The notes beneath the pieces were generated by a model. It was not told where the DNA came from. It saw nothing but the letters and a program-made list of their open reading frames with translations, and searched no databases. A stretch of 64,000 bases of DNA from an archaeon (GTDB lineage: Archaea; SpSt-1190; DYHY01), in the NCBI GenBank assembly GCA_043803745.1, contig JAZDJS010000015.1, forward strand, positions 1 to 64,000. The letters are read 5' to 3'. Below are positions 1 to 64,000 of the stretch, one piece after another (the first letter of the stretch is position 1; each line of letters starts with the position of its first letter). The translations under genes were made by a program, and so were the position numbers.

Positions 1-872
1 ACATATGCAGGCAGCTTTCCAGTCTTTCAGGGGCCTATCTTATTGTTGCTGAGAAAATTTCAATATTGTCCTTTCTTAACGTCGTTTCCGGGGCGCTTTA
101 CTTTGTTCTCGTCCCAATCCTGACCTTCTTTTTCGGCATAAACGGGCTCTTCGTCGGAGTCTCTCTGACGTATTTTGCGGATGCATTGCTGAAGTTCAAG
201 AAAACGGGGGTTTCCCTCGGCAAAATTTCCGGTGCGGTCAAGCTGTTTTCGTTGGTCGGGAAATCTGAGCGTGCGCTCATTACAACCGGCGCGGTCTATG
301 CAATCGCGTCCTGGCTCAGTTATGCCCTCCAGAACTATGACAATCTTCTTCTCGGCCTTTTCTGGCCGAAGGACCATGTGGCGCAGTATGCAATAGCATA
401 TCTCCCGGTTTTCCTGATGCTTGTGGCCTCGAGCTCGATTTTCTCGGCGACAGCCGTGCATTTCACGAGAACGAAGGGCGCCGAGCGTCTGCGCATCGTG
501 AAAACCGCGGTGAAATATTCCCTAGTTGCGGCAACCCTTCTTGGAATTGTTGCGGTTGCGGGATATTTCGTGCTTACGAAATTCTTCCTCCAAAAATATT
601 GGCAGTCATTTTTGATTTTGCCTTACTTGGTTCTGCCGTTCATTGTCGAATCCGCGGTCAACTCATTGCTGGTCAGCTTCCTTGTGACTGCGGGGGAGCG
701 AGGAAACGTTCTTTCCCTGAGGGCGGCCCAGTTGGCTGTTGCGTTTATTGCGGGATTCTTCCTGATACGGTCCTACGGGATAATGGGCGCCGTCGCTGCA
801 TACTGGATATCTGCTATTTTCGGAACGATTCTGATATTTGCTTTTTCAGTAAAATTCTTCTCTGAAAAATGA
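1..872 (+). CDS. Oligosaccharide flippase / polysaccharide biosynthesis membrane protein (Wzx/RfbX-like), 5'-truncated by window edge
   Basis: Frame is open from position 3 with no stop; many hydrophobic segments; D-x-LLLG...VAQYAIAY and C-terminal YGIMGAVAA patterns typical of MOP flippases; glycan-cluster context. Confidence 0.75.
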   Translation, partial: ICRQLSSLSGAYLIVAEKISILSFLNVVSGALYFVLVPILTFFFGINGLFVGVSLTYFADALLKFKKTGVSLGKISGAVKLFSLVGKSERALITTGAVYAIASWLSYALQNYDNLLLGLFWPKDHVAQYAIAYLPVFLMLVASSSIFSATAVHFTRTKGAERLRIVKTAVKYSLVAATLLGIVAVAGYFVLTKFFLQKYWQSFLILPYLVLPFIVESAVNSLLVSFLVTAGERGNVLSLRAAQLAVAFIAGFFLIRSYGIMGAVAAYWISAIFGTILIFAFSVKFFSEK

Positions 873-1988
873 CTAGCGGGAACCGAGTTCGATTGCTTCC
901 TTGTATGCGGAAATATACATTTTGAATATCTTTTCGGAATTGTGGTGTTTTTCGACGTGCTTTCTTGCGCGGGCCCTGTCGGAGGGCTTCAGGGATTCGA
1001 CTGCCCACAGAAACTCTTCGGCGCTCGAGAATCTCTTGACTGGCGCACCCCAGCTGCAGCCGCAATCGTTTGAAAGGGCTATCATCGGAACTCCTTCAGC
1101 CATTGCCTCAAGCCCATTGTAGCCAACTCCCCCCGGCTCGATTGAGACAACTGCAGACATTTTCCTCAATGTTTTCCGGACTGCTCTCGGATTCGGAAGG
1201 CTGTAGAAGAAGACTTTTTCGCCTATTCCTTCGGAAATCGCCTGTCTTCTGAGGTCCTGTTCCAAGGGACCGTGTCCTATCAGATGAAGTTCCGCGGGAA
1301 CCCTTGACTTCTTTACGTAAAAAGAGAACCAGTTGATGAGAATGTCCAGATTTTTCAGCGGAATATACCTTGCGACTGAGCAGATCCTCATTTTGCGGGG
1401 CGGCGGGGAACATCTGGAAGCGATATCTATTGCGTGCGGGATTGTCTTCTTCCTGACATCGAAAGGGTAGATGTCCGAGAGCATTTTAGTGTTGAATATC
1501 ATTATGTCGCTTCGCTTCGCTGCGATTTGCGAGATTTTCCTTGAGAAGAGTGTCGAAAGGATGTGCCTCGGAGTTCCCTTTCCCTTGGAAAGGAGGTTCG
1601 CGTAGTTCAGAGTTCCGTGGACATGGGTGACGAGCGGTTTTGGACGGTACATCGCGTAGATTTCCCCGTTGGCGTGAGCGACGTCAAATTTCCCGTCCTG
1701 GAAAATTTTGGAAATTCTTTTCCGGAGCAAGGGAATGTTCAAGAGGTGCTCGAATGAGACGGGATAATCCGAAGGATATACCCGGAACTCTCCAGTGAAA
1801 GGCGGATGTGTTTTCTTTGACGCAAGGAAGGTTTCCTGGCGGTGGTTCCGGCAGACAAGGAAGTTTTCATGGGCAACCCCCGCTCCTGAGAGCGCTTTGT
1901 CGTGCCAGGCGAAGAACGTCTCGATCCCGGCGGGCCTGAGCGCTCCATCTGGAAGATAGGGATAGTGTGTAACTGTGAGGACTTTCAT
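873..1988 (-). CDS. Glycosyltransferase family 4 (GT-B)
   Basis: DVAHAN, HVHG, R..PLKN, IGHGP, E..G...LEAMAEGVP motifs. Confidence 0.85.
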   Translation of the reverse strand: MKVLTVTHYPYLPDGALRPAGIETFFAWHDKALSGAGVAHENFLVCRNHRQETFLASKKTHPPFTGEFRVYPSDYPVSFEHLLNIPLLRKRISKIFQDGKFDVAHANGEIYAMYRPKPLVTHVHGTLNYANLLSKGKGTPRHILSTLFSRKISQIAAKRSDIMIFNTKMLSDIYPFDVRKKTIPHAIDIASRCSPPPRKMRICSVARYIPLKNLDILINWFSFYVKKSRVPAELHLIGHGPLEQDLRRQAISEGIGEKVFFYSLPNPRAVRKTLRKMSAVVSIEPGGVGYNGLEAMAEGVPMIALSNDCGCSWGAPVKRFSSAEEFLWAVESLKPSDRARARKHVEKHHNSEKIFKMYISAYKEAIELGSR

Positions 1989-2038
1989 CTGACGGAATAT
2001 AGGGCACGTTATTTAAATCTTGAGCGGTAATCTAGGGA

Positions 2039-3163
2039 ATGTCTTTAGGTGTTCCGGGAAAGCGACTGCTGATTTTCGGCCAGGAATATCCTGGAACTTC
2101 TGGGGCATCGGTGCACTCTTGCGAAATCTTCAAGCAATTCCTCTCTGAGGAAAGGGCGGGCGGAACGTTCAGTCCGTCTCTTCTTGTTTCTAAGAACAAC
2201 TCCGGTGTGGGGGGGCGGATTTCAACATATCCCTTCCCTGGCTTCGTTCCGAAAATAGTCCGCCCGTTCTTCGCCGGAAAATTCCTGAAAAAGGCCGGCT
2301 GCGACGTTGTACATGCGGATTTTTACAATACTGGCGCTGCGGCAGGCCTCGCTGTTGGGGGGAAAACCCCGCTTGTCGTGACAATACACGACGTGATACC
2401 TTGGTTCAGGAACGAGTATAGCAAGAAGGGGCTCATATATTACAAATTCTGCTTCGAAATCGTGCAGAAGAAGGCGGACGCTGTTCTTGTGGTTTCGAAA
2501 ACCTCGGCAAAGGAGGCGGTTGAGTTTGCGGGAATCGAGAAAGACCGGGTTTTTCCGGTCTATAACGGGATAAACCACGAAGTTTTCTATCCAGACGCAA
2601 ATAAAGGGGCGGTCGGGTCGGTTTTCACCATTTCCTATTGCGGGGGATATGGAAGCAGGAAGAATGTCGATTTGCTTGTCGGGGCGGCCGAACTTCTTTC
2701 TTCGCGAAGAGGTAGCCTCTTTCCAGGAAAAACTCTTCGTATCGCTCTCGTCGGAACGCTGCCTAAACTACTTCTTGAAAAGATAAGCAATCTCGGCCTG
2801 TCGCATGTCTTTAGGCCGCTCGGCTTCGTCAGCCTTCCTTCATTGAGGAAACTCTACTCGAATTCGGACATTTTCGTCTTTCCCTCCCTTGCCGAGGGGT
2901 TCGGGATGCCTCCGCTTGAGGCAATGGCCTGCGGCTGCCCCGTTCTCTCGTCAAACGCATCCTGCCTTCCGGAGATTCTCGGGAACTCTGCCGAGTATTT
3001 CGACCCTTTGAGCGCCGAGGATTTAGCTGAAAAAATCATCTCCCTCGAAAATTCCCCAGCCAGATTGAAAAGGCTCTCCTGTGCGGGCAAGGAGCAAGCC
3101 GCGAAATATTCATGGGCGAAAACCTGCAAGTCACTTGAGAAAATTTACGCGAAGCTCTTGTGA
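2039..3163 (+). CDS. Glycosyltransferase family 4 (mannosyltransferase-like)
   Basis: VTIHD, RKN, FVFPSLAEGFGMPPLEAMACGCPV, YSW motifs. Confidence 0.92.
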   Translation: MSLGVPGKRLLIFGQEYPGTSGASVHSCEIFKQFLSEERAGGTFSPSLLVSKNNSGVGGRISTYPFPGFVPKIVRPFFAGKFLKKAGCDVVHADFYNTGAAAGLAVGGKTPLVVTIHDVIPWFRNEYSKKGLIYYKFCFEIVQKKADAVLVVSKTSAKEAVEFAGIEKDRVFPVYNGINHEVFYPDANKGAVGSVFTISYCGGYGSRKNVDLLVGAAELLSSRRGSLFPGKTLRIALVGTLPKLLLEKISNLGLSHVFRPLGFVSLPSLRKLYSNSDIFVFPSLAEGFGMPPLEAMACGCPVLSSNASCLPEILGNSAEYFDPLSAEDLAEKIISLENSPARLKRLSCAGKEQAAKYSWAKTCKSLEKIYAKLL

Positions 3164-3182
3164 GAAAAGTTTTTAAAATGAG

Positions 3183-4034
3183 GTGGGGAGTGGAAAAACC
3201 ATGCCGGGTTTCCCAACATACCACTCTTGGAAATTCTACATGTCCAGAACTTCCTCGCCCCTGAAGAGCAAATTGGTGGCAACCGTATGGTTTGCCGTGA
3301 GAACCGCTCTTCGCGTTCTTCTTGGGGCAAAGCGGGCTGATTTGCTAACAAGAGGGCTGTCCCTCTGGAAGCTGGAAAGTAGGGTGGATTCCTTGAGGTT
3401 CAGGAACACTGTTGAGGAGCTCGCTAACATTTGGGAGATTTTTTCGGGTGAAGCTGTTCGCGACGTCTCTTTTTCCGGGAAGGGGCGCACCAAACGCCCG
3501 ATTATTTTGGATATAGGCGCACATATAGGGCTTTATTCTTTGAAGGTAGCTAGTGAATTTCCGAACGCAATTATTTTCGCCTTTGAGCCGTCTGGTGTGA
3601 ACTATTATGCTCTTGAGGAAAACATATCAATTTCGAGAAAAACAAACATTTTCCCCGTCAAGATGGCGGTTTCCGACAGGAACGGTTCAGTAACCCTTTT
3701 CAATGATCCGCGGGGGAGCGGCACGAACACAATAGTCAATAGGATAAGTAACAATACTGAGAAAGTTCTCGCGGTGACTGTTGACGCATTCGTTAGGAAA
3801 AGAAGGCTTCGTTCAGTTGATTTCATGAAAATCGATGTCGAGGGCGCGGAGGAAGCGGTGCTGCGAGGTGCGGAATCCACCATCAAACGGTTCCGGCCCG
3901 CTCTTTCTGTTGAACTTCACCCATTCAACTCGAAGGGGGTTGAACTGCGCGTTCCACGTGTCCTGAAAAAACTCGGTTACACCCAGCTAGAATCGCCCGA
4001 GAACGAGCCGAACTTGGTCATTGCAAGGAGATAG
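3183..4034 (+). CDS. FkbM-family SAM-dependent methyltransferase
   Basis: LDIGAHIG, AFEP, KIDVEGAE motifs; start codon uncertain. Confidence 0.9.
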   Translation: MGSGKTMPGFPTYHSWKFYMSRTSSPLKSKLVATVWFAVRTALRVLLGAKRADLLTRGLSLWKLESRVDSLRFRNTVEELANIWEIFSGEAVRDVSFSGKGRTKRPIILDIGAHIGLYSLKVASEFPNAIIFAFEPSGVNYYALEENISISRKTNIFPVKMAVSDRNGSVTLFNDPRGSGTNTIVNRISNNTEKVLAVTVDAFVRKRRLRSVDFMKIDVEGAEEAVLRGAESTIKRFRPALSVELHPFNSKGVELRVPRVLKKLGYTQLESPENEPNLVIARR

Positions 4035-4043
4035 GTGCCGAGC

Positions 4044-5174
4044 TCACCGCTTTGCAAGCCCGGTAATTGTCTCAGCAACGAATCTTGCATCCTCTTCCGA
4101 AACTGCTGCGTGGACTGGAAGCGCGAGCACCTGCTCCGCCGCCTTTTCGGCCTCCGGGAGACTCTGTTTGTTCCATTCCGTGTATGAAGCTTGTTTATGA
4201 ACTGGAATTGGGTAGTGGACTCCCGTGCCGATTCCCTTTTCCTTGAGCTTTTCGGCAAGGTCATCGCGGCTGATGCCGAATTCCGGAAGGACCCGGATGA
4301 CGTACTGATGAAAGACGTGCTTTCTTCCGGAGAATACTTTCGGGACCGTTATTCCTGGGACTTGTGAAAGCGCCGCCGTCAGAATCCCGGCGTTCCTCCT
4401 TCTCAGCTCGTTTCGCTCCTCGAGGTGCGCAAGCTGGACAACACCCAAAGCCGCTTCGACATCGGTCATTCGGTAGTTGTAGCCCAGGAAATCGTGGCGG
4501 TATTTGATATCCATCCCGGAGAATCGAAACATCCTCGCGCGTTTCGCAAGGGCTTCGTCGTTCGTTGTGACCATTCCGCCCTCGCCGGTTGTCATGTTTT
4601 TGGTTGCGTACATCGAAAAGCATCCGGCAGTTCCAAGGCTCCCTGCGCGTTTGCCTTTGTATTCCGCCCCGTGCGCCTGGGCGGCATCCTCGACAACAAA
4701 CAAGTTGTGCTTCCGGGCTATTTCGGCTATCGCGCCCATCTCCGCAACCTGCCCGTAAAGGTGCACCGGGAGAATTACTCTCGTCTTCTTTGTTATTGCA
4801 GCCTCTATCTTCGTCTCGTCAATGCAATAGCTTTCTGGGTTTATGTCTACGAATACCGGTTTCGCACCTACGAACCGTATGCAGTCGGAGCTTGCGATGA
4901 ATGTGAATGGTGTTGTTATGACCTCGTCTCCGGGACCCAGCCCGAGCGCCCCCATTGCAGTGTGAAGGGCTGCGGTTCCGCTCGAGGTTGCTACCCCGAA
5001 TTTGGTTCCTATGAATTTTGCGAAATTCTCCTCAAAAATCTTCTCGTTCTTCCCGGCTGCAATCATGCCGGATTCGAGAACTGCAAGGACCGCCCGTTTT
5101 TCTTCCTCTCCGATAATCGGCTTTGCTATTGGTATTGGCATTTCCGCCTGCCGGCCGGATGGGTTTTTAATCAA
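4044..5174 (-). CDS. DegT/DnrJ/EryC1/StrS sugar aminotransferase (WbpE/WlbC-like); true start may be 5141
   Basis: SSGTAAL, TPFTF, PVHLYGQ, EDAAQAHGA, SMYATKNMTTGEGG (PLP lysine), GYNYRM. Confidence 0.95.
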   Translation of the reverse strand: MIKNPSGRQAEMPIPIAKPIIGEEEKRAVLAVLESGMIAAGKNEKIFEENFAKFIGTKFGVATSSGTAALHTAMGALGLGPGDEVITTPFTFIASSDCIRFVGAKPVFVDINPESYCIDETKIEAAITKKTRVILPVHLYGQVAEMGAIAEIARKHNLFVVEDAAQAHGAEYKGKRAGSLGTAGCFSMYATKNMTTGEGGMVTTNDEALAKRARMFRFSGMDIKYRHDFLGYNYRMTDVEAALGVVQLAHLEERNELRRRNAGILTAALSQVPGITVPKVFSGRKHVFHQYVIRVLPEFGISRDDLAEKLKEKGIGTGVHYPIPVHKQASYTEWNKQSLPEAEKAAEQVLALPVHAAVSEEDARFVAETITGLAKR

Positions 5175-5176
5175 TT

Positions 5177-6151
5177 CTATGCTATTTGCCTTTCCGCAAG
5201 CTTGGCTATCCTCAATGCTGCGAGCCCTTTTTCTCCGGATACGAGAGGGGTTTTTCCGGTCCGGACCGAATCGACAAAATGCGAAAGCTCGAGCATCAGC
5301 GGCTCTTCTCGGGGTATCTTCACAATGCGCTCGATCACTTTGGAAAACGCGGTCACAAACTCCTCAAATGAAGCGTATTCCGAAGGCAGCCCTGAAGAGG
5401 GCTTGTACACTTTAAGTTCTTGAGAAATGTAGTCGACTTCTGCATATCCTTTACTTCCGGTTACGACGAGTGCGCGTACTTTTATCGGGGTTATCCAGTT
5501 GACTTGGACTATTCCGGTTGAATGCCGGTATTTCAGGAGGATTTCCGCATAGTCTGCTCGGTCTTTCAAAATGGATTTTCCCCCGTTGCAGAAAACCTTT
5601 TCAGGAAGCGCCCCAAAGAAGTAATTCATGAGGTCGATGTCATGGACTGCCAGATCGACCACGACGCTAGCATCTTTTATTCTCGGGGGGTATATTCCGA
5701 CCCGGCGGGAAATTACAGAAAGCGGCGTGCCTATTTCCCCGGAATCGATTATCTTTTTCAATTCGATTACGGCGGGATTGAACCTTTCAACATGTCCAAC
5801 CATAAGGTGCTTTCCGGCCCTTCTGGCTTCGAGGAGCATTTTTTTCGCTTCCGGGACTGTTGAAGAGATTGGCTTTTCGACTAGAACGTGCGCGCCAGCC
5901 CTCAGGCAGTCGATGGTAACTTGCGCATGGGCGTTCGTCGGAACGCAGACCGATACCAAATCCGGTTTTTCCTTGGAAAGGAGCTCCTTGTAGTCTATGT
6001 ATTTCTTGCATATTTGAGAACTGGCTGAGAGGGTTCCCTCGTCTGCATCAGAGACAGCGCATAAGGAAACTCCGGAAATGACTGAGTATATTCTTGCATG
6101 GTGTCTTCCCATTTTTCCGACACCAATAACAGCGGCCTTCAGAAACTGCAT
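5177..6151 (-). CDS. Gfo/Idh/MocA oxidoreductase (UDP-amino-sugar 3-dehydrogenase, WbpB/WlbA-like)
   Basis: GVGKMG, VEKP, GHVERFNP, DLAVHDID. Confidence 0.9.
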   Translation of the reverse strand: MQFLKAAVIGVGKMGRHHARIYSVISGVSLCAVSDADEGTLSASSQICKKYIDYKELLSKEKPDLVSVCVPTNAHAQVTIDCLRAGAHVLVEKPISSTVPEAKKMLLEARRAGKHLMVGHVERFNPAVIELKKIIDSGEIGTPLSVISRRVGIYPPRIKDASVVVDLAVHDIDLMNYFFGALPEKVFCNGGKSILKDRADYAEILLKYRHSTGIVQVNWITPIKVRALVVTGSKGYAEVDYISQELKVYKPSSGLPSEYASFEEFVTAFSKVIERIVKIPREEPLMLELSHFVDSVRTGKTPLVSGEKGLAALRIAKLAERQIA

Positions 6152-6208
6152 TTCAAAGGAAAAATAATGTGTTTGTTTTATAACTGTTTTGAGTCCCTTT
6201 CTGCATGT

Positions 6209-6877
6209 ATGGGTGAGTATTGCATTATCTCAAAAGACGCTAAAATAGGACGGAATGTTCGCATAGGAAACTTCGTAGTAGTACACCCGAATGTAATAAT
6301 AGAGGATGACTGCGACATACAAGAACGGGTCAGCCTCGGACTTCCTGCAATAAGCGCGGTGGACGTTCCGTGCGTTGTCGGCAGGGGGACAATTTTGCAC
6401 TGTGGCGCTATTGTGATGGCTGGAACGAAAATCGGAAAAGGTTGTAGAATAGGAAATTATGCGGTAATACGGGAGAAAAATATCATCGGGGACGGGACGA
6501 AAATCGGAATGCTTGTCCAGATTGAGAACAGCTCAACTATTGGCACACGATGCCTTATTGTTGCCGGGGCGCACGTTACTGCATATGAAAAAATAGAAGA
6601 CGATGTTTTTTACGGAGCGCATGTGGTTTCCACAAACGATAACTGCATGGGGCGGGGAGAAGTTGTTTTGAAGGGACCTCTAATAAAGCGAGGCGCTCGG
6701 ATTGGAAGCGGTGCAACACTTCTTCCTGGAGTGGTCATTGGGGAAGATTCGGTTGTGGGTGCTGGGGCAGTTGTCACTAAAGATGTTTCAGCAAGAAAGG
6801 TTGCGCTAGGTGTTCCTGCTAGGGAGATAAAAGACGTTCCTTTAGAATCACAAAAATATCCACAAAAAGGAAGTTAA
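6209..6877 (+). CDS. Hexapeptide-repeat (left-handed beta-helix) sugar N-acyltransferase (WbpD/WlbB-like)
   Basis: Long [IV]G hexapeptide repeats, TND, GAGAVVTKDV...GVPAR; ATG at 6209 chosen because the longer ORF overlaps the divergent gene. Confidence 0.88.
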   Translation: MGEYCIISKDAKIGRNVRIGNFVVVHPNVIIEDDCDIQERVSLGLPAISAVDVPCVVGRGTILHCGAIVMAGTKIGKGCRIGNYAVIREKNIIGDGTKIGMLVQIENSSTIGTRCLIVAGAHVTAYEKIEDDVFYGAHVVSTNDNCMGRGEVVLKGPLIKRGARIGSGATLLPGVVIGEDSVVGAGAVVTKDVSARKVALGVPAREIKDVPLESQKYPQKGS

Positions 6878-7863
6878 TATTTGTAAAATCCTTCTTTCGT
6901 TTTTTTCCCCAGTTTACCGCTGGAAACTTTCTTTTGAATTATTCCGGCGGGTGAAAAGTTCCCTTCGCGCTCCAGTTCTCTCATTATTCCAAGAACTATG
7001 TCTAGCCCGACCGAATCGGCTAATTTAAGGGGTCCTATTGGATAGTTCAGGCCCAGTTCTGCTGCTTTGTCAATTTTCTCAGGGAGTTCGCCTGCTTCGA
7101 CGAGGTTTGCTGCTTCGTTGATTCCTGCGGCCATTATCCTGTTAGCGACGAACCCTGCTCTGTCGGAAACAATGAGCGGCGTTTTTCCAATTATCTCGCA
7201 GAACCTTCTTGCGGCAAGAACAGTTTCCTTTGAAGTTTTGTCGGAGGGAATTATTTCCACGAGACGCATTTTGTCGATTGGATTGAAGAAGTGAATTCCT
7301 ATGAATTTCGCTTTGTCAGGGACGAATTTGGAAAGCTCTTTGATTGGTATCGCCGAAGTGTTCGTCGCTAGTATGCAAGGGAAATCGACCTCTGAAAAGA
7401 GTGCTCTTTTCACTTGCACCTCTTCTTTTCCGCATTCGATTACAAGGTCGGGCTTGAATTCTTTGTATGAAGAAATCAGTGAAAGCCTGTGTTCTGCTTC
7501 TCGCACCTCTTCAGGTGGTTTTGATTTGGATACTTCTGAAGTGATTTTCTCTTTCATTTCTGTATATTTTTGAGGTCTTGCGGTTTTTATTCCGACAAAA
7601 AAACCTCTGGCAAGGAGGAATGCAGCAACGGAAAGCCCCATTGTTCCTGCACCTATTATTGAAACTTTCGATATTTTCAGGGTGTCTTTTTCTCTTTCTG
7701 TCGGCTTCAATTCCTGATTGCGCAGGTTCCTATTTGATCTGACGAATGTGATTTCGTTGTCCTCGTTCAGCGTCGCGGAAACTGTGTAAGGAACGCTTTC
7801 ATTTCCCGGACTAGGAACAGTTATTTCTGTTTCGCCTAATAACCTGGATGACCTTTTTTTCAT
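6874..7863 (-). CDS. 3-hydroxyacyl(butyryl)-CoA dehydrogenase with N-terminal extension resembling a DUF35 OB-fold fragment
   Basis: GAGTMG, ATNTS, GIHFFNP, GFVANRI, GPLKLAD.VGLD, LGKKTKEGFYKY. Confidence 0.9.
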   Translation of the reverse strand: MKKRSSRLLGETEITVPSPGNESVPYTVSATLNEDNEITFVRSNRNLRNQELKPTEREKDTLKISKVSIIGAGTMGLSVAAFLLARGFFVGIKTARPQKYTEMKEKITSEVSKSKPPEEVREAEHRLSLISSYKEFKPDLVIECGKEEVQVKRALFSEVDFPCILATNTSAIPIKELSKFVPDKAKFIGIHFFNPIDKMRLVEIIPSDKTSKETVLAARRFCEIIGKTPLIVSDRAGFVANRIMAAGINEAANLVEAGELPEKIDKAAELGLNYPIGPLKLADSVGLDIVLGIMRELEREGNFSPAGIIQKKVSSGKLGKKTKEGFYKY

Positions 7864-7865
7864 GT

Positions 7866-9008
7866 TCAGAATACCTCCAAAATGTGCACTGCGCAAGTTC
7901 CGCCGACACCCCCAACATTATGCGCGAGCGCTTTTTTTACACCATCAATCTGCCTTTTTCCTGCGCGGTTTCTCAATTGCTGCACAATTTCAAAAACCTG
8001 TCCGCCGCCAGTTGCTCCTATTGGATGCCCGTCTGCTTTGAGCCCGCCATCAGAGTTTATCGGGAACTTGCCTGATAACTCCGTTTCTCTCGCCCTCACG
8101 AGTTTCGCAGCCTCGCCAGGTTTGCATATCCCGACATCTTCCATTGCTACAAGTTCAGCTATTGTGAAGCAGTCGTGCACTTCAAATAGGTCAATTTCTC
8201 GTGGATTTGTCCCTGCTTGCAGATAAGCCGTTTGTGCTGCCCTTTTCGCCGCCGGAAATGAAACAAACGAGCTGCGGCGAGCAAGAGTTATTGTGTCTGT
8301 TGACAATGCACTCGCAGAAATTATAATCTCCCCTTTTTTCGGAGGTTTGTTTGTGATGATGAGTGCTGCTGCGCCGTCCGACACCGGACTGCAGTCAAAT
8401 AGCCTCAGGGGGCTTGCAATGATGGCTGCATTTCTTATTTGTTCAAGGGAAACTTTCTTGTGGAAAAAATGAGCGAGTTCGTTTAAATTTGCGTTAGCAT
8501 GATTCTTCAAGGAAACCCGCGCTAAATCTTCAAGGGTTGTTCCATATTTATTCATATGTGCTCCCGCGACGAGGGCATACGCTCCGGGAAATATCAATCC
8601 GTTAGCTTGATCAAAATCAACGCTTCCCGCCGCTGCTACTGCTTTTGTTGTCTCAGGGGCTGAAAAACCAGTCATTTTTTCGACACCTACTACAAGAGTT
8701 GTTTTGTGCTCTTTCAGCATTCTTACAGCGGTTCCGATAGCAACCCCCCCGCTCGCGCATGCAGACTCTACACGAAGGGATTCTCCCGTATATTCGGGAA
8801 AAATCGTCGAAAAAATGGAATTCAGGTGCAACTGATTTTGTAGAATCCCTCCAAGAAAATTTGAAACAACAACGCAGTCGATTTTGTCAATGGTTAGGTT
8901 TGCGTCCAAAAGCGCAGATTTAGCAGCCTTTTCAATCAAGCTTGAAAGCGTCTCTTGCGGGAGAATGCCGAATTTCGTTCTTCCGATGCCTTCGACAACT
9001 ATCGACAT
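7866..9008 (-). CDS. Archaeal-type acetyl-CoA acetyltransferase (thiolase)
   Basis: ESACASGG (catalytic Cys), GVEKM, DCSPVSDGAAA, EVHDCFT, GHPIGATG, HNVGG. Confidence 0.93.
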   Translation of the reverse strand: MSIVVEGIGRTKFGILPQETLSSLIEKAAKSALLDANLTIDKIDCVVVSNFLGGILQNQLHLNSIFSTIFPEYTGESLRVESACASGGVAIGTAVRMLKEHKTTLVVGVEKMTGFSAPETTKAVAAAGSVDFDQANGLIFPGAYALVAGAHMNKYGTTLEDLARVSLKNHANANLNELAHFFHKKVSLEQIRNAAIIASPLRLFDCSPVSDGAAALIITNKPPKKGEIIISASALSTDTITLARRSSFVSFPAAKRAAQTAYLQAGTNPREIDLFEVHDCFTIAELVAMEDVGICKPGEAAKLVRARETELSGKFPINSDGGLKADGHPIGATGGGQVFEIVQQLRNRAGKRQIDGVKKALAHNVGGVGGTCAVHILEVF

Positions 9009-9017
9009 TCTGGTATT

Positions 9018-10139
9018 TCAACGCTCCTTGATAAAAACGTTCCGTTTTGTGTTTTTTTCGGAAAGTATTTTACAAATTTCACCAACGATTTCCTTCGCTG
9101 CGACCCCTGTTCCGAAAGCTTTTCTGGCTTCGAGGGGAATTTTCCATTTTCCGCCCTTCGCAAGAACGATTGCTTCGAGAATTTTCTTGGAGTCTGTCGT
9201 CCTTATAGCGGCGCCCGAGATTTCTGCCTCCTGCCTTTCCGCGCGCTCGCGGAACTGGATGCAAGGGACGCCTAGCCAGCAAGCCTCCTCGGTTTCTCCG
9301 CCGGCATCGGTCAATATTGCCGTTGCCGAGGCAAGGAGGGTGAGGAATTTCTTTTGAGGAAGGTATTTGATTGTTTTCGCGTTTCTCGGAACCTGCAGGC
9401 CGAATTTGGCGAGCTGCCTTTCCAGGTTCTCCGGAAGGATCAACACGACTGGGAGGGGGCTTGCTGAGATGGCTGAAATGAAATCTGAAAGCCTTTTCCG
9501 TGAGGTCACGTTTTCGTGCCTGTGAATCTTTGCAATCAGGTATTTTCCCCTGCGCTTCTTTTGGGACATGCTGATTTTTTTTGATGCGGCATCGATGTTC
9601 GTGTTCCCGGTCACAAATATCCTTGAGCGGGGTTTCCCTTCGGCAAGGAGGTTCTGGGCGGAATGCCAGGTAGGGCAGAAGAAATAGTCGGAAAGCTTGT
9701 CGGCAATCCTTCGGGAAATTTCTTCCGGGAATGGTTCGCGGACGCTCCCCGAGCGGAGGCCTGCCTCAATATGGGCAAGCGTAAGCCCGAGCGATTTGGC
9801 TGCAAGCGCGCCGGCTGCTGTTGTCATTGTGTCGCCGTGGACAAGGACTACCGAGGGCTTGAGCTTGGAAAGGGCTTTTCGAATCCAGAAGAATGCTTTC
9901 ACCGACCAGATTGATGCGGCTGCTTTTGACAGGAACCGCCCCCTTCCCTTTGCGGAAGGGTCGAAGACATAGTCCGGCCTGGAAAGTCTGTTTTCCTTCA
10001 GCTCCTGGTCGATATTGTGCTGTCCTGTGAAAATGGAACTGTATCCTGGCCCGCTCCTCTTGAGCGCAGCCATCACAGGGGACATCTTGATTAGCTCCGC
10101 TTTGGTGCCAATCACTATTGCCGGTTTCCGTTTGGGCAT
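9018..10139 (-). CDS. wecB: UDP-N-acetylglucosamine 2-epimerase (non-hydrolysing)
   Basis: GTKAELIKM, TGQH, HGDT, HIEAGLRS, PFPEE, TGN, HRHEN, TDAGG. Confidence 0.9.
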   Translation of the reverse strand: MPKRKPAIVIGTKAELIKMSPVMAALKRSGPGYSSIFTGQHNIDQELKENRLSRPDYVFDPSAKGRGRFLSKAAASIWSVKAFFWIRKALSKLKPSVVLVHGDTMTTAAGALAAKSLGLTLAHIEAGLRSGSVREPFPEEISRRIADKLSDYFFCPTWHSAQNLLAEGKPRSRIFVTGNTNIDAASKKISMSQKKRRGKYLIAKIHRHENVTSRKRLSDFISAISASPLPVVLILPENLERQLAKFGLQVPRNAKTIKYLPQKKFLTLLASATAILTDAGGETEEACWLGVPCIQFRERAERQEAEISGAAIRTTDSKKILEAIVLAKGGKWKIPLEARKAFGTGVAAKEIVGEICKILSEKNTKRNVFIKER

Positions 10140-10205
10140 TTTTCAAACCTTGCGTTCGTGGATTGTTTAATAAGTTTATTAAAAGAGGGATGGCGCTAAG
10201 GGGTT

Positions 10206-10910
10206 ATGCGGCGGCTGACAGGCAAACGCGGATGGATTTTGGCTGCAATAGTCCCTGCCTACAATGAAAAAGGTAGGGTGGGTCCTGTCGTTAGGGCGCT
10301 TTCCAAATTCGTGGATACTGTGATTTTCGTCGATGACGGCTCCTCCGACGGGACGTTTGAGGAGGTTTCTTCCCTTGGGCTGCGGAACGTTGTTGCGGCG
10401 CGGCTCCCTGTAAACTGCGGAAAGGGTGCTGCGTTAAGAGCCGGTTTTTCAATTGCACGGAAGCTAGGGGCGAATGAAGTTGCGACGGTCGATTCGGACG
10501 GGCAACACCCTCCAAGTTTGCTTCCAGACCTTCTCAAAAAGCTGAGAAGAACTGGCGCAGATATTGTTGTTGGCTGCCGCGAGTTTTCCCATGGGATGCC
10601 CGTTGTCAAAAGACTCGGTAACCGCTGGATTTGCTTCCTTGCGCGGTTTCTTTTCGGAATACCCGTTTCCGACCCGCTTTCTGGCTTTCGCGTCTTTTCG
10701 GCTCGGGCAATAAGAAATTTGGAATGGAAATCGTCCGGCTACTCTGTGGAAATCGAGGTTCTTGCAAGGGCACGTAAATGCAAGCTCATAGTTTCCGAAA
10801 TGAAAATTCCGACAATCTACGCAGACAAATATAAAGGAACTGGGGTTGGAAGTGGTGTGAGGATCACGATCGACATGTTGAAGGGGCGGGTTTTCGGATG
10901 GTTCCAGTAA
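10206..10910 (+). CDS. GT2 polyprenol-phosphate glycosyltransferase (DPM1-like)
   Basis: PAYNE, VDDGSSD, GKGAAL, DSDGQH, SGFR. Confidence 0.9.
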   Translation: MRRLTGKRGWILAAIVPAYNEKGRVGPVVRALSKFVDTVIFVDDGSSDGTFEEVSSLGLRNVVAARLPVNCGKGAALRAGFSIARKLGANEVATVDSDGQHPPSLLPDLLKKLRRTGADIVVGCREFSHGMPVVKRLGNRWICFLARFLFGIPVSDPLSGFRVFSARAIRNLEWKSSGYSVEIEVLARARKCKLIVSEMKIPTIYADKYKGTGVGSGVRITIDMLKGRVFGWFQ

Positions 10911-11239
10911 TCCAGCTAATCGGCATAGGATTCGGCTTGCTGATGATGTATTTCGTTTTTGTTTCTTTCAGGCGCAAGGAGCTTGGGAGTTCGGACCTCG
11001 TGATTTGGCTCTCCCTCTGGGGCGCGTTCCTGCTCGCAGTTGTCTTTCCGGGAATTCTGCAGGGGGTTATTGGAAGCCTAAATGTTGTGCGCGTTCTCGA
11101 CCTGCTCATGGTCGCCTCGTTCATGGTCGCCTTTGCAATGCTTTTCAGGCTCTACAAAGGGCTGCGCAGGCTTGAAAGGAAGATGGATTCTCTTGCCGAA
11201 TCTTTCGCGGTCAGCGGACTCAGGAACCGACGTATTTGA
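10898..11239 (+). CDS. DUF2304-family small membrane protein
   Basis: Three TM segments plus C-terminal coiled coil; canonical position directly after a DPM1-like GT2. Confidence 0.8.
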   Translation: MVPVIQLIGIGFGLLMMYFVFVSFRRKELGSSDLVIWLSLWGAFLLAVVFPGILQGVIGSLNVVRVLDLLMVASFMVAFAMLFRLYKGLRRLERKMDSLAESFAVSGLRNRRI

Positions 11240-12644
11240 CGACGACGGAGCCTCCGCCAGTTGCCTTGCTGACGAACTGCTTCTCTATGGAGAAATTCGC
11301 CGGATATTTCTGAAGAAGCCCGAGCGCATACTGGGGTTGGGCCCAGTCGTAATTATCTATCTCGATGTATCTCGCGGTTCCAATTGAAAGGTTCGACAGC
11401 AGTTCCGCTTCATTTAAGGGAAGGGCGATGACGAGATGTCCGGAAAGAAGCCCGACTATCCTGTATGCGCCGGCATAAACCGGCTCCCCTTCGGGAACGT
11501 TCTTTTTCATCCATTCGGCTGAGTATTCTATCTCAAGATAGCCCCCTTTCTTCGCCTCGAACATCGCAAGCCCGAATGACAGGGTGTAGATTGAGAGGGC
11601 GACCACGAAAACCGCTGGAATCGCCAGTTTTGCAACTCCTTTCGGAATCTGGGATATTGCCTGGGAGATTTTCAGGGGGGCTGCGATGATTGCGATCGCA
11701 AGCAGCGGAAGAATTGACAGGAGATATCGCGCATCATAGGGCTCAACGGGGAGACGGGAAGCGGTAACTGCTATTGTGAAAGCTGCAATCGGAAGGAAAA
11801 ATTGCGACCTTGCGAGCAGCAGCAAGCCGATTATCGCGGCAAGGGCGGGGACAATTCCCCCGCAGACGAACTCGAACGCGGAAGGCACTTGGAAGATTGT
11901 CCGGGAGACAACCGCTCCCGCACCTGAGAAATTCACGACGGAGTAGAAGCCAAGCACCGAGGATTTCGCAAGAGCAATCCAGGTCAGGACGGGGACTGTG
12001 AAAATTGCGGCAGCGCAAATGACTGAAACAAGTGTTCCTTTCCTTTGGGAGCTGTTTTTGAATAAAGCAAGTGCGGCTGAAACTCCAAATGCTACGAGGA
12101 GGACGAGCGCATCAGGCACCCTTACGAAATATGCCGCGGCAATTGCCGCGCCTGCGAGCGCCGCCTTCTTCATTGATGTGGGCTCTTCCTGCCAACTGAA
12201 TATTGCCAGGAGCCCAATTGCGGAAACTGCCGCATCATAAACGTCGAGAAGGATTCTTGTTGAATAGAACAGGAACGTTGCGTTGGTTGCCATTACTGCC
12301 GTCGAGAGGATTGCGGCCTCCTTGGAATCCAGAAGTTTGCGCGCCAGGGAATATGTCCCCGCAAGGGCGAAAATGGCTGCAAGGACTGTTGCAAGGTAGA
12401 AAGGCAGTTTCGAAAAGCCTGTGCCTGTGAGGGCCATGAACGCCGCGGAAAGAATCGGCAATGCGGGGAAAACCCCTCCTTCGCCGCCGAGGGTCAGCCC
12501 ATTTCCGGAAAAGAAGTTTCGTGTTGCGCCCATGTAAAGAGCTTCGTCCGGCCAAAGGCCGTGCTCCTGGGTTACTAATGAGCCTGATACAAAGGCGAAC
12601 ACGGCAATCAAAAGGATGAGTATTTTCCCAGTGGGTATCTTCAT
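11220..12644 (-). CDS. GT-C fold membrane glycosyltransferase (PMT/ArnT, GT39-like)
   Basis: WPDEALY in first loop, multiple TMs, RYLL motif, soluble C-terminal domain. Confidence 0.8.
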   Translation of the reverse strand: MKIPTGKILILLIAVFAFVSGSLVTQEHGLWPDEALYMGATRNFFSGNGLTLGGEGGVFPALPILSAAFMALTGTGFSKLPFYLATVLAAIFALAGTYSLARKLLDSKEAAILSTAVMATNATFLFYSTRILLDVYDAAVSAIGLLAIFSWQEEPTSMKKAALAGAAIAAAYFVRVPDALVLLVAFGVSAALALFKNSSQRKGTLVSVICAAAIFTVPVLTWIALAKSSVLGFYSVVNFSGAGAVVSRTIFQVPSAFEFVCGGIVPALAAIIGLLLLARSQFFLPIAAFTIAVTASRLPVEPYDARYLLSILPLLAIAIIAAPLKISQAISQIPKGVAKLAIPAVFVVALSIYTLSFGLAMFEAKKGGYLEIEYSAEWMKKNVPEGEPVYAGAYRIVGLLSGHLVIALPLNEAELLSNLSIGTARYIEIDNYDWAQPQYALGLLQKYPANFSIEKQFVSKATGGGSVVVKYVGS

Positions 12645-12693
12645 GGATGGACAATTCCAAACATATTTTAAAGAGTTGCGCAAATTTCATCGA

Positions 12694-14097
12694 ATGGTTA
12701 GCTTGGTTTCTGAGCTCGACGTCCCGGTAAAACCTGTTTTGCCGGTTCTTGTCAACACGGAGCTCCTGAAGCGCGAATGTGCAAGGGCGCGGCTGGTCCC
12801 GCTGATAGTTACGTCCACAAAGCCGGATTTTTACAAGCAGTGGCCTCTTCTGCCTGCCGCCGGAAAAGCCGGGCTTCCAAGGGTTGTGATGAACACGGGG
12901 CAGCACTTCGATTCCCTCCTTGGTCATGGCCTTGACGAGTTTGGGATACGTGAAAATATTGGAATTGACTTGAGGATAAAGGGGAACCTTTCCGAGAAAA
13001 CATCGGAAGTCGTTGCAAAACTGGGAGTTGTCTCGTCATTTCTCTCAAAGGAATTCCCGGATAACATCTTCCTACCGATAGTGCACGGAGACACGCACGC
13101 CGCCGGGATGGTCCCTCTCGGCTGGATGTTCGCAACAAACCAGATGGCCGCCCAGAATGAGGCGGGCTTGCGGGCAATGCAGCCGGACTTTGCGAACAGG
13201 AAAAATCTCCGGAAGTTCGTCAACGACCAGTTTGAAAGGAAAAACTGGGTTCTGAACCGGACGGAGCCGTTTCCGGAGCAGTATGACACGTTCATCGGCG
13301 GAGCGGCATGCCATTATCATTTCGCGCCGACTGAGCTCAACAAAGACAACCTTGTCAGGGAGGGTTATTTCGAAGGGCGCGTGCCTGTTGTCGGGAACTC
13401 CGTTGTCGAGGCTCTCCGGGAAAAAATGGGCAAGAAGCCCGAATGCTCGATTTTCGGAGAATATCCCCGCCTTGAGAAAGGGGATTGGATAAGAGTCGAT
13501 GTTCATAGGCGCGAAAACATGATCGGCGACCGCTTCAAGGCAATATTTGGGGGGATAAGGCGGCTTGTCCGCTCAGGGAGAAATGTTGTTTTCGTTGAAA
13601 TGAACGCGAACAAGTTCGCGGTTGAGCAAGCCGGCCTTGAAACCGAGCTTGAGAAACTGAAAGGCTGCAAAAACTTCCTCTACACTCCTTTGTGGAGGGA
13701 GTATGGACAGGTTGTCGAATTCCTGAAAAGTGATTTTTGCGTTGCTGAACTGACGGACAGCGGAAGCATGCAAGAGGAGCTTAACGAGCTAAAGGGACCT
13801 GTTTGCTTGACCTGCAGGTTCAGCACAGACAGGCCGGAAAGTGTTTTTTCTTCCGGGAGCAACCTTCTGGTTCCTCCGATTTCCGCTGAATATGTTGCGG
13901 ACCTGACCGAACACATTCTTAGCTCCGACAGCCTTGTCGCACGAATGCGGAAAGGGCGCCGCCTTTATGGCCGGTTCCCATCAAGGAAAATCATGTCGTT
14001 CCTGAAGAAACGCTTGGATGAAGTTCCATTCGAATGGGCGAACGAACGGGCGGGCGTTTCCTACAGGAACTCTGGGGGGGGAAGATACTTCCTGTGA
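12694..14097 (+). CDS. Second, long UDP-N-acetylglucosamine 2-epimerase-family protein
   Basis: TKPDFYKQ, TGQH, HGDT, NEAGLR, EPFPEQ, VGN, HRREN, TDSGSMQEE; start could alternatively be 12643. Confidence 0.85.
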   Translation: MVSLVSELDVPVKPVLPVLVNTELLKRECARARLVPLIVTSTKPDFYKQWPLLPAAGKAGLPRVVMNTGQHFDSLLGHGLDEFGIRENIGIDLRIKGNLSEKTSEVVAKLGVVSSFLSKEFPDNIFLPIVHGDTHAAGMVPLGWMFATNQMAAQNEAGLRAMQPDFANRKNLRKFVNDQFERKNWVLNRTEPFPEQYDTFIGGAACHYHFAPTELNKDNLVREGYFEGRVPVVGNSVVEALREKMGKKPECSIFGEYPRLEKGDWIRVDVHRRENMIGDRFKAIFGGIRRLVRSGRNVVFVEMNANKFAVEQAGLETELEKLKGCKNFLYTPLWREYGQVVEFLKSDFCVAELTDSGSMQEELNELKGPVCLTCRFSTDRPESVFSSGSNLLVPPISAEYVADLTEHILSSDSLVARMRKGRRLYGRFPSRKIMSFLKKRLDEVPFEWANERAGVSYRNSGGGRYFL

Positions 14098-14774
14098 GTG
14101 CGCAGTTCAAAAAGACCCGCGGGTTTGCCCGAGCTCTCGCAGACTTCCTGACGTTTCCTCTCAGGGCGCTCACGCTTTTCCATTCAGACTTGTTTTTTCT
14201 CTCATCCCTTGCTTCAGAAAGATTTTACTATGTTGCCGCGGAAGTCGAAGGTGTTTGCCTAGACGTTGGCTGCGGAAGGGGCAACAGATTCGTTTCAGAG
14301 TTCTTGGGGGGAAACGGCGAAGGTGTCGATGTTTTTCCCTATGAGGGGCTCAATAGGGAAAACTTGGTGAAGGACCTTTCACGATTTCCTTTCAAAACGG
14401 CTTCGTTTGGCACGGTGACTTTCATAGCGAACATAAACCACGTTCCGAAGAAATTACGTGACAAGGAACTTTCCGAAGCGTTCAGATGCCTGAGAATCGG
14501 AGGAAAAATAGCGATAACTATGGGCAATCCCCTTGCGGAGATTGCAGTCCATAAAGTAGTTCATCTCTACGACAGGTTCCTTGGGACGCATAACGACCTT
14601 GATGGGGAGCGGGGAATGGATGAGATTGAGGAAGCGTTCTTCCTCACGGATGCGGAAATTGTCGGGAGGCTGAAGAAAGCCGGATTTTCAAGAATAAGAA
14701 AACGGTATTTCGTAACGCAGTGGTTCCTCAATCACATGTTCATTGCTGACAAGTCCCGAGACTGGAAAGGGTGA
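14094..14774 (+). CDS. Class I SAM-dependent methyltransferase
   Basis: LDVGCGRG, GVD, FPF...F..V, L..GG; GTG start overlaps upstream TGA. Confidence 0.85.
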   Translation: MSAQFKKTRGFARALADFLTFPLRALTLFHSDLFFLSSLASERFYYVAAEVEGVCLDVGCGRGNRFVSEFLGGNGEGVDVFPYEGLNRENLVKDLSRFPFKTASFGTVTFIANINHVPKKLRDKELSEAFRCLRIGGKIAITMGNPLAEIAVHKVVHLYDRFLGTHNDLDGERGMDEIEEAFFLTDAEIVGRLKKAGFSRIRKRYFVTQWFLNHMFIADKSRDWKG

Positions 14775-14780
14775 TCCTGT

Positions 14781-15764
14781 CTATTTGGTTGGGTTCTTTT
14801 TCGTCAAATCCGGTGCAACCAGAATTCCGGAAAATACAACCGGCCAAAACCCGGCCAACCTGTCTATTATCAGTGCGACGGAGACCTGGTGCACGGGAAC
14901 TCCTACCAAGGAAAACAATGCCACGGCTGAAAGGTCTGAAGTTCCAAGACCTCCGGGCACCGTTGATACGACTCCGGCGATTATTGATATTGACAGTATC
15001 TGGGCTACCTGGAAAAATCCTTGCGTTCCGGCGCCCAGCAGGAAAAGGACGAAATAAAACCTTGAGAACTCTACGGTCCATATTGCGGTTGAAAGCGCCG
15101 CGGCCAGAAAGAATCCGGGCCGCCTGATTGTCGCTTGAACTGCGCGTTCCATCCGTTTCCCCTTGTCCCGAAGTATTTTGCGGAAAAGGAAGGTTGAGAA
15201 GGGGGGAATGGTTAGAGAAATGCCTGTTGCGGCGACGACTCCTCCGATCAAAAACGTTCCGAACGCGAGTGCGGTTGTGCCTTGCTTCAGGAGGAAAACC
15301 CCCTGAACTGAAAGGAATAGCAGAATGGAAAAATCAAACAGCCTTTCGAATATCAGAGAGAAAATGCTTTTTCTGAACGGCGTCCTGGAGACATTCCTGA
15401 GAAAAAAACACCTCGCAAGCTCCCCTGCTCTTGCGGGGGTTACGAGGGAAATCGCAGAACTTGCAAGGATTATTTGGATGGTTTTTTTGAATTCCTGGGG
15501 GCGCTCTTTTTCCTCAAGAAGAAGGAGCCACCTGAACGCCCTTAAGACGATCGATAGGGCGGTTGGAATAAGCAGAAGGGGAAATGTGTAGAACGGGAAT
15601 TTTTTGACTGCTGCGAACAGAAGTTCCCGGTCATTCAGCAAAATGGTGGCTGCCAGTATCGCTGCGAAAATCGCAAGAATCCCGAGAAAATGGATTTTTT
15701 TGAATAAACCAATCCCGCTGCTTCGGGCAGTTTTTCCTTTTCGTCCGGACGCGCGCAGTTTCAT
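14781..15764 (-). CDS. Lysylphosphatidylglycerol synthase TM / flippase-like domain protein (UPF0104)
   Basis: RAFRW, TPARAGE, ERLFD, PGGLG, DR motifs; multi-TM. Confidence 0.85.
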   Translation of the reverse strand: MKLRASGRKGKTARSSGIGLFKKIHFLGILAIFAAILAATILLNDRELLFAAVKKFPFYTFPLLLIPTALSIVLRAFRWLLLLEEKERPQEFKKTIQIILASSAISLVTPARAGELARCFFLRNVSRTPFRKSIFSLIFERLFDFSILLFLSVQGVFLLKQGTTALAFGTFLIGGVVAATGISLTIPPFSTFLFRKILRDKGKRMERAVQATIRRPGFFLAAALSTAIWTVEFSRFYFVLFLLGAGTQGFFQVAQILSISIIAGVVSTVPGGLGTSDLSAVALFSLVGVPVHQVSVALIIDRLAGFWPVVFSGILVAPDLTKKNPTK

Positions 15765-15780
15765 TTTGGATTCACAATCG

Positions 15781-16533
15781 TCAGGAAGATTGCCTTTCAG
15801 CCGGGAGCCATTTGCCCGAAAGCACGCAGCCTGCGAGCTTCCTTTTCGCACACAGCCCCGGAAAAACATCCTTTTCAAGGCTACGGGCGGACTCGGAAAT
15901 TTGGGGGAAAATCGACTCGCTGAAAACAAATATTCCTGTGCTGACGAGGTGGCTTTCAGCTTCCTTGGGTTTTTCGTTGAACGCGGTTATGAATTTCCCC
16001 TGAAGATCCACTACTCCGAAATCCGTGGGCGTTTTCACGGTTGTCAACGCAGCCGTGACGTCCGCGCCGGAATTGTTGTGGAATCCCACCAGGTCGTTTA
16101 AGTTGAATTCGAAGAAATTGTCGCCGTATATCAGCAAAAACACCCCTTTCGGCTTTGATTTGATCTTCTTGAGTGCTGCGGCAGTCCCCGTTTTCTCCTT
16201 TTGCTCTGAATAGTTGATTCCTGTGCCCTCGGCGTTCCCTATTACCTTCTTCAACTCGGAGGATATCGAGGATGTTGTGCATATTGTTATTTTGGAAACT
16301 CCCATTTCCCGGAGGAAAGCTATTATTTGGAGTATTATTGGCTTGCCGGAGGTTTCTTTGAGCGATTGCGCGTCTCCCGCGAGGATTACTGCGGGAACTC
16401 CCGTGGGGGAGAGCGCGTCTTCGAGAATTTTCTCTATTGCCCTGGAACGGTTGCTTTCGGAAGTTTCCCCTGAGAGCTCGTCAAGCCGCTGAAGGACGTC
16501 CTCTTTGAGTGTTATTGAAATCCTCCTTCTCAT
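15781..16533 (-). CDS. Ribbon-helix-helix (CopG/NikR-like) domain fused to degenerate sugar-phosphate nucleotidyltransferase domain
   Basis: N-term RRISITLKEDVLQRLDEL...NRSRAIEKIL; then AVILAG, GTA, YGDN, FGVV, FNEKP; GxGTR..PK loop absent. Confidence 0.8.
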   Translation of the reverse strand: MRRRISITLKEDVLQRLDELSGETSESNRSRAIEKILEDALSPTGVPAVILAGDAQSLKETSGKPIILQIIAFLREMGVSKITICTTSSISSELKKVIGNAEGTGINYSEQKEKTGTAAALKKIKSKPKGVFLLIYGDNFFEFNLNDLVGFHNNSGADVTAALTTVKTPTDFGVVDLQGKFITAFNEKPKEAESHLVSTGIFVFSESIFPQISESARSLEKDVFPGLCAKRKLAGCVLSGKWLPAERQSS

Positions 16534-16608
16534 GTCATAAACTGCCTCCCGGGAGGATTCCAAAGTTTTTTATTTATAAAAGCCGTCTAAAAAGCCTGGA
16601 AAAGTGAA

Positions 16609-17706
16609 ATGAAAGCAGTTATTCTTGCGGGAGGGAAAGGGGAGGATTTGTATCCTCTGACAATCACCCGTCCAAAGGCGATGTCGCTTGTAATGAATCA
16701 GCCGATACTCGAGCGGATAATTGAGAACATGCCCAAGGAGATAGATGAGATTTTCGTTACAACGGATCATATGGCGGATGCGATAAAGAAGCATTTTTCC
16801 GAAAAGGCGGTGAAAAGGCGGTTCGCCGGGAGGAAAATAGAGATTTTCGAGGAGGAGCGCCCGCTCGGAACCGCGGGCTCGATAAAGCAACTTGAAAAGA
16901 ACATCCAGGAGACTTTTTTGGTTGTCCAAAGCGACATAATTTCCTCCGTCGATTACTTCAAGTTGATCAATTTCCACCGGGAGAAAAAGGCAAAGGCGAC
17001 AATGTCGAGTTTCAGGGTCAAAAGCCCGCTGGATTACGGGATTCTGGGGGTTGATGAGGATGGGCGCGTAATGAAATTCCTCGAGAAGCCGAAAATTGAC
17101 CAGGTTTTCTCGACAATGATTAATGCGGGCGCATATGTCTTCGAACCTTCGGTTTTTGAGGAGGTTCCTGCGCACGGAATTTGCGATTTTTCGGGAGATG
17201 TTTTTCCTAGGATGATACGGAAAGGAGAACTCGTAACGGCGCTAGAATTCAAGGGGATTTGGACCGACATTGGCTCATTCAAGAATTACCTCGAGGCGCA
17301 CAAGTTGCTGCTTGAGCGGTCCATGACTTTCTCGGTCCAGAGCAAATCGAAGGCAAGCATGATTCCTCCTGTGTTGATCGGAACGGGTGGGAAAATAAAC
17401 GCTGCTACGATAGGTCCCGATGTCTGCATTGCGAACGGCGTCGACATCGGGAAGAATGTGAAACTAACCGATTCGGTCGTTTACGGCGGGGTGACGATTG
17501 GGGAAGGTTGCATCGTAAAGGGCAGCATTATCGGAGAGGGTGTGACTCTTGGAAGGAATGTTGTTGCGGTCGGAACGCTCATAGGGGATGGCGCCAAAAT
17601 CAAGGACCGGGTTCGTATTGGCTCCAGCAGCAAAATATGGCCGAACACGCGCGTGAACAAAGACGTCCCGGAGAAGGAATGGTTCGGCTTCCTTAGGGAG
17701 GATTGA
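16609..17706 (+). CDS. NDP-sugar pyrophosphorylase (mannose-1-phosphate guanylyltransferase/GCD1 family) with C-terminal beta-helix
   Basis: MKAVILAGGKG..LYPLT..RPK, PLGTAG, FLEKP, INAGAY, WTDIG, hexapeptide tail. Confidence 0.9.
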   Translation: MKAVILAGGKGEDLYPLTITRPKAMSLVMNQPILERIIENMPKEIDEIFVTTDHMADAIKKHFSEKAVKRRFAGRKIEIFEEERPLGTAGSIKQLEKNIQETFLVVQSDIISSVDYFKLINFHREKKAKATMSSFRVKSPLDYGILGVDEDGRVMKFLEKPKIDQVFSTMINAGAYVFEPSVFEEVPAHGICDFSGDVFPRMIRKGELVTALEFKGIWTDIGSFKNYLEAHKLLLERSMTFSVQSKSKASMIPPVLIGTGGKINAATIGPDVCIANGVDIGKNVKLTDSVVYGGVTIGEGCIVKGSIIGEGVTLGRNVVAVGTLIGDGAKIKDRVRIGSSSKIWPNTRVNKDVPEKEWFGFLRED

Positions 17707-17772
17707 TTTTGTTCGGCATATCCGGTTTCGTCTTGGACGGATCTGTTCTCCTCCGTCGGTTTTTTGCTTACT

Positions 17773-18044
17773 GTGAAGCTTCTCCGCCCTAAAGGGTGGA
17801 GTCAACCGAAACGTTGGTCCGGCTACGCTGTGACTTCGCCCAAATTCGCATACATTTTTCGGGCTTCTTTGCTCCGCAGAGTTGTCCTCAGACAATCCAG
17901 CTAAGGGCAGGACCTCCGGCGTATCCAGGACATCCGTGCCCTGCTGAGCGACCGAAGGAAAGCGAAGTAAAGAGCTCAGCTTGGAAGGGCGACGGCTTTT
18001 CCGTGCTGAAGCGCCGATCCATTCGAGGCTGGACGCCCGAATGG
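17773..18044. mobile_element. Non-coding structured element with IS200/IS605-type end (non-autonomous derivative or omega-RNA-like), element A
   Basis: Minus strand ends CTCCACCCTTTAGGGCGGAG-AAGC-TTCAC (hairpin plus TCAC); several internal inverted repeats; carries shared motif at 18000-18017. Confidence 0.55.
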
Positions 18045-19469
18045 TTAGGGTGAAAAAAGTTTTTTCGGTTGTTCCCGATCGAGTTGCTTCGATATTTCCC
18101 CGTCGAACTTCTTCGCGAATTCTTCCAATTTGCTCTTGGGGATTGTAGCGCCGGCGGCAATGTTGTGCCCTCCCCCTAGCCCTCCGACTTCTTTTGCCGC
18201 TGTCCGGATTGCCTCGGAAAGGTTCGCGCCCCTTCTTACCAGCTGGGCTGTGGTTCTCGCGGAAACTTTGATGTTTCCTGGATCCTGGGCTGCCGTACCG
18301 ATGAAAACGCGCGAAGGATCGACGAGGCGCCCTCCGAGAGCTATCCCAATGACGATCCCTATTATTGTTGGCTTGACTTTTTCGGATTGGAATATTTGAA
18401 TGTTTTTCCCGAATAGACGAACTGGTTTTGCCTCAAGCTCCTGGAGCCCGTTCTTGATGTTTTCTCGGTGTTCCGCCAATAGTTCCTTCGCTTTCAAGTA
18501 CGCGTCTCCCCGGTCGCCCAAGCAGATTTTGATTCCGACATTTGCCCATTCATTCCGTCCGCATGAATTCAAAAGAGTTGAAAATTCCGTTGCATCCCTC
18601 GGTTCGGTGAGTTCCATCTCCTTAGGGAAGGTATATGTTTCCGTGACAAGGTTGCTTATTTGCCAGGGCTCAAGACCGACCGCTATTGCCCGCTCGTGAA
18701 TGCCGGTGACCAGCCGGGCAAGTTCTTCGGAAGGCAGGCGGTTGTATGTTCCGAGTGGGTTTATTCCCAGTTTGCGAAGAAATTCGGAACAGCCGGCAAT
18801 GCTTCCTGAAAGCCCAGGAAGAAAAGGATCGGTCGCATAGCTCAGAAAAACCGCTAGCTCCCTCGTTTCCCTTCCAAAAAACGGTAGCCCTTTTGTTGCA
18901 ACTACCTCTTTTGCCGCAATTCCCTTTTTGAGGATTTCCCGATTTAGCCCGGTTAATCCCCTTTTCGCCTGGATGTCCCCAACTGCGCCGGTTATTGCAA
19001 GAGGAATTAGTGAGGTCTCGCCAATGAGTCTTTCGGAGACGAGGTAGGCAAGTCCTGAAGCGGAAATTTCCGCTGAGCCGGAAAATCCTTGTTCGGCCGC
19101 ATTGAGGTGGCTTATTTTCCCGGATAGCCCCCCTTCAATCGGCTCGTGGTGGTCTATTATCACGCCGGGGCCTTTGGGGTCCGATAGTAGATTTTTCTGG
19201 CCGCTTCCAAAATCAACTAAAACGAACGCCTCCTCTTTCGGAACAAGTAAAATTGTTTCCGCGTCAAGTTGACGTATTGGAAAAATTTGAGGAGTTTTAC
19301 CCATCTTTTCAATTGTGTAGAAAATTATTGAGCCGCTCGTGAGGCCATCTGCGTCAATATGGCAGAATATTTTCGGGTTTTCGAGCGAGCTGAGCTTCTC
19401 GGCAGTTTCAGCAAGCTTTTCTTGGAACCCGCCAGGTTCCCAGCTGGGGAGTTTGTCACCGAACTTCAT
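18045..19469 (-). CDS. DHH-family phosphoesterase, archaeal RecJ/GAN (Cdc45)-like
   Basis: HIDADG, DFGSG, IDHH, GAVGD, SAR, GGGHNIAAGA (DHHA1). Confidence 0.9.
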   Translation of the reverse strand: MKFGDKLPSWEPGGFQEKLAETAEKLSSLENPKIFCHIDADGLTSGSIIFYTIEKMGKTPQIFPIRQLDAETILLVPKEEAFVLVDFGSGQKNLLSDPKGPGVIIDHHEPIEGGLSGKISHLNAAEQGFSGSAEISASGLAYLVSERLIGETSLIPLAITGAVGDIQAKRGLTGLNREILKKGIAAKEVVATKGLPFFGRETRELAVFLSYATDPFLPGLSGSIAGCSEFLRKLGINPLGTYNRLPSEELARLVTGIHERAIAVGLEPWQISNLVTETYTFPKEMELTEPRDATEFSTLLNSCGRNEWANVGIKICLGDRGDAYLKAKELLAEHRENIKNGLQELEAKPVRLFGKNIQIFQSEKVKPTIIGIVIGIALGGRLVDPSRVFIGTAAQDPGNIKVSARTTAQLVRRGANLSEAIRTAAKEVGGLGGGHNIAAGATIPKSKLEEFAKKFDGEISKQLDREQPKKLFSP

Positions 19470-19518
19470 TGGAGGGGGTGCTCAAATCAGAATATTTAAC
19501 TTCTTTGCACTAGCGGAG

Positions 19519-20244
19519 CTATTTGACCAGCTCATAATAAATCCGCTCAGATAGCCCTCCCCAGGAGAACCCTCCGGAAGATTTTCTTTTCTCCGTTATC
19601 TTGAAAATTCCCTCTGAGACCCCTTTAGAAAGATGATAATATGTCAGCCTTAGAGACAGCCTACCGTAGCGAGTAACATATTTTTTGTTTATTTGATATC
19701 CATACAAGGGGGTTGTTTCCCCGATGAAAATCTCGACAATATTGTCCCTTATTTTACTCCGGGTCTTGATTCGTTTGTTTTCGGCAACCGGCTTTCCTTC
19801 GGGATCAATTGCGCCGCTTTGAATCCTTTCGGATGAGATAACAAGTCCGTCTTTTGCAAGGGTAAGGGGGATTTCAATCACAATCAATGGCGGTTTGCCT
19901 TTTGAAACGATAAACGCGTTCAGGGAAGCGGCAGCTTCCTTGCCCCCGCTGGTAGTTGCTAAAAATCGTAATCCGGGTGTTAATGAAAGATTCTCAAGAT
20001 TGCCCTCCGATGCAACTATTTGGAACGGTATCTTCCGTGACAATAGAAAACGTTCGATCTTTTCCTTGCGGAATTCAAACGAGGTTTTTCCGGCGTTTTT
20101 CACAATTCCGACAAGCAACTTTTTTCCTATTGAACTGCAGGAAATCAAAAAATTTCGATGTCCTTTGTGAAAAACCTCGAAGGTTCCGAAACAGAGCAAA
20201 TCAGGTTCTTCGTCACCCGTTTGTTGCTTTTCGATCCTGACCAT
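19519..20244 (-). CDS. Archaeal phosphopantetheine adenylyltransferase-like domain fused to C-terminal winged-helix domain
   Basis: GTFEVFHKGH, R...I, N......G.PPL, LAKDGLVISSERI..G.IDPEG; tail LYGYQI...LTYYHL..G...SWG...RIYYEL resembles PadR-like wHTH. Confidence 0.75.
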   Translation of the reverse strand: MVRIEKQQTGDEEPDLLCFGTFEVFHKGHRNFLISCSSIGKKLLVGIVKNAGKTSFEFRKEKIERFLLSRKIPFQIVASEGNLENLSLTPGLRFLATTSGGKEAAASLNAFIVSKGKPPLIVIEIPLTLAKDGLVISSERIQSGAIDPEGKPVAENKRIKTRSKIRDNIVEIFIGETTPLYGYQINKKYVTRYGRLSLRLTYYHLSKGVSEGIFKITEKRKSSGGFSWGGLSERIYYELVK

Positions 20245-20249
20245 TCAAG

Positions 20250-20482
20250 TCACCCTTTCGTTTCCTCTGAAGTTTGGGTTGTTGGTTGGTTGTATTGTTA
20301 TTTATATTGTTTTCTATATAGAAATATTGAATTTAAACCACTTTCTAGCAAACCTCCACTCGAAACAACGGAGACAGAGTACAAAGGTTTCCACTGGAAA
20401 CGAAGGTCAATCCGAACAAGTCCATCGGAAGTGGAGGTTGAGTCACAATAAAAGTTAAAAACCCCTTTTTCCACTGGAACCT
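20250..20482. promoter_or_regulatory. Chromosomal replication origin (oriC): ORB elements around an AT-rich unwinding element
   Basis: TTCCACTGGAAACGAAGG at 20389; minus-strand GTTCCAGTGGAAAAAGGGGT at 20461-20480; ORB-like CTCCACTCGAAAC at 20354; minus TTCAGAGGAAACGAAAGGG at about 20253-20271; AT-rich tract about 20290-20340; directly upstream of cdc6. Confidence 0.88.
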
Positions 20483-20511
20483 GCGTTCTCTGAAGGTGAA
20501 GACAGTCTAAA

Positions 20512-21714
20512 ATGCAATCCTCTCTGAAAGAAATGTTTCAAACATATCTCAACAGGCAGTCAATATTCGTCAACAAGTCTGCACTGGACGACGAGTTCCT
20601 TCCGGTAAACCTTCTTCATCGGGACCGAGAGCAGAAGCAGATTGCGAGTATCCTTCTTCCAGCCCTCCGGGGGGAAAAACCCTCGAATCTGTTCATATAC
20701 GGGAAAACCGGGACGGGCAAGACAATTGGCGCGAAATCAGTTTGCAGGGAACTGGAAGGGTTCGCCCGGGAGAACAATCGGCCAGTGAAAATCGTGTATG
20801 TCAATGCGCAAATGAAGAAAGTCGCGGATACGGAATACCGGCTGATATCTTCAATTGCCCAGCAGTATGGCGTTAATCTGCCTTCGACAGGGCTCCCAAC
20901 TGAAAAAATATACAAAGCGTTCATATCCGCGGTTGAGAACACAAAAGCGCTCTCAATAATAATAATTGACGAAATAGACAACGTAGTACGGAAATGTGGA
21001 AACGATCTTCTTTACAATCTTATGCGGCTGAACAGCGAACTTTCAGAATCCAGGGTAAGCGTCATCGGAATTACCAACGACCTCAACCTGTTGAAATTCA
21101 TCGATTCGCGGGTGAAAAGCAGCCTTTCGGAAGAGGAACTCGTTTTTCCGCCGTATGATGCAAACCAGCTAAGCGACATATTGAGTTCACGCGCGGAAAT
21201 TGCGTTCCTTCCAAACGCGTTGGACCAGGCAGTAGTTCCCAAATGTGCTGCATATGCTGCAAAGGAACACGGGGATGCGCGGCGGGCTCTCAATATCTTG
21301 AGATTGGCTGGGGAGCTTGCCGAGCGTTCTGGAGCGTCAAAAATCGAAGCGGAACACGTTGATGCAGCTCTTGACAAGCTCGACACCGAAACCGTAGTGG
21401 AATTTGTGAAAAGTCAGCCTCTGCAATCGAAAGCGGTTTTGTACAGCATTCTTTTCCTGCGGAATTCGACGCCTGATTTCACAACGGGCGACATTTATGA
21501 CAAATACAGGCAAACCTGCACCCTTTTCAGGCAGAAATGCCTTACGCAACGGAGAGTGTCTGATTTGGTCACTGAACTCGCAGGGGTCGGAATAATCTCG
21601 ACGAACCTGATTTCCAAGGGCAGGTATGGCAGAAGCAAGACGGTTGACATCTTGATGAACGGACCGACCCTTGACAAGGTAGTCAATGTCCTCAAAGGGG
21701 ACTTTTCTTACTAG
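20512..21714 (+). CDS. cdc6: Orc1/Cdc6 replication initiator
   Basis: HR..E, YGKTGTGKT, IDEID, RVKSSL, FPPY, GDARRAL, C-terminal wHTH with GRYGR. Confidence 0.97.
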   Translation: MQSSLKEMFQTYLNRQSIFVNKSALDDEFLPVNLLHRDREQKQIASILLPALRGEKPSNLFIYGKTGTGKTIGAKSVCRELEGFARENNRPVKIVYVNAQMKKVADTEYRLISSIAQQYGVNLPSTGLPTEKIYKAFISAVENTKALSIIIIDEIDNVVRKCGNDLLYNLMRLNSELSESRVSVIGITNDLNLLKFIDSRVKSSLSEEELVFPPYDANQLSDILSSRAEIAFLPNALDQAVVPKCAAYAAKEHGDARRALNILRLAGELAERSGASKIEAEHVDAALDKLDTETVVEFVKSQPLQSKAVLYSILFLRNSTPDFTTGDIYDKYRQTCTLFRQKCLTQRRVSDLVTELAGVGIISTNLISKGRYGRSKTVDILMNGPTLDKVVNVLKGDFSY

Positions 21715-21906
21715 GGACAGAAAAAGTTCGGAGCCCTTGGTCCGTTTTTTGCCCTTCCCGGCAGTCTCCCGTAACTTTCAATAACCCATGTCCAGTCCGG
21801 CCCAGACCAGTCCAGCAACCACCTTGAAAAAGCCGTCTGAATTCCCTGTAAATTATCGGAAACAGGGCAACAACAGATAAAAACCACCCGCAAAGCCAGT
21901 CAGCCA

Positions 21907-23370
21907 ATGGGGCCAGAATATTCCGAGCCTGCCAACACACTCTCAATAGAATCGGTTGTGATGGAACTCCTGTCCAAGGGGGTCCTCATCCAGCCAGAAG
22001 CCCTAGAATACCTAAAAACGCGTCCGCACCTTCTCCAGACGCTTGACATTCCCTCGATAGGCGGCAGCCTCACTCTTCAGAAGCTGCAGGAAACCGAGGA
22101 TGCCGGAGGTTCCCTCCCGGTTTTGAACGACGAAGGCGTCCGCATACTTGAGGAATATGTCGAGAAATTCGACATGAAGGGGGAGCTCTCGGATTTCGTC
22201 AAGCATTTCTCAGACAGATACGCGACGCTTTCCGGGATGCTGAGAACGCGACCGGAACTCAAAAATCTGTGCTCAATAGGGCGCCTTTCATCAATCAAGG
22301 AGCGGGAAGACGTTTCCGTGATAGGTCTTGTCGGGGCGAAAAGGGAAACGCGCGCGGGGCACTATCTTATCGAGGTCGAAGATACCACAGGGCAGGCGAA
22401 AGTCCTCCTTCCGAAGAACAGCCCGGTTTCGAGAAAAGCCGACGAAATAGTGGATGACGAGGTAATTGCGATAAGCGGGACCGCATCCCGCGAGCTTCTT
22501 TTTGCCGAAGAAGTGATCTTTCCGGACGTTCCTCAGGCAACGGAATGGCCCGGCAGAAGCAAAAACGTGGCGGTAATGATTTCCGACGTTCACATAGGCT
22601 CCAAGCAGTTCCGAGCCGATCTTTTTGAGAACATGATAACCTGGATTAACAGCAGTGATCCGGTCGCGAGGCGGGCAAAATATCTGATTGTCGCAGGGGA
22701 TATTGTTGACGGCGTCGGAGTTTACAAGGGGCAGCAGAAGGACCTGGCAATAGCGAACATAGTCAAGCAATATGATTTTTTCTCAAGCTTCATTGACCGC
22801 ATAAGCAAGCGAATCCAGATATTTGTCGCGCCCGGCAACCACGACGCGTCGAGGGATTCGGATCCCCAACCCGCGATTCCTCGGGAATTCGCCCAGACAA
22901 TCTACGACCTGCCCAACGTTAGGATGATTTCCTCCCCCGCGACAATACAAATAGACGGGATAACGTTTCTCATCTATCACGGGACCGCCCTTGACAGCAT
23001 AATTGCCTCAATATCCTCGCTCAGACGGACCGGATATGACAACCCCCACCAGGCAATGATCCAGCAGCTTCGAAAGAGGCATCTCATACCCATTTACAAC
23101 GATCTCTCGAGAATGTTCCCGGACAGCAAGGACGAAATGATAATTTCAAAAGTCCCCAACGTCTTCCACTCCGGGCACGTCCACAAGCTGAGCTTCTCGA
23201 CTTATCGGGGAATCCGCGTCGTGAACTCGGGAACGTTCCAGGATCGCACGGCGTTCCAGGTGAAAATAGGACATCATCCTCAACCGGGGAAAATTCCATA
23301 CATCGAACTCGGCACCGGGGCAATCAATCTTCTCGATTTGGAGCCGCAGCATGGCACGGAGGGATCCTGA
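21907..23370 (+). CDS. polB: DNA polymerase D small subunit DP1 (3'-5' exonuclease)
   Basis: OB fold then SDVH, GDIVDG, PGNHD, YHG, RHL.P, GHVH, NSGTFQ; start may be 21961. Confidence 0.95.
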   Translation: MGPEYSEPANTLSIESVVMELLSKGVLIQPEALEYLKTRPHLLQTLDIPSIGGSLTLQKLQETEDAGGSLPVLNDEGVRILEEYVEKFDMKGELSDFVKHFSDRYATLSGMLRTRPELKNLCSIGRLSSIKEREDVSVIGLVGAKRETRAGHYLIEVEDTTGQAKVLLPKNSPVSRKADEIVDDEVIAISGTASRELLFAEEVIFPDVPQATEWPGRSKNVAVMISDVHIGSKQFRADLFENMITWINSSDPVARRAKYLIVAGDIVDGVGVYKGQQKDLAIANIVKQYDFFSSFIDRISKRIQIFVAPGNHDASRDSDPQPAIPREFAQTIYDLPNVRMISSPATIQIDGITFLIYHGTALDSIIASISSLRRTGYDNPHQAMIQQLRKRHLIPIYNDLSRMFPDSKDEMIISKVPNVFHSGHVHKLSFSTYRGIRVVNSGTFQDRTAFQVKIGHHPQPGKIPYIELGTGAINLLDLEPQHGTEGS

Positions 23371-26300
23371 TGTCCGAAGGATTCCCAGCGGCATCGGAGA
23401 AGATAACCGCGTATTTCTCAAAAATACAGAGGACCGTCGAAGCGGAATACGGAATCGCGAAACAAGCAAGGCAGAAGCGCCTTGATCCGACCGAGCGGGT
23501 TGAAATAGCGCTTGCATCCGATGCAGCGGCAAGGGTCGAGGGGTTGCTTGCCACAATATATCCCCCGCTAGAGGGTTCCGGCCTTGCCGGGAGGATACGC
23601 GAGCTTGAAAAGAGATTCGGCAAGGGCTCGGAGAGGATTTCCCTTCAAATTGCGCGCGACGTTTTCGAGGAAAAGTTCATAAAATTCAAGACGGTCGAGG
23701 AGCGGCTTGAAGCTGGCGTCCGCGTCGGGACCGGGCATCTCACTCTCGGAATAGTCACAGCCCCCCTCGAGGGGATAACGAAAATAGTGAGCAAGCCGAC
23801 AAGGGGCGGAGGCAAATACATTTCAATATACTTTTCCGGACCCATACGAAGTGCGGGGGGGACTGCCGCGGCATTTGCGGTGCTCATAGCGGACTTTCTT
23901 CGGCGCCTTGCCGGATTTGACCCCTACGACCCAGACGAGTCGGAACTCGAACGGTATGCCGCGGAGATAGATGACTATGACACGCGGGTTGTCAACCTGC
24001 AATACCGTATCAAGTCCGACGAAGTCAGGTTCCTCGTGAAAAATATCCCGGTGGAGATATCCGGAGATCCGACGGAGGAAGACGAGGTGATTGCGTTCAA
24101 GGACCTTCCGAGGATTGAGACGAACAGAATCCGCGGCGGAATGTGCCTCGTCGTTTCATCAATAGGGCAAAAGTCCGCCAAGTTGATAAAGCGGCTGAAG
24201 AAATATGGAAGCGAGTTCCAGCTCCTCGATTGGCTGTTCCTTGAGGAATATGAACTCCTCAAGAAGCAGATACACTCAACCGACGCCGAGAAGGCAACCT
24301 CCCCGGAGCAAACGGGTATTGAAACGGCGCCCGCGAAACTCCCTCCGAATTTCGCATATATGGAAGACGTTCCGGGAGGCAGGCCGATTTTTTCATTTCC
24401 TTCGACGCCCGGAGGCTTCCGCCTCAGATACGGGCGTGCCCGAAACACGGGATTTTCAACGGTCGGATTCCACCCGGCCTCGATGGCGGTATTGTCAGAT
24501 TTCATTGCAATCGGGACCCAGCTGAAGATAGAGCGTCCCGGAAAAGGCGCGACGGCGGCAGTGGTTGATTCGATAGAGCCCCCCACAGTCCTCCTTTCGA
24601 CTGGCGAAGTCCGGAGGATAGAGAAGGCGGAAGAAGCGCGCCTTCTGCTGAAGCAGAAGAAGATTTCGGAAATACTGTTCGTCGGAGACATCCTCATTTC
24701 CTACGGAGACTTTGTTTCAAACGGGCACAAACTCGTTCCGGCTGGATATGTTGAGGAAGTTTGGCTGTTGGAGTTGAGAAAGGCGATGGGGCTCGCGGGA
24801 ATGGTTCCGGAGACTGCGGCGGAATTTGTCAACATACCGACGTTGCGCTTCCTCGAGCTCCTCGAAACGCCCAGGGAAGTTTCCTTTCCGGAAGCGCTGT
24901 CAATCGGAACCAAGATGAAAATACCCCTTCACCCGAAATTCACATACTTTTATCATCGCGTCTCGACCGCGAATCTGAAGGAGCTTTGCGCGGCATTGCA
25001 GGGAACAAGAACAGCAGCGCTGGACCTCGTCCAGACACCCTCCCTGAAAAGAACGCTCGAGCTGATGTGCTTTCCGCATGCAGTTGATCCCAATGGTCGG
25101 ATTGTTGCCGAAGCGGACCCCGCAGCAGCACTTCGGATTTCGTTCGCAATAGACTCAGATCCCGGCGCGTTCGAGAGCATTCCCGCCGCGAACAACCCCC
25201 TTGAGTTCGTCAACAAGCTTTCAAAGATTGAAATAAGGGATCTCGGAGGGACTTACATAGGGGCGAGAATGGGGCGACCCGAGAAAGCCGAACGGCGCCT
25301 TCTCGACGGAAGGCCCCAAATTCTTTTTCCAGTCGGCCAGGCAGGGGGGCGCCTTAGGTCGGTTAACGAGGCGGCCAAGACAATCTACAACGCGCCGTTG
25401 GCATACCGCATTTGCCAGACTTGCGGCAAAAGAAACATTTTCCTCACCTGCTCTTGTGGCGGGGAAACGGTCCAGAAGCAAGTTTGCGTGATCTGCCAGA
25501 AAATCACAGAGGAGCCCGTCCACTGCAACATCCCCACCGGATTCGCAGCCTCTGCAGATGTCAATCTTGACCGGCATTTGAAAGCGGCTGAGAAATCCCT
25601 GAACGAGAAGATACCTCCGCTGATAAAGGGGGTTAGGGGACTTTCAAGCAGACTGAAAATACCGGAAAAGATTGAGAAAGGCGTTCTGCGTGCGAAGAAC
25701 AACCTATTCGTCAACAAGGACGGGACAATCCGGTTTGACGCAACCAATCTTCCCCTCACGCATTTCAAGCCCAAGGAAATCGGCGTGTCAATGGAAAAGC
25801 TCCTCCACCTCGGATATGACACCGACATTCACGGGCTGCCCCTCTCGAACAGCGGCCAAATACTGGAGCTCAAGCCCCAGGACATTATTCTGTCCGATTT
25901 CGAGGATTCCAAAAGGGGGATAATGAGCGGTGCGGAATATTTCGTGAGGATTGCCAACTATGTTGACAACCTTCTTGTGAAATTCTACGGGCTTCCGTCA
26001 TACTACAACATAGTTTCCAGAGAGGACCTGGCAGGGCATCTCGTAATAGGGCTCGCGCCGCACACTTCGGCAGGGATAGTCGGAAGAATAATAGGATTCA
26101 GCAAGGCGCGCGCGGGGTTCGCGCACCCGATGTTTCATGCCGCCAAGCGGCGGGATTGCGACGGCGACGAGGATTCCGTGATGCTCCTCATAGAGGCTTT
26201 GATTGACTTTTCAAGGGAATTCCTGCCGAACACGCGCGGTTCCTCGACAATGGACGTTCCGCTGGTCCTGACGACAATCCTCGATCCGACCGAAGTCGAC

Positions 26301-26912
26301 GACCAGGTTCACGAATTGGACATTGCGTCGGAATATCCGCTTGAACTTTACGAGAAGGCCCAGGAGTATGTTTCCCCCGTGCTTCTTGAAAGACCGATTG
26401 AACGCTTGAAGAACCGTCTCGGAAAGCCCGCTCAGTACGAAGGGATGTCATTCACGCACGCCACTTCGAACATATCGGATGCAGTTTCAATAACCCGATA
26501 CAGGTTCCTTGGCGCAATGGTGGAGAAGGTCACGGAGCAGCTCGAGCTTGCCGAGCGGGTCACCGCCGTAAACGCCGACGATGTCGCAAACCTCGTTCTT
26601 TCGACGCACTTCATACGCGACATCAAGGGCAATATGAGAACCTTCTGTCGCCAGTCTTTCCGTTGCGTCAAATGCAACGAGAAATACCGCAGGGTTCCGC
26701 TGGTTGGACGGTGCTTGAAATGCAGGGGTAAACTGGTGCTGACAGTCTATCAGGGAACGATAGAAAAATACCTTGAGGCATCCAAGAGGATATCCGAAAA
26801 GTACAATGTTCCCCCCTACCTGAAGCAGGAACTGCTGATTCTGCAGAAGCGGCTTTCGGCGATGTTCGGAAAGGAAAACCAGAAAAACCTGGATTCGTTC
26901 TTTGCAGCCTAG
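23370..26912 (+). CDS. polC: DNA polymerase D large subunit DP2
   Basis: GPIRSAGGT, GGFRLRYGR, RMGRPEK, KDGTIRFD, LAPHTSAG, KRRDCDGDED, C-terminal Zn finger and PIP-like QKNLDSFF; no intein evident. Confidence 0.97.
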   Translation: MSEGFPAASEKITAYFSKIQRTVEAEYGIAKQARQKRLDPTERVEIALASDAAARVEGLLATIYPPLEGSGLAGRIRELEKRFGKGSERISLQIARDVFEEKFIKFKTVEERLEAGVRVGTGHLTLGIVTAPLEGITKIVSKPTRGGGKYISIYFSGPIRSAGGTAAAFAVLIADFLRRLAGFDPYDPDESELERYAAEIDDYDTRVVNLQYRIKSDEVRFLVKNIPVEISGDPTEEDEVIAFKDLPRIETNRIRGGMCLVVSSIGQKSAKLIKRLKKYGSEFQLLDWLFLEEYELLKKQIHSTDAEKATSPEQTGIETAPAKLPPNFAYMEDVPGGRPIFSFPSTPGGFRLRYGRARNTGFSTVGFHPASMAVLSDFIAIGTQLKIERPGKGATAAVVDSIEPPTVLLSTGEVRRIEKAEEARLLLKQKKISEILFVGDILISYGDFVSNGHKLVPAGYVEEVWLLELRKAMGLAGMVPETAAEFVNIPTLRFLELLETPREVSFPEALSIGTKMKIPLHPKFTYFYHRVSTANLKELCAALQGTRTAALDLVQTPSLKRTLELMCFPHAVDPNGRIVAEADPAAALRISFAIDSDPGAFESIPAANNPLEFVNKLSKIEIRDLGGTYIGARMGRPEKAERRLLDGRPQILFPVGQAGGRLRSVNEAAKTIYNAPLAYRICQTCGKRNIFLTCSCGGETVQKQVCVICQKITEEPVHCNIPTGFAASADVNLDRHLKAAEKSLNEKIPPLIKGVRGLSSRLKIPEKIEKGVLRAKNNLFVNKDGTIRFDATNLPLTHFKPKEIGVSMEKLLHLGYDTDIHGLPLSNSGQILELKPQDIILSDFEDSKRGIMSGAEYFVRIANYVDNLLVKFYGLPSYYNIVSREDLAGHLVIGLAPHTSAGIVGRIIGFSKARAGFAHPMFHAAKRRDCDGDEDSVMLLIEALIDFSREFLPNTRGSSTMDVPLVLTTILDPTEVDDQVHELDIASEYPLELYEKAQEYVSPVLLERPIERLKNRLGKPAQYEGMSFTHATSNISDAVSITRYRFLGAMVEKVTEQLELAERVTAVNADDVANLVLSTHFIRDIKGNMRTFCRQSFRCVKCNEKYRRVPLVGRCLKCRGKLVLTVYQGTIEKYLEASKRISEKYNVPPYLKQELLILQKRLSAMFGKENQKNLDSFFAA

Positions 26913-27253
26913 CCTTTGGGAGGCGCAGGATCGGCGCTTTCCGTGGTCAGGGCAGCCTCAGGTTTGTTGGGTTTTTCCCGCCTAACCGTTCCGCACCTGG
27001 GGCAAGCTAGAAGACCGTCAGCACCTAGCCAGCTGAATTTGCATTCCGGATTCTCGCAATATACCACTTCCTCGCCTTCCCCTTCGGGAAGAGAGCCGCA
27101 CTGGGAACATTTCAATCCTTCACGGAGCTCCCAGCCCCAGCCGCATTTTTTGTTCGAGCAGTAAACCATCCCAAATCGCAGTCGCTCCCTTTGCCGCACC
27201 CTCCTTGCCTGTGCAATCGCGGCAGAAAGAGGCTTCGTCTTCCGTCTTCCCAT
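26909..27253 (-). CDS. Small double zinc-ribbon protein (YCSxKxCGWGW family)
   Basis: Two repeats VYC-x4-C-x2-W...C-x2-CG; paralog at 42487-42753. Confidence 0.7.
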   Translation of the reverse strand: MGRRKTKPLSAAIAQARRVRQRERLRFGMVYCSNKKCGWGWELREGLKCSQCGSLPEGEGEEVVYCENPECKFSWLGADGLLACPRCGTVRREKPNKPEAALTTESADPAPPKG

Positions 27254-27292
27254 TGCCAAAATGAGAAAATTCCTGTTTTTATTCTTTCCTGC

Positions 27293-27483
27293 GTGAAACT
27301 TTCCTGAGCCTAGGACTTCGCCTGATGGCTCAGCCGCCTCCTTGAGGCGGAAATATCCGTGCTTAAGCACCGATGCCCAGGGGGACACAGGCGAGCTTCG
27401 ACCGCAAAGAGAAATGCGCTTAAGGGGGCTCGCCGCATTGCCCGACATCGCTTGGCTAGTTCAAGTAGTTCAAGTAGTTCAAG
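27293..27483. ncRNA. Structured intergenic element B (putative RNA or palindromic mobile-element relic)
   Basis: Consecutive stems CTGAGCC/GGCTCAG, CCGCCTC/GAGGCGG, GTGCT/AGCAC and a long CGATG..GGCGAGC/GCTCGCC..CATCG hairpin; ends in (TAGTTCAAG)x3. Confidence 0.45.
27457..27483 (+). repeat. Tandem repeat (TAGTTCAAG)x3
   Basis: Three exact 9-bp copies. Confidence 0.95.
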
Positions 27484-27531
27484 GATTCATAGGTGTTAGC
27501 CCGCAGCAATTCAATTTCTTCGATAAGGCAA

Positions 27532-27789
27532 TTATTTCACGTTTTGCCCGTATGCAGCCGAGTCAACATCATAATCCTGCCTGACTGGTCTGCGCTTGAA
27601 GATTTTCATGAAAATGAAAAGGAGCGCGATCAGTATTATCAGGGGGTCCCTGGAGGCCAGAATTATCGCAAGCAGGGCTGCGAGAAACAGGAACGAGAAC
27701 ACTTCAAGGAAATTCCCGGTCATGACCGATTCGAAGAAGAGCGTGAAGAACATGAGCGCGGCAATCAGAATCAACCAAATCCACTGCAT
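27532..27789 (-). CDS. Small hypothetical membrane protein
   Basis: 85 aa, strongly hydrophobic with basic/polar tail; fills the gap divergent from secF. Confidence 0.55.
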   Translation of the reverse strand: MQWIWLILIAALMFFTLFFESVMTGNFLEVFSFLFLAALLAIILASRDPLIILIALLFIFMKIFKRRPVRQDYDVDSAAYGQNVK

Positions 27790-27897
27790 TTCTTGCGACC
27801 TTCCGGGAGCATGTCAGCGCCCCTTAAAATTCCTTTCTATTACCCGGAAATCTTGGGCGCCCAAAAGTTAAAAAACCCCCCCGGAACACCCCCCAGA

Positions 27898-28845
27898 ATG
27901 TCTTCTGAACACCCGTTTGTCGAGAGATTCAAGCAGATTTACTCTCGGAACTACAAGAAGTTCTTCATCGTCCCTGCGCTCGCAGTTCTTTTCTGCCTCG
28001 GCGTGATAGCCTGGAACTACTATTCAACTGGAGAGCTCGTTTCAACGGGAATAGACCTCAAAGGGGGGATAATAGTTACTGTTGGCTGGAATTTTTCATC
28101 CGAGCCTTCGATAGCCAGCATGAAAACCGCATTGATTTCTGAAAATCTGGAAAAAGACATTTCGATTTCCAGGATAGACGCATTCGCCTCTGGGAAAATC
28201 AAACTCAGGGCGCTCCAGTTCGAAGCCCCGCCGGAGGCGGATCCGGTCAAATTCACCCAATCCGTCAGGACCGTCTTGTCTTCCGAAGGATTCGAGACGG
28301 ATCCGGTTGAATATAACGTAAAGATAGTGGGCCCGGCGGTCGGAAAGGTGTTCCTCTCCAACACCTACATCGCAATGGCCATGGGCTTCTTTTTCCTCGG
28401 AGTCGTGATTTTCTTCATTTTCAAGAAAAAGGCAGTAATCGCAACAGTCATTTCCTGCATCTTTTTCGATTTTCTAGGAGGGCTTGCAACAATGAATATT
28501 CTGGGAATCAAGCTTTCCCCGATAACTCTCGCATCCCTTCTGATGCTGATAGGCTTCTCAATTGATAGCGACATTCTGATAACGACTGCCGTTCTGAAGA
28601 ATCGAGAGGGTCCCGCAATTGACAGGGCAATTTTCGCAATGAAGACGGGCATAACAATGGCTCTTGCCGCATCTGCAAGCCTTACCGCGCTTTACATTCT
28701 GTCGGGAACCGCCGTTCTCAAAGACATGACCGTGATTCTGCTCGGGGGCCTGTTTTTCGATCTTATACACACGTGGTTCACGAACCTCGGGGTGCTTTTT
28801 TTGATTGCCGAGAAGGAATCCGCAACGGGAGCGCAGCACCAATGA
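27898..28845 (+). CDS. secF: Protein translocase subunit SecF
   Basis: GIDLKGG, VGPAVG, LMLIGFSIDSDIL, DR; upstream of secD. Confidence 0.92.
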   Translation: MSSEHPFVERFKQIYSRNYKKFFIVPALAVLFCLGVIAWNYYSTGELVSTGIDLKGGIIVTVGWNFSSEPSIASMKTALISENLEKDISISRIDAFASGKIKLRALQFEAPPEADPVKFTQSVRTVLSSEGFETDPVEYNVKIVGPAVGKVFLSNTYIAMAMGFFFLGVVIFFIFKKKAVIATVISCIFFDFLGGLATMNILGIKLSPITLASLLMLIGFSIDSDILITTAVLKNREGPAIDRAIFAMKTGITMALAASASLTALYILSGTAVLKDMTVILLGGLFFDLIHTWFTNLGVLFLIAEKESATGAQHQ

Positions 28846-30140
28846 ACTGGGGAAAGCTTGTGAAAAATTGGCGGGTCGCGTTTGCAATAATCTCGATTGC
28901 GGCAGCCCTTTTTTTCGTCGCTCCACGGGTCGGACCGAACGGATGGGAAACGAACGTCCAGAAGGGGTTCGACATAGAGGGCGGAGTCAGGGCAATACTT
29001 TCCCCGGAGAGTACGGACAGGCAGCTCGTTCAGGACACAATCGAAATTCTCAGGCACCGGCTGAATGTGTACGGACTGAAGGACATCAAGATAAGCACCG
29101 CTAGCGACCTTACGGGCGAGACGTACATACTCGTGGAAGCGGCGCGGCTCACCGAAGAGGATGTCCGCTCCGTTGTTGCAAAGCAGGGAAAATTCGAGGC
29201 GAAAATAGGCAACGTAACAATCTTCACAGGACAGGACATCGTCGTGGATTCTTACAAGAACGCAATAAGGCCCGTCAACAACTATTATGAATATTTCATC
29301 GCCCTTAGGATAATCAATCCGGACGCATCCCAGAGGTTCGCAACGGAAACTTCGCGCCTTTCAATTGCATTCTCCGACTTTACGGCGGAGAGCGCATATC
29401 TCAACGAAACGCTTGACATTTATCTCGACGGTAAAAGCGTCAGTTCCCTGCAGATAGCATCCGACCTGAAGGGAAGAGTTTTCGACAGCCCGGTTGTGCA
29501 GGGCGCTGCCGAGAAAAAGGAGGAGGCCCAGACCCGTATGGAGCAGATGAAAGCGCTTCTCCAGTCGGGTTCCCTGCCGATGAAAGTCGAGGTTTCCTCG
29601 ATAGACAAAGTCTCTCCAGCCCTAGGAGGAACCCTGCTGCAGAACGTCCTGGTCGCCGGGCTCGTAGCAGTCTTGGCGGTCGGGTTTGTAATTTTCCTTC
29701 GATACAGGTCCCCCATCCTCACCGGGTTGATAATGACAACCGTTTTCACCGAAGCCCTGCTAGTTCTCGGGATTTCTGTCGTGATAAACTGGCAGCTTGA
29801 CCTTTCTGCGATAGCGGGAATAATAGTTTCCCTCGGAACGGGGGTCAACCAGGAAATAATAATGGTTGACGAATATTTCTTTTACGGCAAGGATCGCCGC
29901 CGGCTTTCATTCAAGGAAAAAATCAAGGAGGCCTCCTTCATAATCTTCGCAGCGTTCGGAAGCGGGATAGGCGCAATGCTCCCCCTGGTTTTCATCGGTC
30001 TCGGGGCTGTAAGGGGTTTCGCGATAACAACGCTGATAGGGATGGCGGGCGGAGTGTTCATTTCCCGACCGGCATTTTTGGCGGCACTTGACATTCTGAC
30101 TGAGAACGAAGGGAAGCCGAACGAGAAAACGTCGGCCTGA
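28842..30140 (+). CDS. secD: Protein translocase subunit SecD
   Basis: GFDIEGG, RLNVYGL, GKFEAKI, LQSGSLP, SPALG, GTGV, GFAITT. Confidence 0.93.
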   Translation: MNWGKLVKNWRVAFAIISIAAALFFVAPRVGPNGWETNVQKGFDIEGGVRAILSPESTDRQLVQDTIEILRHRLNVYGLKDIKISTASDLTGETYILVEAARLTEEDVRSVVAKQGKFEAKIGNVTIFTGQDIVVDSYKNAIRPVNNYYEYFIALRIINPDASQRFATETSRLSIAFSDFTAESAYLNETLDIYLDGKSVSSLQIASDLKGRVFDSPVVQGAAEKKEEAQTRMEQMKALLQSGSLPMKVEVSSIDKVSPALGGTLLQNVLVAGLVAVLAVGFVIFLRYRSPILTGLIMTTVFTEALLVLGISVVINWQLDLSAIAGIIVSLGTGVNQEIIMVDEYFFYGKDRRRLSFKEKIKEASFIIFAAFGSGIGAMLPLVFIGLGAVRGFAITTLIGMAGGVFISRPAFLAALDILTENEGKPNEKTSA

Positions 30141-30165
30141 AGGGGAACTTCGCGGAATCCTCCGG

Positions 30166-30732
30166 CTAGTGGCGTCCGAAGACTGTCTGCAAGGTCAACA
30201 ACTTCGAAATGAGGCCTGCGGAAGTGAGGGGGAGAAACTCATCTTGCACCATCACGAAAAGGAAGGCGAGTTTTTTCGTTGTCAAAGGGAAGCTGAAAAT
30301 GCGCATAATTCTGATGGCGTCTGGTTCAGCCAGGAGCGCGCGTAACCTTGCCAAAGATTTGACCGCAGGAGAAGTCAGGCTCTTCTGAGCGGCGCCTAGT
30401 TCGTGCTTCCACCCTTCAAACTTAATGATTGCGGCAGCAATATCCCCGCCAGTTTCCTCAAGAGCCCGTCCAGCTTCTTCTTCTGTCTTACCGGACGCTT
30501 CCGCAACAACTCGGGCGTCATCGGTACTTCTTTCGGGACTCGTCCCGGAACCCGTTTCGGAAACCTCTCCGGAAACTTGGAAAGTTGTCTGCCCCATCAC
30601 CTGCATTTTCACAACAGCAGGCCTCTCAACGACGAGTTTTCTGCCGTCCGCGAGGAAAATTTCGACCTTTTCAGCGTCAAGTTCCTCCGTGCTCATCTGT
30701 TTCATTATTTTCTGCAAATTTCGTACGTCCAT
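30166..30732 (-). CDS. nac: Nascent polypeptide-associated complex protein (with C-terminal read-through extension)
   Basis: NAC domain (EELDAEKV..P.V.KM..MGQ.TFQV.G) plus UBA (DD...VA......EEEA..ALE...GDIAAAI). Confidence 0.88.
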   Translation of the reverse strand: MDVRNLQKIMKQMSTEELDAEKVEIFLADGRKLVVERPAVVKMQVMGQTTFQVSGEVSETGSGTSPERSTDDARVVAEASGKTEEEAGRALEETGGDIAAAIIKFEGWKHELGAAQKSLTSPAVKSLARLRALLAEPDAIRIMRIFSFPLTTKKLAFLFVMVQDEFLPLTSAGLISKLLTLQTVFGRH

Positions 30733-30737
30733 AAGAA

Positions 30738-31139
30738 TTACCCTTTCTTCCCAGCAGCAACATTTTTTACAATTATGACGGGAATGGGTGAGTTCTCGAA
30801 GACAACGCCGCTGGTGCTGCCGACGACCATTTTTTCAGAACCTTCCTTGTCTGTCGCGCCCATGACGACGTACTCGTATCTTTTCAGGGCTTCCGCCAGA
30901 ATCGCCCCCGAAATGTCCTGGTTTTGCACGGAGACGTAATTGACCTCCACCGCATAAGTTTCATCAAGCTGTGAGCGTATCTTGTCGATGAGCTTCCCTT
31001 GCTCGAGCGTCATGAGTTCCGGCCCCTTGACATTGAAAACAGTCACGCTTCCATTGACCTCCCGTGCAAGCAGTCCGGCAACGTCCGACGCTCTCAAGTC
31101 GTGCAGGGTTCCCTTGACTGGAAGGAGAAGGCGCCTCAT
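30738..31139 (-). CDS. Universal stress protein (UspA family)
   Basis: RLLLPV, VVMGA, GSTS..V...SPIPVIIVK. Confidence 0.85.
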   Translation of the reverse strand: MRRLLLPVKGTLHDLRASDVAGLLAREVNGSVTVFNVKGPELMTLEQGKLIDKIRSQLDETYAVEVNYVSVQNQDISGAILAEALKRYEYVVMGATDKEGSEKMVVGSTSGVVFENSPIPVIIVKNVAAGKKG

Positions 31140-31226
31140 TCCAGGAACATTCACCAGCACATTTTTATTGTTTTCCTTCCAAATGCGGGGGTGGATGATG
31201 ACTCTGCGCTCCTGACCGAAAAAGGG

Positions 31227-32456
31227 ATGAACGGGATTTTGAGTTCTGACACTTGCGAGAACAAGCCCTTCTTGACCGAGCTCCTCCCGGGAACCGGCGG
31301 CGAGATAAAAACGTCCCCCGAGGATTTTTTCGTCGAGGAAATTCCCGCATTCCCATTTTCGGGTGAGGGCGAACATCTGATACTCTTGGTCGAGAAAAGG
31401 GGGCTGACTACGCACCGTGCGGCTGAGATATTGGCCGGAACGGCGGGAGTTTCTTCCGAAAAAGTTGGCTATGCGGGCTTGAAAGATGCGTTCGCCCTTA
31501 CAAGACAGTTTTTTTCCGTTCAGACGCCCGGCGGCCCGCCGGAAACCGCCGCGCCCGGCTTGCGCATCGTTTCGGCAACAAGGCACGCGCACAAGCTGCG
31601 GGCCGGAATGCTTTCCGGGAACAGATTCAAAATCCGGATCAGAAACGTCCGGGCGCCCGGGAACGCTGCGGCAATCCTCGAAGTGCTCGGGTCCCGCGGC
31701 CTGCCAAATTACTACGGTTCCCAAAGGTTCGGCTCAATGAGAAGCGTTTCCGCAAAGGTGGGCTTCGCGCTTCTGAGAGGGGACTTCGAACTGGCAGTCA
31801 GGGAGTACCTTTCGGTTTCCGGAGCCCAAGAGCCGGACAAGACGCGGAGCGCGAGAAGCTTGTGCAGCGAGGGAAATTTTTCGGAAGCGGCCAGAACATT
31901 CCCTCCCGGATGTTTCTACGAACTGCGCTTGATATCCCTCTTGGAGGCGCTCGGAAACCCCGAGAGCGCGTTTCGGCGGACTTTCCCGAAGCATCTTCTG
32001 CGTCTTTTCGTTTCGGCGACGCAATCGGAAGTCTTCAACAAGATACTGTCAGAAAGGATCCGGTCGATAGATTCATTCATCGACGGGGATGTCGGGATGT
32101 TCGAAAAAGGGGCGGTTTTCTTCCGGCACGCAGTTCCGGAGGATCCGCGCCTCAAGACGTTCGAGGTTTCCCCATCCGGGGTGCTGGTTGGCAACAAGGC
32201 AATTCTTGCGGAAGGGGCTGCGGGGGAGATAGAGCGGCGGGCGATTTCTTCAACGGGCTTTTCGGAATCCGAAAGCTTCCCCAAATCGCGCCTTCCTTTC
32301 CGCCTCGATGGTAGCCGCCGCCGGCTTCGGGAAAGGATTTCAGAGGCTTCCATTTCCGCAGCGCCCGACGGGACGGAAGACATTTTAATCTCATTTGTCC
32401 TTCCAAAGGGAACTTATGCGACCGAAGTTCTCCGGGAGGTGACAAAAACCGCTTGA
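31227..32456 (+). CDS. truD: tRNA pseudouridine(13) synthase TruD
   Basis: PEDFFVEE, AGLKD.FALTRQ, GNRF.I, PNYYGSQRFG, F.LPKGTYAT..LRE. Confidence 0.95.
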   Translation: MNGILSSDTCENKPFLTELLPGTGGEIKTSPEDFFVEEIPAFPFSGEGEHLILLVEKRGLTTHRAAEILAGTAGVSSEKVGYAGLKDAFALTRQFFSVQTPGGPPETAAPGLRIVSATRHAHKLRAGMLSGNRFKIRIRNVRAPGNAAAILEVLGSRGLPNYYGSQRFGSMRSVSAKVGFALLRGDFELAVREYLSVSGAQEPDKTRSARSLCSEGNFSEAARTFPPGCFYELRLISLLEALGNPESAFRRTFPKHLLRLFVSATQSEVFNKILSERIRSIDSFIDGDVGMFEKGAVFFRHAVPEDPRLKTFEVSPSGVLVGNKAILAEGAAGEIERRAISSTGFSESESFPKSRLPFRLDGSRRRLRERISEASISAAPDGTEDILISFVLPKGTYATEVLREVTKTA

Positions 32457-33754
32457 GACGAAAGCGAGACTTTCTTTTGATTTTCGTCGTTTTTCTCCTG
32501 GGACTGTCCATAAGGCTCTATTTTGCATTCCAGGGTTCGGGACTGATCGGGGCGGACGGGTTTTTCCACAATTACCTGGTCTCGGAGACGGTTGAACATG
32601 GTGCGTTTCCATCCAGCGATCCGTTTTCCTGGGGCGGCCGCGAAGTAAGATATTTTCCCGGATTCCACCTTCTTCTCTCAACAATCCTCATTTCAACAAA
32701 AATTCCCACGAGCCTTCTCTTTCTTGCGGGACCCGTCTTTTTCTTCATTGCATTCCTCGCAATAGTCTCGATTGCGCGCAAGCAGGGAATCAGCTCATTA
32801 CCCCTATGCGCCCTGTTCTCAACGATTCCCGTCCTGATATGGAAAACGACAACGAACCTCCTTCCGGATTCAGCCGTTCTTTTCCTGCTCTTGATTTCGA
32901 TATTCGTAACGAAGAGCTCTGAACTCCCGATTTCCGCGGCGATTCTGATCGGCGGTTCCCTTATTCACCCCATTTTCTTCGTTGCGTACGTTCCACGCAT
33001 AATTGAATCGAAATCGAGGGCCAAACTGGTCGGTATTTTGGCGACCCTCGCAGTCTCCCTCCTGGTATTGCATTTCGCCGGACTCCGAATCCCTTCGGAT
33101 GCCCGCCAGAACGTTCCATCGGCGATGCAGGACGAAATTTTCGAGGGGGTTGATTTTGTCAAGATAACCTACCGGCTGGGACCCTCACTGGTTCCGATGC
33201 TTCTTCTTTTCCCGGAGAACTTCCTGTATTTTGCCGCGCCGCTGGTTCCCGTGCTGCTGAAGGTGATCGAACTTGATCGGGGGCTCTTCATTTCCGCCCT
33301 TTTCATGATGCTGGTCGCGGGAAAGTTCATTTCCCGAAGGAAGACATTCACCCAGGTGCTGGTGATTTCAATCCTTTTTTTCTGGTCATTCTACTCGATT
33401 CGCGCCCTCTCCTGGGCGCCCGTTAGGCAAGGGGATTTCAATTCACTCTTTTGGACGTCCGAGAATACGCCCCGGGAGTCGACAATCATCACGCTTCCCG
33501 GCGACGGATATCTCGTAGCATATGTAGCCAGGCGGAAAAATACGATTGACGGGCATTTCTCCGGGATGTCCAACTCTTCCAGAAGGCTGGCTGATGTGAC
33601 CGGCGCGCTGTCATCCCCGGAAAAATACGCCGCAAGCCTGAACGCATCCACATTGGTTCTCACGTCCAGGACTGCGCACGTTGCAATCAGTCCGGAATGG
33701 AAGAAGCTGTCCGAAACCGGAGCTGCTGGAGGGGTTTTCGTTTATACCGGATAG
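32453..33754 (+). CDS. Multi-TM GT-C protein resembling a reduced STT3/AglB oligosaccharyltransferase
   Basis: N-term DGFFH...DP.SWGGR...Y.PGFH; C-term W..ENTP..S.I..LPGDGY.V...ARRK...DG. Confidence 0.6.
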   Translation: MRRKRDFLLIFVVFLLGLSIRLYFAFQGSGLIGADGFFHNYLVSETVEHGAFPSSDPFSWGGREVRYFPGFHLLLSTILISTKIPTSLLFLAGPVFFFIAFLAIVSIARKQGISSLPLCALFSTIPVLIWKTTTNLLPDSAVLFLLLISIFVTKSSELPISAAILIGGSLIHPIFFVAYVPRIIESKSRAKLVGILATLAVSLLVLHFAGLRIPSDARQNVPSAMQDEIFEGVDFVKITYRLGPSLVPMLLLFPENFLYFAAPLVPVLLKVIELDRGLFISALFMMLVAGKFISRRKTFTQVLVISILFFWSFYSIRALSWAPVRQGDFNSLFWTSENTPRESTIITLPGDGYLVAYVARRKNTIDGHFSGMSNSSRRLADVTGALSSPEKYAASLNASTLVLTSRTAHVAISPEWKKLSETGAAGGVFVYTG

Positions 33755-33767
33755 ATAATCTTATAGA

Positions 33768-34487
33768 TTGAAAACGGGCCTTTTAGCGGTGGTTTCGAGG
33801 GTTCCGAGCAAAAAGGCAATACTTCTCCTGGCTTTTGCGGTATGTACGGCGACCTATTTCCTCGGGGTTCTCAGCGGGCTTTATGCGAACAAACTGCTCG
33901 AAAAAAAAGTCAGCACGGATATGGGGGTCATCAAGTACTACATGGATTCCTCCTCGCTTGACATGAAAAACATGCTGCTCCTTCAATTCTTCATGGAGAA
34001 TATGGGAGATTCCTGCAAATTCTCCGAACTCTACCTATCCCACCTTTATGACCAACTCCAGCCATATTGGTCGCGCCTTCCGAAGGACATCGAGGCATAT
34101 GACCGGGAGCAGACCGGCTCCGCCGAATATATCGCGCTCAAGAGGGAATACACCCGGCTTTCCTTGCGCATCTGGCTTACTGCCGAACGCAACCAGCAGG
34201 CCTGCAATTCCACCAAGTTTGTCCCGATTCTTTACTTTTACTCCAAGGCTTGCGCCAATTGCACGCTGCAGAGGGAAATTCTGGATACCTTCTCCCTTGA
34301 GATGAGGCAGAGGGGATTTAGCATAGTCATCTTCCCGATAGATGAGACTTTCGAGGACGATACAATATATCTTCTCAAGAAATACTACAATCTGACGGCA
34401 TTTCCCTCAGTTGTTTTCAAAAACACCCTCTTCAACGGGGTCGTTGCCGGACAGGGCGATCTTCTTCAGGTCCTGGGCACTAATTGA
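33768..34487 (+). CDS. Membrane-anchored protein with thioredoxin-like CxxC domain
   Basis: N-terminal TM; ILYFYSKACANC; cis-Pro-like FPS. Confidence 0.65.
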   Translation: MKTGLLAVVSRVPSKKAILLLAFAVCTATYFLGVLSGLYANKLLEKKVSTDMGVIKYYMDSSSLDMKNMLLLQFFMENMGDSCKFSELYLSHLYDQLQPYWSRLPKDIEAYDREQTGSAEYIALKREYTRLSLRIWLTAERNQQACNSTKFVPILYFYSKACANCTLQREILDTFSLEMRQRGFSIVIFPIDETFEDDTIYLLKKYYNLTAFPSVVFKNTLFNGVVAGQGDLLQVLGTN

Positions 34488-35763
34488 CCTTTTCCCAGAC
34501 GTTCTTTTGATTTCCGTCGAAATACGCAGGCAGGCAGAAAACGTTCACGATCATTATCGAAAGCCAGAACGGGAACATGAAAGCCAAAGGGATCAAAGTT
34601 CTCGGAGCGAACCGCTTGTCGAATTTCCAGACCGCGTAGACATAGAGCGGATATGACAGGAGGGTGCTTGCTATGCCGACAACATTCAGATAGGTGACCG
34701 GTGTTGCCCCTGTGAACAGCCCGCCGAACCAGTTGAAAAAGCCGAATATCGAGAGCCATCCGAAAAGGAACCCCGCAACCCCCATACTGGCAAGGACGCC
34801 CTTTGAAGCAAAATATATGAAATAGCCGCTGGCAATCTGGTAGACGGTTATCAACCCCATGACTATTGCCTGTATGTAGTTGAACAAAAGAAGGGGCAGG
34901 GTGTAAAGATCTATTGCCGTCTTGGCCTTTCCGGCAAGGTGTTTCCGAAGAATGTACAAAAGACCCTTCCCGAACCGCGCCTTCTGCTTCAGGAACCCCC
35001 CAAGGGTCGAGGGCATGACCGTCTCAGAAACTGCATCGCTCGAGAACGCGACGGAATACCCCCGCCTTATCAGGCGGATTGTTATGTCAACATCCTCGGA
35101 AAAACCGCCTGTGCTGAACCCTCCGACCTGGATGAGCGCGCGCCTGCGGTACATGCTCAAGGGGCCGGGGGTCACAACATTCGCGTTGGCGTTCGCGAAC
35201 ATCATCCGCGTCAGGGCGCCGTAAAGTTGTTCAACATGAAGCCACATCCCGATGAAAGTTTTCCGATTTTTCACCTTGACGACGCCCGTTGCGGCGGCAA
35301 CATTCCGTTTTCCCAATTCGTTCGCAAGGAAGCCGAGGGCGCCCGGATCGACAGTCCCGTCCCCGTCAACAATTGCAACGAGCTCCCCGGTTGCCCGTGC
35401 GAGACCGACATTGAGGGAATCCGCCTTGCCGGTATGGGGCTTGCGTATCAGCAGTACTTTCTTGCCGAACCGCCTTCTCGCCAGTTCCGCCCCCCCGTCA
35501 GAGCTTCCGTCGTCAACGACAATGATCTCCTTCCTTCCCGCAAAGTTCGCCGACAGCACGGACGAAATGCACTCGGCAATCCTCGGCCGTTCATTGTGCA
35601 TCGGAATTATTACACTGAGCGTCCGGTACTTTTTTCTCACGGGGGCTTGGGAAAGCTCGTTTTGCTTGAAAATCAGGAGATAATAGTAGGAGATCACAAC
35701 GCCCAGAAAAACCGTCGTTATTGCAGAAGGGACGAAGACAAAAAGAACATCCTGCGGCATCAT
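34480..35763 (-). CDS. Processive membrane GT2 (PgaC/cellulose-synthase-like)
   Basis: P.HNE, DDGSSD, GKADSLN, DGD, SED, QKARF; N- and C-terminal TMs; ATG overlaps upstream TGA. Confidence 0.88.
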   Translation of the reverse strand: MMPQDVLFVFVPSAITTVFLGVVISYYYLLIFKQNELSQAPVRKKYRTLSVIIPMHNERPRIAECISSVLSANFAGRKEIIVVDDGSSDGGAELARRRFGKKVLLIRKPHTGKADSLNVGLARATGELVAIVDGDGTVDPGALGFLANELGKRNVAAATGVVKVKNRKTFIGMWLHVEQLYGALTRMMFANANANVVTPGPLSMYRRRALIQVGGFSTGGFSEDVDITIRLIRRGYSVAFSSDAVSETVMPSTLGGFLKQKARFGKGLLYILRKHLAGKAKTAIDLYTLPLLLFNYIQAIVMGLITVYQIASGYFIYFASKGVLASMGVAGFLFGWLSIFGFFNWFGGLFTGATPVTYLNVVGIASTLLSYPLYVYAVWKFDKRFAPRTLIPLAFMFPFWLSIMIVNVFCLPAYFDGNQKNVWEKVN

Positions 35764-37019
35764 TCTGATACCAGACTCACATTCGCGGCTTTTGGCGTGC
35801 AAAACCAATTTATCTTCTGATTGAGGACTGCCTTCATGAAAGCGAACGCGTTCGCAAATGCGACAACAAGTCCTATTGTGAACGACATGAAAACGACATC
35901 CTTCCATTCCGACAGCTCGCCCCGCTTATGAAGGGCGATGAAGCCGCCGAACAGGAATCCCCCCGTGACGAGGAGCCTTGAACCGAAAACGAACAGGTCC
36001 GAAAGCACGAAGAGCCGCACTTCTCCGAGGAACCACCCTGCCATTCCCGCGCAGGTCATTATGACCACTGGAACGGTAGGTCCATTGCCAAGGGTGTTGA
36101 AGGCCATCATGAACCTTTGGCGCAATCCGAGGTTGCCTTCGAAGAGAATCAGCCTGAAATTGTCAATGAAAACCCGCGTGTTCCCGTAGCACCATCGCAT
36201 CTGCTGCTTAAGGAACGCCTCAAACGTGTCAGGGACCTCGCTAGGGGTTTCGTAATCCAGGTAAACAGAAGTGTATCCCCGCGCCAAAAGCTTGACGCTT
36301 ATTTCGCAATCCTCAGTGACGCTATCCGGATTCCATCCGCCAACTTCCTCGAAATGCGTTCGCCGGAGGGCTCCCGCGGTCCCGCAGAAGAAGACGCTGT
36401 TGACTTTGCTGTTTATCGGCATTATTATCGAATGATACATTATCAGGAGATATGCCGCGAAACGAGTGACAACATTAGCTTTTCGATTGTAGAAACCCTG
36501 TTTCGATTGGACAATTGCGACTTTTGAATCCGAGAACGGCTCGATTATTTTCCTCAGAAAGTCCCGCTTTGGAATCCAGTCGGAATCGAAAACAACAATG
36601 AACTCGCCCCTGCTGAAGCTCATTGCATTTTTCAGAGCTCCCGGCTTGAAGCCGGTTCTTTCAGACCTGTATACGTATTTCACCTGCCCCGGATTCTCCA
36701 GGGAAAGGCCTTCCATCATTCTCCGGGTTTTGGGGTTGGTGCTGTCGTCCGCGATGATTATCTCATACCTTTTCCGCGGATAATCGAATTCAAGGCACTT
36801 GGAAACGCATCTTGCCGCAATCGGGTCGTTGAAAACGGGTATTTGCACCGTTATGAAAGGCAAATCCTTTTCCGCGAAGGGCTTCCAGCGAGCCGTTTTT
36901 TGCCCTTTGTCAATGAAAATGCTGATGAAAGAGAGGACTACGAAAAGAGCCGAAAAGAAGACCAAAGGGACAAGCGCCAAGTTGTAGATGAAAAGCGAAA
37001 TGTCATAAGGGTCAATCAT
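35760..37019 (-). CDS. Processive membrane GT2 (CesA/CslA-like)
   Basis: VQIPVFN, DDS, GFKPGAL, FDSD, GTAG, TED, QQMRW, TPK. Confidence 0.92.
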   Translation of the reverse strand: MIDPYDISLFIYNLALVPLVFFSALFVVLSFISIFIDKGQKTARWKPFAEKDLPFITVQIPVFNDPIAARCVSKCLEFDYPRKRYEIIIADDSTNPKTRRMMEGLSLENPGQVKYVYRSERTGFKPGALKNAMSFSRGEFIVVFDSDWIPKRDFLRKIIEPFSDSKVAIVQSKQGFYNRKANVVTRFAAYLLIMYHSIIMPINSKVNSVFFCGTAGALRRTHFEEVGGWNPDSVTEDCEISVKLLARGYTSVYLDYETPSEVPDTFEAFLKQQMRWCYGNTRVFIDNFRLILFEGNLGLRQRFMMAFNTLGNGPTVPVVIMTCAGMAGWFLGEVRLFVLSDLFVFGSRLLVTGGFLFGGFIALHKRGELSEWKDVVFMSFTIGLVVAFANAFAFMKAVLNQKINWFCTPKAANVSLVSE

Positions 37020-37032
37020 TCAAGTCCCTTTC

Positions 37033-37641
37033 CTACTCACCTGCTTCCATCAAATGTTGCCTTAAAACCTTTCGCAATTGGCTATACTCGGGGATGCCAA
37101 CCAGTTCCGTATTCTCTCGCCCGGCTCTGCCGACAAGCACCATTGGGAACAGTCCAGGAACGCCGAACCGGCTACATTCCCCTGCCGAACGGAGGAGTTC
37201 TTCTGGGATTTCCTGTCCGCGTGCGCACGCTTCTTCTGACCGCTCGCACAAAGTCGAAAGCGCCGAAATGAACTCGGGAGTCTTCCTCTCAATGTCGAGC
37301 AAGGTGAGGTATTCCTTTTGCAAATATGCGACTTTTCCGCTCTTGAGGAATTCGTTCTCAAGCTTCGGCAGAACGGTTTCCAGGAATTCCCTGCTTCCTT
37401 TGTCTCCCGTCCTCAGGTATGCAACCACCGTGATGCCTCCCTCTCCAGGGGACTGGCCAACGTCTACTCTCCCGCTCAAATAGGAATAAAGGGCTGAGAT
37501 ATTCCCGGCAGAAACGAACTCGAGAACGTTCGGGTATATCAGGCGTTCCTGACCGACGAACACAAGCGAGGACGCGACAAGCAGGGCTGCGACAAGGAAA
37601 GCGAAGGCCGGCAAAGCCCATTTTTCTCTCGACGACAGCAT
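37033..37641 (-). CDS. Membrane-anchored degenerate DsbA/thioredoxin-fold protein
   Basis: N-terminal TM; F..TVLP.L..EF...GKV and G..P..LV...L.G...Y patterns of DsbA-like proteins, without CxxC. Confidence 0.5.
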   Translation of the reverse strand: MLSSREKWALPAFAFLVAALLVASSLVFVGQERLIYPNVLEFVSAGNISALYSYLSGRVDVGQSPGEGGITVVAYLRTGDKGSREFLETVLPKLENEFLKSGKVAYLQKEYLTLLDIERKTPEFISALSTLCERSEEACARGQEIPEELLRSAGECSRFGVPGLFPMVLVGRAGRENTELVGIPEYSQLRKVLRQHLMEAGE

Positions 37642-37643
37642 TT

Positions 37644-38195
37644 TCAATCCCGGTAATTGACCGAAGTTCTCAGCATTCTTTGCCCGGACCCGTATTTGAC
37701 CGACAGGGCGAACAGGAACGCCGTCCAGACGAGAAGCGCGCCGCCGACAATCGGAATCCAGCCGAACAGCAGGACGGGCGTCAGGGAGAACATTACATAC
37801 TTCAGGATCTCCACATATTTCGTCCCGCGCAATCTTCTGCCGGAAGCGACGGAACGTGCCGCAAGGCTCGCAAGGAATGCAAGAAAGGTTCCCGCAAAAA
37901 GATAGAAAAGGAACGTCCCGAAGGAAATCCCTATTGCATAATTCGCGAAAATCCAGTAGTTTATGTCCGCTCCGTTGACAAATATCCAATAAGCGGCTTC
38001 AGCGGCAAAGAACAGGAGCCGGCAAATCCCCGCCGCGGTGGCAGTTAGCAGAAGGATTTTCAGATGGCCGAACAGAACCGCCTCGAACTTTTCCTTCCGC
38101 AGGTTCGCAAGGGCGCGTTTCGGATTTTCGAGCCAGCTAATGCGTTCTTTCAAGAGGGTTGCGAGCGGAACCATTTCTCTCCACACTTCAGACAT
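37644..38195 (-). CDS. YIP1-family membrane protein
   Basis: P...L start, TM helices, Y......MFSLTPVLLFGWIP motif. Confidence 0.65.
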   Translation of the reverse strand: MSEVWREMVPLATLLKERISWLENPKRALANLRKEKFEAVLFGHLKILLLTATAAGICRLLFFAAEAAYWIFVNGADINYWIFANYAIGISFGTFLFYLFAGTFLAFLASLAARSVASGRRLRGTKYVEILKYVMFSLTPVLLFGWIPIVGGALLVWTAFLFALSVKYGSGQRMLRTSVNYRD

Positions 38196-38231
38196 ACAAA
38201 TTTAAACTTTGCTGGGATTGACGGGCGGGCA

Positions 38232-38810
38232 ATGCTTGAAATAAGGCGGCAGGCGGTTCATCTGATTCTTTTCAGCATCTGCGCATTCCCCGTGATTTAC
38301 TTCCCTCTGAACGTCTCAATCGCGATTTTCTCTCTTCTTTTATCCGTTTCCCTGTCCGGGGGGCTCATCCTAAAGTACGACCTGGAAAGATTCCTTCCGA
38401 AAAAACTGAGGATAGTGGAAGTTCTCTCAAGGAAGGCGGAACGCAAAGAAGACGCGGGGAAGCTGCCATTCTATGGGTCAACAATCGGGCTTGTGGGAAT
38501 CCTCGCAGCCCTTCTGATTTCCGGTTCAAAGGCGTTCATTCCGATATTGATTCTCGCGTGGGGCGACAGCACCTCAACGGTTGTCGGGATTCATCTCGGA
38601 AAGACCAATCTCTTTTCAGGGAGAAGCCTCGAGGGGTCAGTTGGATTTTTCTTTGCAGCGCTAATCCCCCTCTTCATTTCAACATCCCTTTCGGACGGGA
38701 AAATAGTGCTGATTGCCCTTGCAGCAACCCTGACCGAGATATTTTCCCCCGTCAATGACAATCTCTCGATACCGATCGTCACGAGCCTGCTGCTCCGGCT
38801 GCTCGCGTAG
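38232..38810 (+). CDS. CTP-dependent polyprenol (dolichol/phytol) kinase family
   Basis: RQAVH, GDS.S..VG...G, SLEGS, E......DNL.IP. Confidence 0.85.
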   Translation: MLEIRRQAVHLILFSICAFPVIYFPLNVSIAIFSLLLSVSLSGGLILKYDLERFLPKKLRIVEVLSRKAERKEDAGKLPFYGSTIGLVGILAALLISGSKAFIPILILAWGDSTSTVVGIHLGKTNLFSGRSLEGSVGFFFAALIPLFISTSLSDGKIVLIALAATLTEIFSPVNDNLSIPIVTSLLLRLLA

Positions 38811-38856
38811 GACAATACAAAGCAAAAGAAGGACGGTTCTCGCTAAAGCAGCGGTT

Positions 38857-38973
38857 TCAGAGGCCTACCCGCTGTTTCTTCATCCGTTTCATTCTTTTCC
38901 GTCTTTTTTTTCTCCATTTCCAGCGGCTTTTCTGCCCCTGCCGCTTTTTCCAAGGATGAGATGTTTTAGTCAC
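38857..38973 (-). CDS. rpl41e: Ribosomal protein eL41 (L41e/eS32)-like, 38 aa, absent from the ORF track
   Basis: GTG start; MTKTSHPWKKRQGQKSRWKWRKKRRKRMKRMKKQRVGL matches the WKK...RWKW.KKR pattern of archaeal L41e. Confidence 0.8.
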   Translation of the reverse strand: MTKTSHPWKKRQGQKSRWKWRKKRRKRMKRMKKQRVGL

Positions 38974-39045
38974 GAAGACATCCGGTTTTCTTGGGTATAA
39001 AAACGTTTGGCATCAGCCGTAAAAGCATAAAAGCGGACTTGAGGG

Positions 39046-39291
39046 ATGCTTGCCATGTTTCCGGCGGTCCAGATCCCCATCGAGAAAAGGCCCGGCGAAA
39101 CAAGCGCATACCGTGAATATTCGCGGCTCGGCAGGGGCGTTCTGAGAACCGAGGTGCGTGTTGGACCCGGCGCAATAGCGCTTTCATTTAGGGCAATAGA
39201 ACCTGAAGAGCCCCGCGATCTCCTCGACCTCCAGATTCTTGACACACCGGCCGCAAGATACTCGTTGCTTCCAACCGGAAGATATGGATAA
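39046..39291 (+). CDS. Hypothetical protein
   Basis: 81 aa ORF with GAGGG upstream, fills gap; no recognisable motif. Confidence 0.4.
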   Translation: MLAMFPAVQIPIEKRPGETSAYREYSRLGRGVLRTEVRVGPGAIALSFRAIEPEEPRDLLDLQILDTPAARYSLLPTGRYG

Positions 39292-39343
39292 GACGCTAGT
39301 TGTTCGTCCGCTGCCGAACCATTTTGCCAAGCAGAGCCCTAGC

Positions 39344-39535
39344 CCGCCAAAAATTTTCTCTTTTCCCGTGTCCGTGCTGTAGCACCGACGGTCCGAGGAC
39401 CGAACGGATTTTCTCTTGGCAAAGAGAAAAGGGGTTCCTGGTGGACTCCTCTGCCGAGGACCTTCGGCCGCCAAAAGCTTCCCTTTCCCCGAGGGATTTT
39501 TTCTTTGGAAAAGAAAAAAGGGGCTCCTGGTGGAC
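39344..39535. repeat. Degenerate two-unit direct repeat including the tRNA-Arg 3' end and its trailer
   Basis: CCGCCAAAA..TTT.CCCG...GGATTTT..AAAAGGGG(T/C)TCCTGGTGGAC at 39344-39446 and 39468-39535. Confidence 0.75.
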
Positions 39536-39604
39536 CCGCTGGGATTTGAACCCAGGTCAAAGGCTCCGCAAGCCCCCATGCTATCCAAGCTATACCACGG
39601 GTCC
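39528..39604 (-). tRNA. tRNA-Arg(GCG)
   Basis: GGACCCG acceptor stem, anticodon loop TTGCGGA, GGTTCAAATCC T-arm, encoded CCA. Confidence 0.95.
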
Positions 39605-39659
39605 GTCAGTGAAACGCGCAACCAACCATTTATAATATGTTTCAGGCGAGGAATCTTGG

Positions 39660-40529
39660 ATGACGAGCCAGATACTTTTCGGACTTGTTTCAATGCTTCT
39701 ATGGGCGATTTCCGACATAATTGCAGCTAGCGCGGTGAGAAAATCGGGAACCGGACGGGTGCTTTTCTACAGCCAGCTTTTCTCGGTCGTATTTGCATTA
39801 ATTGCGGCGCCCGCTTTCCTTGGTGCAGAAGCGGCCCGGATTGATGCAGTATCAATACTCCTTTTGTCCCTTTGCGGGCTTCTTAACGCCGGCGGGTTCC
39901 TTTTTTTCTACCGGGCTCTTGAAAGGGGGAAAATATCAATTGCGGTTCCGCTCGGATACGGATGGTCAATTGTGACGGCAGTTCTCTCTGTTGCGTTCCT
40001 TGCAGAGAGACCGAGCAGGGCTCTTCTATTCGGCTCCGTTCTGGTCGTCCTCGGGGGGGTAATATCCGAGCTCAAACTATTTGGGCACCGCTCGCAGGGG
40101 CACCAACCATTTTCCGACAAGGGAACCTATCAGGTTGTTCTATCAGTGCTACTTTGGGGAGTTTGCTACGCGCTATTTGATTCGGTTTCGTCGAGAACCG
40201 GTTCATGGTTCCTTCCGGTTCTTATCCTTCGGCTGGTTTCTCTCACGGTAATGGTTCCTTTTTTGTTCAGACCAGACAAAAAAGAGCTCCGAAAGGGGAT
40301 TCTCGTTGGAACCGCCCTGATAGGGCTTTTCGAGCTCGGCGCGACGCTTTCGTATTCTGTCGGAATCTCGATTGGCTACAGCTCGGTTGTTGCCCCAATT
40401 GCAGCGGGCGCCCCAGCAATCGTCGTCGCATATTCACTGGTTTTCCTCAAGGAAAAAGTCTCGAGAACGCAGCTCGCCGGAATTATGTTGGTTCTTCTGG
40501 GATTGATTATTGCAGCCTTCGCAGCCTGA
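39660..40529 (+). CDS. EamA/DMT family transporter
   Basis: About 10 TMs in two repeats, each ending FL.E(R/K).S. Confidence 0.9.
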   Translation: MTSQILFGLVSMLLWAISDIIAASAVRKSGTGRVLFYSQLFSVVFALIAAPAFLGAEAARIDAVSILLLSLCGLLNAGGFLFFYRALERGKISIAVPLGYGWSIVTAVLSVAFLAERPSRALLFGSVLVVLGGVISELKLFGHRSQGHQPFSDKGTYQVVLSVLLWGVCYALFDSVSSRTGSWFLPVLILRLVSLTVMVPFLFRPDKKELRKGILVGTALIGLFELGATLSYSVGISIGYSSVVAPIAAGAPAIVVAYSLVFLKEKVSRTQLAGIMLVLLGLIIAAFAA

Positions 40530-40569
40530 AAGAAGAATTTATAAACCGCTCCAAGAAGCCCAATGTATT

Positions 40570-40743
40570 ATGGCTGAAGAGAGCAAAGCATGCGTTTCCT
40601 GCGGCAAAAAAGTCGCCGCAATTAAGGGCAGTCTGACTTTTATGTGCCCTTCGTGCGGAAACGAGACGATTCGCAGGTGCTTTCCCTGCAGAAAAGCCGG
40701 AAGATTGTACACCTGCAAGGGCTGCGGATTTGTCGGTCCCTGA
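40570..40743 (+). CDS. Small zinc-finger protein (DUF1610 / HVO_2753 family)
   Basis: CVSCG..F.CPSCG...I.RC..CRK....Y.C..CGFVGP; canonical position before aEF-1beta. Confidence 0.92.
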   Translation: MAEESKACVSCGKKVAAIKGSLTFMCPSCGNETIRRCFPCRKAGRLYTCKGCGFVGP

Positions 40744-40771
40744 TTTTTTGGCTGAGAAGGAGTGTATTGAA

Positions 40772-41095
40772 ATGGAAAACGGACCTGCGCAGCAGGAACA
40801 GATGAAAAAGCCGAAAAAGCCGACCAACGTGATTACCGAAATCCGAGTGATGCCCGAAGGGCTGGAAATCGACCTTGTGAAACTGCAGGAGCAGGTCAAG
40901 GCTCTCGGCGCCCAGTCAATCGAGCTAAGGGACATCGCATTCGGGCTTAAGGCAATCCACGCGGTTTTCGCGATCCCCGATTCTGACGGAGGCGCAATGG
41001 AACGCGTTGAACAGGGGCTTGCGTCAATTCCCGGAGTTGCAGCCATCGAGGTCGTCAGCATGGGACGCGAAGTTGACTTGGACGATTTCAAGTAG
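40772..41095 (+). CDS. ef1b: Translation elongation factor aEF-1beta
   Basis: VMPE..E.DL, IAFGLKA, D..GG...VE..L..IPGV...EV. Confidence 0.92.
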   Translation: MENGPAQQEQMKKPKKPTNVITEIRVMPEGLEIDLVKLQEQVKALGAQSIELRDIAFGLKAIHAVFAIPDSDGGAMERVEQGLASIPGVAAIEVVSMGREVDLDDFK

Positions 41096-41138
41096 TTCCG
41101 GCAACAACCTATAAATAAGGAACTCTGCGAACCCTGTC

Positions 41139-41876
41139 GTGGCATATGGGACAGCGGTGGAAATAGTTGAGACGAGGTTCGTGAAATTTGACAAGCCGAC
41201 GGTAATAGAGGGGTTCCCCTCGGTTGGATTGGTTGGTTCTATCGCAACCGAATACATCGCCACGAAGCTGGAGATGGAGGAAATAGGGTTCATAAAATCG
41301 ACGCGGTTGCCTCCGGTGACAATAGTCAAGGACGGGGTTCCCAAGGCCCCGATAAGAATCTATTCCAAGGACAACATAATCGTGTTTGTTTCCGACACGG
41401 CCGTTCCCGAGAGCCTTACATACGATCTCGCGCGGACGATAGTTGATTGGTGCAAAAAGCACGGGGCAGTGAAAATCATTTCGGTCGGCGGGATTGCACG
41501 GGAGGAAAAGCCGTCAGAAGCGAAGATTTACGTCGTTGGAACCGACCCGGTCGAAATAGCGAAAATAATAGAAACCAAGAAATATTCGGCGATAAAACTC
41601 GGTTTCCTCACTGGACTTCTTGGGATTCTCATGATGGAATCCGGGGAAGCCGGAATCCCTGCGCACGCATATCTTACTGACGCGCTCCTCGATGCGCCCG
41701 ACCCCAAGGCCGCCGCGAAAACGGTTGACGCAATTGTGGACGAGCTCGGACTAAAGCTTGAAACGCAGTCTCTCGTCCAGACCTCGGACAAAATAGAGAA
41801 GAAGATTTCCCAGCTAATGCACCAGACAAAGCATCACCTGGAAGAAAGCAAGGCATATCCGAGCGTATATGGATGA
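41139..41876 (+). CDS. PAC2-family proteasome assembly chaperone
   Basis: IEGFPSVGLVGSIA, PIRIY, PDPKAA. Confidence 0.9.
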   Translation: MAYGTAVEIVETRFVKFDKPTVIEGFPSVGLVGSIATEYIATKLEMEEIGFIKSTRLPPVTIVKDGVPKAPIRIYSKDNIIVFVSDTAVPESLTYDLARTIVDWCKKHGAVKIISVGGIAREEKPSEAKIYVVGTDPVEIAKIIETKKYSAIKLGFLTGLLGILMMESGEAGIPAHAYLTDALLDAPDPKAAAKTVDAIVDELGLKLETQSLVQTSDKIEKKISQLMHQTKHHLEESKAYPSVYG

Positions 41877-42336
41877 GGCAGAACTTTGCCGAATCGCAGC
41901 TGAGATAGTTGGACGCGCGATTGCACTCAAGGACTTTCTGACAGATGAGAAAACCGCGTCGGTAGGCTACTGTTGCATATACTGTCACGACCCGGAGGAA
42001 TACCGGGCTCGTCTGACAACTGCCGCCGGAATAGGGAAAATTGTCAGGGAAACGCCAACCGGACCGTTCATACTTCTGCGTGAGCCGATTCAAACAGCCG
42101 CCGGAAGCTTGCATATACTCAAAATAAGGGCTCCCGATCCGACTCATCCTGAGCTAGGGCATGCGGATTTCACCGCGGCCGACTATCGGAAACTTAAGAA
42201 GTGGGCACTTGGACGGGAAGGATTCAAGCTAATAGTTAGGAAAGAGCACGAAATGATTGAGTTAAAGTCTCCAGAGTTCAAGGACGTCCGGGCATATTTT
42301 CCGGACCCGCCCATAGAAACAATCTTAGGAATTTAA
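41869..42336 (+). CDS. Hypothetical protein (possibly VOC/YecM-like fold)
   Basis: 155 aa, start overlaps upstream stop; LKIRAPDP...GHADF. Confidence 0.6.
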   Translation: MDEAELCRIAAEIVGRAIALKDFLTDEKTASVGYCCIYCHDPEEYRARLTTAAGIGKIVRETPTGPFILLREPIQTAAGSLHILKIRAPDPTHPELGHADFTAADYRKLKKWALGREGFKLIVRKEHEMIELKSPEFKDVRAYFPDPPIETILGI

Positions 42337-42486
42337 CCCTTTCCGCGCAAATCTCCCATCCTTTCAGGGCGGAGATACGCGTGATCTTCGACCGCGAAGA
42401 TAGGCTCGCTCCAAGGATTTCACACCATTGGCCGGCTTTGCCGGCCCATCTTAGGAATCCGCGGGCTTGAGCCCGCGGTAGTTCAA
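42337..42486 (+). mobile_element. Non-autonomous IS200/IS605 derivative (PATE-like, 150 bp), element E
   Basis: Follows TTTAA; left hairpin ATCTCC..CCT-TTC-AGG..GGAGAT; right end GAAT-CCGCGGGCT-TG-AGCCCGCGG-TAGT-TCAA, matching the IS608-type GAAT guide / TCAA cleavage arrangement. Confidence 0.75.
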
Positions 42487-42753
42487 TCAGGCGCGCCCGC
42501 CTCGCCAAAGCTCCAGGTTTTCCTTGCTAGGGGTTTTTGACAGGAGTTTTTTTGCCTCTCTTAGGCTTTCCTGGTCGGGATATTTTCCGCATTTCGGGCA
42601 TTTTTCGCTCTCGGAGACGTTCCAACCCCAGCCGCAGCGCTTGTCGGAGCAGTAGACAATTCCCGCAGATTCAACCCCGCGCCCAAGCTCGAAAGTTTTC
42701 CGGTTCGCCTCAATCATCTTTCTGTTCGGCCTGAAATAGTTCGACTGTGCCAT
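42487..42753 (-). CDS. Small zinc-ribbon protein (YCSxKxCGWGW family)
   Basis: GIVYCSDKRCGWGW...KCPKCG; paralog of 26909-27253. Confidence 0.72.
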   Translation of the reverse strand: MAQSNYFRPNRKMIEANRKTFELGRGVESAGIVYCSDKRCGWGWNVSESEKCPKCGKYPDQESLREAKKLLSKTPSKENLELWRGGRA

Positions 42754-42801
42754 TGTAGGACCTTCGCCAACGGCGACCTTTTTTAGAGTTTTCCCGCCCC
42801 A

Positions 42802-43554
42802 TCACGCAACCAAAGGCACCGTGGAATATCCCCCGCTGCTTGAAAGGTACTGCTCGTGGAAAATCGGCGGCTTGCCCATGTTCCGGAGAAGCTCCGCGGT
42901 TATCTGTCTGACGAAAAGCTCCTCTCCCCCGCCGAGAATTTGGTGGACCTTTTCGTGAAGCCCGATTTCGAATTTTCCTGCGGGCGACTCTTCCTTTTTC
43001 ACACGTATCTTTCTTGTTCCGAGTTCGGCCGTTCCAAGAGTATCTTTCCCCAGCATATGCCCCGGAACCTCGCGTATGTCAAAATTGCTATCCGCAAGCA
43101 CTTCCGGGCGCGCGTATATCGAATCAGCGACGACCTTCGCAGCCGACTTGTGCGGAGTCCGTCCGTGCCCGTATCTGGGGTCTTTCTTTGAAGAGCCATA
43201 AACACCTTGCCTTGCGCCATATTTCTTTGGCCCCGCATCGTAAATTTCGACGGCAGTAACTTTCCCGGAAGAAGTTGCAAGGATTCCGTATGCCCCGGCA
43301 AAAGGGTCCGGTCCCGCTAGAACGCCGGGCAAGTCTGTTGCCGCGTCCATGACCGTCCTGTCAAGCACCTTGTAACGGGGATTCTCCTCAGGAGTTTCGA
43401 TTCGCCCAAGGACATACGCGACAAACGCGCCGGGCTTTTCAGTTCCTGCAACGATGTGCCCGCGCGTCCCGAAAAGAAGGGAATCCGTTTCCGGCGAAAG
43501 TACAAGGACTGCAAGCTCCTCAATCGGAAGATTTGCATAGTTCGCAGTCAACAT
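42802..43554 (-). CDS. Hypothetical protein with C-terminal HExxH (minimal zincin-like) motif
   Basis: LG.A......I.V...IGLHEKVHQ.....E. Confidence 0.55.
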   Translation of the reverse strand: MLTANYANLPIEELAVLVLSPETDSLLFGTRGHIVAGTEKPGAFVAYVLGRIETPEENPRYKVLDRTVMDAATDLPGVLAGPDPFAGAYGILATSSGKVTAVEIYDAGPKKYGARQGVYGSSKKDPRYGHGRTPHKSAAKVVADSIYARPEVLADSNFDIREVPGHMLGKDTLGTAELGTRKIRVKKEESPAGKFEIGLHEKVHQILGGGEELFVRQITAELLRNMGKPPIFHEQYLSSSGGYSTVPLVA

Positions 43555-43618
43555 ATTCTCATTCCCAGGTTTTGCTACTTGGCAATTGCATTAGGGGTTT
43601 ATCAAGCTTTCCCTCAAA

Positions 43619-44131
43619 CTATTCAATCCGGTCGATGTATTTTACCCAATCCTTCTCCGAAAGCTGGAACACTTGCGCGCCATTTGCCTGCGCAATCATA
43701 AGCTCCTGCCCGAACTGCGTCTTGGTGGTTCCTTTGTAATTGTCCTTTCCAACAACCAACTGCACGCTTGACTCTTGGGCCGAGCCGCAGGGCGAGCAGA
43801 CAATTCCGATGATTGCAGTGTCCTTGTCAGCAAGGCCCTCAAGCTTAATGCTTATTTTTGGCGGGCTCGCGGTGAATCCGGTATAAACAAGGAACGCGCC
43901 CCCCAGAAGAAGGAGAATTGCGAGGATGTAAAGTATTTTCTTCTGCCCGCCTCCGACATCTTTGCCAATCTGGAAGCTCCCGCCCGAGGAAGGGATTGAG
44001 TAGCCTCTCTGAGGAGACGGCCAATATGAAGGGGAAGCTGCCCCGTAATATCCCCGCCGTTGCCCGCCCGGAGAGGGCCAGTTCTGTTGTTGTCCCCCCA
44101 GTCTTTGCGGAGTTCCCAAAGTCACTGCCAT
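43619..44131 (-). CDS. Hypothetical single-pass membrane protein with low-complexity G/Q/P/S N-terminus
   Basis: One TM (ILYILAILLLLGGAFLVY); GTG start overlaps upstream gene end. Confidence 0.6.
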   Translation of the reverse strand: MAVTLGTPQRLGGQQQNWPSPGGQRRGYYGAASPSYWPSPQRGYSIPSSGGSFQIGKDVGGGQKKILYILAILLLLGGAFLVYTGFTASPPKISIKLEGLADKDTAIIGIVCSPCGSAQESSVQLVVGKDNYKGTTKTQFGQELMIAQANGAQVFQLSEKDWVKYIDRIE

Positions 44132-44658
44132 TTTCCTAACGTGAACCTCTCAATTGTTTCATGTACTGCGCCGGTCTCACCCAACCTGCTTTCTTTTAAT
44201 AATATCTCCTTTGCGATAAAGGAGCCAAACTCGAGTTCTCCGAACTTGTCAAAAATCCCCCCGAAATTTCCCTTCAGGAGCTTTACGCGCCCGATAGTTA
44301 TGTGCGGTCTGAATGCCCCCGGTCCCGCCTCTGGGACGCCCAATCTTTCCAGTTCATACGCGCCCCGGCACTGCGCAAAGACGACCCGCGGGCTGGCTTG
44401 GTTCGGGAAAGCGGAAATTCCCCTGACATTGATGGGGAACGGCAGTGTTTTCTCGGAGACACGTCGCCATCTTTCCGAAATCCCTCCTAGCGCATCCGCG
44501 GCAACATCCCCGAGAAATTCCAGATTGATGTGGTACTGGGTCGGCTCGACATAATTCATCGGAACCCCGAATTGTTTCAGTTCCCTCGAGACGAGGGCAA
44601 TATTGTTTTTGACCGCGCTGTCCGGCTCAATGCAGACGAAACATCGTTTGGTTTCCAT
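44122..44658 (-). CDS. thpR: RNA 2',3'-cyclic phosphodiesterase (2H family, 2'-5' RNA ligase)
   Basis: RCFV.I, HINLEFLG, AFP....PRVV, F.PHITIGR, ES.L...G. Confidence 0.9.
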   Translation of the reverse strand: METKRCFVCIEPDSAVKNNIALVSRELKQFGVPMNYVEPTQYHINLEFLGDVAADALGGISERWRRVSEKTLPFPINVRGISAFPNQASPRVVFAQCRGAYELERLGVPEAGPGAFRPHITIGRVKLLKGNFGGIFDKFGELEFGSFIAKEILLKESRLGETGAVHETIERFTLGKWQ

Positions 44659-44718
44659 TCTAGGGTGAATGCTTTAAAGGAGTACAAATCATTTTCCTTT
44701 TTGGAGCGCAGACTAGAA

Positions 44719-45393
44719 ATGCAATCGGCAAAGAAAGGTGTCGTCGTCTTAAAGGTCGGAGGTTCAGTGGCTTTCCCGGGAAAGCCGGACCCGGAGGTGA
44801 TAAACAAGCTTGTCGAATACATCAACCAGTTCAAAAGCCAGGGGAAGCGGGTTGCCGTTATCGTCGGCGGAGGGAAGCTTGTCCGTGATTATGTTTCAGC
44901 CTTAAGGGGAACTGGGATGAACGAGGCATTCCTCGATGAATTGGGAATCCTGATAGGGCGGCTCAACGCGCGGGTCGTTGCAAAAATGGCGGACGGCCGG
45001 TTTGTCGAAACCCTTGAACAGGCAAGATATGTTGTCGAGGAGGGCATCGTCCCCGTGATGGGCGGGATGATTCCGGGACAGAGCCACGATGCCGTTGCCG
45101 CGGTAGTCGCGGAATATTTGGAGGCCGAACATCTATACATCCTCACCGATGTCGGCGGCGTTTACGACAAGGACCCGAAGATTAGCTCCGACGCCCGGCT
45201 TTTGCCAAATCTTTCCTTTTCCGAGATGATACGCCTCTGCGAAGGGCTCGAGAGCAAGGCAGGAAACTACCCTATATTCGATTTCGTCGCCGCAAAGGTA
45301 ATTTCCCGTTCGAAGATAAGAACCACCCTGTGCAAATTCGAGAACCTTACCCTTGCAACGGAAGGAAAGTCAGGAACTTTGGTTGATGGCTGA
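44719..45393 (+). CDS. pyrH: UMP kinase
   Basis: LKVGGS, VGGG, D.LGI...RLNA, GG..PGQS.D, TDVGGVYDKDP, GT. Confidence 0.93.
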   Translation: MQSAKKGVVVLKVGGSVAFPGKPDPEVINKLVEYINQFKSQGKRVAVIVGGGKLVRDYVSALRGTGMNEAFLDELGILIGRLNARVVAKMADGRFVETLEQARYVVEEGIVPVMGGMIPGQSHDAVAAVVAEYLEAEHLYILTDVGGVYDKDPKISSDARLLPNLSFSEMIRLCEGLESKAGNYPIFDFVAAKVISRSKIRTTLCKFENLTLATEGKSGTLVDG

Positions 45394-45937
45394 ACCGGAA
45401 GCGCGGAAGGTAATAGCGGTCGTCGGAATGCCGGGTAGCGGCAAGGGGACTTTTTGCGAGGTTGCGGCAGAGCTCGGATGGATGGTGATAACTTTCCGGG
45501 AAGTCGCAGTCGAAGCAACAAAAAAGCACGATGCAAGCAACGACGCTCTCGCAATCCACCGTGTGGCGGACCGCCTTCGGAAGGAAATAGGTCCCGATTG
45601 GATAGCGCGAGAAATTGCGGGAAGGATGAAATCTCTCAGCGGGAAAATATGTCTTGATGATATGCGCACCCCCGAGGAACTCCGTTTTCTCAAAGGCGCC
45701 TTTCCCGAACTGAAGGTAATAGGAATCTCGGCCCAAAAGGAAGACCGGTTCGACAGGCTGATAAGACGGAACAGATGGGACGACCATGTGGACCGGGAAA
45801 CATTGGAGAAGAAGGATTCCGGCGGGGGCGCGTGGGGAATTCCCTCTCTTCTGGAAAAGTCGGACTTTCTGGTCGAGAACGCCGGGGCTCTGGAAGAGTT
45901 CAGATCGGCGTCGAGGAAAATCTTGGAGGGCGTTTGA
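45386..45937 (+). CDS. P-loop nucleotide kinase (UPF0200 / dephospho-CoA kinase-like)
   Basis: VGMPGSGKG, DD.R..EE, RF.RL..R.R.DD. Confidence 0.85.
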   Translation: MAEPEARKVIAVVGMPGSGKGTFCEVAAELGWMVITFREVAVEATKKHDASNDALAIHRVADRLRKEIGPDWIAREIAGRMKSLSGKICLDDMRTPEELRFLKGAFPELKVIGISAQKEDRFDRLIRRNRWDDHVDRETLEKKDSGGGAWGIPSLLEKSDFLVENAGALEEFRSASRKILEGV

Positions 45938-45942
45938 AAAAA

Positions 45943-46386
45943 ATGTCCGGAATCATCCTGAAAATATCCGCCGAAATCAACCCGACAGAGTCCGAGGAAA
46001 AACTCCGCACAGCGCTGTTTGGCCTGTTTGAGGACGTCCGGTTCGAGCGCGTGAGAAATAATCTGTCCGGAACCTCGGAAAGCAGCCAAGACCTTGAAAA
46101 ACTCCGCGCAAAAATATTCGAGAAACGGATTATCGACACGGTGCGTTCGAGGCTTTTCCGGAATTCAGCAGGCACCCAGACAACTATCCTTCTCCACAAG
46201 CAGGCTCTCGCCGCCGGGAGAATCGCTGTTGTTGACTTGCCCGATGAAAGTCCCCTCGGTGCAGTGGAACTTTCCGTTTCCGCTCCGTCTTCCGAAGAAT
46301 TGGAGAATTTTATAAACTGGTTTTCCCCTGAGACTAGGGAGGGGGTTGTTGTTTCGATTGAAGGGAAGGAAAAGGACCGCTACTGA
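45943..46386 (+). CDS. UPF0201 (DUF54) putative RNA-binding protein
   Basis: PTE.EEK, I.DTVR, HKQA..AG, ESPLG. Confidence 0.88.
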   Translation: MSGIILKISAEINPTESEEKLRTALFGLFEDVRFERVRNNLSGTSESSQDLEKLRAKIFEKRIIDTVRSRLFRNSAGTQTTILLHKQALAAGRIAVVDLPDESPLGAVELSVSAPSSEELENFINWFSPETREGVVVSIEGKEKDRY

Positions 46387-46393
46387 AGCTCTT

Positions 46394-47014
46394 TTGTTCC
46401 TGAACACCCTCGATTCCGGAGGGCTTGCCGCCGGTGCAATACTCTCAGCACTCCTGATTCTTTCCGGCGTGCGCTATCTTGCGCTTCTTTTGGTTTTCTT
46501 CGTCCTCGCCGCGGTTTTTACAAAACTCGGCTCAAAGAGGAAGGGAAATCACAGGCCGCGAGGATGGCGCAACGTTCTCGCGAACGGAATCTTTCCGACA
46601 TTCGCAGCAGTTGTGGGCAGCCCGCAATTGTTTGTCGGAGCGCTTTCAGCAGTGACCGCCGACAAGCTTGCGGGAGAAATAGGGCAGCTTTCCGACAGAA
46701 AGCCTATTTTGATAACTGACTGGGAAACGCAAGTTCCCCGTGGAACGAACGGGGGGATAACCCTTCTCGGGGAAAGTTCGGCCGTTTTAGCGGGATCAGT
46801 CATCGGCGCGGTTTCATTCGTTCTTCTGGGCAGGTTCGCGCCTCCCCTGTACCTTTTTGCCGGAGTTGTTAGCGGTTTCCTCGGGGCCAATTTTGACAGT
46901 ATCCTAGGGGCCGTTTTTGAAAACAGGGGACTCCTTGACAAGCACGGGGTGAATTTCCTCGCATCCGTTTTCGGCGGCATTGTTTCATTGGCAATTTTCA
47001 GGTTTTTCCTCTGA
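46394..47014 (+). CDS. DUF92 (TMEM19-like) membrane protein
   Basis: R...NVLANG, AD..A.EIG, P.GTNGGIT..G, DS.LGA, VNF; start uncertain. Confidence 0.88.
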   Translation: MFLNTLDSGGLAAGAILSALLILSGVRYLALLLVFFVLAAVFTKLGSKRKGNHRPRGWRNVLANGIFPTFAAVVGSPQLFVGALSAVTADKLAGEIGQLSDRKPILITDWETQVPRGTNGGITLLGESSAVLAGSVIGAVSFVLLGRFAPPLYLFAGVVSGFLGANFDSILGAVFENRGLLDKHGVNFLASVFGGIVSLAIFRFFL

Positions 47015-47172
47015 AAACAAGCAATTTGTAGAAGTTAAGGGGCGGTGCAGTCTTGATCGGCGGTTCCCGTGGCGAGCCTTTTGGAAGCCCTAATTCGCCT
47101 GAAAACATTTATATAACAGCGCAGACGTTTATTTCATCAATTACACTGATTGGAGAAGGTGAAAAAACCAAA

Positions 47173-47454
47173 ATGGCAGCACTGGGGCAACAACAAAGCG
47201 AAGAAATGCAGAAACACTCGAGAACGCTTCTTGGAAAGGTTATTGTAAGCAAGGAAGGGCGCAAGTTCGGGGAGGTCGGCGACATCCGATTCGACCCAAG
47301 AACCGGCGAGCTGATAGACCTATTGATAACCAAGCCAACCGAATATTGCCGGAGCGTTGTTGCCGGAGACAAGTCCGGAATTTTCCGCGTTCCGTTCTCA
47401 GCAGTCATTTCCGTCGGGGATTTCTTGATCGTCTCCGAAGAGGACATTGTCTGA
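47173..47454 (+). CDS. PRC-barrel domain protein (CdpB-like)
   Basis: LLGK.IV..EG..FGEV.DI.FD..TG.L, VPFSAV.SVGDF.IV. Confidence 0.85.
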   Translation: MAALGQQQSEEMQKHSRTLLGKVIVSKEGRKFGEVGDIRFDPRTGELIDLLITKPTEYCRSVVAGDKSGIFRVPFSAVISVGDFLIVSEEDIV

Positions 47455-47463
47455 TAGGAACGG

Positions 47464-48867
47464 TCAGAGATCCGCGGCAATTTCGGGATAGCGGACGAGT
47501 CGTTCCCTGAAAACGGCGACTATTCTCTTCAACTCCACTTCGGTCCTTCCCTCGAACCTCATTGAGAAAACAGGCTCCCCATTCGAAACGCGCACAAGCC
47601 CCCAGCCATAGCCGAAATCCACCCGCGCGCCGTCTATGCCCAAGACGCGCGAACCCCATTCTTCTTTGAAATCGGCGACAATCCGGTCCATCAATTCGAA
47701 TTTCTTTTCCTCGGGCGTTCCGGTATATGCGAATCTGAACTCCTGAGTTGAATGGTACTTTGGGATGTCCGAGAGAAGTTCGGACAGTTTTTTCCCGCTC
47801 TCCGACACGATTCGGCAGATTCGTCCGGCTGCGTAAAGCGATTCGGAAAGCCAAGTCCGCCCGTCCGGAAGGACGAAGAACATGTGCCCGCTCATTTCCC
47901 CGGCGAGAACAGCCCCCTCCTCAAACATCTTGTCCTCGATTTTCGTCCTTCCAGTTTTCCAGAGTATTGGGACGCCTCCATGCGCCTTTATGTCATCGAG
48001 TACGGACTGGGAGCATTTTATCTCAACAACGACCTTCGCGCCGGCGTTCTTTCCAAGCAAGTCTCTTGCGTAAAGAATCAAAAAACCGTCCGCCCAGACG
48101 ATTTTTCCGGCTTCGTCGACCCCCGCAATCCGGTCCCCGTCCGCGTCAAACATCAGGCCAAGATCGCATTTTTTCGCCCTCACAGCCGCAATTAGCTGGG
48201 GATAATACTCCGGTTTCACAGTGTCTGGAGGGTGGTTCGGATAGTTCGGGTCGCTCTTGCAGTTTATTGGAACAACCACATGCCCTAGCTTTTTCAGATA
48301 GGGAACTATGAATTTCCCGACGACCCCGTTTCCGCAGTCGACGGCAACTTTCAGCTTCTTTTTGGGCCTCAGTCCGGCTGCAAGCGCAGCGAGGTAGCTT
48401 CTGAAAATGTTCTTCTTGACAACCTTTCCCCTGCGCACTCCCCTTTCGAAATTTCCCGCCAACGCGAAATCCCTTACCGTTTCTATCGTTTCCCCCCCGC
48501 GGTCGCGCCCATCCATCACGAATTTTACCCCGTTGTATTTCGCCGGGTTGTGGCTTGCCGAAACAACGAGCCCTGCGCGTATCTTTAGATGCGCGCATGC
48601 GAAAAGTATGCAAGGGGTTGTGATTTCCCCGACATTGACAACGTCAAGCCCGCTCCACGCAAGTCCCCTGATTAGCGCCCCGGTCAAGCTTGGCGAACTT
48701 TCCCTATTGTCGCATCCGACAGCAATTTTTTTTGCACCCATTGAAATGACATATCTCGCGAAAGCCTTGCCAAAAAGTTCCATTCTTTCGGGATCAAGGT
48801 CCTCACCGACCAGGCCCCTAATGTCATATGCCCTGAAGATTGCCGGATTGACCTTCGAGTCTGCCAT
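47464..48867 (-). CDS. Phosphomannomutase/phosphoglucomutase
   Basis: FRAYDIRG, SASHNP, FDADGDR, GEMSGH, RVSNGEP. Confidence 0.95.
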   Translation of the reverse strand: MADSKVNPAIFRAYDIRGLVGEDLDPERMELFGKAFARYVISMGAKKIAVGCDNRESSPSLTGALIRGLAWSGLDVVNVGEITTPCILFACAHLKIRAGLVVSASHNPAKYNGVKFVMDGRDRGGETIETVRDFALAGNFERGVRRGKVVKKNIFRSYLAALAAGLRPKKKLKVAVDCGNGVVGKFIVPYLKKLGHVVVPINCKSDPNYPNHPPDTVKPEYYPQLIAAVRAKKCDLGLMFDADGDRIAGVDEAGKIVWADGFLILYARDLLGKNAGAKVVVEIKCSQSVLDDIKAHGGVPILWKTGRTKIEDKMFEEGAVLAGEMSGHMFFVLPDGRTWLSESLYAAGRICRIVSESGKKLSELLSDIPKYHSTQEFRFAYTGTPEEKKFELMDRIVADFKEEWGSRVLGIDGARVDFGYGWGLVRVSNGEPVFSMRFEGRTEVELKRIVAVFRERLVRYPEIAADL

Positions 48868-48900
48868 AGTAATACACTGTAATACATTTTCTCGTTTCAT

Positions 48901-49578
48901 TTATAAAACTGACACAAGCCCTGCCGCCTTAAGCCCTTCGGCAAGCCCTTCGGCAAGCCCTTCGGCAAGCCCTTCGGCAAGCCCGTTGAAGACGAATTGA
49001 ACTGCAATCGCGGCAAGAACAAGCCCCATTACGCGGACAACAACCTTCACCGCAATTGGCCCCGTCTTTTCAAATACGCGCGCCCCGAGCTCGATGGCAA
49101 ACCAGGACAGCAGGAACGCCGCGAGAATCGCGACAAGCACAAGCGGTTTTTGTACGAGAGTCGCCGAATCGAAAAGAACAATCGCGGTGGTTATCGCGCC
49201 TGGGCCGGTAAGGAGCGGAATTGCCATCGGCGTCACGACGACATCTTCGATTTCCCTTGCAAGTTTGTGTTCTTCGTCGCTGTATTCGGTTTTCGTGTGC
49301 TTCCCGAAAAGCATCTCGAGCGAGATTATGAAAAGGAGAATCCCCCCAGCAACCTTGAATGAGTACATCGAAACTCCTAGCGCATCGAAAAAGAACTTTC
49401 CGGCAACGGCAAGCGTCATAAGCACGCTGCACGCGATAATCAGCGCCTGCCTGACCATCTTCTTTCTTGCCCGGGCCTTCCGCAAGTGCAAGATTGAGCC
49501 AAATATGGGGATGTTCGCGACGGGGTCTATTATCAGAAAGAGGGTGATTGTGCAGTAAGCGAAGAAGCCAAAGTCCAT
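48901..49578 (-). CDS. marC: MarC family membrane protein
   Basis: DP..NIP.F, F.VAGGILLF, P.AIPLLTGPGAIT, RVMGL.LAAIAVQ. Confidence 0.93.
   Translation of the reverse strand: MDFGFFAYCTITLFLIIDPVANIPIFGSILHLRKARARKKMVRQALIIACSVLMTLAVAGKFFFDALGVSMYSFKVAGGILLFIISLEMLFGKHTKTEYSDEEHKLAREIEDVVVTPMAIPLLTGPGAITTAIVLFDSATLVQKPLVLVAILAAFLLSWFAIELGARVFEKTGPIAVKVVVRVMGLVLAAIAVQFVFNGLAEGLAEGLAEGLAEGLKAAGLVSVL
48931..48984. repeat. 12-bp tandem repeat (AAGCCCTTCGGC)x4.5 encoding GLAE repeats at the MarC C-terminus
   Basis: Exact copies at 48931, 48943, 48955, 48967 plus a partial copy. Confidence 0.95.
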
Positions 49579-49586
49579 CAGTTTCC

Positions 49587-50180
49587 TCAGTCAACCGTCT
49601 TATTTATCCCTTTTTCCCTGGACGTCAGTCTCATCCAGGAGAGCCAAACCAAGAGTATTAGGGAAATCATCCCGAATTTCCAAAGAACGGAATGAACGAC
49701 CTCTGTAAATGCGGGGATTCTCACAGCAACAAAAAGAACGGTCACTAGCCGGGCGAGGTTTGCCAGATACATTACAAGGGAACCCACAATAATTCCGAAC
49801 GCCTTTTCTTTCGCGCTTCTGTTCGGCACGGCTATTACAAGGGCGATGAATGCGAAAACGTCCTTCCAGGCAACGCAAGCCTCAATGACCTCGAGTATCA
49901 CATTGGAGCTTTTCACGAGATACCCTTCAGCGACAGCGGGATTCCCAAGCAGCCTGGAAACCGCCGCAACCTGCCCTGCAACGGTCTCCTGCGCGAAGCG
50001 GAAGTCCGCCTTCAAATATATCAGCAGGTAGAGCGGGATTGCCATCGCGAAAAAAACCGCGAAAAAACCGGCGAAGGAAACCCAGTTTTCACCCAGCCTA
50101 ACGAGAAACGAACGCAAGATATTCTCGCGCCCATGCCTTTTCACTTTCCTTTCCAATTTCGAGCGCCGTCCTGTCAACAA
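49587..50180 (-). CDS. Exosortase/archaeosortase family protein
   Basis: Cys (VIEACVAW), Arg (NLARL), His (VVH) in TM context; start uncertain. Confidence 0.8.
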   Translation of the reverse strand: MLTGRRSKLERKVKRHGRENILRSFLVRLGENWVSFAGFFAVFFAMAIPLYLLIYLKADFRFAQETVAGQVAAVSRLLGNPAVAEGYLVKSSNVILEVIEACVAWKDVFAFIALVIAVPNRSAKEKAFGIIVGSLVMYLANLARLVTVLFVAVRIPAFTEVVHSVLWKFGMISLILLVWLSWMRLTSREKGINKTVD

Positions 50181-51093
50181 GGACGAACTCCCCGTTAAAT
50201 ATACTTTGCCCAGACACTTTGACTATTTTGCACGGCAGATTGGTGCGTCCCGTTTCGCAAACAACGACTTTTATCCTGTTTCGGAAAATATCGCTTTCCG
50301 ACAGCATGCTGCAATCTCCGACGTAAACGCATCCGTTTGCTGGCGCGCCCTTTTCCAGTATCGTCAGTTCTCCGCCGGCAAGGGAGCGCACGATTCTTTT
50401 CGCGTTTTCAAGTTCGAAGGAAACGGCGCGCACAGTTTCTCGGTTCTCAACGGAAACCTTTTCAATCACCCGTGCCCGAAGATTTAGCTTTTTGCCCAAA
50501 GCAATTTCAAGTTCCCCGTTTTTGGCTCTCAGGCGCAGCAGGGAGTTCTCGAGGAAGCGCACCCTCTCCGAGAGGATTCGCATCTTGAGCCGGATGGGAA
50601 TTTCCGGCCCTTTCCGCCCGTCCGTTTTCTCAAGCGCCGCAGCCTCCTCAAAACTCAGGTTTGGAAGCGCGCCCTTCAATATCTGGAAAACGCGGGTTTC
50701 CCACTTTTCGCCCGATTTTTTTCTCGCTCGATCAAAAAGCCCGGAATACGAGCCGAGGCAGAAAAGTGCGGCCGCAAGCGCATCCCGTTCATGCACGTCA
50801 AGCTTCCTGCCGGAGACAATTTCCCGTTTGTCGGCAACGCCGAGGGAAAGTTCAGGACACCAGGTTCTGCAGGAGAATGCGCCCGCAAGTTTTCTTGTTG
50901 CCCCCTGGACGGGAAAAACGTCCGAAGCGAAAACGGCTGGAATGCAATAGTCTCCGACAATTTTCACGCAATCCTCAAACGATGCGCCTTTGATGCTTTT
51001 CACAAAAACGACATTGCCTTGGAAATCCACAATCCCGATTGCGCAGGTGTTCCCGGGGTCAAATCCAACAATTCCATAGGTTTCTTTAGGCAT
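50098..51093 (-). CDS. DUF460 domain protein (RNase H-like fold plus coiled coil)
   Basis: IVGFDPG.T, ASDV.P, P...L.V..K, HERDALAAA. Confidence 0.85.
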   Translation of the reverse strand: MPKETYGIVGFDPGNTCAIGIVDFQGNVVFVKSIKGASFEDCVKIVGDYCIPAVFASDVFPVQGATRKLAGAFSCRTWCPELSLGVADKREIVSGRKLDVHERDALAAALFCLGSYSGLFDRARKKSGEKWETRVFQILKGALPNLSFEEAAALEKTDGRKGPEIPIRLKMRILSERVRFLENSLLRLRAKNGELEIALGKKLNLRARVIEKVSVENRETVRAVSFELENAKRIVRSLAGGELTILEKGAPANGCVYVGDCSMLSESDIFRNRIKVVVCETGRTNLPCKIVKVSGQSIFNGEFVLVDRTALEIGKESEKAWAREYLAFVSR

Positions 51094-51610
51094 CTTTTTC
51101 GGACACAATCCTTCGCGCGAAAGCTCTCCTTTTACTGTCTATTTCTGAAACGCAGGATCCCCTGCCCGGAACACCGTAAACTAGAATTGTTCCATCGGGC
51201 GCAAGGGCGCTTATTGCAAGGGCCGCAAGATCCTCTTCCCCCTCGACAAAAACCATTGTCCTGCGCTTCAGGGCCATTTTTGCAGCCGCCCACAAAGCAA
51301 GAGTTATTTTTCCCCTAGGGTTTTCGACGGAAATCCGCGTTTTTATCGGAAGTGCCCTTATCCGTTCAAGCAGATTTTCCGAAATTTTTCTCCTTCGGGT
51401 CCTGCCATCATAGAAAACGCTGAATATGCTTCCCGAAGGAACCTTCAGGGCGCAAGAATCACCGACGACAACAATCTTCTTGCGAGCCGGAAAAAAAGAC
51501 TCTGGAAAGCGTCCTCGAAAAACCCTTCCAGCGGGTTTCCTGAGGCGTGCGACAGCCTTCCTTTTCATGCAATATTCCTGTTCCGTTTTGTGTCGCCCCC
51601 TCCGGCCCAT
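51086..51610 (-). CDS. GTP-dependent dephospho-CoA kinase (DUF359)
   Basis: LRKP.G, VGD, DG.T.R, NP.G.I, GEEDL, YG.P..G. Confidence 0.88.
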   Translation of the reverse strand: MGRRGRHKTEQEYCMKRKAVARLRKPAGRVFRGRFPESFFPARKKIVVVGDSCALKVPSGSIFSVFYDGRTRRRKISENLLERIRALPIKTRISVENPRGKITLALWAAAKMALKRRTMVFVEGEEDLAALAISALAPDGTILVYGVPGRGSCVSEIDSKRRAFARRIVSEKDA

Positions 51611-52440
51611 TTCCTCGCAGTTTCAAGGCAGTTTCTGAACGTTTTGTCGGAAACTTTCCTGACCCGTCCTTTAGACTCCTTCATAACCTCTATTAGCGTA
51701 TGGCCCGCCCGGGCACCCTTAATCAGCTGTTTGAATTGCCGCCTAAGCTCAGTGTTTCCGGAACTGAAAGGATAATGGTCGCCTAGCCCTTTAACAGCGT
51801 GCAAATGCAGTGCCCTTATCCGCTTTCCATATGTCCGGCCCCAATCCTTCGGCGACCGGTCCTCCCTTTCCACCGCTTTTCGCGAAAGTTTGTTCACAAT
51901 CGTCGAGTGCCCAAAATCGAAGCACAAACCGATCCCGGTTGCTTCCAGAATGAAATCGTTGTTTGACGCGAGTCCGAAAATCGGGTCTGGAGTGTTCTCG
52001 AAAGTTGCCGGAATCCCGAGTTTTTTTGAAAACCTGCCAAGTTCAAAGCAGCTTTTTCTTGAAGAATTTAGGACTGCTGAAAGCCAAACGAGGTTGTCCG
52101 CGCCGAGGGTCTCGCCGCAATCTCCGTGGAAGTTGAAATATGCCGGCTTGAATTGCTTGGTCCATTTCAGGAGATTTTTCAGGAAATTGACCGAACTAAT
52201 CCGAAGCTCCTGCCAGGGACTTCCTATTTCAATCCCTTCCGGCGGGGCATGAAAAGCGAATTCGATTCCTTCTTTCCGCGCTGTAAAAAGTATCTTTTCA
52301 ATATCCCTTTTTCCAAGGAGTTCAGGCCAGGGATAGTCGAGGGAAACCTCGACATAATCGAATCCGAGGCTTGCAGCCCGTTCAATCTCGTCCTCGATTG
52401 ATGAAATGTTCCCGTACCATACAGGCAAACCGAACTTCAT
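51565..52440 (-). CDS. Sugar-phosphate isomerase/epimerase (AP endonuclease 2 TIM barrel)
   Basis: GFDYVE, HAP, H, EN, DFGH, HLH, DH.P, E. Confidence 0.85.
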   Translation of the reverse strand: MKFGLPVWYGNISSIEDEIERAASLGFDYVEVSLDYPWPELLGKRDIEKILFTARKEGIEFAFHAPPEGIEIGSPWQELRISSVNFLKNLLKWTKQFKPAYFNFHGDCGETLGADNLVWLSAVLNSSRKSCFELGRFSKKLGIPATFENTPDPIFGLASNNDFILEATGIGLCFDFGHSTIVNKLSRKAVEREDRSPKDWGRTYGKRIRALHLHAVKGLGDHYPFSSGNTELRRQFKQLIKGARAGHTLIEVMKESKGRVRKVSDKTFRNCLETARKWAGGGDTKRNRNIA

Positions 52441-52552
52441 TTCAGGAAAGGCTCCCTAGTCAGCTATTTAGTTTTTCCCGGGGTTTTTAGGGAAAACACC
52501 TCTAGAAACGCTATTGTTAAATCCGACCTCTGTTGTACTATATTGGACAAAC

Positions 52553-52993
52553 ATGCACAGAGGCGCAAGCGAGAGAATACTTGATTTGCTTGAGCGCGAT
52601 GCTTCCCTGACAAACCGCGAAATAGGGGAAAAACTTTCGCTTCCCACGACAACAGTCCACAACATAATAAGGCGTCTTGAGAAGGACGGTACAATAAGAA
52701 AATATTCGATTTTGATAGACAAGGAGAAGCTCGGATATCCGATACAGGCAGTAATTTTAATTAACACAACCTTTGCCGGAAGCAAGTTGCCTGCACACGC
52801 AGAAATAGCCGCCAAAATAAAGAAAATCGGAAAGGTTGATTGCATACATTCGATAACTGGCGAGTTTGACCTCCTTGTACGGGTCGCAGTCCGAAGCACA
52901 AGGGAACTTGGCGAATTTGTTACAAAAGTGCGCAAAATTGACGGAGTAGTTAAAACGGTAACCTCAGTGGTTCTTGAGGAACTCAGCATTTGA
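52553..52993 (+). CDS. Lrp/AsnC family transcriptional regulator
   Basis: N-terminal HTH (EI...L.L..TTVH..I.RLE..G.I), KLGY, ITGEFD RAM domain. Confidence 0.93.
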   Translation: MHRGASERILDLLERDASLTNREIGEKLSLPTTTVHNIIRRLEKDGTIRKYSILIDKEKLGYPIQAVILINTTFAGSKLPAHAEIAAKIKKIGKVDCIHSITGEFDLLVRVAVRSTRELGEFVTKVRKIDGVVKTVTSVVLEELSI

Positions 52994-53188
52994 CCTACGT
53001 GCAGTGAACTTATGTAATTGTTGCGACGGAAAAAAGGTGTTCGGCGAAGCCCATTTGAGATTAAACAGATTCCTGCGCCTATTCAGCCTGTTGAAGACTG
53101 AATAAACAACCTTTCACTTCAGTTGGGCTGAAAAAAGAACGCATTCTTCTTGAAATTGGCGAAAAAGACAACTCAATTCAAATTAGAT

Positions 53189-55939
53189 TCACTTGCTGTC
53201 GGCATTGTTCCAATAAATCCTCGTTCTTGCGAAGGTTTTCTCCGCTTTTAGTATTTCAGAAATCAGCTCCGTGTAATCTCGCAAAGCTGATTTGGCAAGA
53301 ACCCTTGCAGCGGTTTCCGGGCCAATTCCATATCCTGCAAGAACCAGGAACGTTTTTTGTCCATAGCTCAGGTAAAGATTTGCCGTTCTTTTCGATTTTT
53401 CAAGAATGCTCGCGTCCGCCTTGCTCAATGGGCCTTTCGCTGAAAGTATCGGGAGGTTTTCCCGTTTAAGAATCCCAAGTAGCTTTGAATTGCAAATAGG
53501 GCAGGCAAAATCAATGCTTTTTGCAGTAAAAATTCCCAAACCCTTCTTGCAATTAAGGCAGGCTAACTGGAATTTTTTCCTTTCCAGCCGTTTTTTGACC
53601 ATTTCCCGAACTTTTCCCGCCGGAAGACCGGAGAAAACGAGTTCGGGACTATATCTTTCGATAAACCTCATTGAAAAAGGCGTCGGCGCCCCAAGTATCT
53701 CAATTTTCAAAACGCCGGATTTTATCCGTTTGACAAGTTCCCGGGTTTTTTCAATATCCAGTTTTTCGAAGAAATGTTCGTTAATTGTCTCTTCGAAAAC
53801 CGGAGTCTCCGAATAAACGTCAACAAGCCTCTGTATCGACATTTTGGAGAATACCGCATCTTTCGAAACAACCCCGAATTTCTTTGCAATCTGAATGAAA
53901 CGCTGCTTGAATTGCGGACTGTTCCTGACAATTGTTCTCAGAGTCTGCCCGATTTTGTCCTCTTTAATTGAAAGAATGGTTTCCTTGATGCTTTCCTTGG
54001 AATAAGTTCCCGGAAACTTTATGAAAATCCTATATGCATCTGTGCGAAGCCCAATCGAATCGCCATATTTTAGCGAAAAATATGCTGAAAGGAGCCTCCC
54101 AAGGGTTTCGTTGACCTTGTTTCCGAAAAAGCTCCGTATTACCACAAAGTTTTCGCCGCATTCAACCCCCAAAATAGTCTCTTGAAAGTTTCCGCACAGT
54201 TTCAGGTCATTTTCTATCTTCTTGGCGCAATTGGCGTCGATTATCTTCAAATAGTCGGTTTTCTTCGAGGGCCAACCAGATCTAAGGCAATTAACCTCAA
54301 TTGCAATGGAATAATCAACAGGCATAAGCTCTCCCGACCATTCGGGCACATTATATGCAACAGAAGTCTCCTCTACGAAAACTTTGTTGCCTTCTTTTGA
54401 AATGACCTTCCAATACGCGCCCCGACAAATAAATGAAGCACCCAGTTCAAGTTCCGACGAGAATTCTTCATCGATTTGGGCTATTTTTTCCTTGCTCTCG
54501 AACTTTATGACGTCAAACTTCCGGCTGTCCTTAATCATTGACAAATTGGAGAAGAAGAAGCTGAAAGCAGGCTTTTTAATCGAGATGACCCCGTTTTCGA
54601 GGATTCTCAGGATTCTGAGGTTGATAAGAAGATTGAGGATTTCAGTGAACTCCTCCCACGGAAGATTTTTGAAAGGAACCGCTCTTTTTATTGTAGCGAA
54701 CGCGTTTTCAACGCTATAGCAGCCTTCAAAGCCAATTCCGGTTAATTGATTGGCAACAACATCGAAGGAATTTTCAATAAACTCCATTGGCTCAAGGCGC
54801 TTTGAAAGGGCAAGCTTTGCAATAACCGCGGCTTCTAATGCATCATCCTCATCAATAACAACAATTTCTCCCCTTGAAATTTCCGAAAGCCGGTGCCCGG
54901 CCCGTCCAATTCGTTGAACAAGGGAATCAACACGTCGTGGAGACATATATTGGATTACCAAATCAATATGTCCGATGTCAATGCCAAGGGCGAGAGAAGA
55001 TGTTGCGACAACAGCTACAAGATCCTTGTTTTTCAGCTCTTTTTCAGTTTTTAGGCGAGATTCTTTTGACAAAGAGCTGTGATGGATACCGAATTTGCTG
55101 CTAATCGCTTTCAGCTTAGAACCGAGAATTTCTGCACTATCTCTGGTATTGACAAACACCAAAACGCCCGCATTTTCCTTTACGCGCCGCGCTATGAAGT
55201 TTATTTTTGAGTAGAACCAATCTTTTTCCTCAGGTTCTTCAGTGTCTTGGACTTCCTCTTCAGGCCAAACAACCGATATTTCAGTCTTCTTTTGGTCTTT
55301 TGACTCTATTATCAGGACTTCAGATTCATTACTTCCTTTTAGAATCTCTGCAACCGTCTTTGGATTAGAAATTGTTGCTGAAAGGCCGATTCTTACAAAA
55401 TCTCGTCCGAGTTGATTCTTTAGGCGTTCTAGACAAATTAACAGCTGTTCTCCTCGCTTTTCCCCTATTATTTCGTGTATTTCGTCAATTATGACGAAAT
55501 CAACGTTTTTTAAATGTTCTTTGATTTTTTTCCCAATAATGATTGCTTGAAGGCTCTCAGGAGTTGTTATGAGCACGTTTGGCGGATCCTTTGTTTGCAA
55601 GGTTCTTTGGTTAGTTGGGGTGTCGCCATGGCGGATGTCAATGTCGATTCCAAGATCGTTACCAATTTCAATGATGCGTTCGAAAAGATTTCTATTCAAT
55701 GCTTTCAATGGAGTTATGTAAAGGCAAGAAATTCGTCTTTCCGGGTTTCTCGACAAAATATCAAGGATTGGGAGCATAACTGCTTCTGTTTTCCCGCTTC
55801 CAGTTTCGGAAACAACTAAGACAGACCTTTTTTCAAGTATGTGCTTTATAGTATCTTTTTGCACATTTGTTGGTGTTATGAAGCCCCTTTTCGAAAGAAT
55901 TTGTACTAGTTTTTTTGAAAGAAGTTCGAAAGACACCAC
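53189..55939 (-). CDS. lhr: Lhr-like ATP-dependent SF2 helicase
   Basis: TGSGKT, PLKALN, RHGDT, TTPESL, DEIH, SAT, GIDIG, QRIGRAGH, C-terminal Zn finger and GIGP. Confidence 0.93.
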   Translation of the reverse strand: MVSFELLSKKLVQILSKRGFITPTNVQKDTIKHILEKRSVLVVSETGSGKTEAVMLPILDILSRNPERRISCLYITPLKALNRNLFERIIEIGNDLGIDIDIRHGDTPTNQRTLQTKDPPNVLITTPESLQAIIIGKKIKEHLKNVDFVIIDEIHEIIGEKRGEQLLICLERLKNQLGRDFVRIGLSATISNPKTVAEILKGSNESEVLIIESKDQKKTEISVVWPEEEVQDTEEPEEKDWFYSKINFIARRVKENAGVLVFVNTRDSAEILGSKLKAISSKFGIHHSSLSKESRLKTEKELKNKDLVAVVATSSLALGIDIGHIDLVIQYMSPRRVDSLVQRIGRAGHRLSEISRGEIVVIDEDDALEAAVIAKLALSKRLEPMEFIENSFDVVANQLTGIGFEGCYSVENAFATIKRAVPFKNLPWEEFTEILNLLINLRILRILENGVISIKKPAFSFFFSNLSMIKDSRKFDVIKFESKEKIAQIDEEFSSELELGASFICRGAYWKVISKEGNKVFVEETSVAYNVPEWSGELMPVDYSIAIEVNCLRSGWPSKKTDYLKIIDANCAKKIENDLKLCGNFQETILGVECGENFVVIRSFFGNKVNETLGRLLSAYFSLKYGDSIGLRTDAYRIFIKFPGTYSKESIKETILSIKEDKIGQTLRTIVRNSPQFKQRFIQIAKKFGVVSKDAVFSKMSIQRLVDVYSETPVFEETINEHFFEKLDIEKTRELVKRIKSGVLKIEILGAPTPFSMRFIERYSPELVFSGLPAGKVREMVKKRLERKKFQLACLNCKKGLGIFTAKSIDFACPICNSKLLGILKRENLPILSAKGPLSKADASILEKSKRTANLYLSYGQKTFLVLAGYGIGPETAARVLAKSALRDYTELISEILKAEKTFARTRIYWNNADSK

Positions 55940-55981
55940 TATGCTTCCCTTAAACTAGTATAAAATCATATGTTTTTGCTG

Positions 55982-56404
55982 TTGATATCATTGACATCAA
56001 TGATATCAATCTCATATTAGTGACATTGGATTGAATCTCGGGTAACAAAAGACCCCTCACATACCACCCTCTCGAAAATTGTAGTGGTTACACATACCTA
56101 ACATACCTATATGCCCACAAGCTATCGCAACTTCAAACACATAAAAAGTCTCTAACATTTCATCTGTTTTTTTCGTATTTGTACTGCTTTCAAGGCCAAA
56201 TGATGGGTTGACGGGCAGTTGATTGATTGTTTGCGGGCATTCCCTCAAGTTAGTATTGATATCATTAATGTCATTCATTTTATTGATGTCAATAACCTCA
56301 TTGACTCAGAAAAAAGGCAAAGTATAAATACTTTTCCACATTTTTAATGTCAATGACCTCATTGATATCAAAAACTTTTTGATGTTGAAATAGGATTAAC
56401 CTCA
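55982..56404. repeat. Clusters of in-phase 9-bp direct repeats, consensus WTRAYVTCA
   Basis: 55982-56008 (3 units), 56256-56309 (6 in phase, two degenerate), 56344-56370 (3 units), 56396-56404 (1 unit) in an AT-rich intergenic region. Confidence 0.85.
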
Positions 56405-56419
56405 ACAACAACAATTAGC

Positions 56420-56767
56420 TTAAATTCTCTCAAAGGATAGCCCCCTACCGTTACGGAAATCGACATAAACGCGGTTCGCTCGTTTTTTTAAGCTTTCCTT
56501 GTCGAAAATGACCCTTTCGCAGCCGGGCTTCCCTTCGGAAGCCCGTTCAAACACAATCTCTCGAAAAGAAGCACATTCTGGAACTATGTGTTTGGAAGCA
56601 ATATCTTTTTCAATGAAGAGCTGCGAATGAAGGAAAATAAGATCCTCCACAAAATTGCCACCGATGCAGAAACATGATTTTCTAAACCATTTGGGCGCTT
56701 TGGGAGCGAGTTCACGTTCTTTCATCCAATCAGTCAATTTCCGAGCTTCCAAACTAAAGAAAGACAA
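56420..56767 (-). pseudogene. Possible gene fragment downstream of tRNA-Gln
   Basis: 115-codon frame with weak TTG start; the same frame continues upstream through two stops (TGA, TAA) toward the tRNA 3' end. Confidence 0.3.
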
Positions 56768-56912
56768 CGGGAGGACTCAAACCGACGGGTCCCTGATGTG
56801 TTACTTCAAGAAAAGTAAGCGTTTTTTCAGTTCCAACAGTTTCGTCCAATCAGATCGCGTTTCGACAGAATAACAGCCCTTTTTATAGTCGTCTTCAGAC
56901 CTTGAAAGCAAA

Positions 56913-56988
56913 TGGTAGCCCCAGGCAGATTCGAACTGCCGTCCCAGGCTCCAGAGGCCCGTATCCTTGACCGCTAGACGATGGGGCT
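56913..56988 (-). tRNA. tRNA-Gln(CTG)
   Basis: AGCCCCA acceptor stem (A1-U72, archaeal Gln), anticodon loop CTCTGGA, GTTCGAATC T-arm, encoded CCA. Confidence 0.95.
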
Positions 56989-57401
56989 TTCCCAGATTTC
57001 GCAAGGCGCCAACCTCTTTAATAAATCTTTGCCCCAGTCAAGACACATATTCGAAAACTTCGTTTAGTATTGGAGAGGGGTGGCCATAATATATGTTTGG
57101 AAAATGTCAAATGAAACTAAGCATCCCTTGACAATTAACGTAACCATTGTATCGGAGCCGACAGGTTGCAAATAATTCAACAACAAACTGTTATAATTTA
57201 CCCTAGTATGGTATAAAAAAATATGGTTTTCCAGTCCTAATAGGGCGAAATATCTACCTTCAAGCACCTGAAGGCGCTGTTTATTTGTTTTGTGGGCTAA
57301 TATCTTGACCCTTGGGTTGGTTCGTGTCACTCAATAACGGCCTCCCTTAGATACCCCGAGGCCTGCCCCCGGTTGGAAGCTTCATTTTGGATGAGAACCC
57401 A

Positions 57402-57773
57402 TCATCCCCGCGCAAATCTGCGCCATTTCTCAGCTTTTTCTTCAAGTTTATTTGCGAAATTATGACTTAGGAAATATCCGGAATATTTGCTTTCCCGGTC
57501 AATTAACCCCCCACGCTCAAGCGTTGAAACAATTCGATATATTGTCGCCCTTGGCCCCTGAACCTTGAGCTCCGAAGCAAACATTTGTCTGCCTGATCTT
57601 GAGTAGCATCCCGCAGCTTTCATTTCAAGTATTATCTGTATTGCAATCTCAACCTGGCTTTTTGCAACGAAATCCTCCAGAAGCAGTTTCAGGAAGTCTC
57701 GATTTCCTGAAAAGCCATCCGTATCGGTTTTCTGAGACGAACGTTCAGTTTCCAAGAAAACACCCTCTTCCAC
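57402..57773 (-). CDS. Winged helix-turn-helix protein
   Basis: RATIYRIVSTLERGGLI...Y.LS..F. Confidence 0.7.
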   Translation of the reverse strand: MEEGVFLETERSSQKTDTDGFSGNRDFLKLLLEDFVAKSQVEIAIQIILEMKAAGCYSRSGRQMFASELKVQGPRATIYRIVSTLERGGLIDRESKYSGYFLSHNFANKLEEKAEKWRRFARG

Positions 57774-57988
57774 AAACAGACCATTTCCATATTTTTGAGA
57801 CGAATATATATGTCTGCAGTTGAAGCCCCATCATTTGCCAAACCCTCCTGAAAAGAATGAAATCGCCTGTTTTTCGAGCATCGTCTCAGCTAACCGGGAT
57901 TGGACTATTTATTCATTGACCAGAGCATTCCTCTAATATTTCAAAAAAAGAAAAAGCCTAAAAGCAACAACTTGTCATAAAAAGCAAC

Positions 57989-58417
57989 ATGTCAACAACA
58001 GATTTGCCAATTTCTGAAATAACCATCAGGAAGTTCGAACGGCCCGAGAATATTGACAAAAAAGTGCTAATAAGGCGATTTTGCATTTCCCTTGGTTTGA
58101 TAAATTCAGGAGATAATCGTGCTGGCTGCGTTGACGTTTTTGAGGTAATTTTCAATTCAAAAGAACCTTTAAGTGCCGAAGAAGTGTTTGAATCGCTTGG
58201 GAAGAAACTTGCACTCTCAGGAATACGTCGGCATTTGCGGAGGCTTGAAAGAATAAGGATTTTGGAACACCGAAACTCCAAATATCAGATAGCGGAAGGT
58301 CGAAATCTCTCTTATTGCCTGAAATACGTTGTGAAGGACTACTTGATTGAAGACATTTTTAATCGGATATCAGAATACGGCGAAAAGCTTCAAAATTTGC
58401 TCGATTCGGAGAAATAA
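57989..58417 (+). CDS. Winged helix-turn-helix protein (ArsR/TrmB-like)
   Basis: ITIRKFERP, F..SLGL, LSAEE, SGIRRHLRRL. Confidence 0.75.
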   Translation: MSTTDLPISEITIRKFERPENIDKKVLIRRFCISLGLINSGDNRAGCVDVFEVIFNSKEPLSAEEVFESLGKKLALSGIRRHLRRLERIRILEHRNSKYQIAEGRNLSYCLKYVVKDYLIEDIFNRISEYGEKLQNLLDSEK

Positions 58418-58419
58418 GG

Positions 58420-58707
58420 TCACAGTTTGTCGAATGAGATATATATCCCTTCCATAGAATGTGCTATTTCTTCCCCGAATTTCGTCAAAATAACGTGTTT
58501 TATGCGCCCTTTTTTCTCGAATTCAACAAGCCCCAGTTTCTTCATATCCTGGAGAATCCGGACGCAATGGGAATACGTGCAATCAGCTTCCTTCGCAAGA
58601 ATCGAGGCATATTTCTTCAGCCCCTTCAGTTTCGTTATGATTCTCGCCGGTTTGTCATGCAGAAACATTAGCTCGAGATCTTTTCTTGCCCCCATTGCCA
58701 TTTTCAA
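58420..58707 (-). CDS. Small winged-helix (MarR-like) DNA-binding protein
   Basis: YAS.LAKE.DCTYSH...IL..M...GLV.F.K.GR.K...LT..G. Confidence 0.85.
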   Translation of the reverse strand: MKMAMGARKDLELMFLHDKPARIITKLKGLKKYASILAKEADCTYSHCVRILQDMKKLGLVEFEKKGRIKHVILTKFGEEIAHSMEGIYISFDKL

Positions 58708-58809
58708 TAAACCCCCAAATTCTCCTATATTCTAAAAGATTGTGACAATCACTATATAACCGTTTTGATGCAACCATTGAGTTAGTATATTTTTACTGCA
58801 AGGATGATA

Positions 58810-59868
58810 TTAAAAATACCACTTCAGCGCAATGTTCTTTATTATCTCCATCAAAAAGGTGAAGATTAGTCCCATAATCACAGAGGTAACAAGATTTGTC
58901 AACCCAAGAGTGGGCTCTAAAAAGTAGCTCGCAGCAGACTTAAGGACCCAAACGGAAACCCCGACAAGCACCCCTGTGTTGATGTAATGGAGCATAAGAG
59001 AGAAATTTGGGAAGGAATCAATCGTTTTCCCGGAAACAACTGAAATGGCCGCCATCAGGAAGAAGAACAGCGAGCCGTAGAGGAACGAGAAAACCGTGTT
59101 GACAATGCTGGTGCTCCCCGCCATCTGCTCGAGTCCTTTGTAAATCGCGACGCCAACCATTACAAGGGAGACAACATACGTAAGCAAGGAAAACCTCATG
59201 AACTTGAAGGATGTCTTGAAATCGTTCACGAACCCGAGAACCGCGCTTTCAAGCTGGAAACCGCGTAGGAGCAGATAGCCGCCGACAACGGCAAAAATTA
59301 TCCGCCAGCCGGACATTCCGAAAAGGGCAAGCATTATTGCGACAATTCCCGGAACGCCAAGGACAAGCCGCGCCATTTCCTTGTCCTTCGTTATCTTCTT
59401 CAACCAATCCATTGCCGTGTAATAGGTGTTTTCAAGCCGCTCCGCCTGTTTCACTACAAGACGCCGTATCCCAGTTATCTTAATCCTCGACTGCAGGAGC
59501 GGAAGGACCTGGTCGTCCTCGGCGCCGTCAGTCACGAGGATTGCGCCGCTGTATTTTCCGCCTTTCAGAACGTGTTCAATTTGCTCGGAAACGATTCTGT
59601 CAGAAGCAACCCCGACCTTGACCGAGCCAGTGACAACCGCAACCTCGCCCTTGACCTCCTTTGCGACCCGGACCGCCTCAAACATTGTGTTTGAATCGTT
59701 GTCAGCGGGGTCCGCCAGGGAAAGGGCAATAGCAGCTTCAAGAACCTTTCTTTCCCCGACAATTGGGCCGTCAAACTGGGTCTTCCTGCCGAGATCGTCG
59801 TCCCTATCGACGCACATTACAATGAGCCGGTCGCTGATTTTTTCACTCTGTTGCCGCAAAATTAACAT
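58810..59868 (-). CDS. DUF373 family membrane protein
   Basis: CVDRDDDLG, DP.D.D.N, TDGAED, VKQ, LGVPG; start uncertain. Confidence 0.9.
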   Translation of the reverse strand: MLILRQQSEKISDRLIVMCVDRDDDLGRKTQFDGPIVGERKVLEAAIALSLADPADNDSNTMFEAVRVAKEVKGEVAVVTGSVKVGVASDRIVSEQIEHVLKGGKYSGAILVTDGAEDDQVLPLLQSRIKITGIRRLVVKQAERLENTYYTAMDWLKKITKDKEMARLVLGVPGIVAIMLALFGMSGWRIIFAVVGGYLLLRGFQLESAVLGFVNDFKTSFKFMRFSLLTYVVSLVMVGVAIYKGLEQMAGSTSIVNTVFSFLYGSLFFFLMAAISVVSGKTIDSFPNFSLMLHYINTGVLVGVSVWVLKSAASYFLEPTLGLTNLVTSVIMGLIFTFLMEIIKNIALKWYF

Positions 59869-60076
59869 CCTCTTTGGTTATAGTTTTCCGCTTGCCAATC
59901 CCGGCGAGCACCCCGGACTTTGCAGCCAGCCTCTTCGCAGTTTGTTCAAGGAAGTTGTGAAGTTCCTCGACGGATTCCCGTTCGAACCGCGCCCTGCCCG
60001 CCTTTCTCATGAGCCTCACGACGCCCGCTCTTGGAAGAAGTCCCTTTTCTCTTGAATCGGAAGAACCGCCAGCCAT
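59843..60076 (-). CDS. Archaeal histone (HMf-like fold)
   Basis: LP.A.V.RLMRKAG.AR, LE, A....RKTITKEDV. Confidence 0.88.
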   Translation of the reverse strand: MAGGSSDSREKGLLPRAGVVRLMRKAGRARFERESVEELHNFLEQTAKRLAAKSGVLAGIGKRKTITKEDVNFAATE

Positions 60077-60189
60077 TCCGCCTCTGTGCAGGCCTTCTTT
60101 TATTTAATTTTGTGTTTTCTGGCGATTTTATCGGAAAACCGTCCAATTGACGGTCACCATTATAAAATAGTCCTTCGATTCATACGGCA

Positions 60190-61032
60190 ATGCCTGTGAT
60201 TTCCCCTCCAACGGACCGGGAAGAATATCTCCGCGCCTATTACAACGCCATGAAACCCGAGGAAGTTGAGTTTCTCGAATCCCTTGAACAGACCGGAGAC
60301 GGCGACCCAATAGACGTCCGGAACGCAAAGCTAGCATTTATTGCGAACCACTACTTCAATTTCGAGTTCAGGACTTGCAGCGCATTCAGACGGGGATATT
60401 TTCTTCTCGAGGAGTTGGACGAGACGGTAAAGGGAATTGACCTTGCCCCTTTTTTGAGAAGAAATAAAAAAGACGGTTTCAAGCCAGATTACCCCAAATA
60501 CTCTATCACGTCAATTCGGGTTTCTCCGGAAGGGCGCAAATCCGATGACTGCTGGAAGGGTCCCAAATGCCCCGACCGGGTGCAAATCCTGCCAGACGGG
60601 ACACACCTCGTCCACAAATATTACATCGACGCGCCAGCGGGATTCGAGGTGTGTTTTTCCGGAGAGCCGATATGCTACGCTTCCTTTTTTCCCTCAAGCG
60701 AAGATGCCCTCACAATAAGGCAGCTCCAAGGCGTTCGGTTCATTGACGCCTCTCGGAGAATTTTCCGCGGAACGCGCCCCCTTGTCCCATTCAACTACAA
60801 AGGGATCCTTCTCGATGTTTCAACCGAAATAGCAAGAGCCCTCGGATATTCCCAGATAGGAATCCAGACGGGACAGGCGCATCCCTCAACAAGGCTATTC
60901 TATCCGGAAACCGGCGCACCCCACCTCCCTCTTGAGAACGCTCTGCGAATATACGATGCCTTTGCCGAAGCAAATGGTTTCGAGCAGGGACCGGATTCCA
61001 ACTGGTACAGATCCCTTGCACAAACGGGCTAG
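60190..61032 (+). CDS. Hypothetical protein (C-terminal half weakly VirK/DUF535-like)
   Basis: 280 aa ORF; L.IRQLQG and YD.FA...GF....NW patterns. Confidence 0.5.
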   Translation: MPVISPPTDREEYLRAYYNAMKPEEVEFLESLEQTGDGDPIDVRNAKLAFIANHYFNFEFRTCSAFRRGYFLLEELDETVKGIDLAPFLRRNKKDGFKPDYPKYSITSIRVSPEGRKSDDCWKGPKCPDRVQILPDGTHLVHKYYIDAPAGFEVCFSGEPICYASFFPSSEDALTIRQLQGVRFIDASRRIFRGTRPLVPFNYKGILLDVSTEIARALGYSQIGIQTGQAHPSTRLFYPETGAPHLPLENALRIYDAFAEANGFEQGPDSNWYRSLAQTG

Positions 61033-61107
61033 CGGCCAAGCCCTCCGGGAATTTGATGCTTTTACAGGAAACCTCCAGAAAACAGATAAAAAGGCTGAGA
61101 ACGGTCG

Positions 61108-62142
61108 GTGCCCATGCAGGCAGATTTCGAATCGGTTGTTAGGAAGCTTGTGGAGGATTCCCAGCTTCCGAGGGAAGAGATACTCTCATTAATCGAGGGG
61201 AAGAAAAAAGAGCTCCCCGGGCTGATTTCGGATCTCGGGGCAGCCCATATTATCGCTAACGAACTCGGGATACAGACGCTCCCCTCATTGAAAACAATCC
61301 AGAAAATAGAGGATCTAAAGCCCGGAACCCCCTCGGTCGAGCTCATTGCCCGTGTTTTGCGCGTTTATGAGAAGCGGGAATTCGACAAGGGAGGTCGAAA
61401 GGGACAGGTCGCTTCCCTGCTGATCCTTGATGAAACGGGCACAACCCGCCTTGTCCTCTGGGGAGTTCTCGCAAACCTGGCTGAAACAGTTACACAAGGG
61501 GACATTCTCAAGGTTTCCAACGCATATGTGAAGCAGGATCTGCAGGGGCGTTCCGAGCTTCACGCTTCGAACAGGACAAGAGTTGCGCTCAACCCGGAAG
61601 GGGAGGGAAAGGATCTCCCTTCAGCGTCTTCAGGACTGGCAAGCGCGGGAACATTTTCAGCAAAGGAGAAATACATTTCCGAGCTTTCAGAAAACGAGAC
61701 GGCTCAGGTAACCTTCCGCGCAACAGTAATGAAGGTTTTCGACACGCGTTCGCCCTTCTACGAAACCTGCCCGACTTGCAGCAAGTCAATCAACACCTGC
61801 GCCGAGCACGACCACGCGACAACGAAGCGCGCGCTGATACTGAACATCCTTGTCGACGACGGAACCGGGGTTATCCGGGCAACCCTTTTCAAGCAGGCTG
61901 CGGAAGCGCTCCTTGGGATGAAAACGGAGGAAGCTGAGAAGCTGGCCGACCTTGCCGGCAACCCGCTTGTAATCTATGCTGCAACGAACAAGCTTATCGG
62001 AACAGAGAGGGTTTTCACCGGTCGCGCCCGCTACAATTCGGTTTTCGAGCGGATGGAGCTTGTCGCAAACTCCGTCCTGAACGTCGATGTCGCCAGGGAA
62101 GTCGAGAAGCTTACGAAGGAACTGGAAGCAACGGCGAAATAA
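61108..62142 (+). CDS. rpa: Replication protein A (OB folds plus Zn finger)
   Basis: GLIS..GA..IIA..LG, DETG..R.VLW, CPTC, DDGTG.IR..LF. Confidence 0.9.
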   Translation: MPMQADFESVVRKLVEDSQLPREEILSLIEGKKKELPGLISDLGAAHIIANELGIQTLPSLKTIQKIEDLKPGTPSVELIARVLRVYEKREFDKGGRKGQVASLLILDETGTTRLVLWGVLANLAETVTQGDILKVSNAYVKQDLQGRSELHASNRTRVALNPEGEGKDLPSASSGLASAGTFSAKEKYISELSENETAQVTFRATVMKVFDTRSPFYETCPTCSKSINTCAEHDHATTKRALILNILVDDGTGVIRATLFKQAAEALLGMKTEEAEKLADLAGNPLVIYAATNKLIGTERVFTGRARYNSVFERMELVANSVLNVDVAREVEKLTKELEATAK

Positions 62143-62166
62143 GTGAGAAGGGTCATTAACTGAAAA

Positions 62167-62868
62167 ATGGGCTTGTCCGACGAAATGCGCGAACTTCAGG
62201 ACCAGATTTACTCGGACTACCGGCTAGGCAGCGACCTAGCAACATTTGAAAGAAGATTCCTTGGAAAAGACCGAGAAGTCGTGAAATACGGACAAGAATG
62301 TCTTTGCATAACTGCCCTGGGAAATGCAGTGGGATATCGCCCCGAAGTTCCCAGCGGCGACTTCCTTCCGGAAGTAACCGCGCTCATAGATGCAGTTGAA
62401 GAATACCGCAAGCCAAGGGAGATAGACCGTTCCGAGATGGATTTCTCATCTTCGTTGATATGCGCTCTCGTCCATGCCGTTCACGCAGCAAACGCAGATG
62501 CGGCCTACTGGATCGAACTGCAAGATGCCCGGGGAGTGGGCCGGACAATACAGCGGGCAAAAAACTTTCAGGGACGATATCCTAATGAGTTCAGGGAAAT
62601 GAAGGAAGACGGTGGTTGGGAGGAAATAGGTTATTTTGATTTCGACAAATATTTCTATGCGCTTGCACGAATATGCGCAACGGACTCAAGGAAACTACTT
62701 GCAAGCGGATCTAGCGACCGCACGGAAACGGCCCAGAAAGCTCGGGAGCCCACCGAATATTTCAGAGCAATTGCAAAGACGGCGGAACTGGAACCTCCCG
62801 CGGATGCGGTCGCCCTCGTATCAACAGTTGAAGCGGAAATAGCAAAATATCAATTCGCCGGCTTGTGA
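62167..62868 (+). CDS. Hypothetical protein
   Basis: 233 aa ORF, acidic and helical-looking, no recognised motif. Confidence 0.55.
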   Translation: MGLSDEMRELQDQIYSDYRLGSDLATFERRFLGKDREVVKYGQECLCITALGNAVGYRPEVPSGDFLPEVTALIDAVEEYRKPREIDRSEMDFSSSLICALVHAVHAANADAAYWIELQDARGVGRTIQRAKNFQGRYPNEFREMKEDGGWEEIGYFDFDKYFYALARICATDSRKLLASGSSDRTETAQKAREPTEYFRAIAKTAELEPPADAVALVSTVEAEIAKYQFAGL

Positions 62869-63100
62869 AGACCGAACTCCGTTCCCGCCGGTTGAGCAAA
62901 AGCCGAGTAACGGGCGAGGCCTGGCATCTCCGAGCGCGTAGCCCCTCCGCAGAGAGTCCGTGCCGAAAATAGAATTTTTCCAAAAACTATGCACCGAAGA
63001 GGTCGCTATTCCGGAAAATATACTGTTCTCCGGCAAATCGGCTGAGCAATCATGCAAAGTCGGTATTCGCAACCAAACGCCAGACAAAATGCGAATACCG
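62865..63100. ncRNA. Structured intergenic element D upstream of radA
   Basis: TCCGTGC (62957)...GCACCGA (62997) motif, CTCCGCAGAG shared with element A, perfect 11-bp inverted repeat 63061-63100. Confidence 0.35.
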
Positions 63101-63110
63101 GAAAGGCGCC

Positions 63111-63136
63111 CTCAGTCTCTATAAATAGAGATTGAG
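63111..63136 (+). promoter_or_regulatory. radA TATA box embedded in an inverted repeat
   Basis: CTCAGTCTCTA-TAAA-TAGAGATTGAG; TATAAATA about 25-33 bp before the radA ATG. Confidence 0.6.
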
Positions 63137-63152
63137 CCCAACCAAAGTTAAC

Positions 63153-64000
63153 ATGGCGAAGAAGACAGCAACATCGAAAGACGAAATAATCGAAACGGTT
63201 CCTTCAACGGAAAAAGAGGAAACTGTAGCCGCATCCGAAACAAAGCCCGAGGCAAAAGCGGAAGCCAAAGCATCCAAAAAGTCGAAAATAGAATCGGTTG
63301 CTGAGCTCCCAGGAGTCGGCGACAAGACAGCCGCGAAGCTTGCGGCGGCTGGGTATGTAGATCTTCTTGCGGTTGCTGCGGCATCTCCGGCAGAGCTTGC
63401 AGCAATAACCGAAATAGGGGACGCAACCTGCGCGAAAATAATTAACTCCGCCCGCGAACAGCTTGAGATAGGATTCGAGCCGGCCAGCGAGCTTCTTGAG
63501 AAAAGGAAGCTTGTCGGGCGGATAAAGACCGGGTCCAAAACTCTTGACGACCTCCTTGGCGGAGGAGTCCAGACACAGGCAATAACGGAATCATTCGCAG
63601 CATTCGGGTCTGGCAAGTCCCAGCTAGGGTTCCAGCTCGCGGTTAACGCAACCCTTCCGGTTGAGAAGGGCGGGCTTGCGGGACAGGTTGCTTTCATTGA
63701 CACTGAGAACACCTTCCGCCCGGAGAGGATCATCCAGATAGCCGAAGCAAGGGGGGTTTCCCAGGATGAAATCCTTTCCAAGATAATAATCGCCCGTGCA
63801 TATAACAGCGATCACCAAATGCTCCTCGTCGACCAGATTGAGGATATGATAAACAAGGGGAAGAAAATCAAGCTCATTGTAGTAGACTCCGTCACAAGCC
63901 ATTTCAGAGCGGAATACCTGGGTCGCGGCACGTTAGCCGACAGGCAGCAGAAGCTGAACCGCCACCTCCACAGGCTCCAGAGGCTTGCGGACGTCTACAA
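63153..64000 (+). CDS. radA: DNA repair and recombination protein RadA (3'-truncated by window; absent from ORF track)
   Basis: Manual translation: [12 protein letters not shown] Hh[63 protein letters not shown]. Confidence 0.97.

Follow-up and report, generated by a model that had tools for sequence, protein, structure and literature searches.

Within a stretch of 64,000 nucleotides from an archaeal contig (referred to here as the window), the same short hairpin occurs in several separate gaps between genes, which raises the question of what kind of element it belongs to. The original prediction, made from the bare sequence, described a dispersed family of structured intergenic elements that share this hairpin and suggested that they may be guide-RNA scaffolds separated from their protein. 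Here, we describe the unit that the hairpin is part of, its distribution among related genomes, the sites that it occupies, and the readings that can be given of it.

The hairpin in the window

All four predicted hairpins (copies A to D) were recovered on the + strand, at the positions listed for the first hairpin (hp1) in Table 1, and all four lie outside real genes as proposed. The number is far above chance, with four exact copies of the hp1 motif in the window against 0.02 expected, and at least four were reached in 0 of 100 shuffled sequences. Copy A lies in a gap between convergent genes for an NTP-transferase and a DHH protein, copy B between a small Zn-ribbon ORF and secD/F, and copy D between an ORF of unknown function and radA; copy C adjoins tRNA-Arg.

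The details that had been read from these four copies fared differently. A C.C mismatch inside the stem is indeed kept in all four, but it does not hold genome-wide, where the third stem pair varies (CC in 7 of 25 copies, GG in 8, CG in 5, AG and TG in 2 each, and AA in 1). Words reported as shared between pairs of copies are real: CTCCGCAGAG is a second hairpin (CUC-CGCA-GAG), and GACTTCGCC together with GCTCAGC belongs to a separate covarying motif. The proposed left boundary GTGAA (TTCAC on the minus strand), on the other hand, is a mere 5-mer at an inconsistent position, 227, 60, and 92 nt from hp1 in copies A, B, and D, respectively. In copy D it overlaps the stop codon of the ORF at 62167-62868, and it is not contained in the aligned flanks of the other copies. 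The unit as first drawn contained the hp1 half, while the second hairpin (hp2) and the association with tRNA genes had been missed.

Table 1. Positions of the four copies and neighboring features in the window
Feature	Position	Strand	Basis or remark
Copy A, hp1 TCCGTGC-TGAA-GCGCCGA	18000..18017	+	Exact match; C.C mismatch plus U.G pair
Copy A, covariance-model match	17992-18034		Weak, 12.6 bits
Copy A, hp2-type hairpin CUC-CGCA-GAG	17872-17881	+	Sequence
Copy A, long hp2 variant	17884-17913	+	By eye, similar to insertions at C28:19473 and inside the tRNA-Gln repeat
Copy A, orphan half-site TCCGTGC	17933-17939	+	Sequence
Copy A, stem GCTGAGC...GCGAAGT...GCTCAGC with CUGAG/CGAAG motif	17943-17980	+	Sequence, motif family
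Copy B, F motif GACTTCGCC-TGAT-GGCTCAGCC	27314..27335	+	Companion motif family
Copy B (type 2): hairpin GCCGCCTC..GAGGCGG, AAATA, hp1 (27356-27373), hairpin TGCCC-AGG-GGGACA	27336..27387	+	
Copy B, covariance-model match	27356-27387		23.6 bits; copy B homologue at C26:2438
Copy C (type 1): closing stem CCGT/ACGG, hp1 (39371-39388), hp2 GGTC-CGAG-GACC (39390-39401)	39363..39410	+	Model match 59.3 bits; three-way junction predicted for either strand
Terminator module 2: U-rich hairpin plus GGAACCCC	39409..39449	-	Sequence, pattern; preceded by partial tRNA-Arg 3' tail copy including CCA (GGAGTCCACCA)
tRNA-Arg(GCG) (39528-39604) with own terminator module (39497-39527)	39497..39604	-	
Copy D (type 4): GACCTCT, hp1 with 27-nt loop (62957-62997), hp2 CTCTC-TGCG-GAGGG (62943-62956), GCTACGC...	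62936..63005	-	Model match 19.5 bits; relatives C19:38211, C36:32513, C43:4795, C49:54915
Copy D, neighborhood: F motif GACTTTGCATGATTGCTCAGCC inside 6-bp flanking stem GGTATTCGCA../..TGCGAATACC	63040..63061	-	

A two-hairpin module with covarying stems

The complete module is about 32-45 nt long and consists of two hairpins. One half is hp1, with the consensus TCCGTGC-loop-GCACNGR; the other is hp2, a stem of 3-6 bp with a UGAG, UGCG, or CGAG loop that stands 1-4 bases from hp1. In some copies hp2 lies 3' of hp1, and in others it lies 5' as the reverse complement.

The stems covary, as the original prediction required of a structured family. In an alignment of 11 seed copies, 87.6% of the cells pair (20-46% when the structure is slid along the alignment), and the covariation score of 0.193 compares with 0.079 for shuffled alignments and was reached in none of 500 shuffles. 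An alignment of 25 unique copies contains 233 Watson-Crick cells. The compensatory variants include TTCGTGC/GCACGAA and GTGT/ACAC in hp1 as well as GG/CC, GC/GC, and CC/GG in hp2, and in some copies the entire stem has been replaced (TCCAGC/GCTGGA, TCCTGGCT/AGCCGGA, or CAATGC/GCATTG) with the architecture kept. When the module is read from hp1 to hp2, 5 G.U cells are counted against 16 A.C cells, nine of the latter belonging to one terminal pair. Thermodynamic support is modest: hp1 forms in the minimum-energy folds of copies B and C (z about -1.8 to -2.3) and is missing from those of A and D.

These changes bear on the reading of hp1 as a palindrome in double-stranded DNA to which a dimeric protein would bind. 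The near-palindrome GTGC-N4-GCAC with its one invariant half-site would suit such a site, but compensatory and whole-stem replacements would not, nor would a second hairpin that covaries as well. Furthermore, the hp1 loop ranges from 2 to 27 nt, so the half-sites have no fixed spacing. We regard a dimer site as very improbable.

Two known RNA structures were also compared with the module. A hammerhead ribozyme was rejected, as its CUGAGGA forms hp2 itself, a following hairpin and a GAAA in place are lacking, and no ribozyme of Rfam matches. A K-turn reading of hp1/hp2 was rejected on sequence.

Distribution and conservation

The exact motif is present in 8 copies in the genome of 1.23 Mb from which the window was taken (G000). 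A covariance model (R1) finds about 23 matches there, 8 in G003, and 2 in G001, both of which belong to the same family. Among 37 other relatives it finds none in 34 and one weak match in each of the remaining 3, all in coding-like sequence. The elements are dispersed, as had been predicted, and restricted to a lineage that probably belongs to the Micrarchaeota. Genome self-BLAST is of little use here, the repeats being too short and diverged for useful matches. Over the contig collection, a 17-base pattern gave 17 matches, mostly chance ones in bacteria and 1 of them relevant; on viral contigs one strict pattern gave none.

The predicted enrichment in non-coding DNA is also found: although ORFs of at least 150 aa cover 88% of the genome, 22 of 26 copies fall outside them. 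Moreover, for 15 of the 26 a tRNA or SRP RNA gene is no more than 300 nt away (one unit is 210 nt from the SRP RNA gene), compared with 10.5% of the non-ORF DNA.

Four distinct type-1 copies were found in metagenome contigs of a related species with 76-81% gene identity; their stems agree and their hp1 loops differ. The detailed comparison of orthologues covers one pair, a site beside a TFS-like gene, where the unit is identical at 45 of 48 positions and two of the three differences fall in the hp1 loop. For the gene itself the identity is 84% across 357 nt, and the intergenic flanks can scarcely be aligned. Between species, the stems and the loop of hp2 are conserved, and the changes fall in the hp1 loop and the flanks. 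A near-identical unit with loop-biased changes between diverged flanks points to selection that would act on the structure of the unit.

Known RNA families and the guide-RNA reading

At the gathering threshold, Rfam 15 finds 2 tRNAs and nothing else in the window. With E values up to 10 for copy A and up to 1 for 17 element loci, it returns only tRNAs and sub-threshold noise. The elements thus match no RNA family described in Rfam, with HEARO, omega-RNA, and the ribozymes included. Nor do they belong to the SRP RNA or the RNase P RNA, each of which was found elsewhere (C28:19753-20032 and C19:54361-54715, respectively) below the gathering score. In the literature, the listings and the opening lines of abstracts returned by a full-text search held nothing on such repeats. 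With stems that covary and an enrichment in non-coding DNA, the family is real, structured, and previously undescribed, in agreement with the original prediction.

The same cannot be said of the function proposed there, in which the elements would be orphan omega-RNA scaffolds, or ends of IS200/IS605 elements, working with a TnpB, IscB, or TnpA protein whose gene lies elsewhere. A general likeness exists, as the units are intergenic and, like the subterminal hairpins of IS200/IS605 and the omega-RNA of TnpB/IscB, contain an imperfect hairpin in which a mismatch is kept. However, the profiles for Y1_Tnp (PF01797), OrfB_IS605 (PF01385), and the TnpB Zn-ribbon (PF07282) have no match in the 90%-complete genome, with the controls matching in 6-8 of 14 genomes. 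TnpB/IscB-type scaffolds are far longer than the 32-45 nt of the unit. No TTAC/TCAA-type cleavage word was found at a fixed distance from the hairpin, and GTGAA/TTCAC, as described above, is no consistent border. The context differs as well, with units embedded in tRNA-like repeats and terminators and no transposon-like ends beside them. Together with the missing Rfam match, these differences leave the guide-scaffold reading with next to no likelihood.

Host sites at gene 3' ends

The units occupy the loops of pre-existing hairpins at the 3' ends of genes, and three types of host were distinguished. The first is a small stem, CCGT(S)AACGG, in terminator modules that are U-rich and bidirectional; these were found at least 17 times without a unit and 6 times with one. 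Relative to the neighboring tRNAs the two-hairpin units occur in both orientations, which would fit an insertion at the DNA level as well as a function in RNA. The second type of host consists of tRNA-like repeats, which duplicate the 3' tail of the tRNA before them and have no D or anticodon arms; here the unit stands in the T-loop, in the arrangement GGGTTC-[unit]-AAAATCCC. An archaeal BHB tRNA intron was rejected for these T-loop inserts on inspection, as they allow no 4-bp helix with staggered 3-nt bulges. The third is a further covarying motif, GAYYUCG..CUCRRCC, which holds the unit at its apex and is referred to here as the companion motif.

Copies of tRNA 3' tails are common in this genome, being found behind 24 of 44 tRNA genes. 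The last 10-26 nt of the tRNA are directly repeated after the complete gene, in many cases as a tandem array with two to four members, and the gene-free spacers of 55-150 nt contain conserved structured motifs. Repeats of this kind resemble the tRNA 3'-end repeats left by integrating elements (att sites and the target duplications of casposons), in which the end of the tRNA is likewise repeated downstream of an intact gene. They differ in their short gene-free spacers, in the arrays, and in that no integrase or Cas1 was found.

In the companion motif, pairs 3-6' and 4-5' covary in non-ORF DNA (CT/AG 19, TT/AA 17, and CC/GG 13 cases), and both are Watson-Crick in 68 of 329 non-ORF matches against 166 of 2813 in ORFs. 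On the reverse strand it reads YYGAG..CGARR, which would give tandem G.A/A.G pairs and so may resemble a K-loop. As in the L7Ae-bound K-turn or K-loop of box C'/D', CUGA-type and GA strands could pair as sheared G.A under a short closing loop, and we infer from the sequence that such pairing may form. In contrast to these structures, the companion motif lacks a 3-nt bulge, terminal C and D boxes, and a guide architecture, and the likeness is not one of hp1.

Another possibility considered was that the units belong to small RNA genes of their own, transcribed antisense to tRNA 3' ends, whose products would act in trans, perhaps within an RNP by pairing with tRNA tails. Of the 8 copies that are informative, 7 have the TCCGTGC strand opposite in sense to the neighboring tRNA; types 3 and 4 show U.G on this strand where the other has C.A, and the same strand carries the tRNA-tail complement. 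The possible K-loop in the companion motif would also be in favor. Against this, the companion motif of copy B has the opposite sense and the terminal boxes are absent. Acceptor-like pairing of the tRNA-tail repeats gave no difference in a general test (5.71 versus 5.63 for controls) and was weakly above shuffles in a local one (2.78 versus 2.54, maximum 2.74) on a noisy set of 245 matches. An antisense RNA acting in trans is considered unlikely.

Possible mobile DNA or a proposed cis-acting 3'-end element

A stronger competitor is a selfish non-autonomous mobile DNA, similar to REP/BIME or MITE, whose hairpin would insert into hairpin loops with the help of an enzyme that acts in trans and is not encoded in the assembly, the structure being kept for recognition by that enzyme. 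The borders between filled and empty sites are precise; in the same-genus genome G001, the tRNA-Arg terminator is present, and the second terminator module and the unit of copy C are absent. The units also occur in both orientations relative to neighboring genes, form mosaics with other repeat motifs, and differ strongly in copy number among relatives. Furthermore, duplicated host sequence stands beside the cassettes, namely tRNA tails with a length of 10-26 nt and the 3'-terminal part of the TFS-like gene.

Bacterial REP/BIME are the closest comparison. They are likewise short imperfect palindromes with a conserved irregularity that lie outside genes and mainly at their 3' ends, take either orientation, and form motif mosaics of lineage-specific sequence, and the units are imperfect palindromes that are largely extragenic (22 of 26), in both orientations, and in mosaics. 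The module differs in being archaeal, in having two hairpins, in standing inside the loops of other hairpins, and in its strong tie to tRNA genes and tRNA 3'-tail copies. A RAYT (Y1 transposase) gene, with which REP/BIME are associated, had no match in the genome.

Several observations speak against mobility. Besides the three transposon profiles, Cas1, Phage_integrase, and RVT_1 gave no match in the 90%-complete genome. By eye, the borders show neither MITE-type terminal inverted repeats nor a unit-sized target duplication (CCGTG-[unit]-AACGG compared with CCGT(S)AACGG). The orthologous copy has been kept in a species about 20% diverged, with its changes concentrated in the loop, and the viral contigs hold no copy of the one strict pattern. 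A mobile element is a possible explanation that we hold to be appreciably less probable than the one we prefer.

We prefer to regard the module as a lineage-specific structured 3'-end element that would act in cis in the 3' trailers of transcripts, a reading to which we assign a probability of about 0.5. Within the trailer, the structure would most likely bind a putative protein, or it may block or guide 3'-end processing and decay. The module would have spread by being copied along with the duplication of 3'-end cassettes. The copy numbers of 23, 8, 2, and 0 among related genomes count against this reading, as such a pattern is expected of a selfish repeat.

DPANN archaea have scarcely been explored for non-coding elements, and a visible share of the scarce intergenic DNA of this genome consists of the two-hairpin module, the companion motif, and the tRNA 3'-tail repeats. 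As an RNA element, the module would point to a protein-RNA system that is specific to its lineage and works at the 3' ends of transcripts, in an organism whose gene set is minimal; as a mobile element, it would imply an insertion mechanism without a recognizable enzyme. On either reading, a defined covariance model is available, and the units offer clear targets when RNA of the few Micrarchaeota in culture is sequenced.

One more reading can be given, which we consider unlikely. Similar in logic to the integration of casposons or CRISPR spacers, with the difference that no known integrase is present here, the two-hairpin unit could be the recognition structure of an undescribed insertion process. 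Such a process would add short cassettes at gene 3' ends, each time duplicating 10-50 nt from the end of the target (a tRNA tail or the terminus of the TFS-like gene), and by repetition it would build small tandem arrays behind more than half of the tRNA genes.

Motif copies and the two-hairpin unit

The original prediction described four same-orientation copies of a hairpin motif in the window, and a pattern scan for TCCGTGC-N(4-30)-GCRCCGA recovered exactly these, every one on the plus strand, where 0.02 per window are expected by chance and 0 of 100 dinucleotide-preserving shuffles contained four. The proposed scan of the whole assembly (1,231,229 bases, 51 contigs, 54% G+C) returned eight exact copies, of which the window's contig has five, C26 two, and C48 one. 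The genes adjoining copies A to D are of the ordinary archaeal housekeeping type, and Rfam at gathering threshold detects two tRNAs and nothing else in the window.

Inspection of the flanks of all copies showed that this hairpin (hp1) is accompanied, 1-4 bases away, by a second one (hp2) with a 3-6 bp stem and a UGAG, UGCG, or CGAG loop. Hp1 had thus been correctly predicted, but the full extent of the unit with hp2 had not been recognized; the word CTCCGCAGAG reported earlier is hp2 seen from the opposite strand. A covariance model seeded with 11 unit copies, which was complemented by a structural scan, gave 45 matches at E ≤1 in the genome holding the window (second-strand hits of the near-palindrome included) and 23 at E ≤0.01. 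The contexts of the units sort into four types, with copy A being a composite.

Features in the window and at related genomic sites (contig:position refers to the genome holding the window)
Feature	Location	Context
Copy A	window 18000 (+)	composite: full hp1, orphan half-site, hp2, long hp2 variant; NTP-transferase and DHH phosphoesterase
Copy B	window 27356 (+)	type 2; PolD large subunit and SecD/F
Copy C	window 39371 (+)	type 1; EamA transporter
Copy D	window 62957 (+)	type 4; RPA-like protein and RadA
Type 1, other copies	C15:84418, C26:19616, C48:16003, C6:5106, C28:19473 (with insert)	CCGTG-[hp1-T-GGTCTGAGGACC]-AAACGG; closing stem gives three-way junction
Type 2, other copy	C26:2438	hairpin, ATA, hp1, TGCCC..GGGCA
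Type 3	C51 (two copies), C42, same-genus relative G001	T-loop of tRNA-like sequences, GGGTTC-[unit]-AAAATCCC
Type 4, other copies	C19:38211, C36:32513, C43:4795, C49:54915	between GAYTTCT and GC..GCTCARCC
Terminator modules	window 39497-39527; 39409-39441	at least 17 further genome sites
Partial tRNA-Arg tail copy	window 39440-39449	further genome examples at loci L014, L024, L016
GAYYUCG..CUCRRCC	window 27314-27335 (+); 63040-63061 (-); 17943-17980 (+)	
85-aa ORF	window 26909-27166 (-)	two CxxC pairs (Zn-ribbon-like), without Pfam match; narrows the "gene-free" gap of copy B
TAGTTCAAG, three in tandem	window 27457-27483 (+)	directly upstream of secD/F-like gene; units C26:2438 and C48:16003 are followed by similar AGTTCAA words
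Repeated segments	window 42332-42486; 48931-48993	2 and 6 matches elsewhere in the genome (self-BLAST)
TFS-like 3'-end repeat	C26:19480-19720; L085:10900-11200 (second species)	
Motif array L013	C36:30800-32700	
Minihelices L025	C49:31903-32130	downstream of tRNA-Met

The predicted intergenic location is borne out: of 26 copies, 22 avoid the ORFs of at least 150 aa that cover 88% of the genome, and each of the remaining four falls in an ORF that either overlaps a tRNA gene or runs past a plausible start. For 15 of the 26 copies, a tRNA or SRP RNA gene is at most 300 nt away, which holds for 10.5% of non-ORF DNA. Over 41 genomes, the model found 23 copies in the genome holding the window, eight in G003, and two in G001, all three belonging to the same family; there were none in the relative G002, and elsewhere only three weak matches in coding-like sequence.

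Structural conservation

In the 11-copy seed, 87.6% of the cells pair, compared with 20-46% in slid structures, and the covariation score exceeded that of 500/500 shuffles. Across 25 unique copies from three genomes, 233 cells are Watson-Crick, 5 G.U, 16 A.C, and 19 others, the last mostly at the third pair of hp1 (CC 7, GG 8, CG 5, AG 2, TG 2, AA 1); in some copies the entire stem sequence is swapped while the architecture is kept. Metagenome contigs of a related species (genes 76-81% identical) carry four distinct type-1 units with the same stems and varied hp1 loops. Beside an orthologous TFS-like gene (84% identical), the unit is identical at 45 of 48 positions between species; of the three differences, two fall in the loop, and the intergenic flanks can barely be aligned. 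Because stems are kept while loops change and flanks hardly align, these comparisons argue for purifying selection on the folded unit. Counting against such selection, thermodynamic support for the fold is modest, and hp1 is missing from the minimum-energy folds of copies A and D.

In both species, 16-50 nt of the 3' end of this TFS-like Zn-ribbon gene are repeated beyond the terminator-plus-unit cassette, on its far side.

Terminator modules and tRNA 3' tails

Many genes end, in gene sense, with (CCA)-GAACCCC, a U-rich hairpin, CCGTTGACGGG, and an A-rich run, a recurrent, roughly symmetrical terminator module behind tRNA and protein genes. At least 17 modules lack a unit, and six hold one exactly between CCGTG and AACGG. 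The tRNA-Arg gene of G001 has one module; in the genome holding the window, the gene has a partial tail copy, a second module, and the unit behind it.

For 24 of 44 tRNA genes, the last ≥10 nt (T-stem 3' strand plus acceptor 3' strand) are copied one to three more times, 55-150 nt downstream on the same strand (chance level <1). The copies often form tandem arrays with a period of 64-123 nt; in nine arrays, CCA and the usual terminator are found at the final copy alone.

We favour, at a probability of about 0.5, the reading that the unit would act in cis, as a structured element in the 3' regions of transcripts, and would spread by being carried along when 3'-end cassettes duplicate.

At L025, CCA is encoded in two tRNA-like minihelices that have the same acceptor stem, lack D and anticodon arms, and carry two-hairpin inserts of differing sequence in their T-loops.

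Strand and mobility

The main rival, a REP-like selfish DNA element, is in our estimation less likely. Units can face either way with respect to neighbouring RNA genes; by our reading of the scan results, the strand bearing the invariant half TCCGTGC runs antisense to the tRNA close by in seven of eight informative copies. In types 3 and 4 this strand has U.G where the opposite strand has C.A; other wobble positions disagree. The genome (90% complete) has no match to Y1_Tnp, OrfB_IS605, TnpB Zn-ribbon, Cas1, Phage_integrase, or RVT_1, and one strict pattern for the unit gave no match in viral contigs. The Phage_integrase (XerA-type) control matched 14/14 genomes, and its lack here may be due to the absent 10%. 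The undescribed structured family that had been proposed does exist: it is structured, specific to the lineage, and has no Rfam counterpart, but its IS200/IS605 or omega-RNA identity is unsupported, the tnpB/tnpA search having found no such genes.

A companion motif

A second structured motif, GAYYUCG..CUCRRCC, has three covarying forms and about 49 canonical copies genome-wide; positions 3-6' and 4-5' covary (CT/AG 19, TT/AA 17, CC/GG 13), and one compensatory change separates orthologues. It is enriched in non-ORF DNA, with both pairs Watson-Crick in 68 of 329 matches compared with 166 of 2813 in ORFs, and often lies inside a further stem. Spacers between tRNA-tail copies usually hold it as GAYYUCG-[variable hairpin]-CUCRRCC. 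Judged from its sequence, the reverse strand, YYGAG..CGARR, could form tandem G.A pairs, a pattern that may resemble K-loops.

The L013 array comprises at least five such motifs at 45-70 nt spacing, with CTTTGGTTGG..CCAACCAAAG hairpins between them; it occurs twice on contig C36, and one of the two holds a two-hairpin unit.
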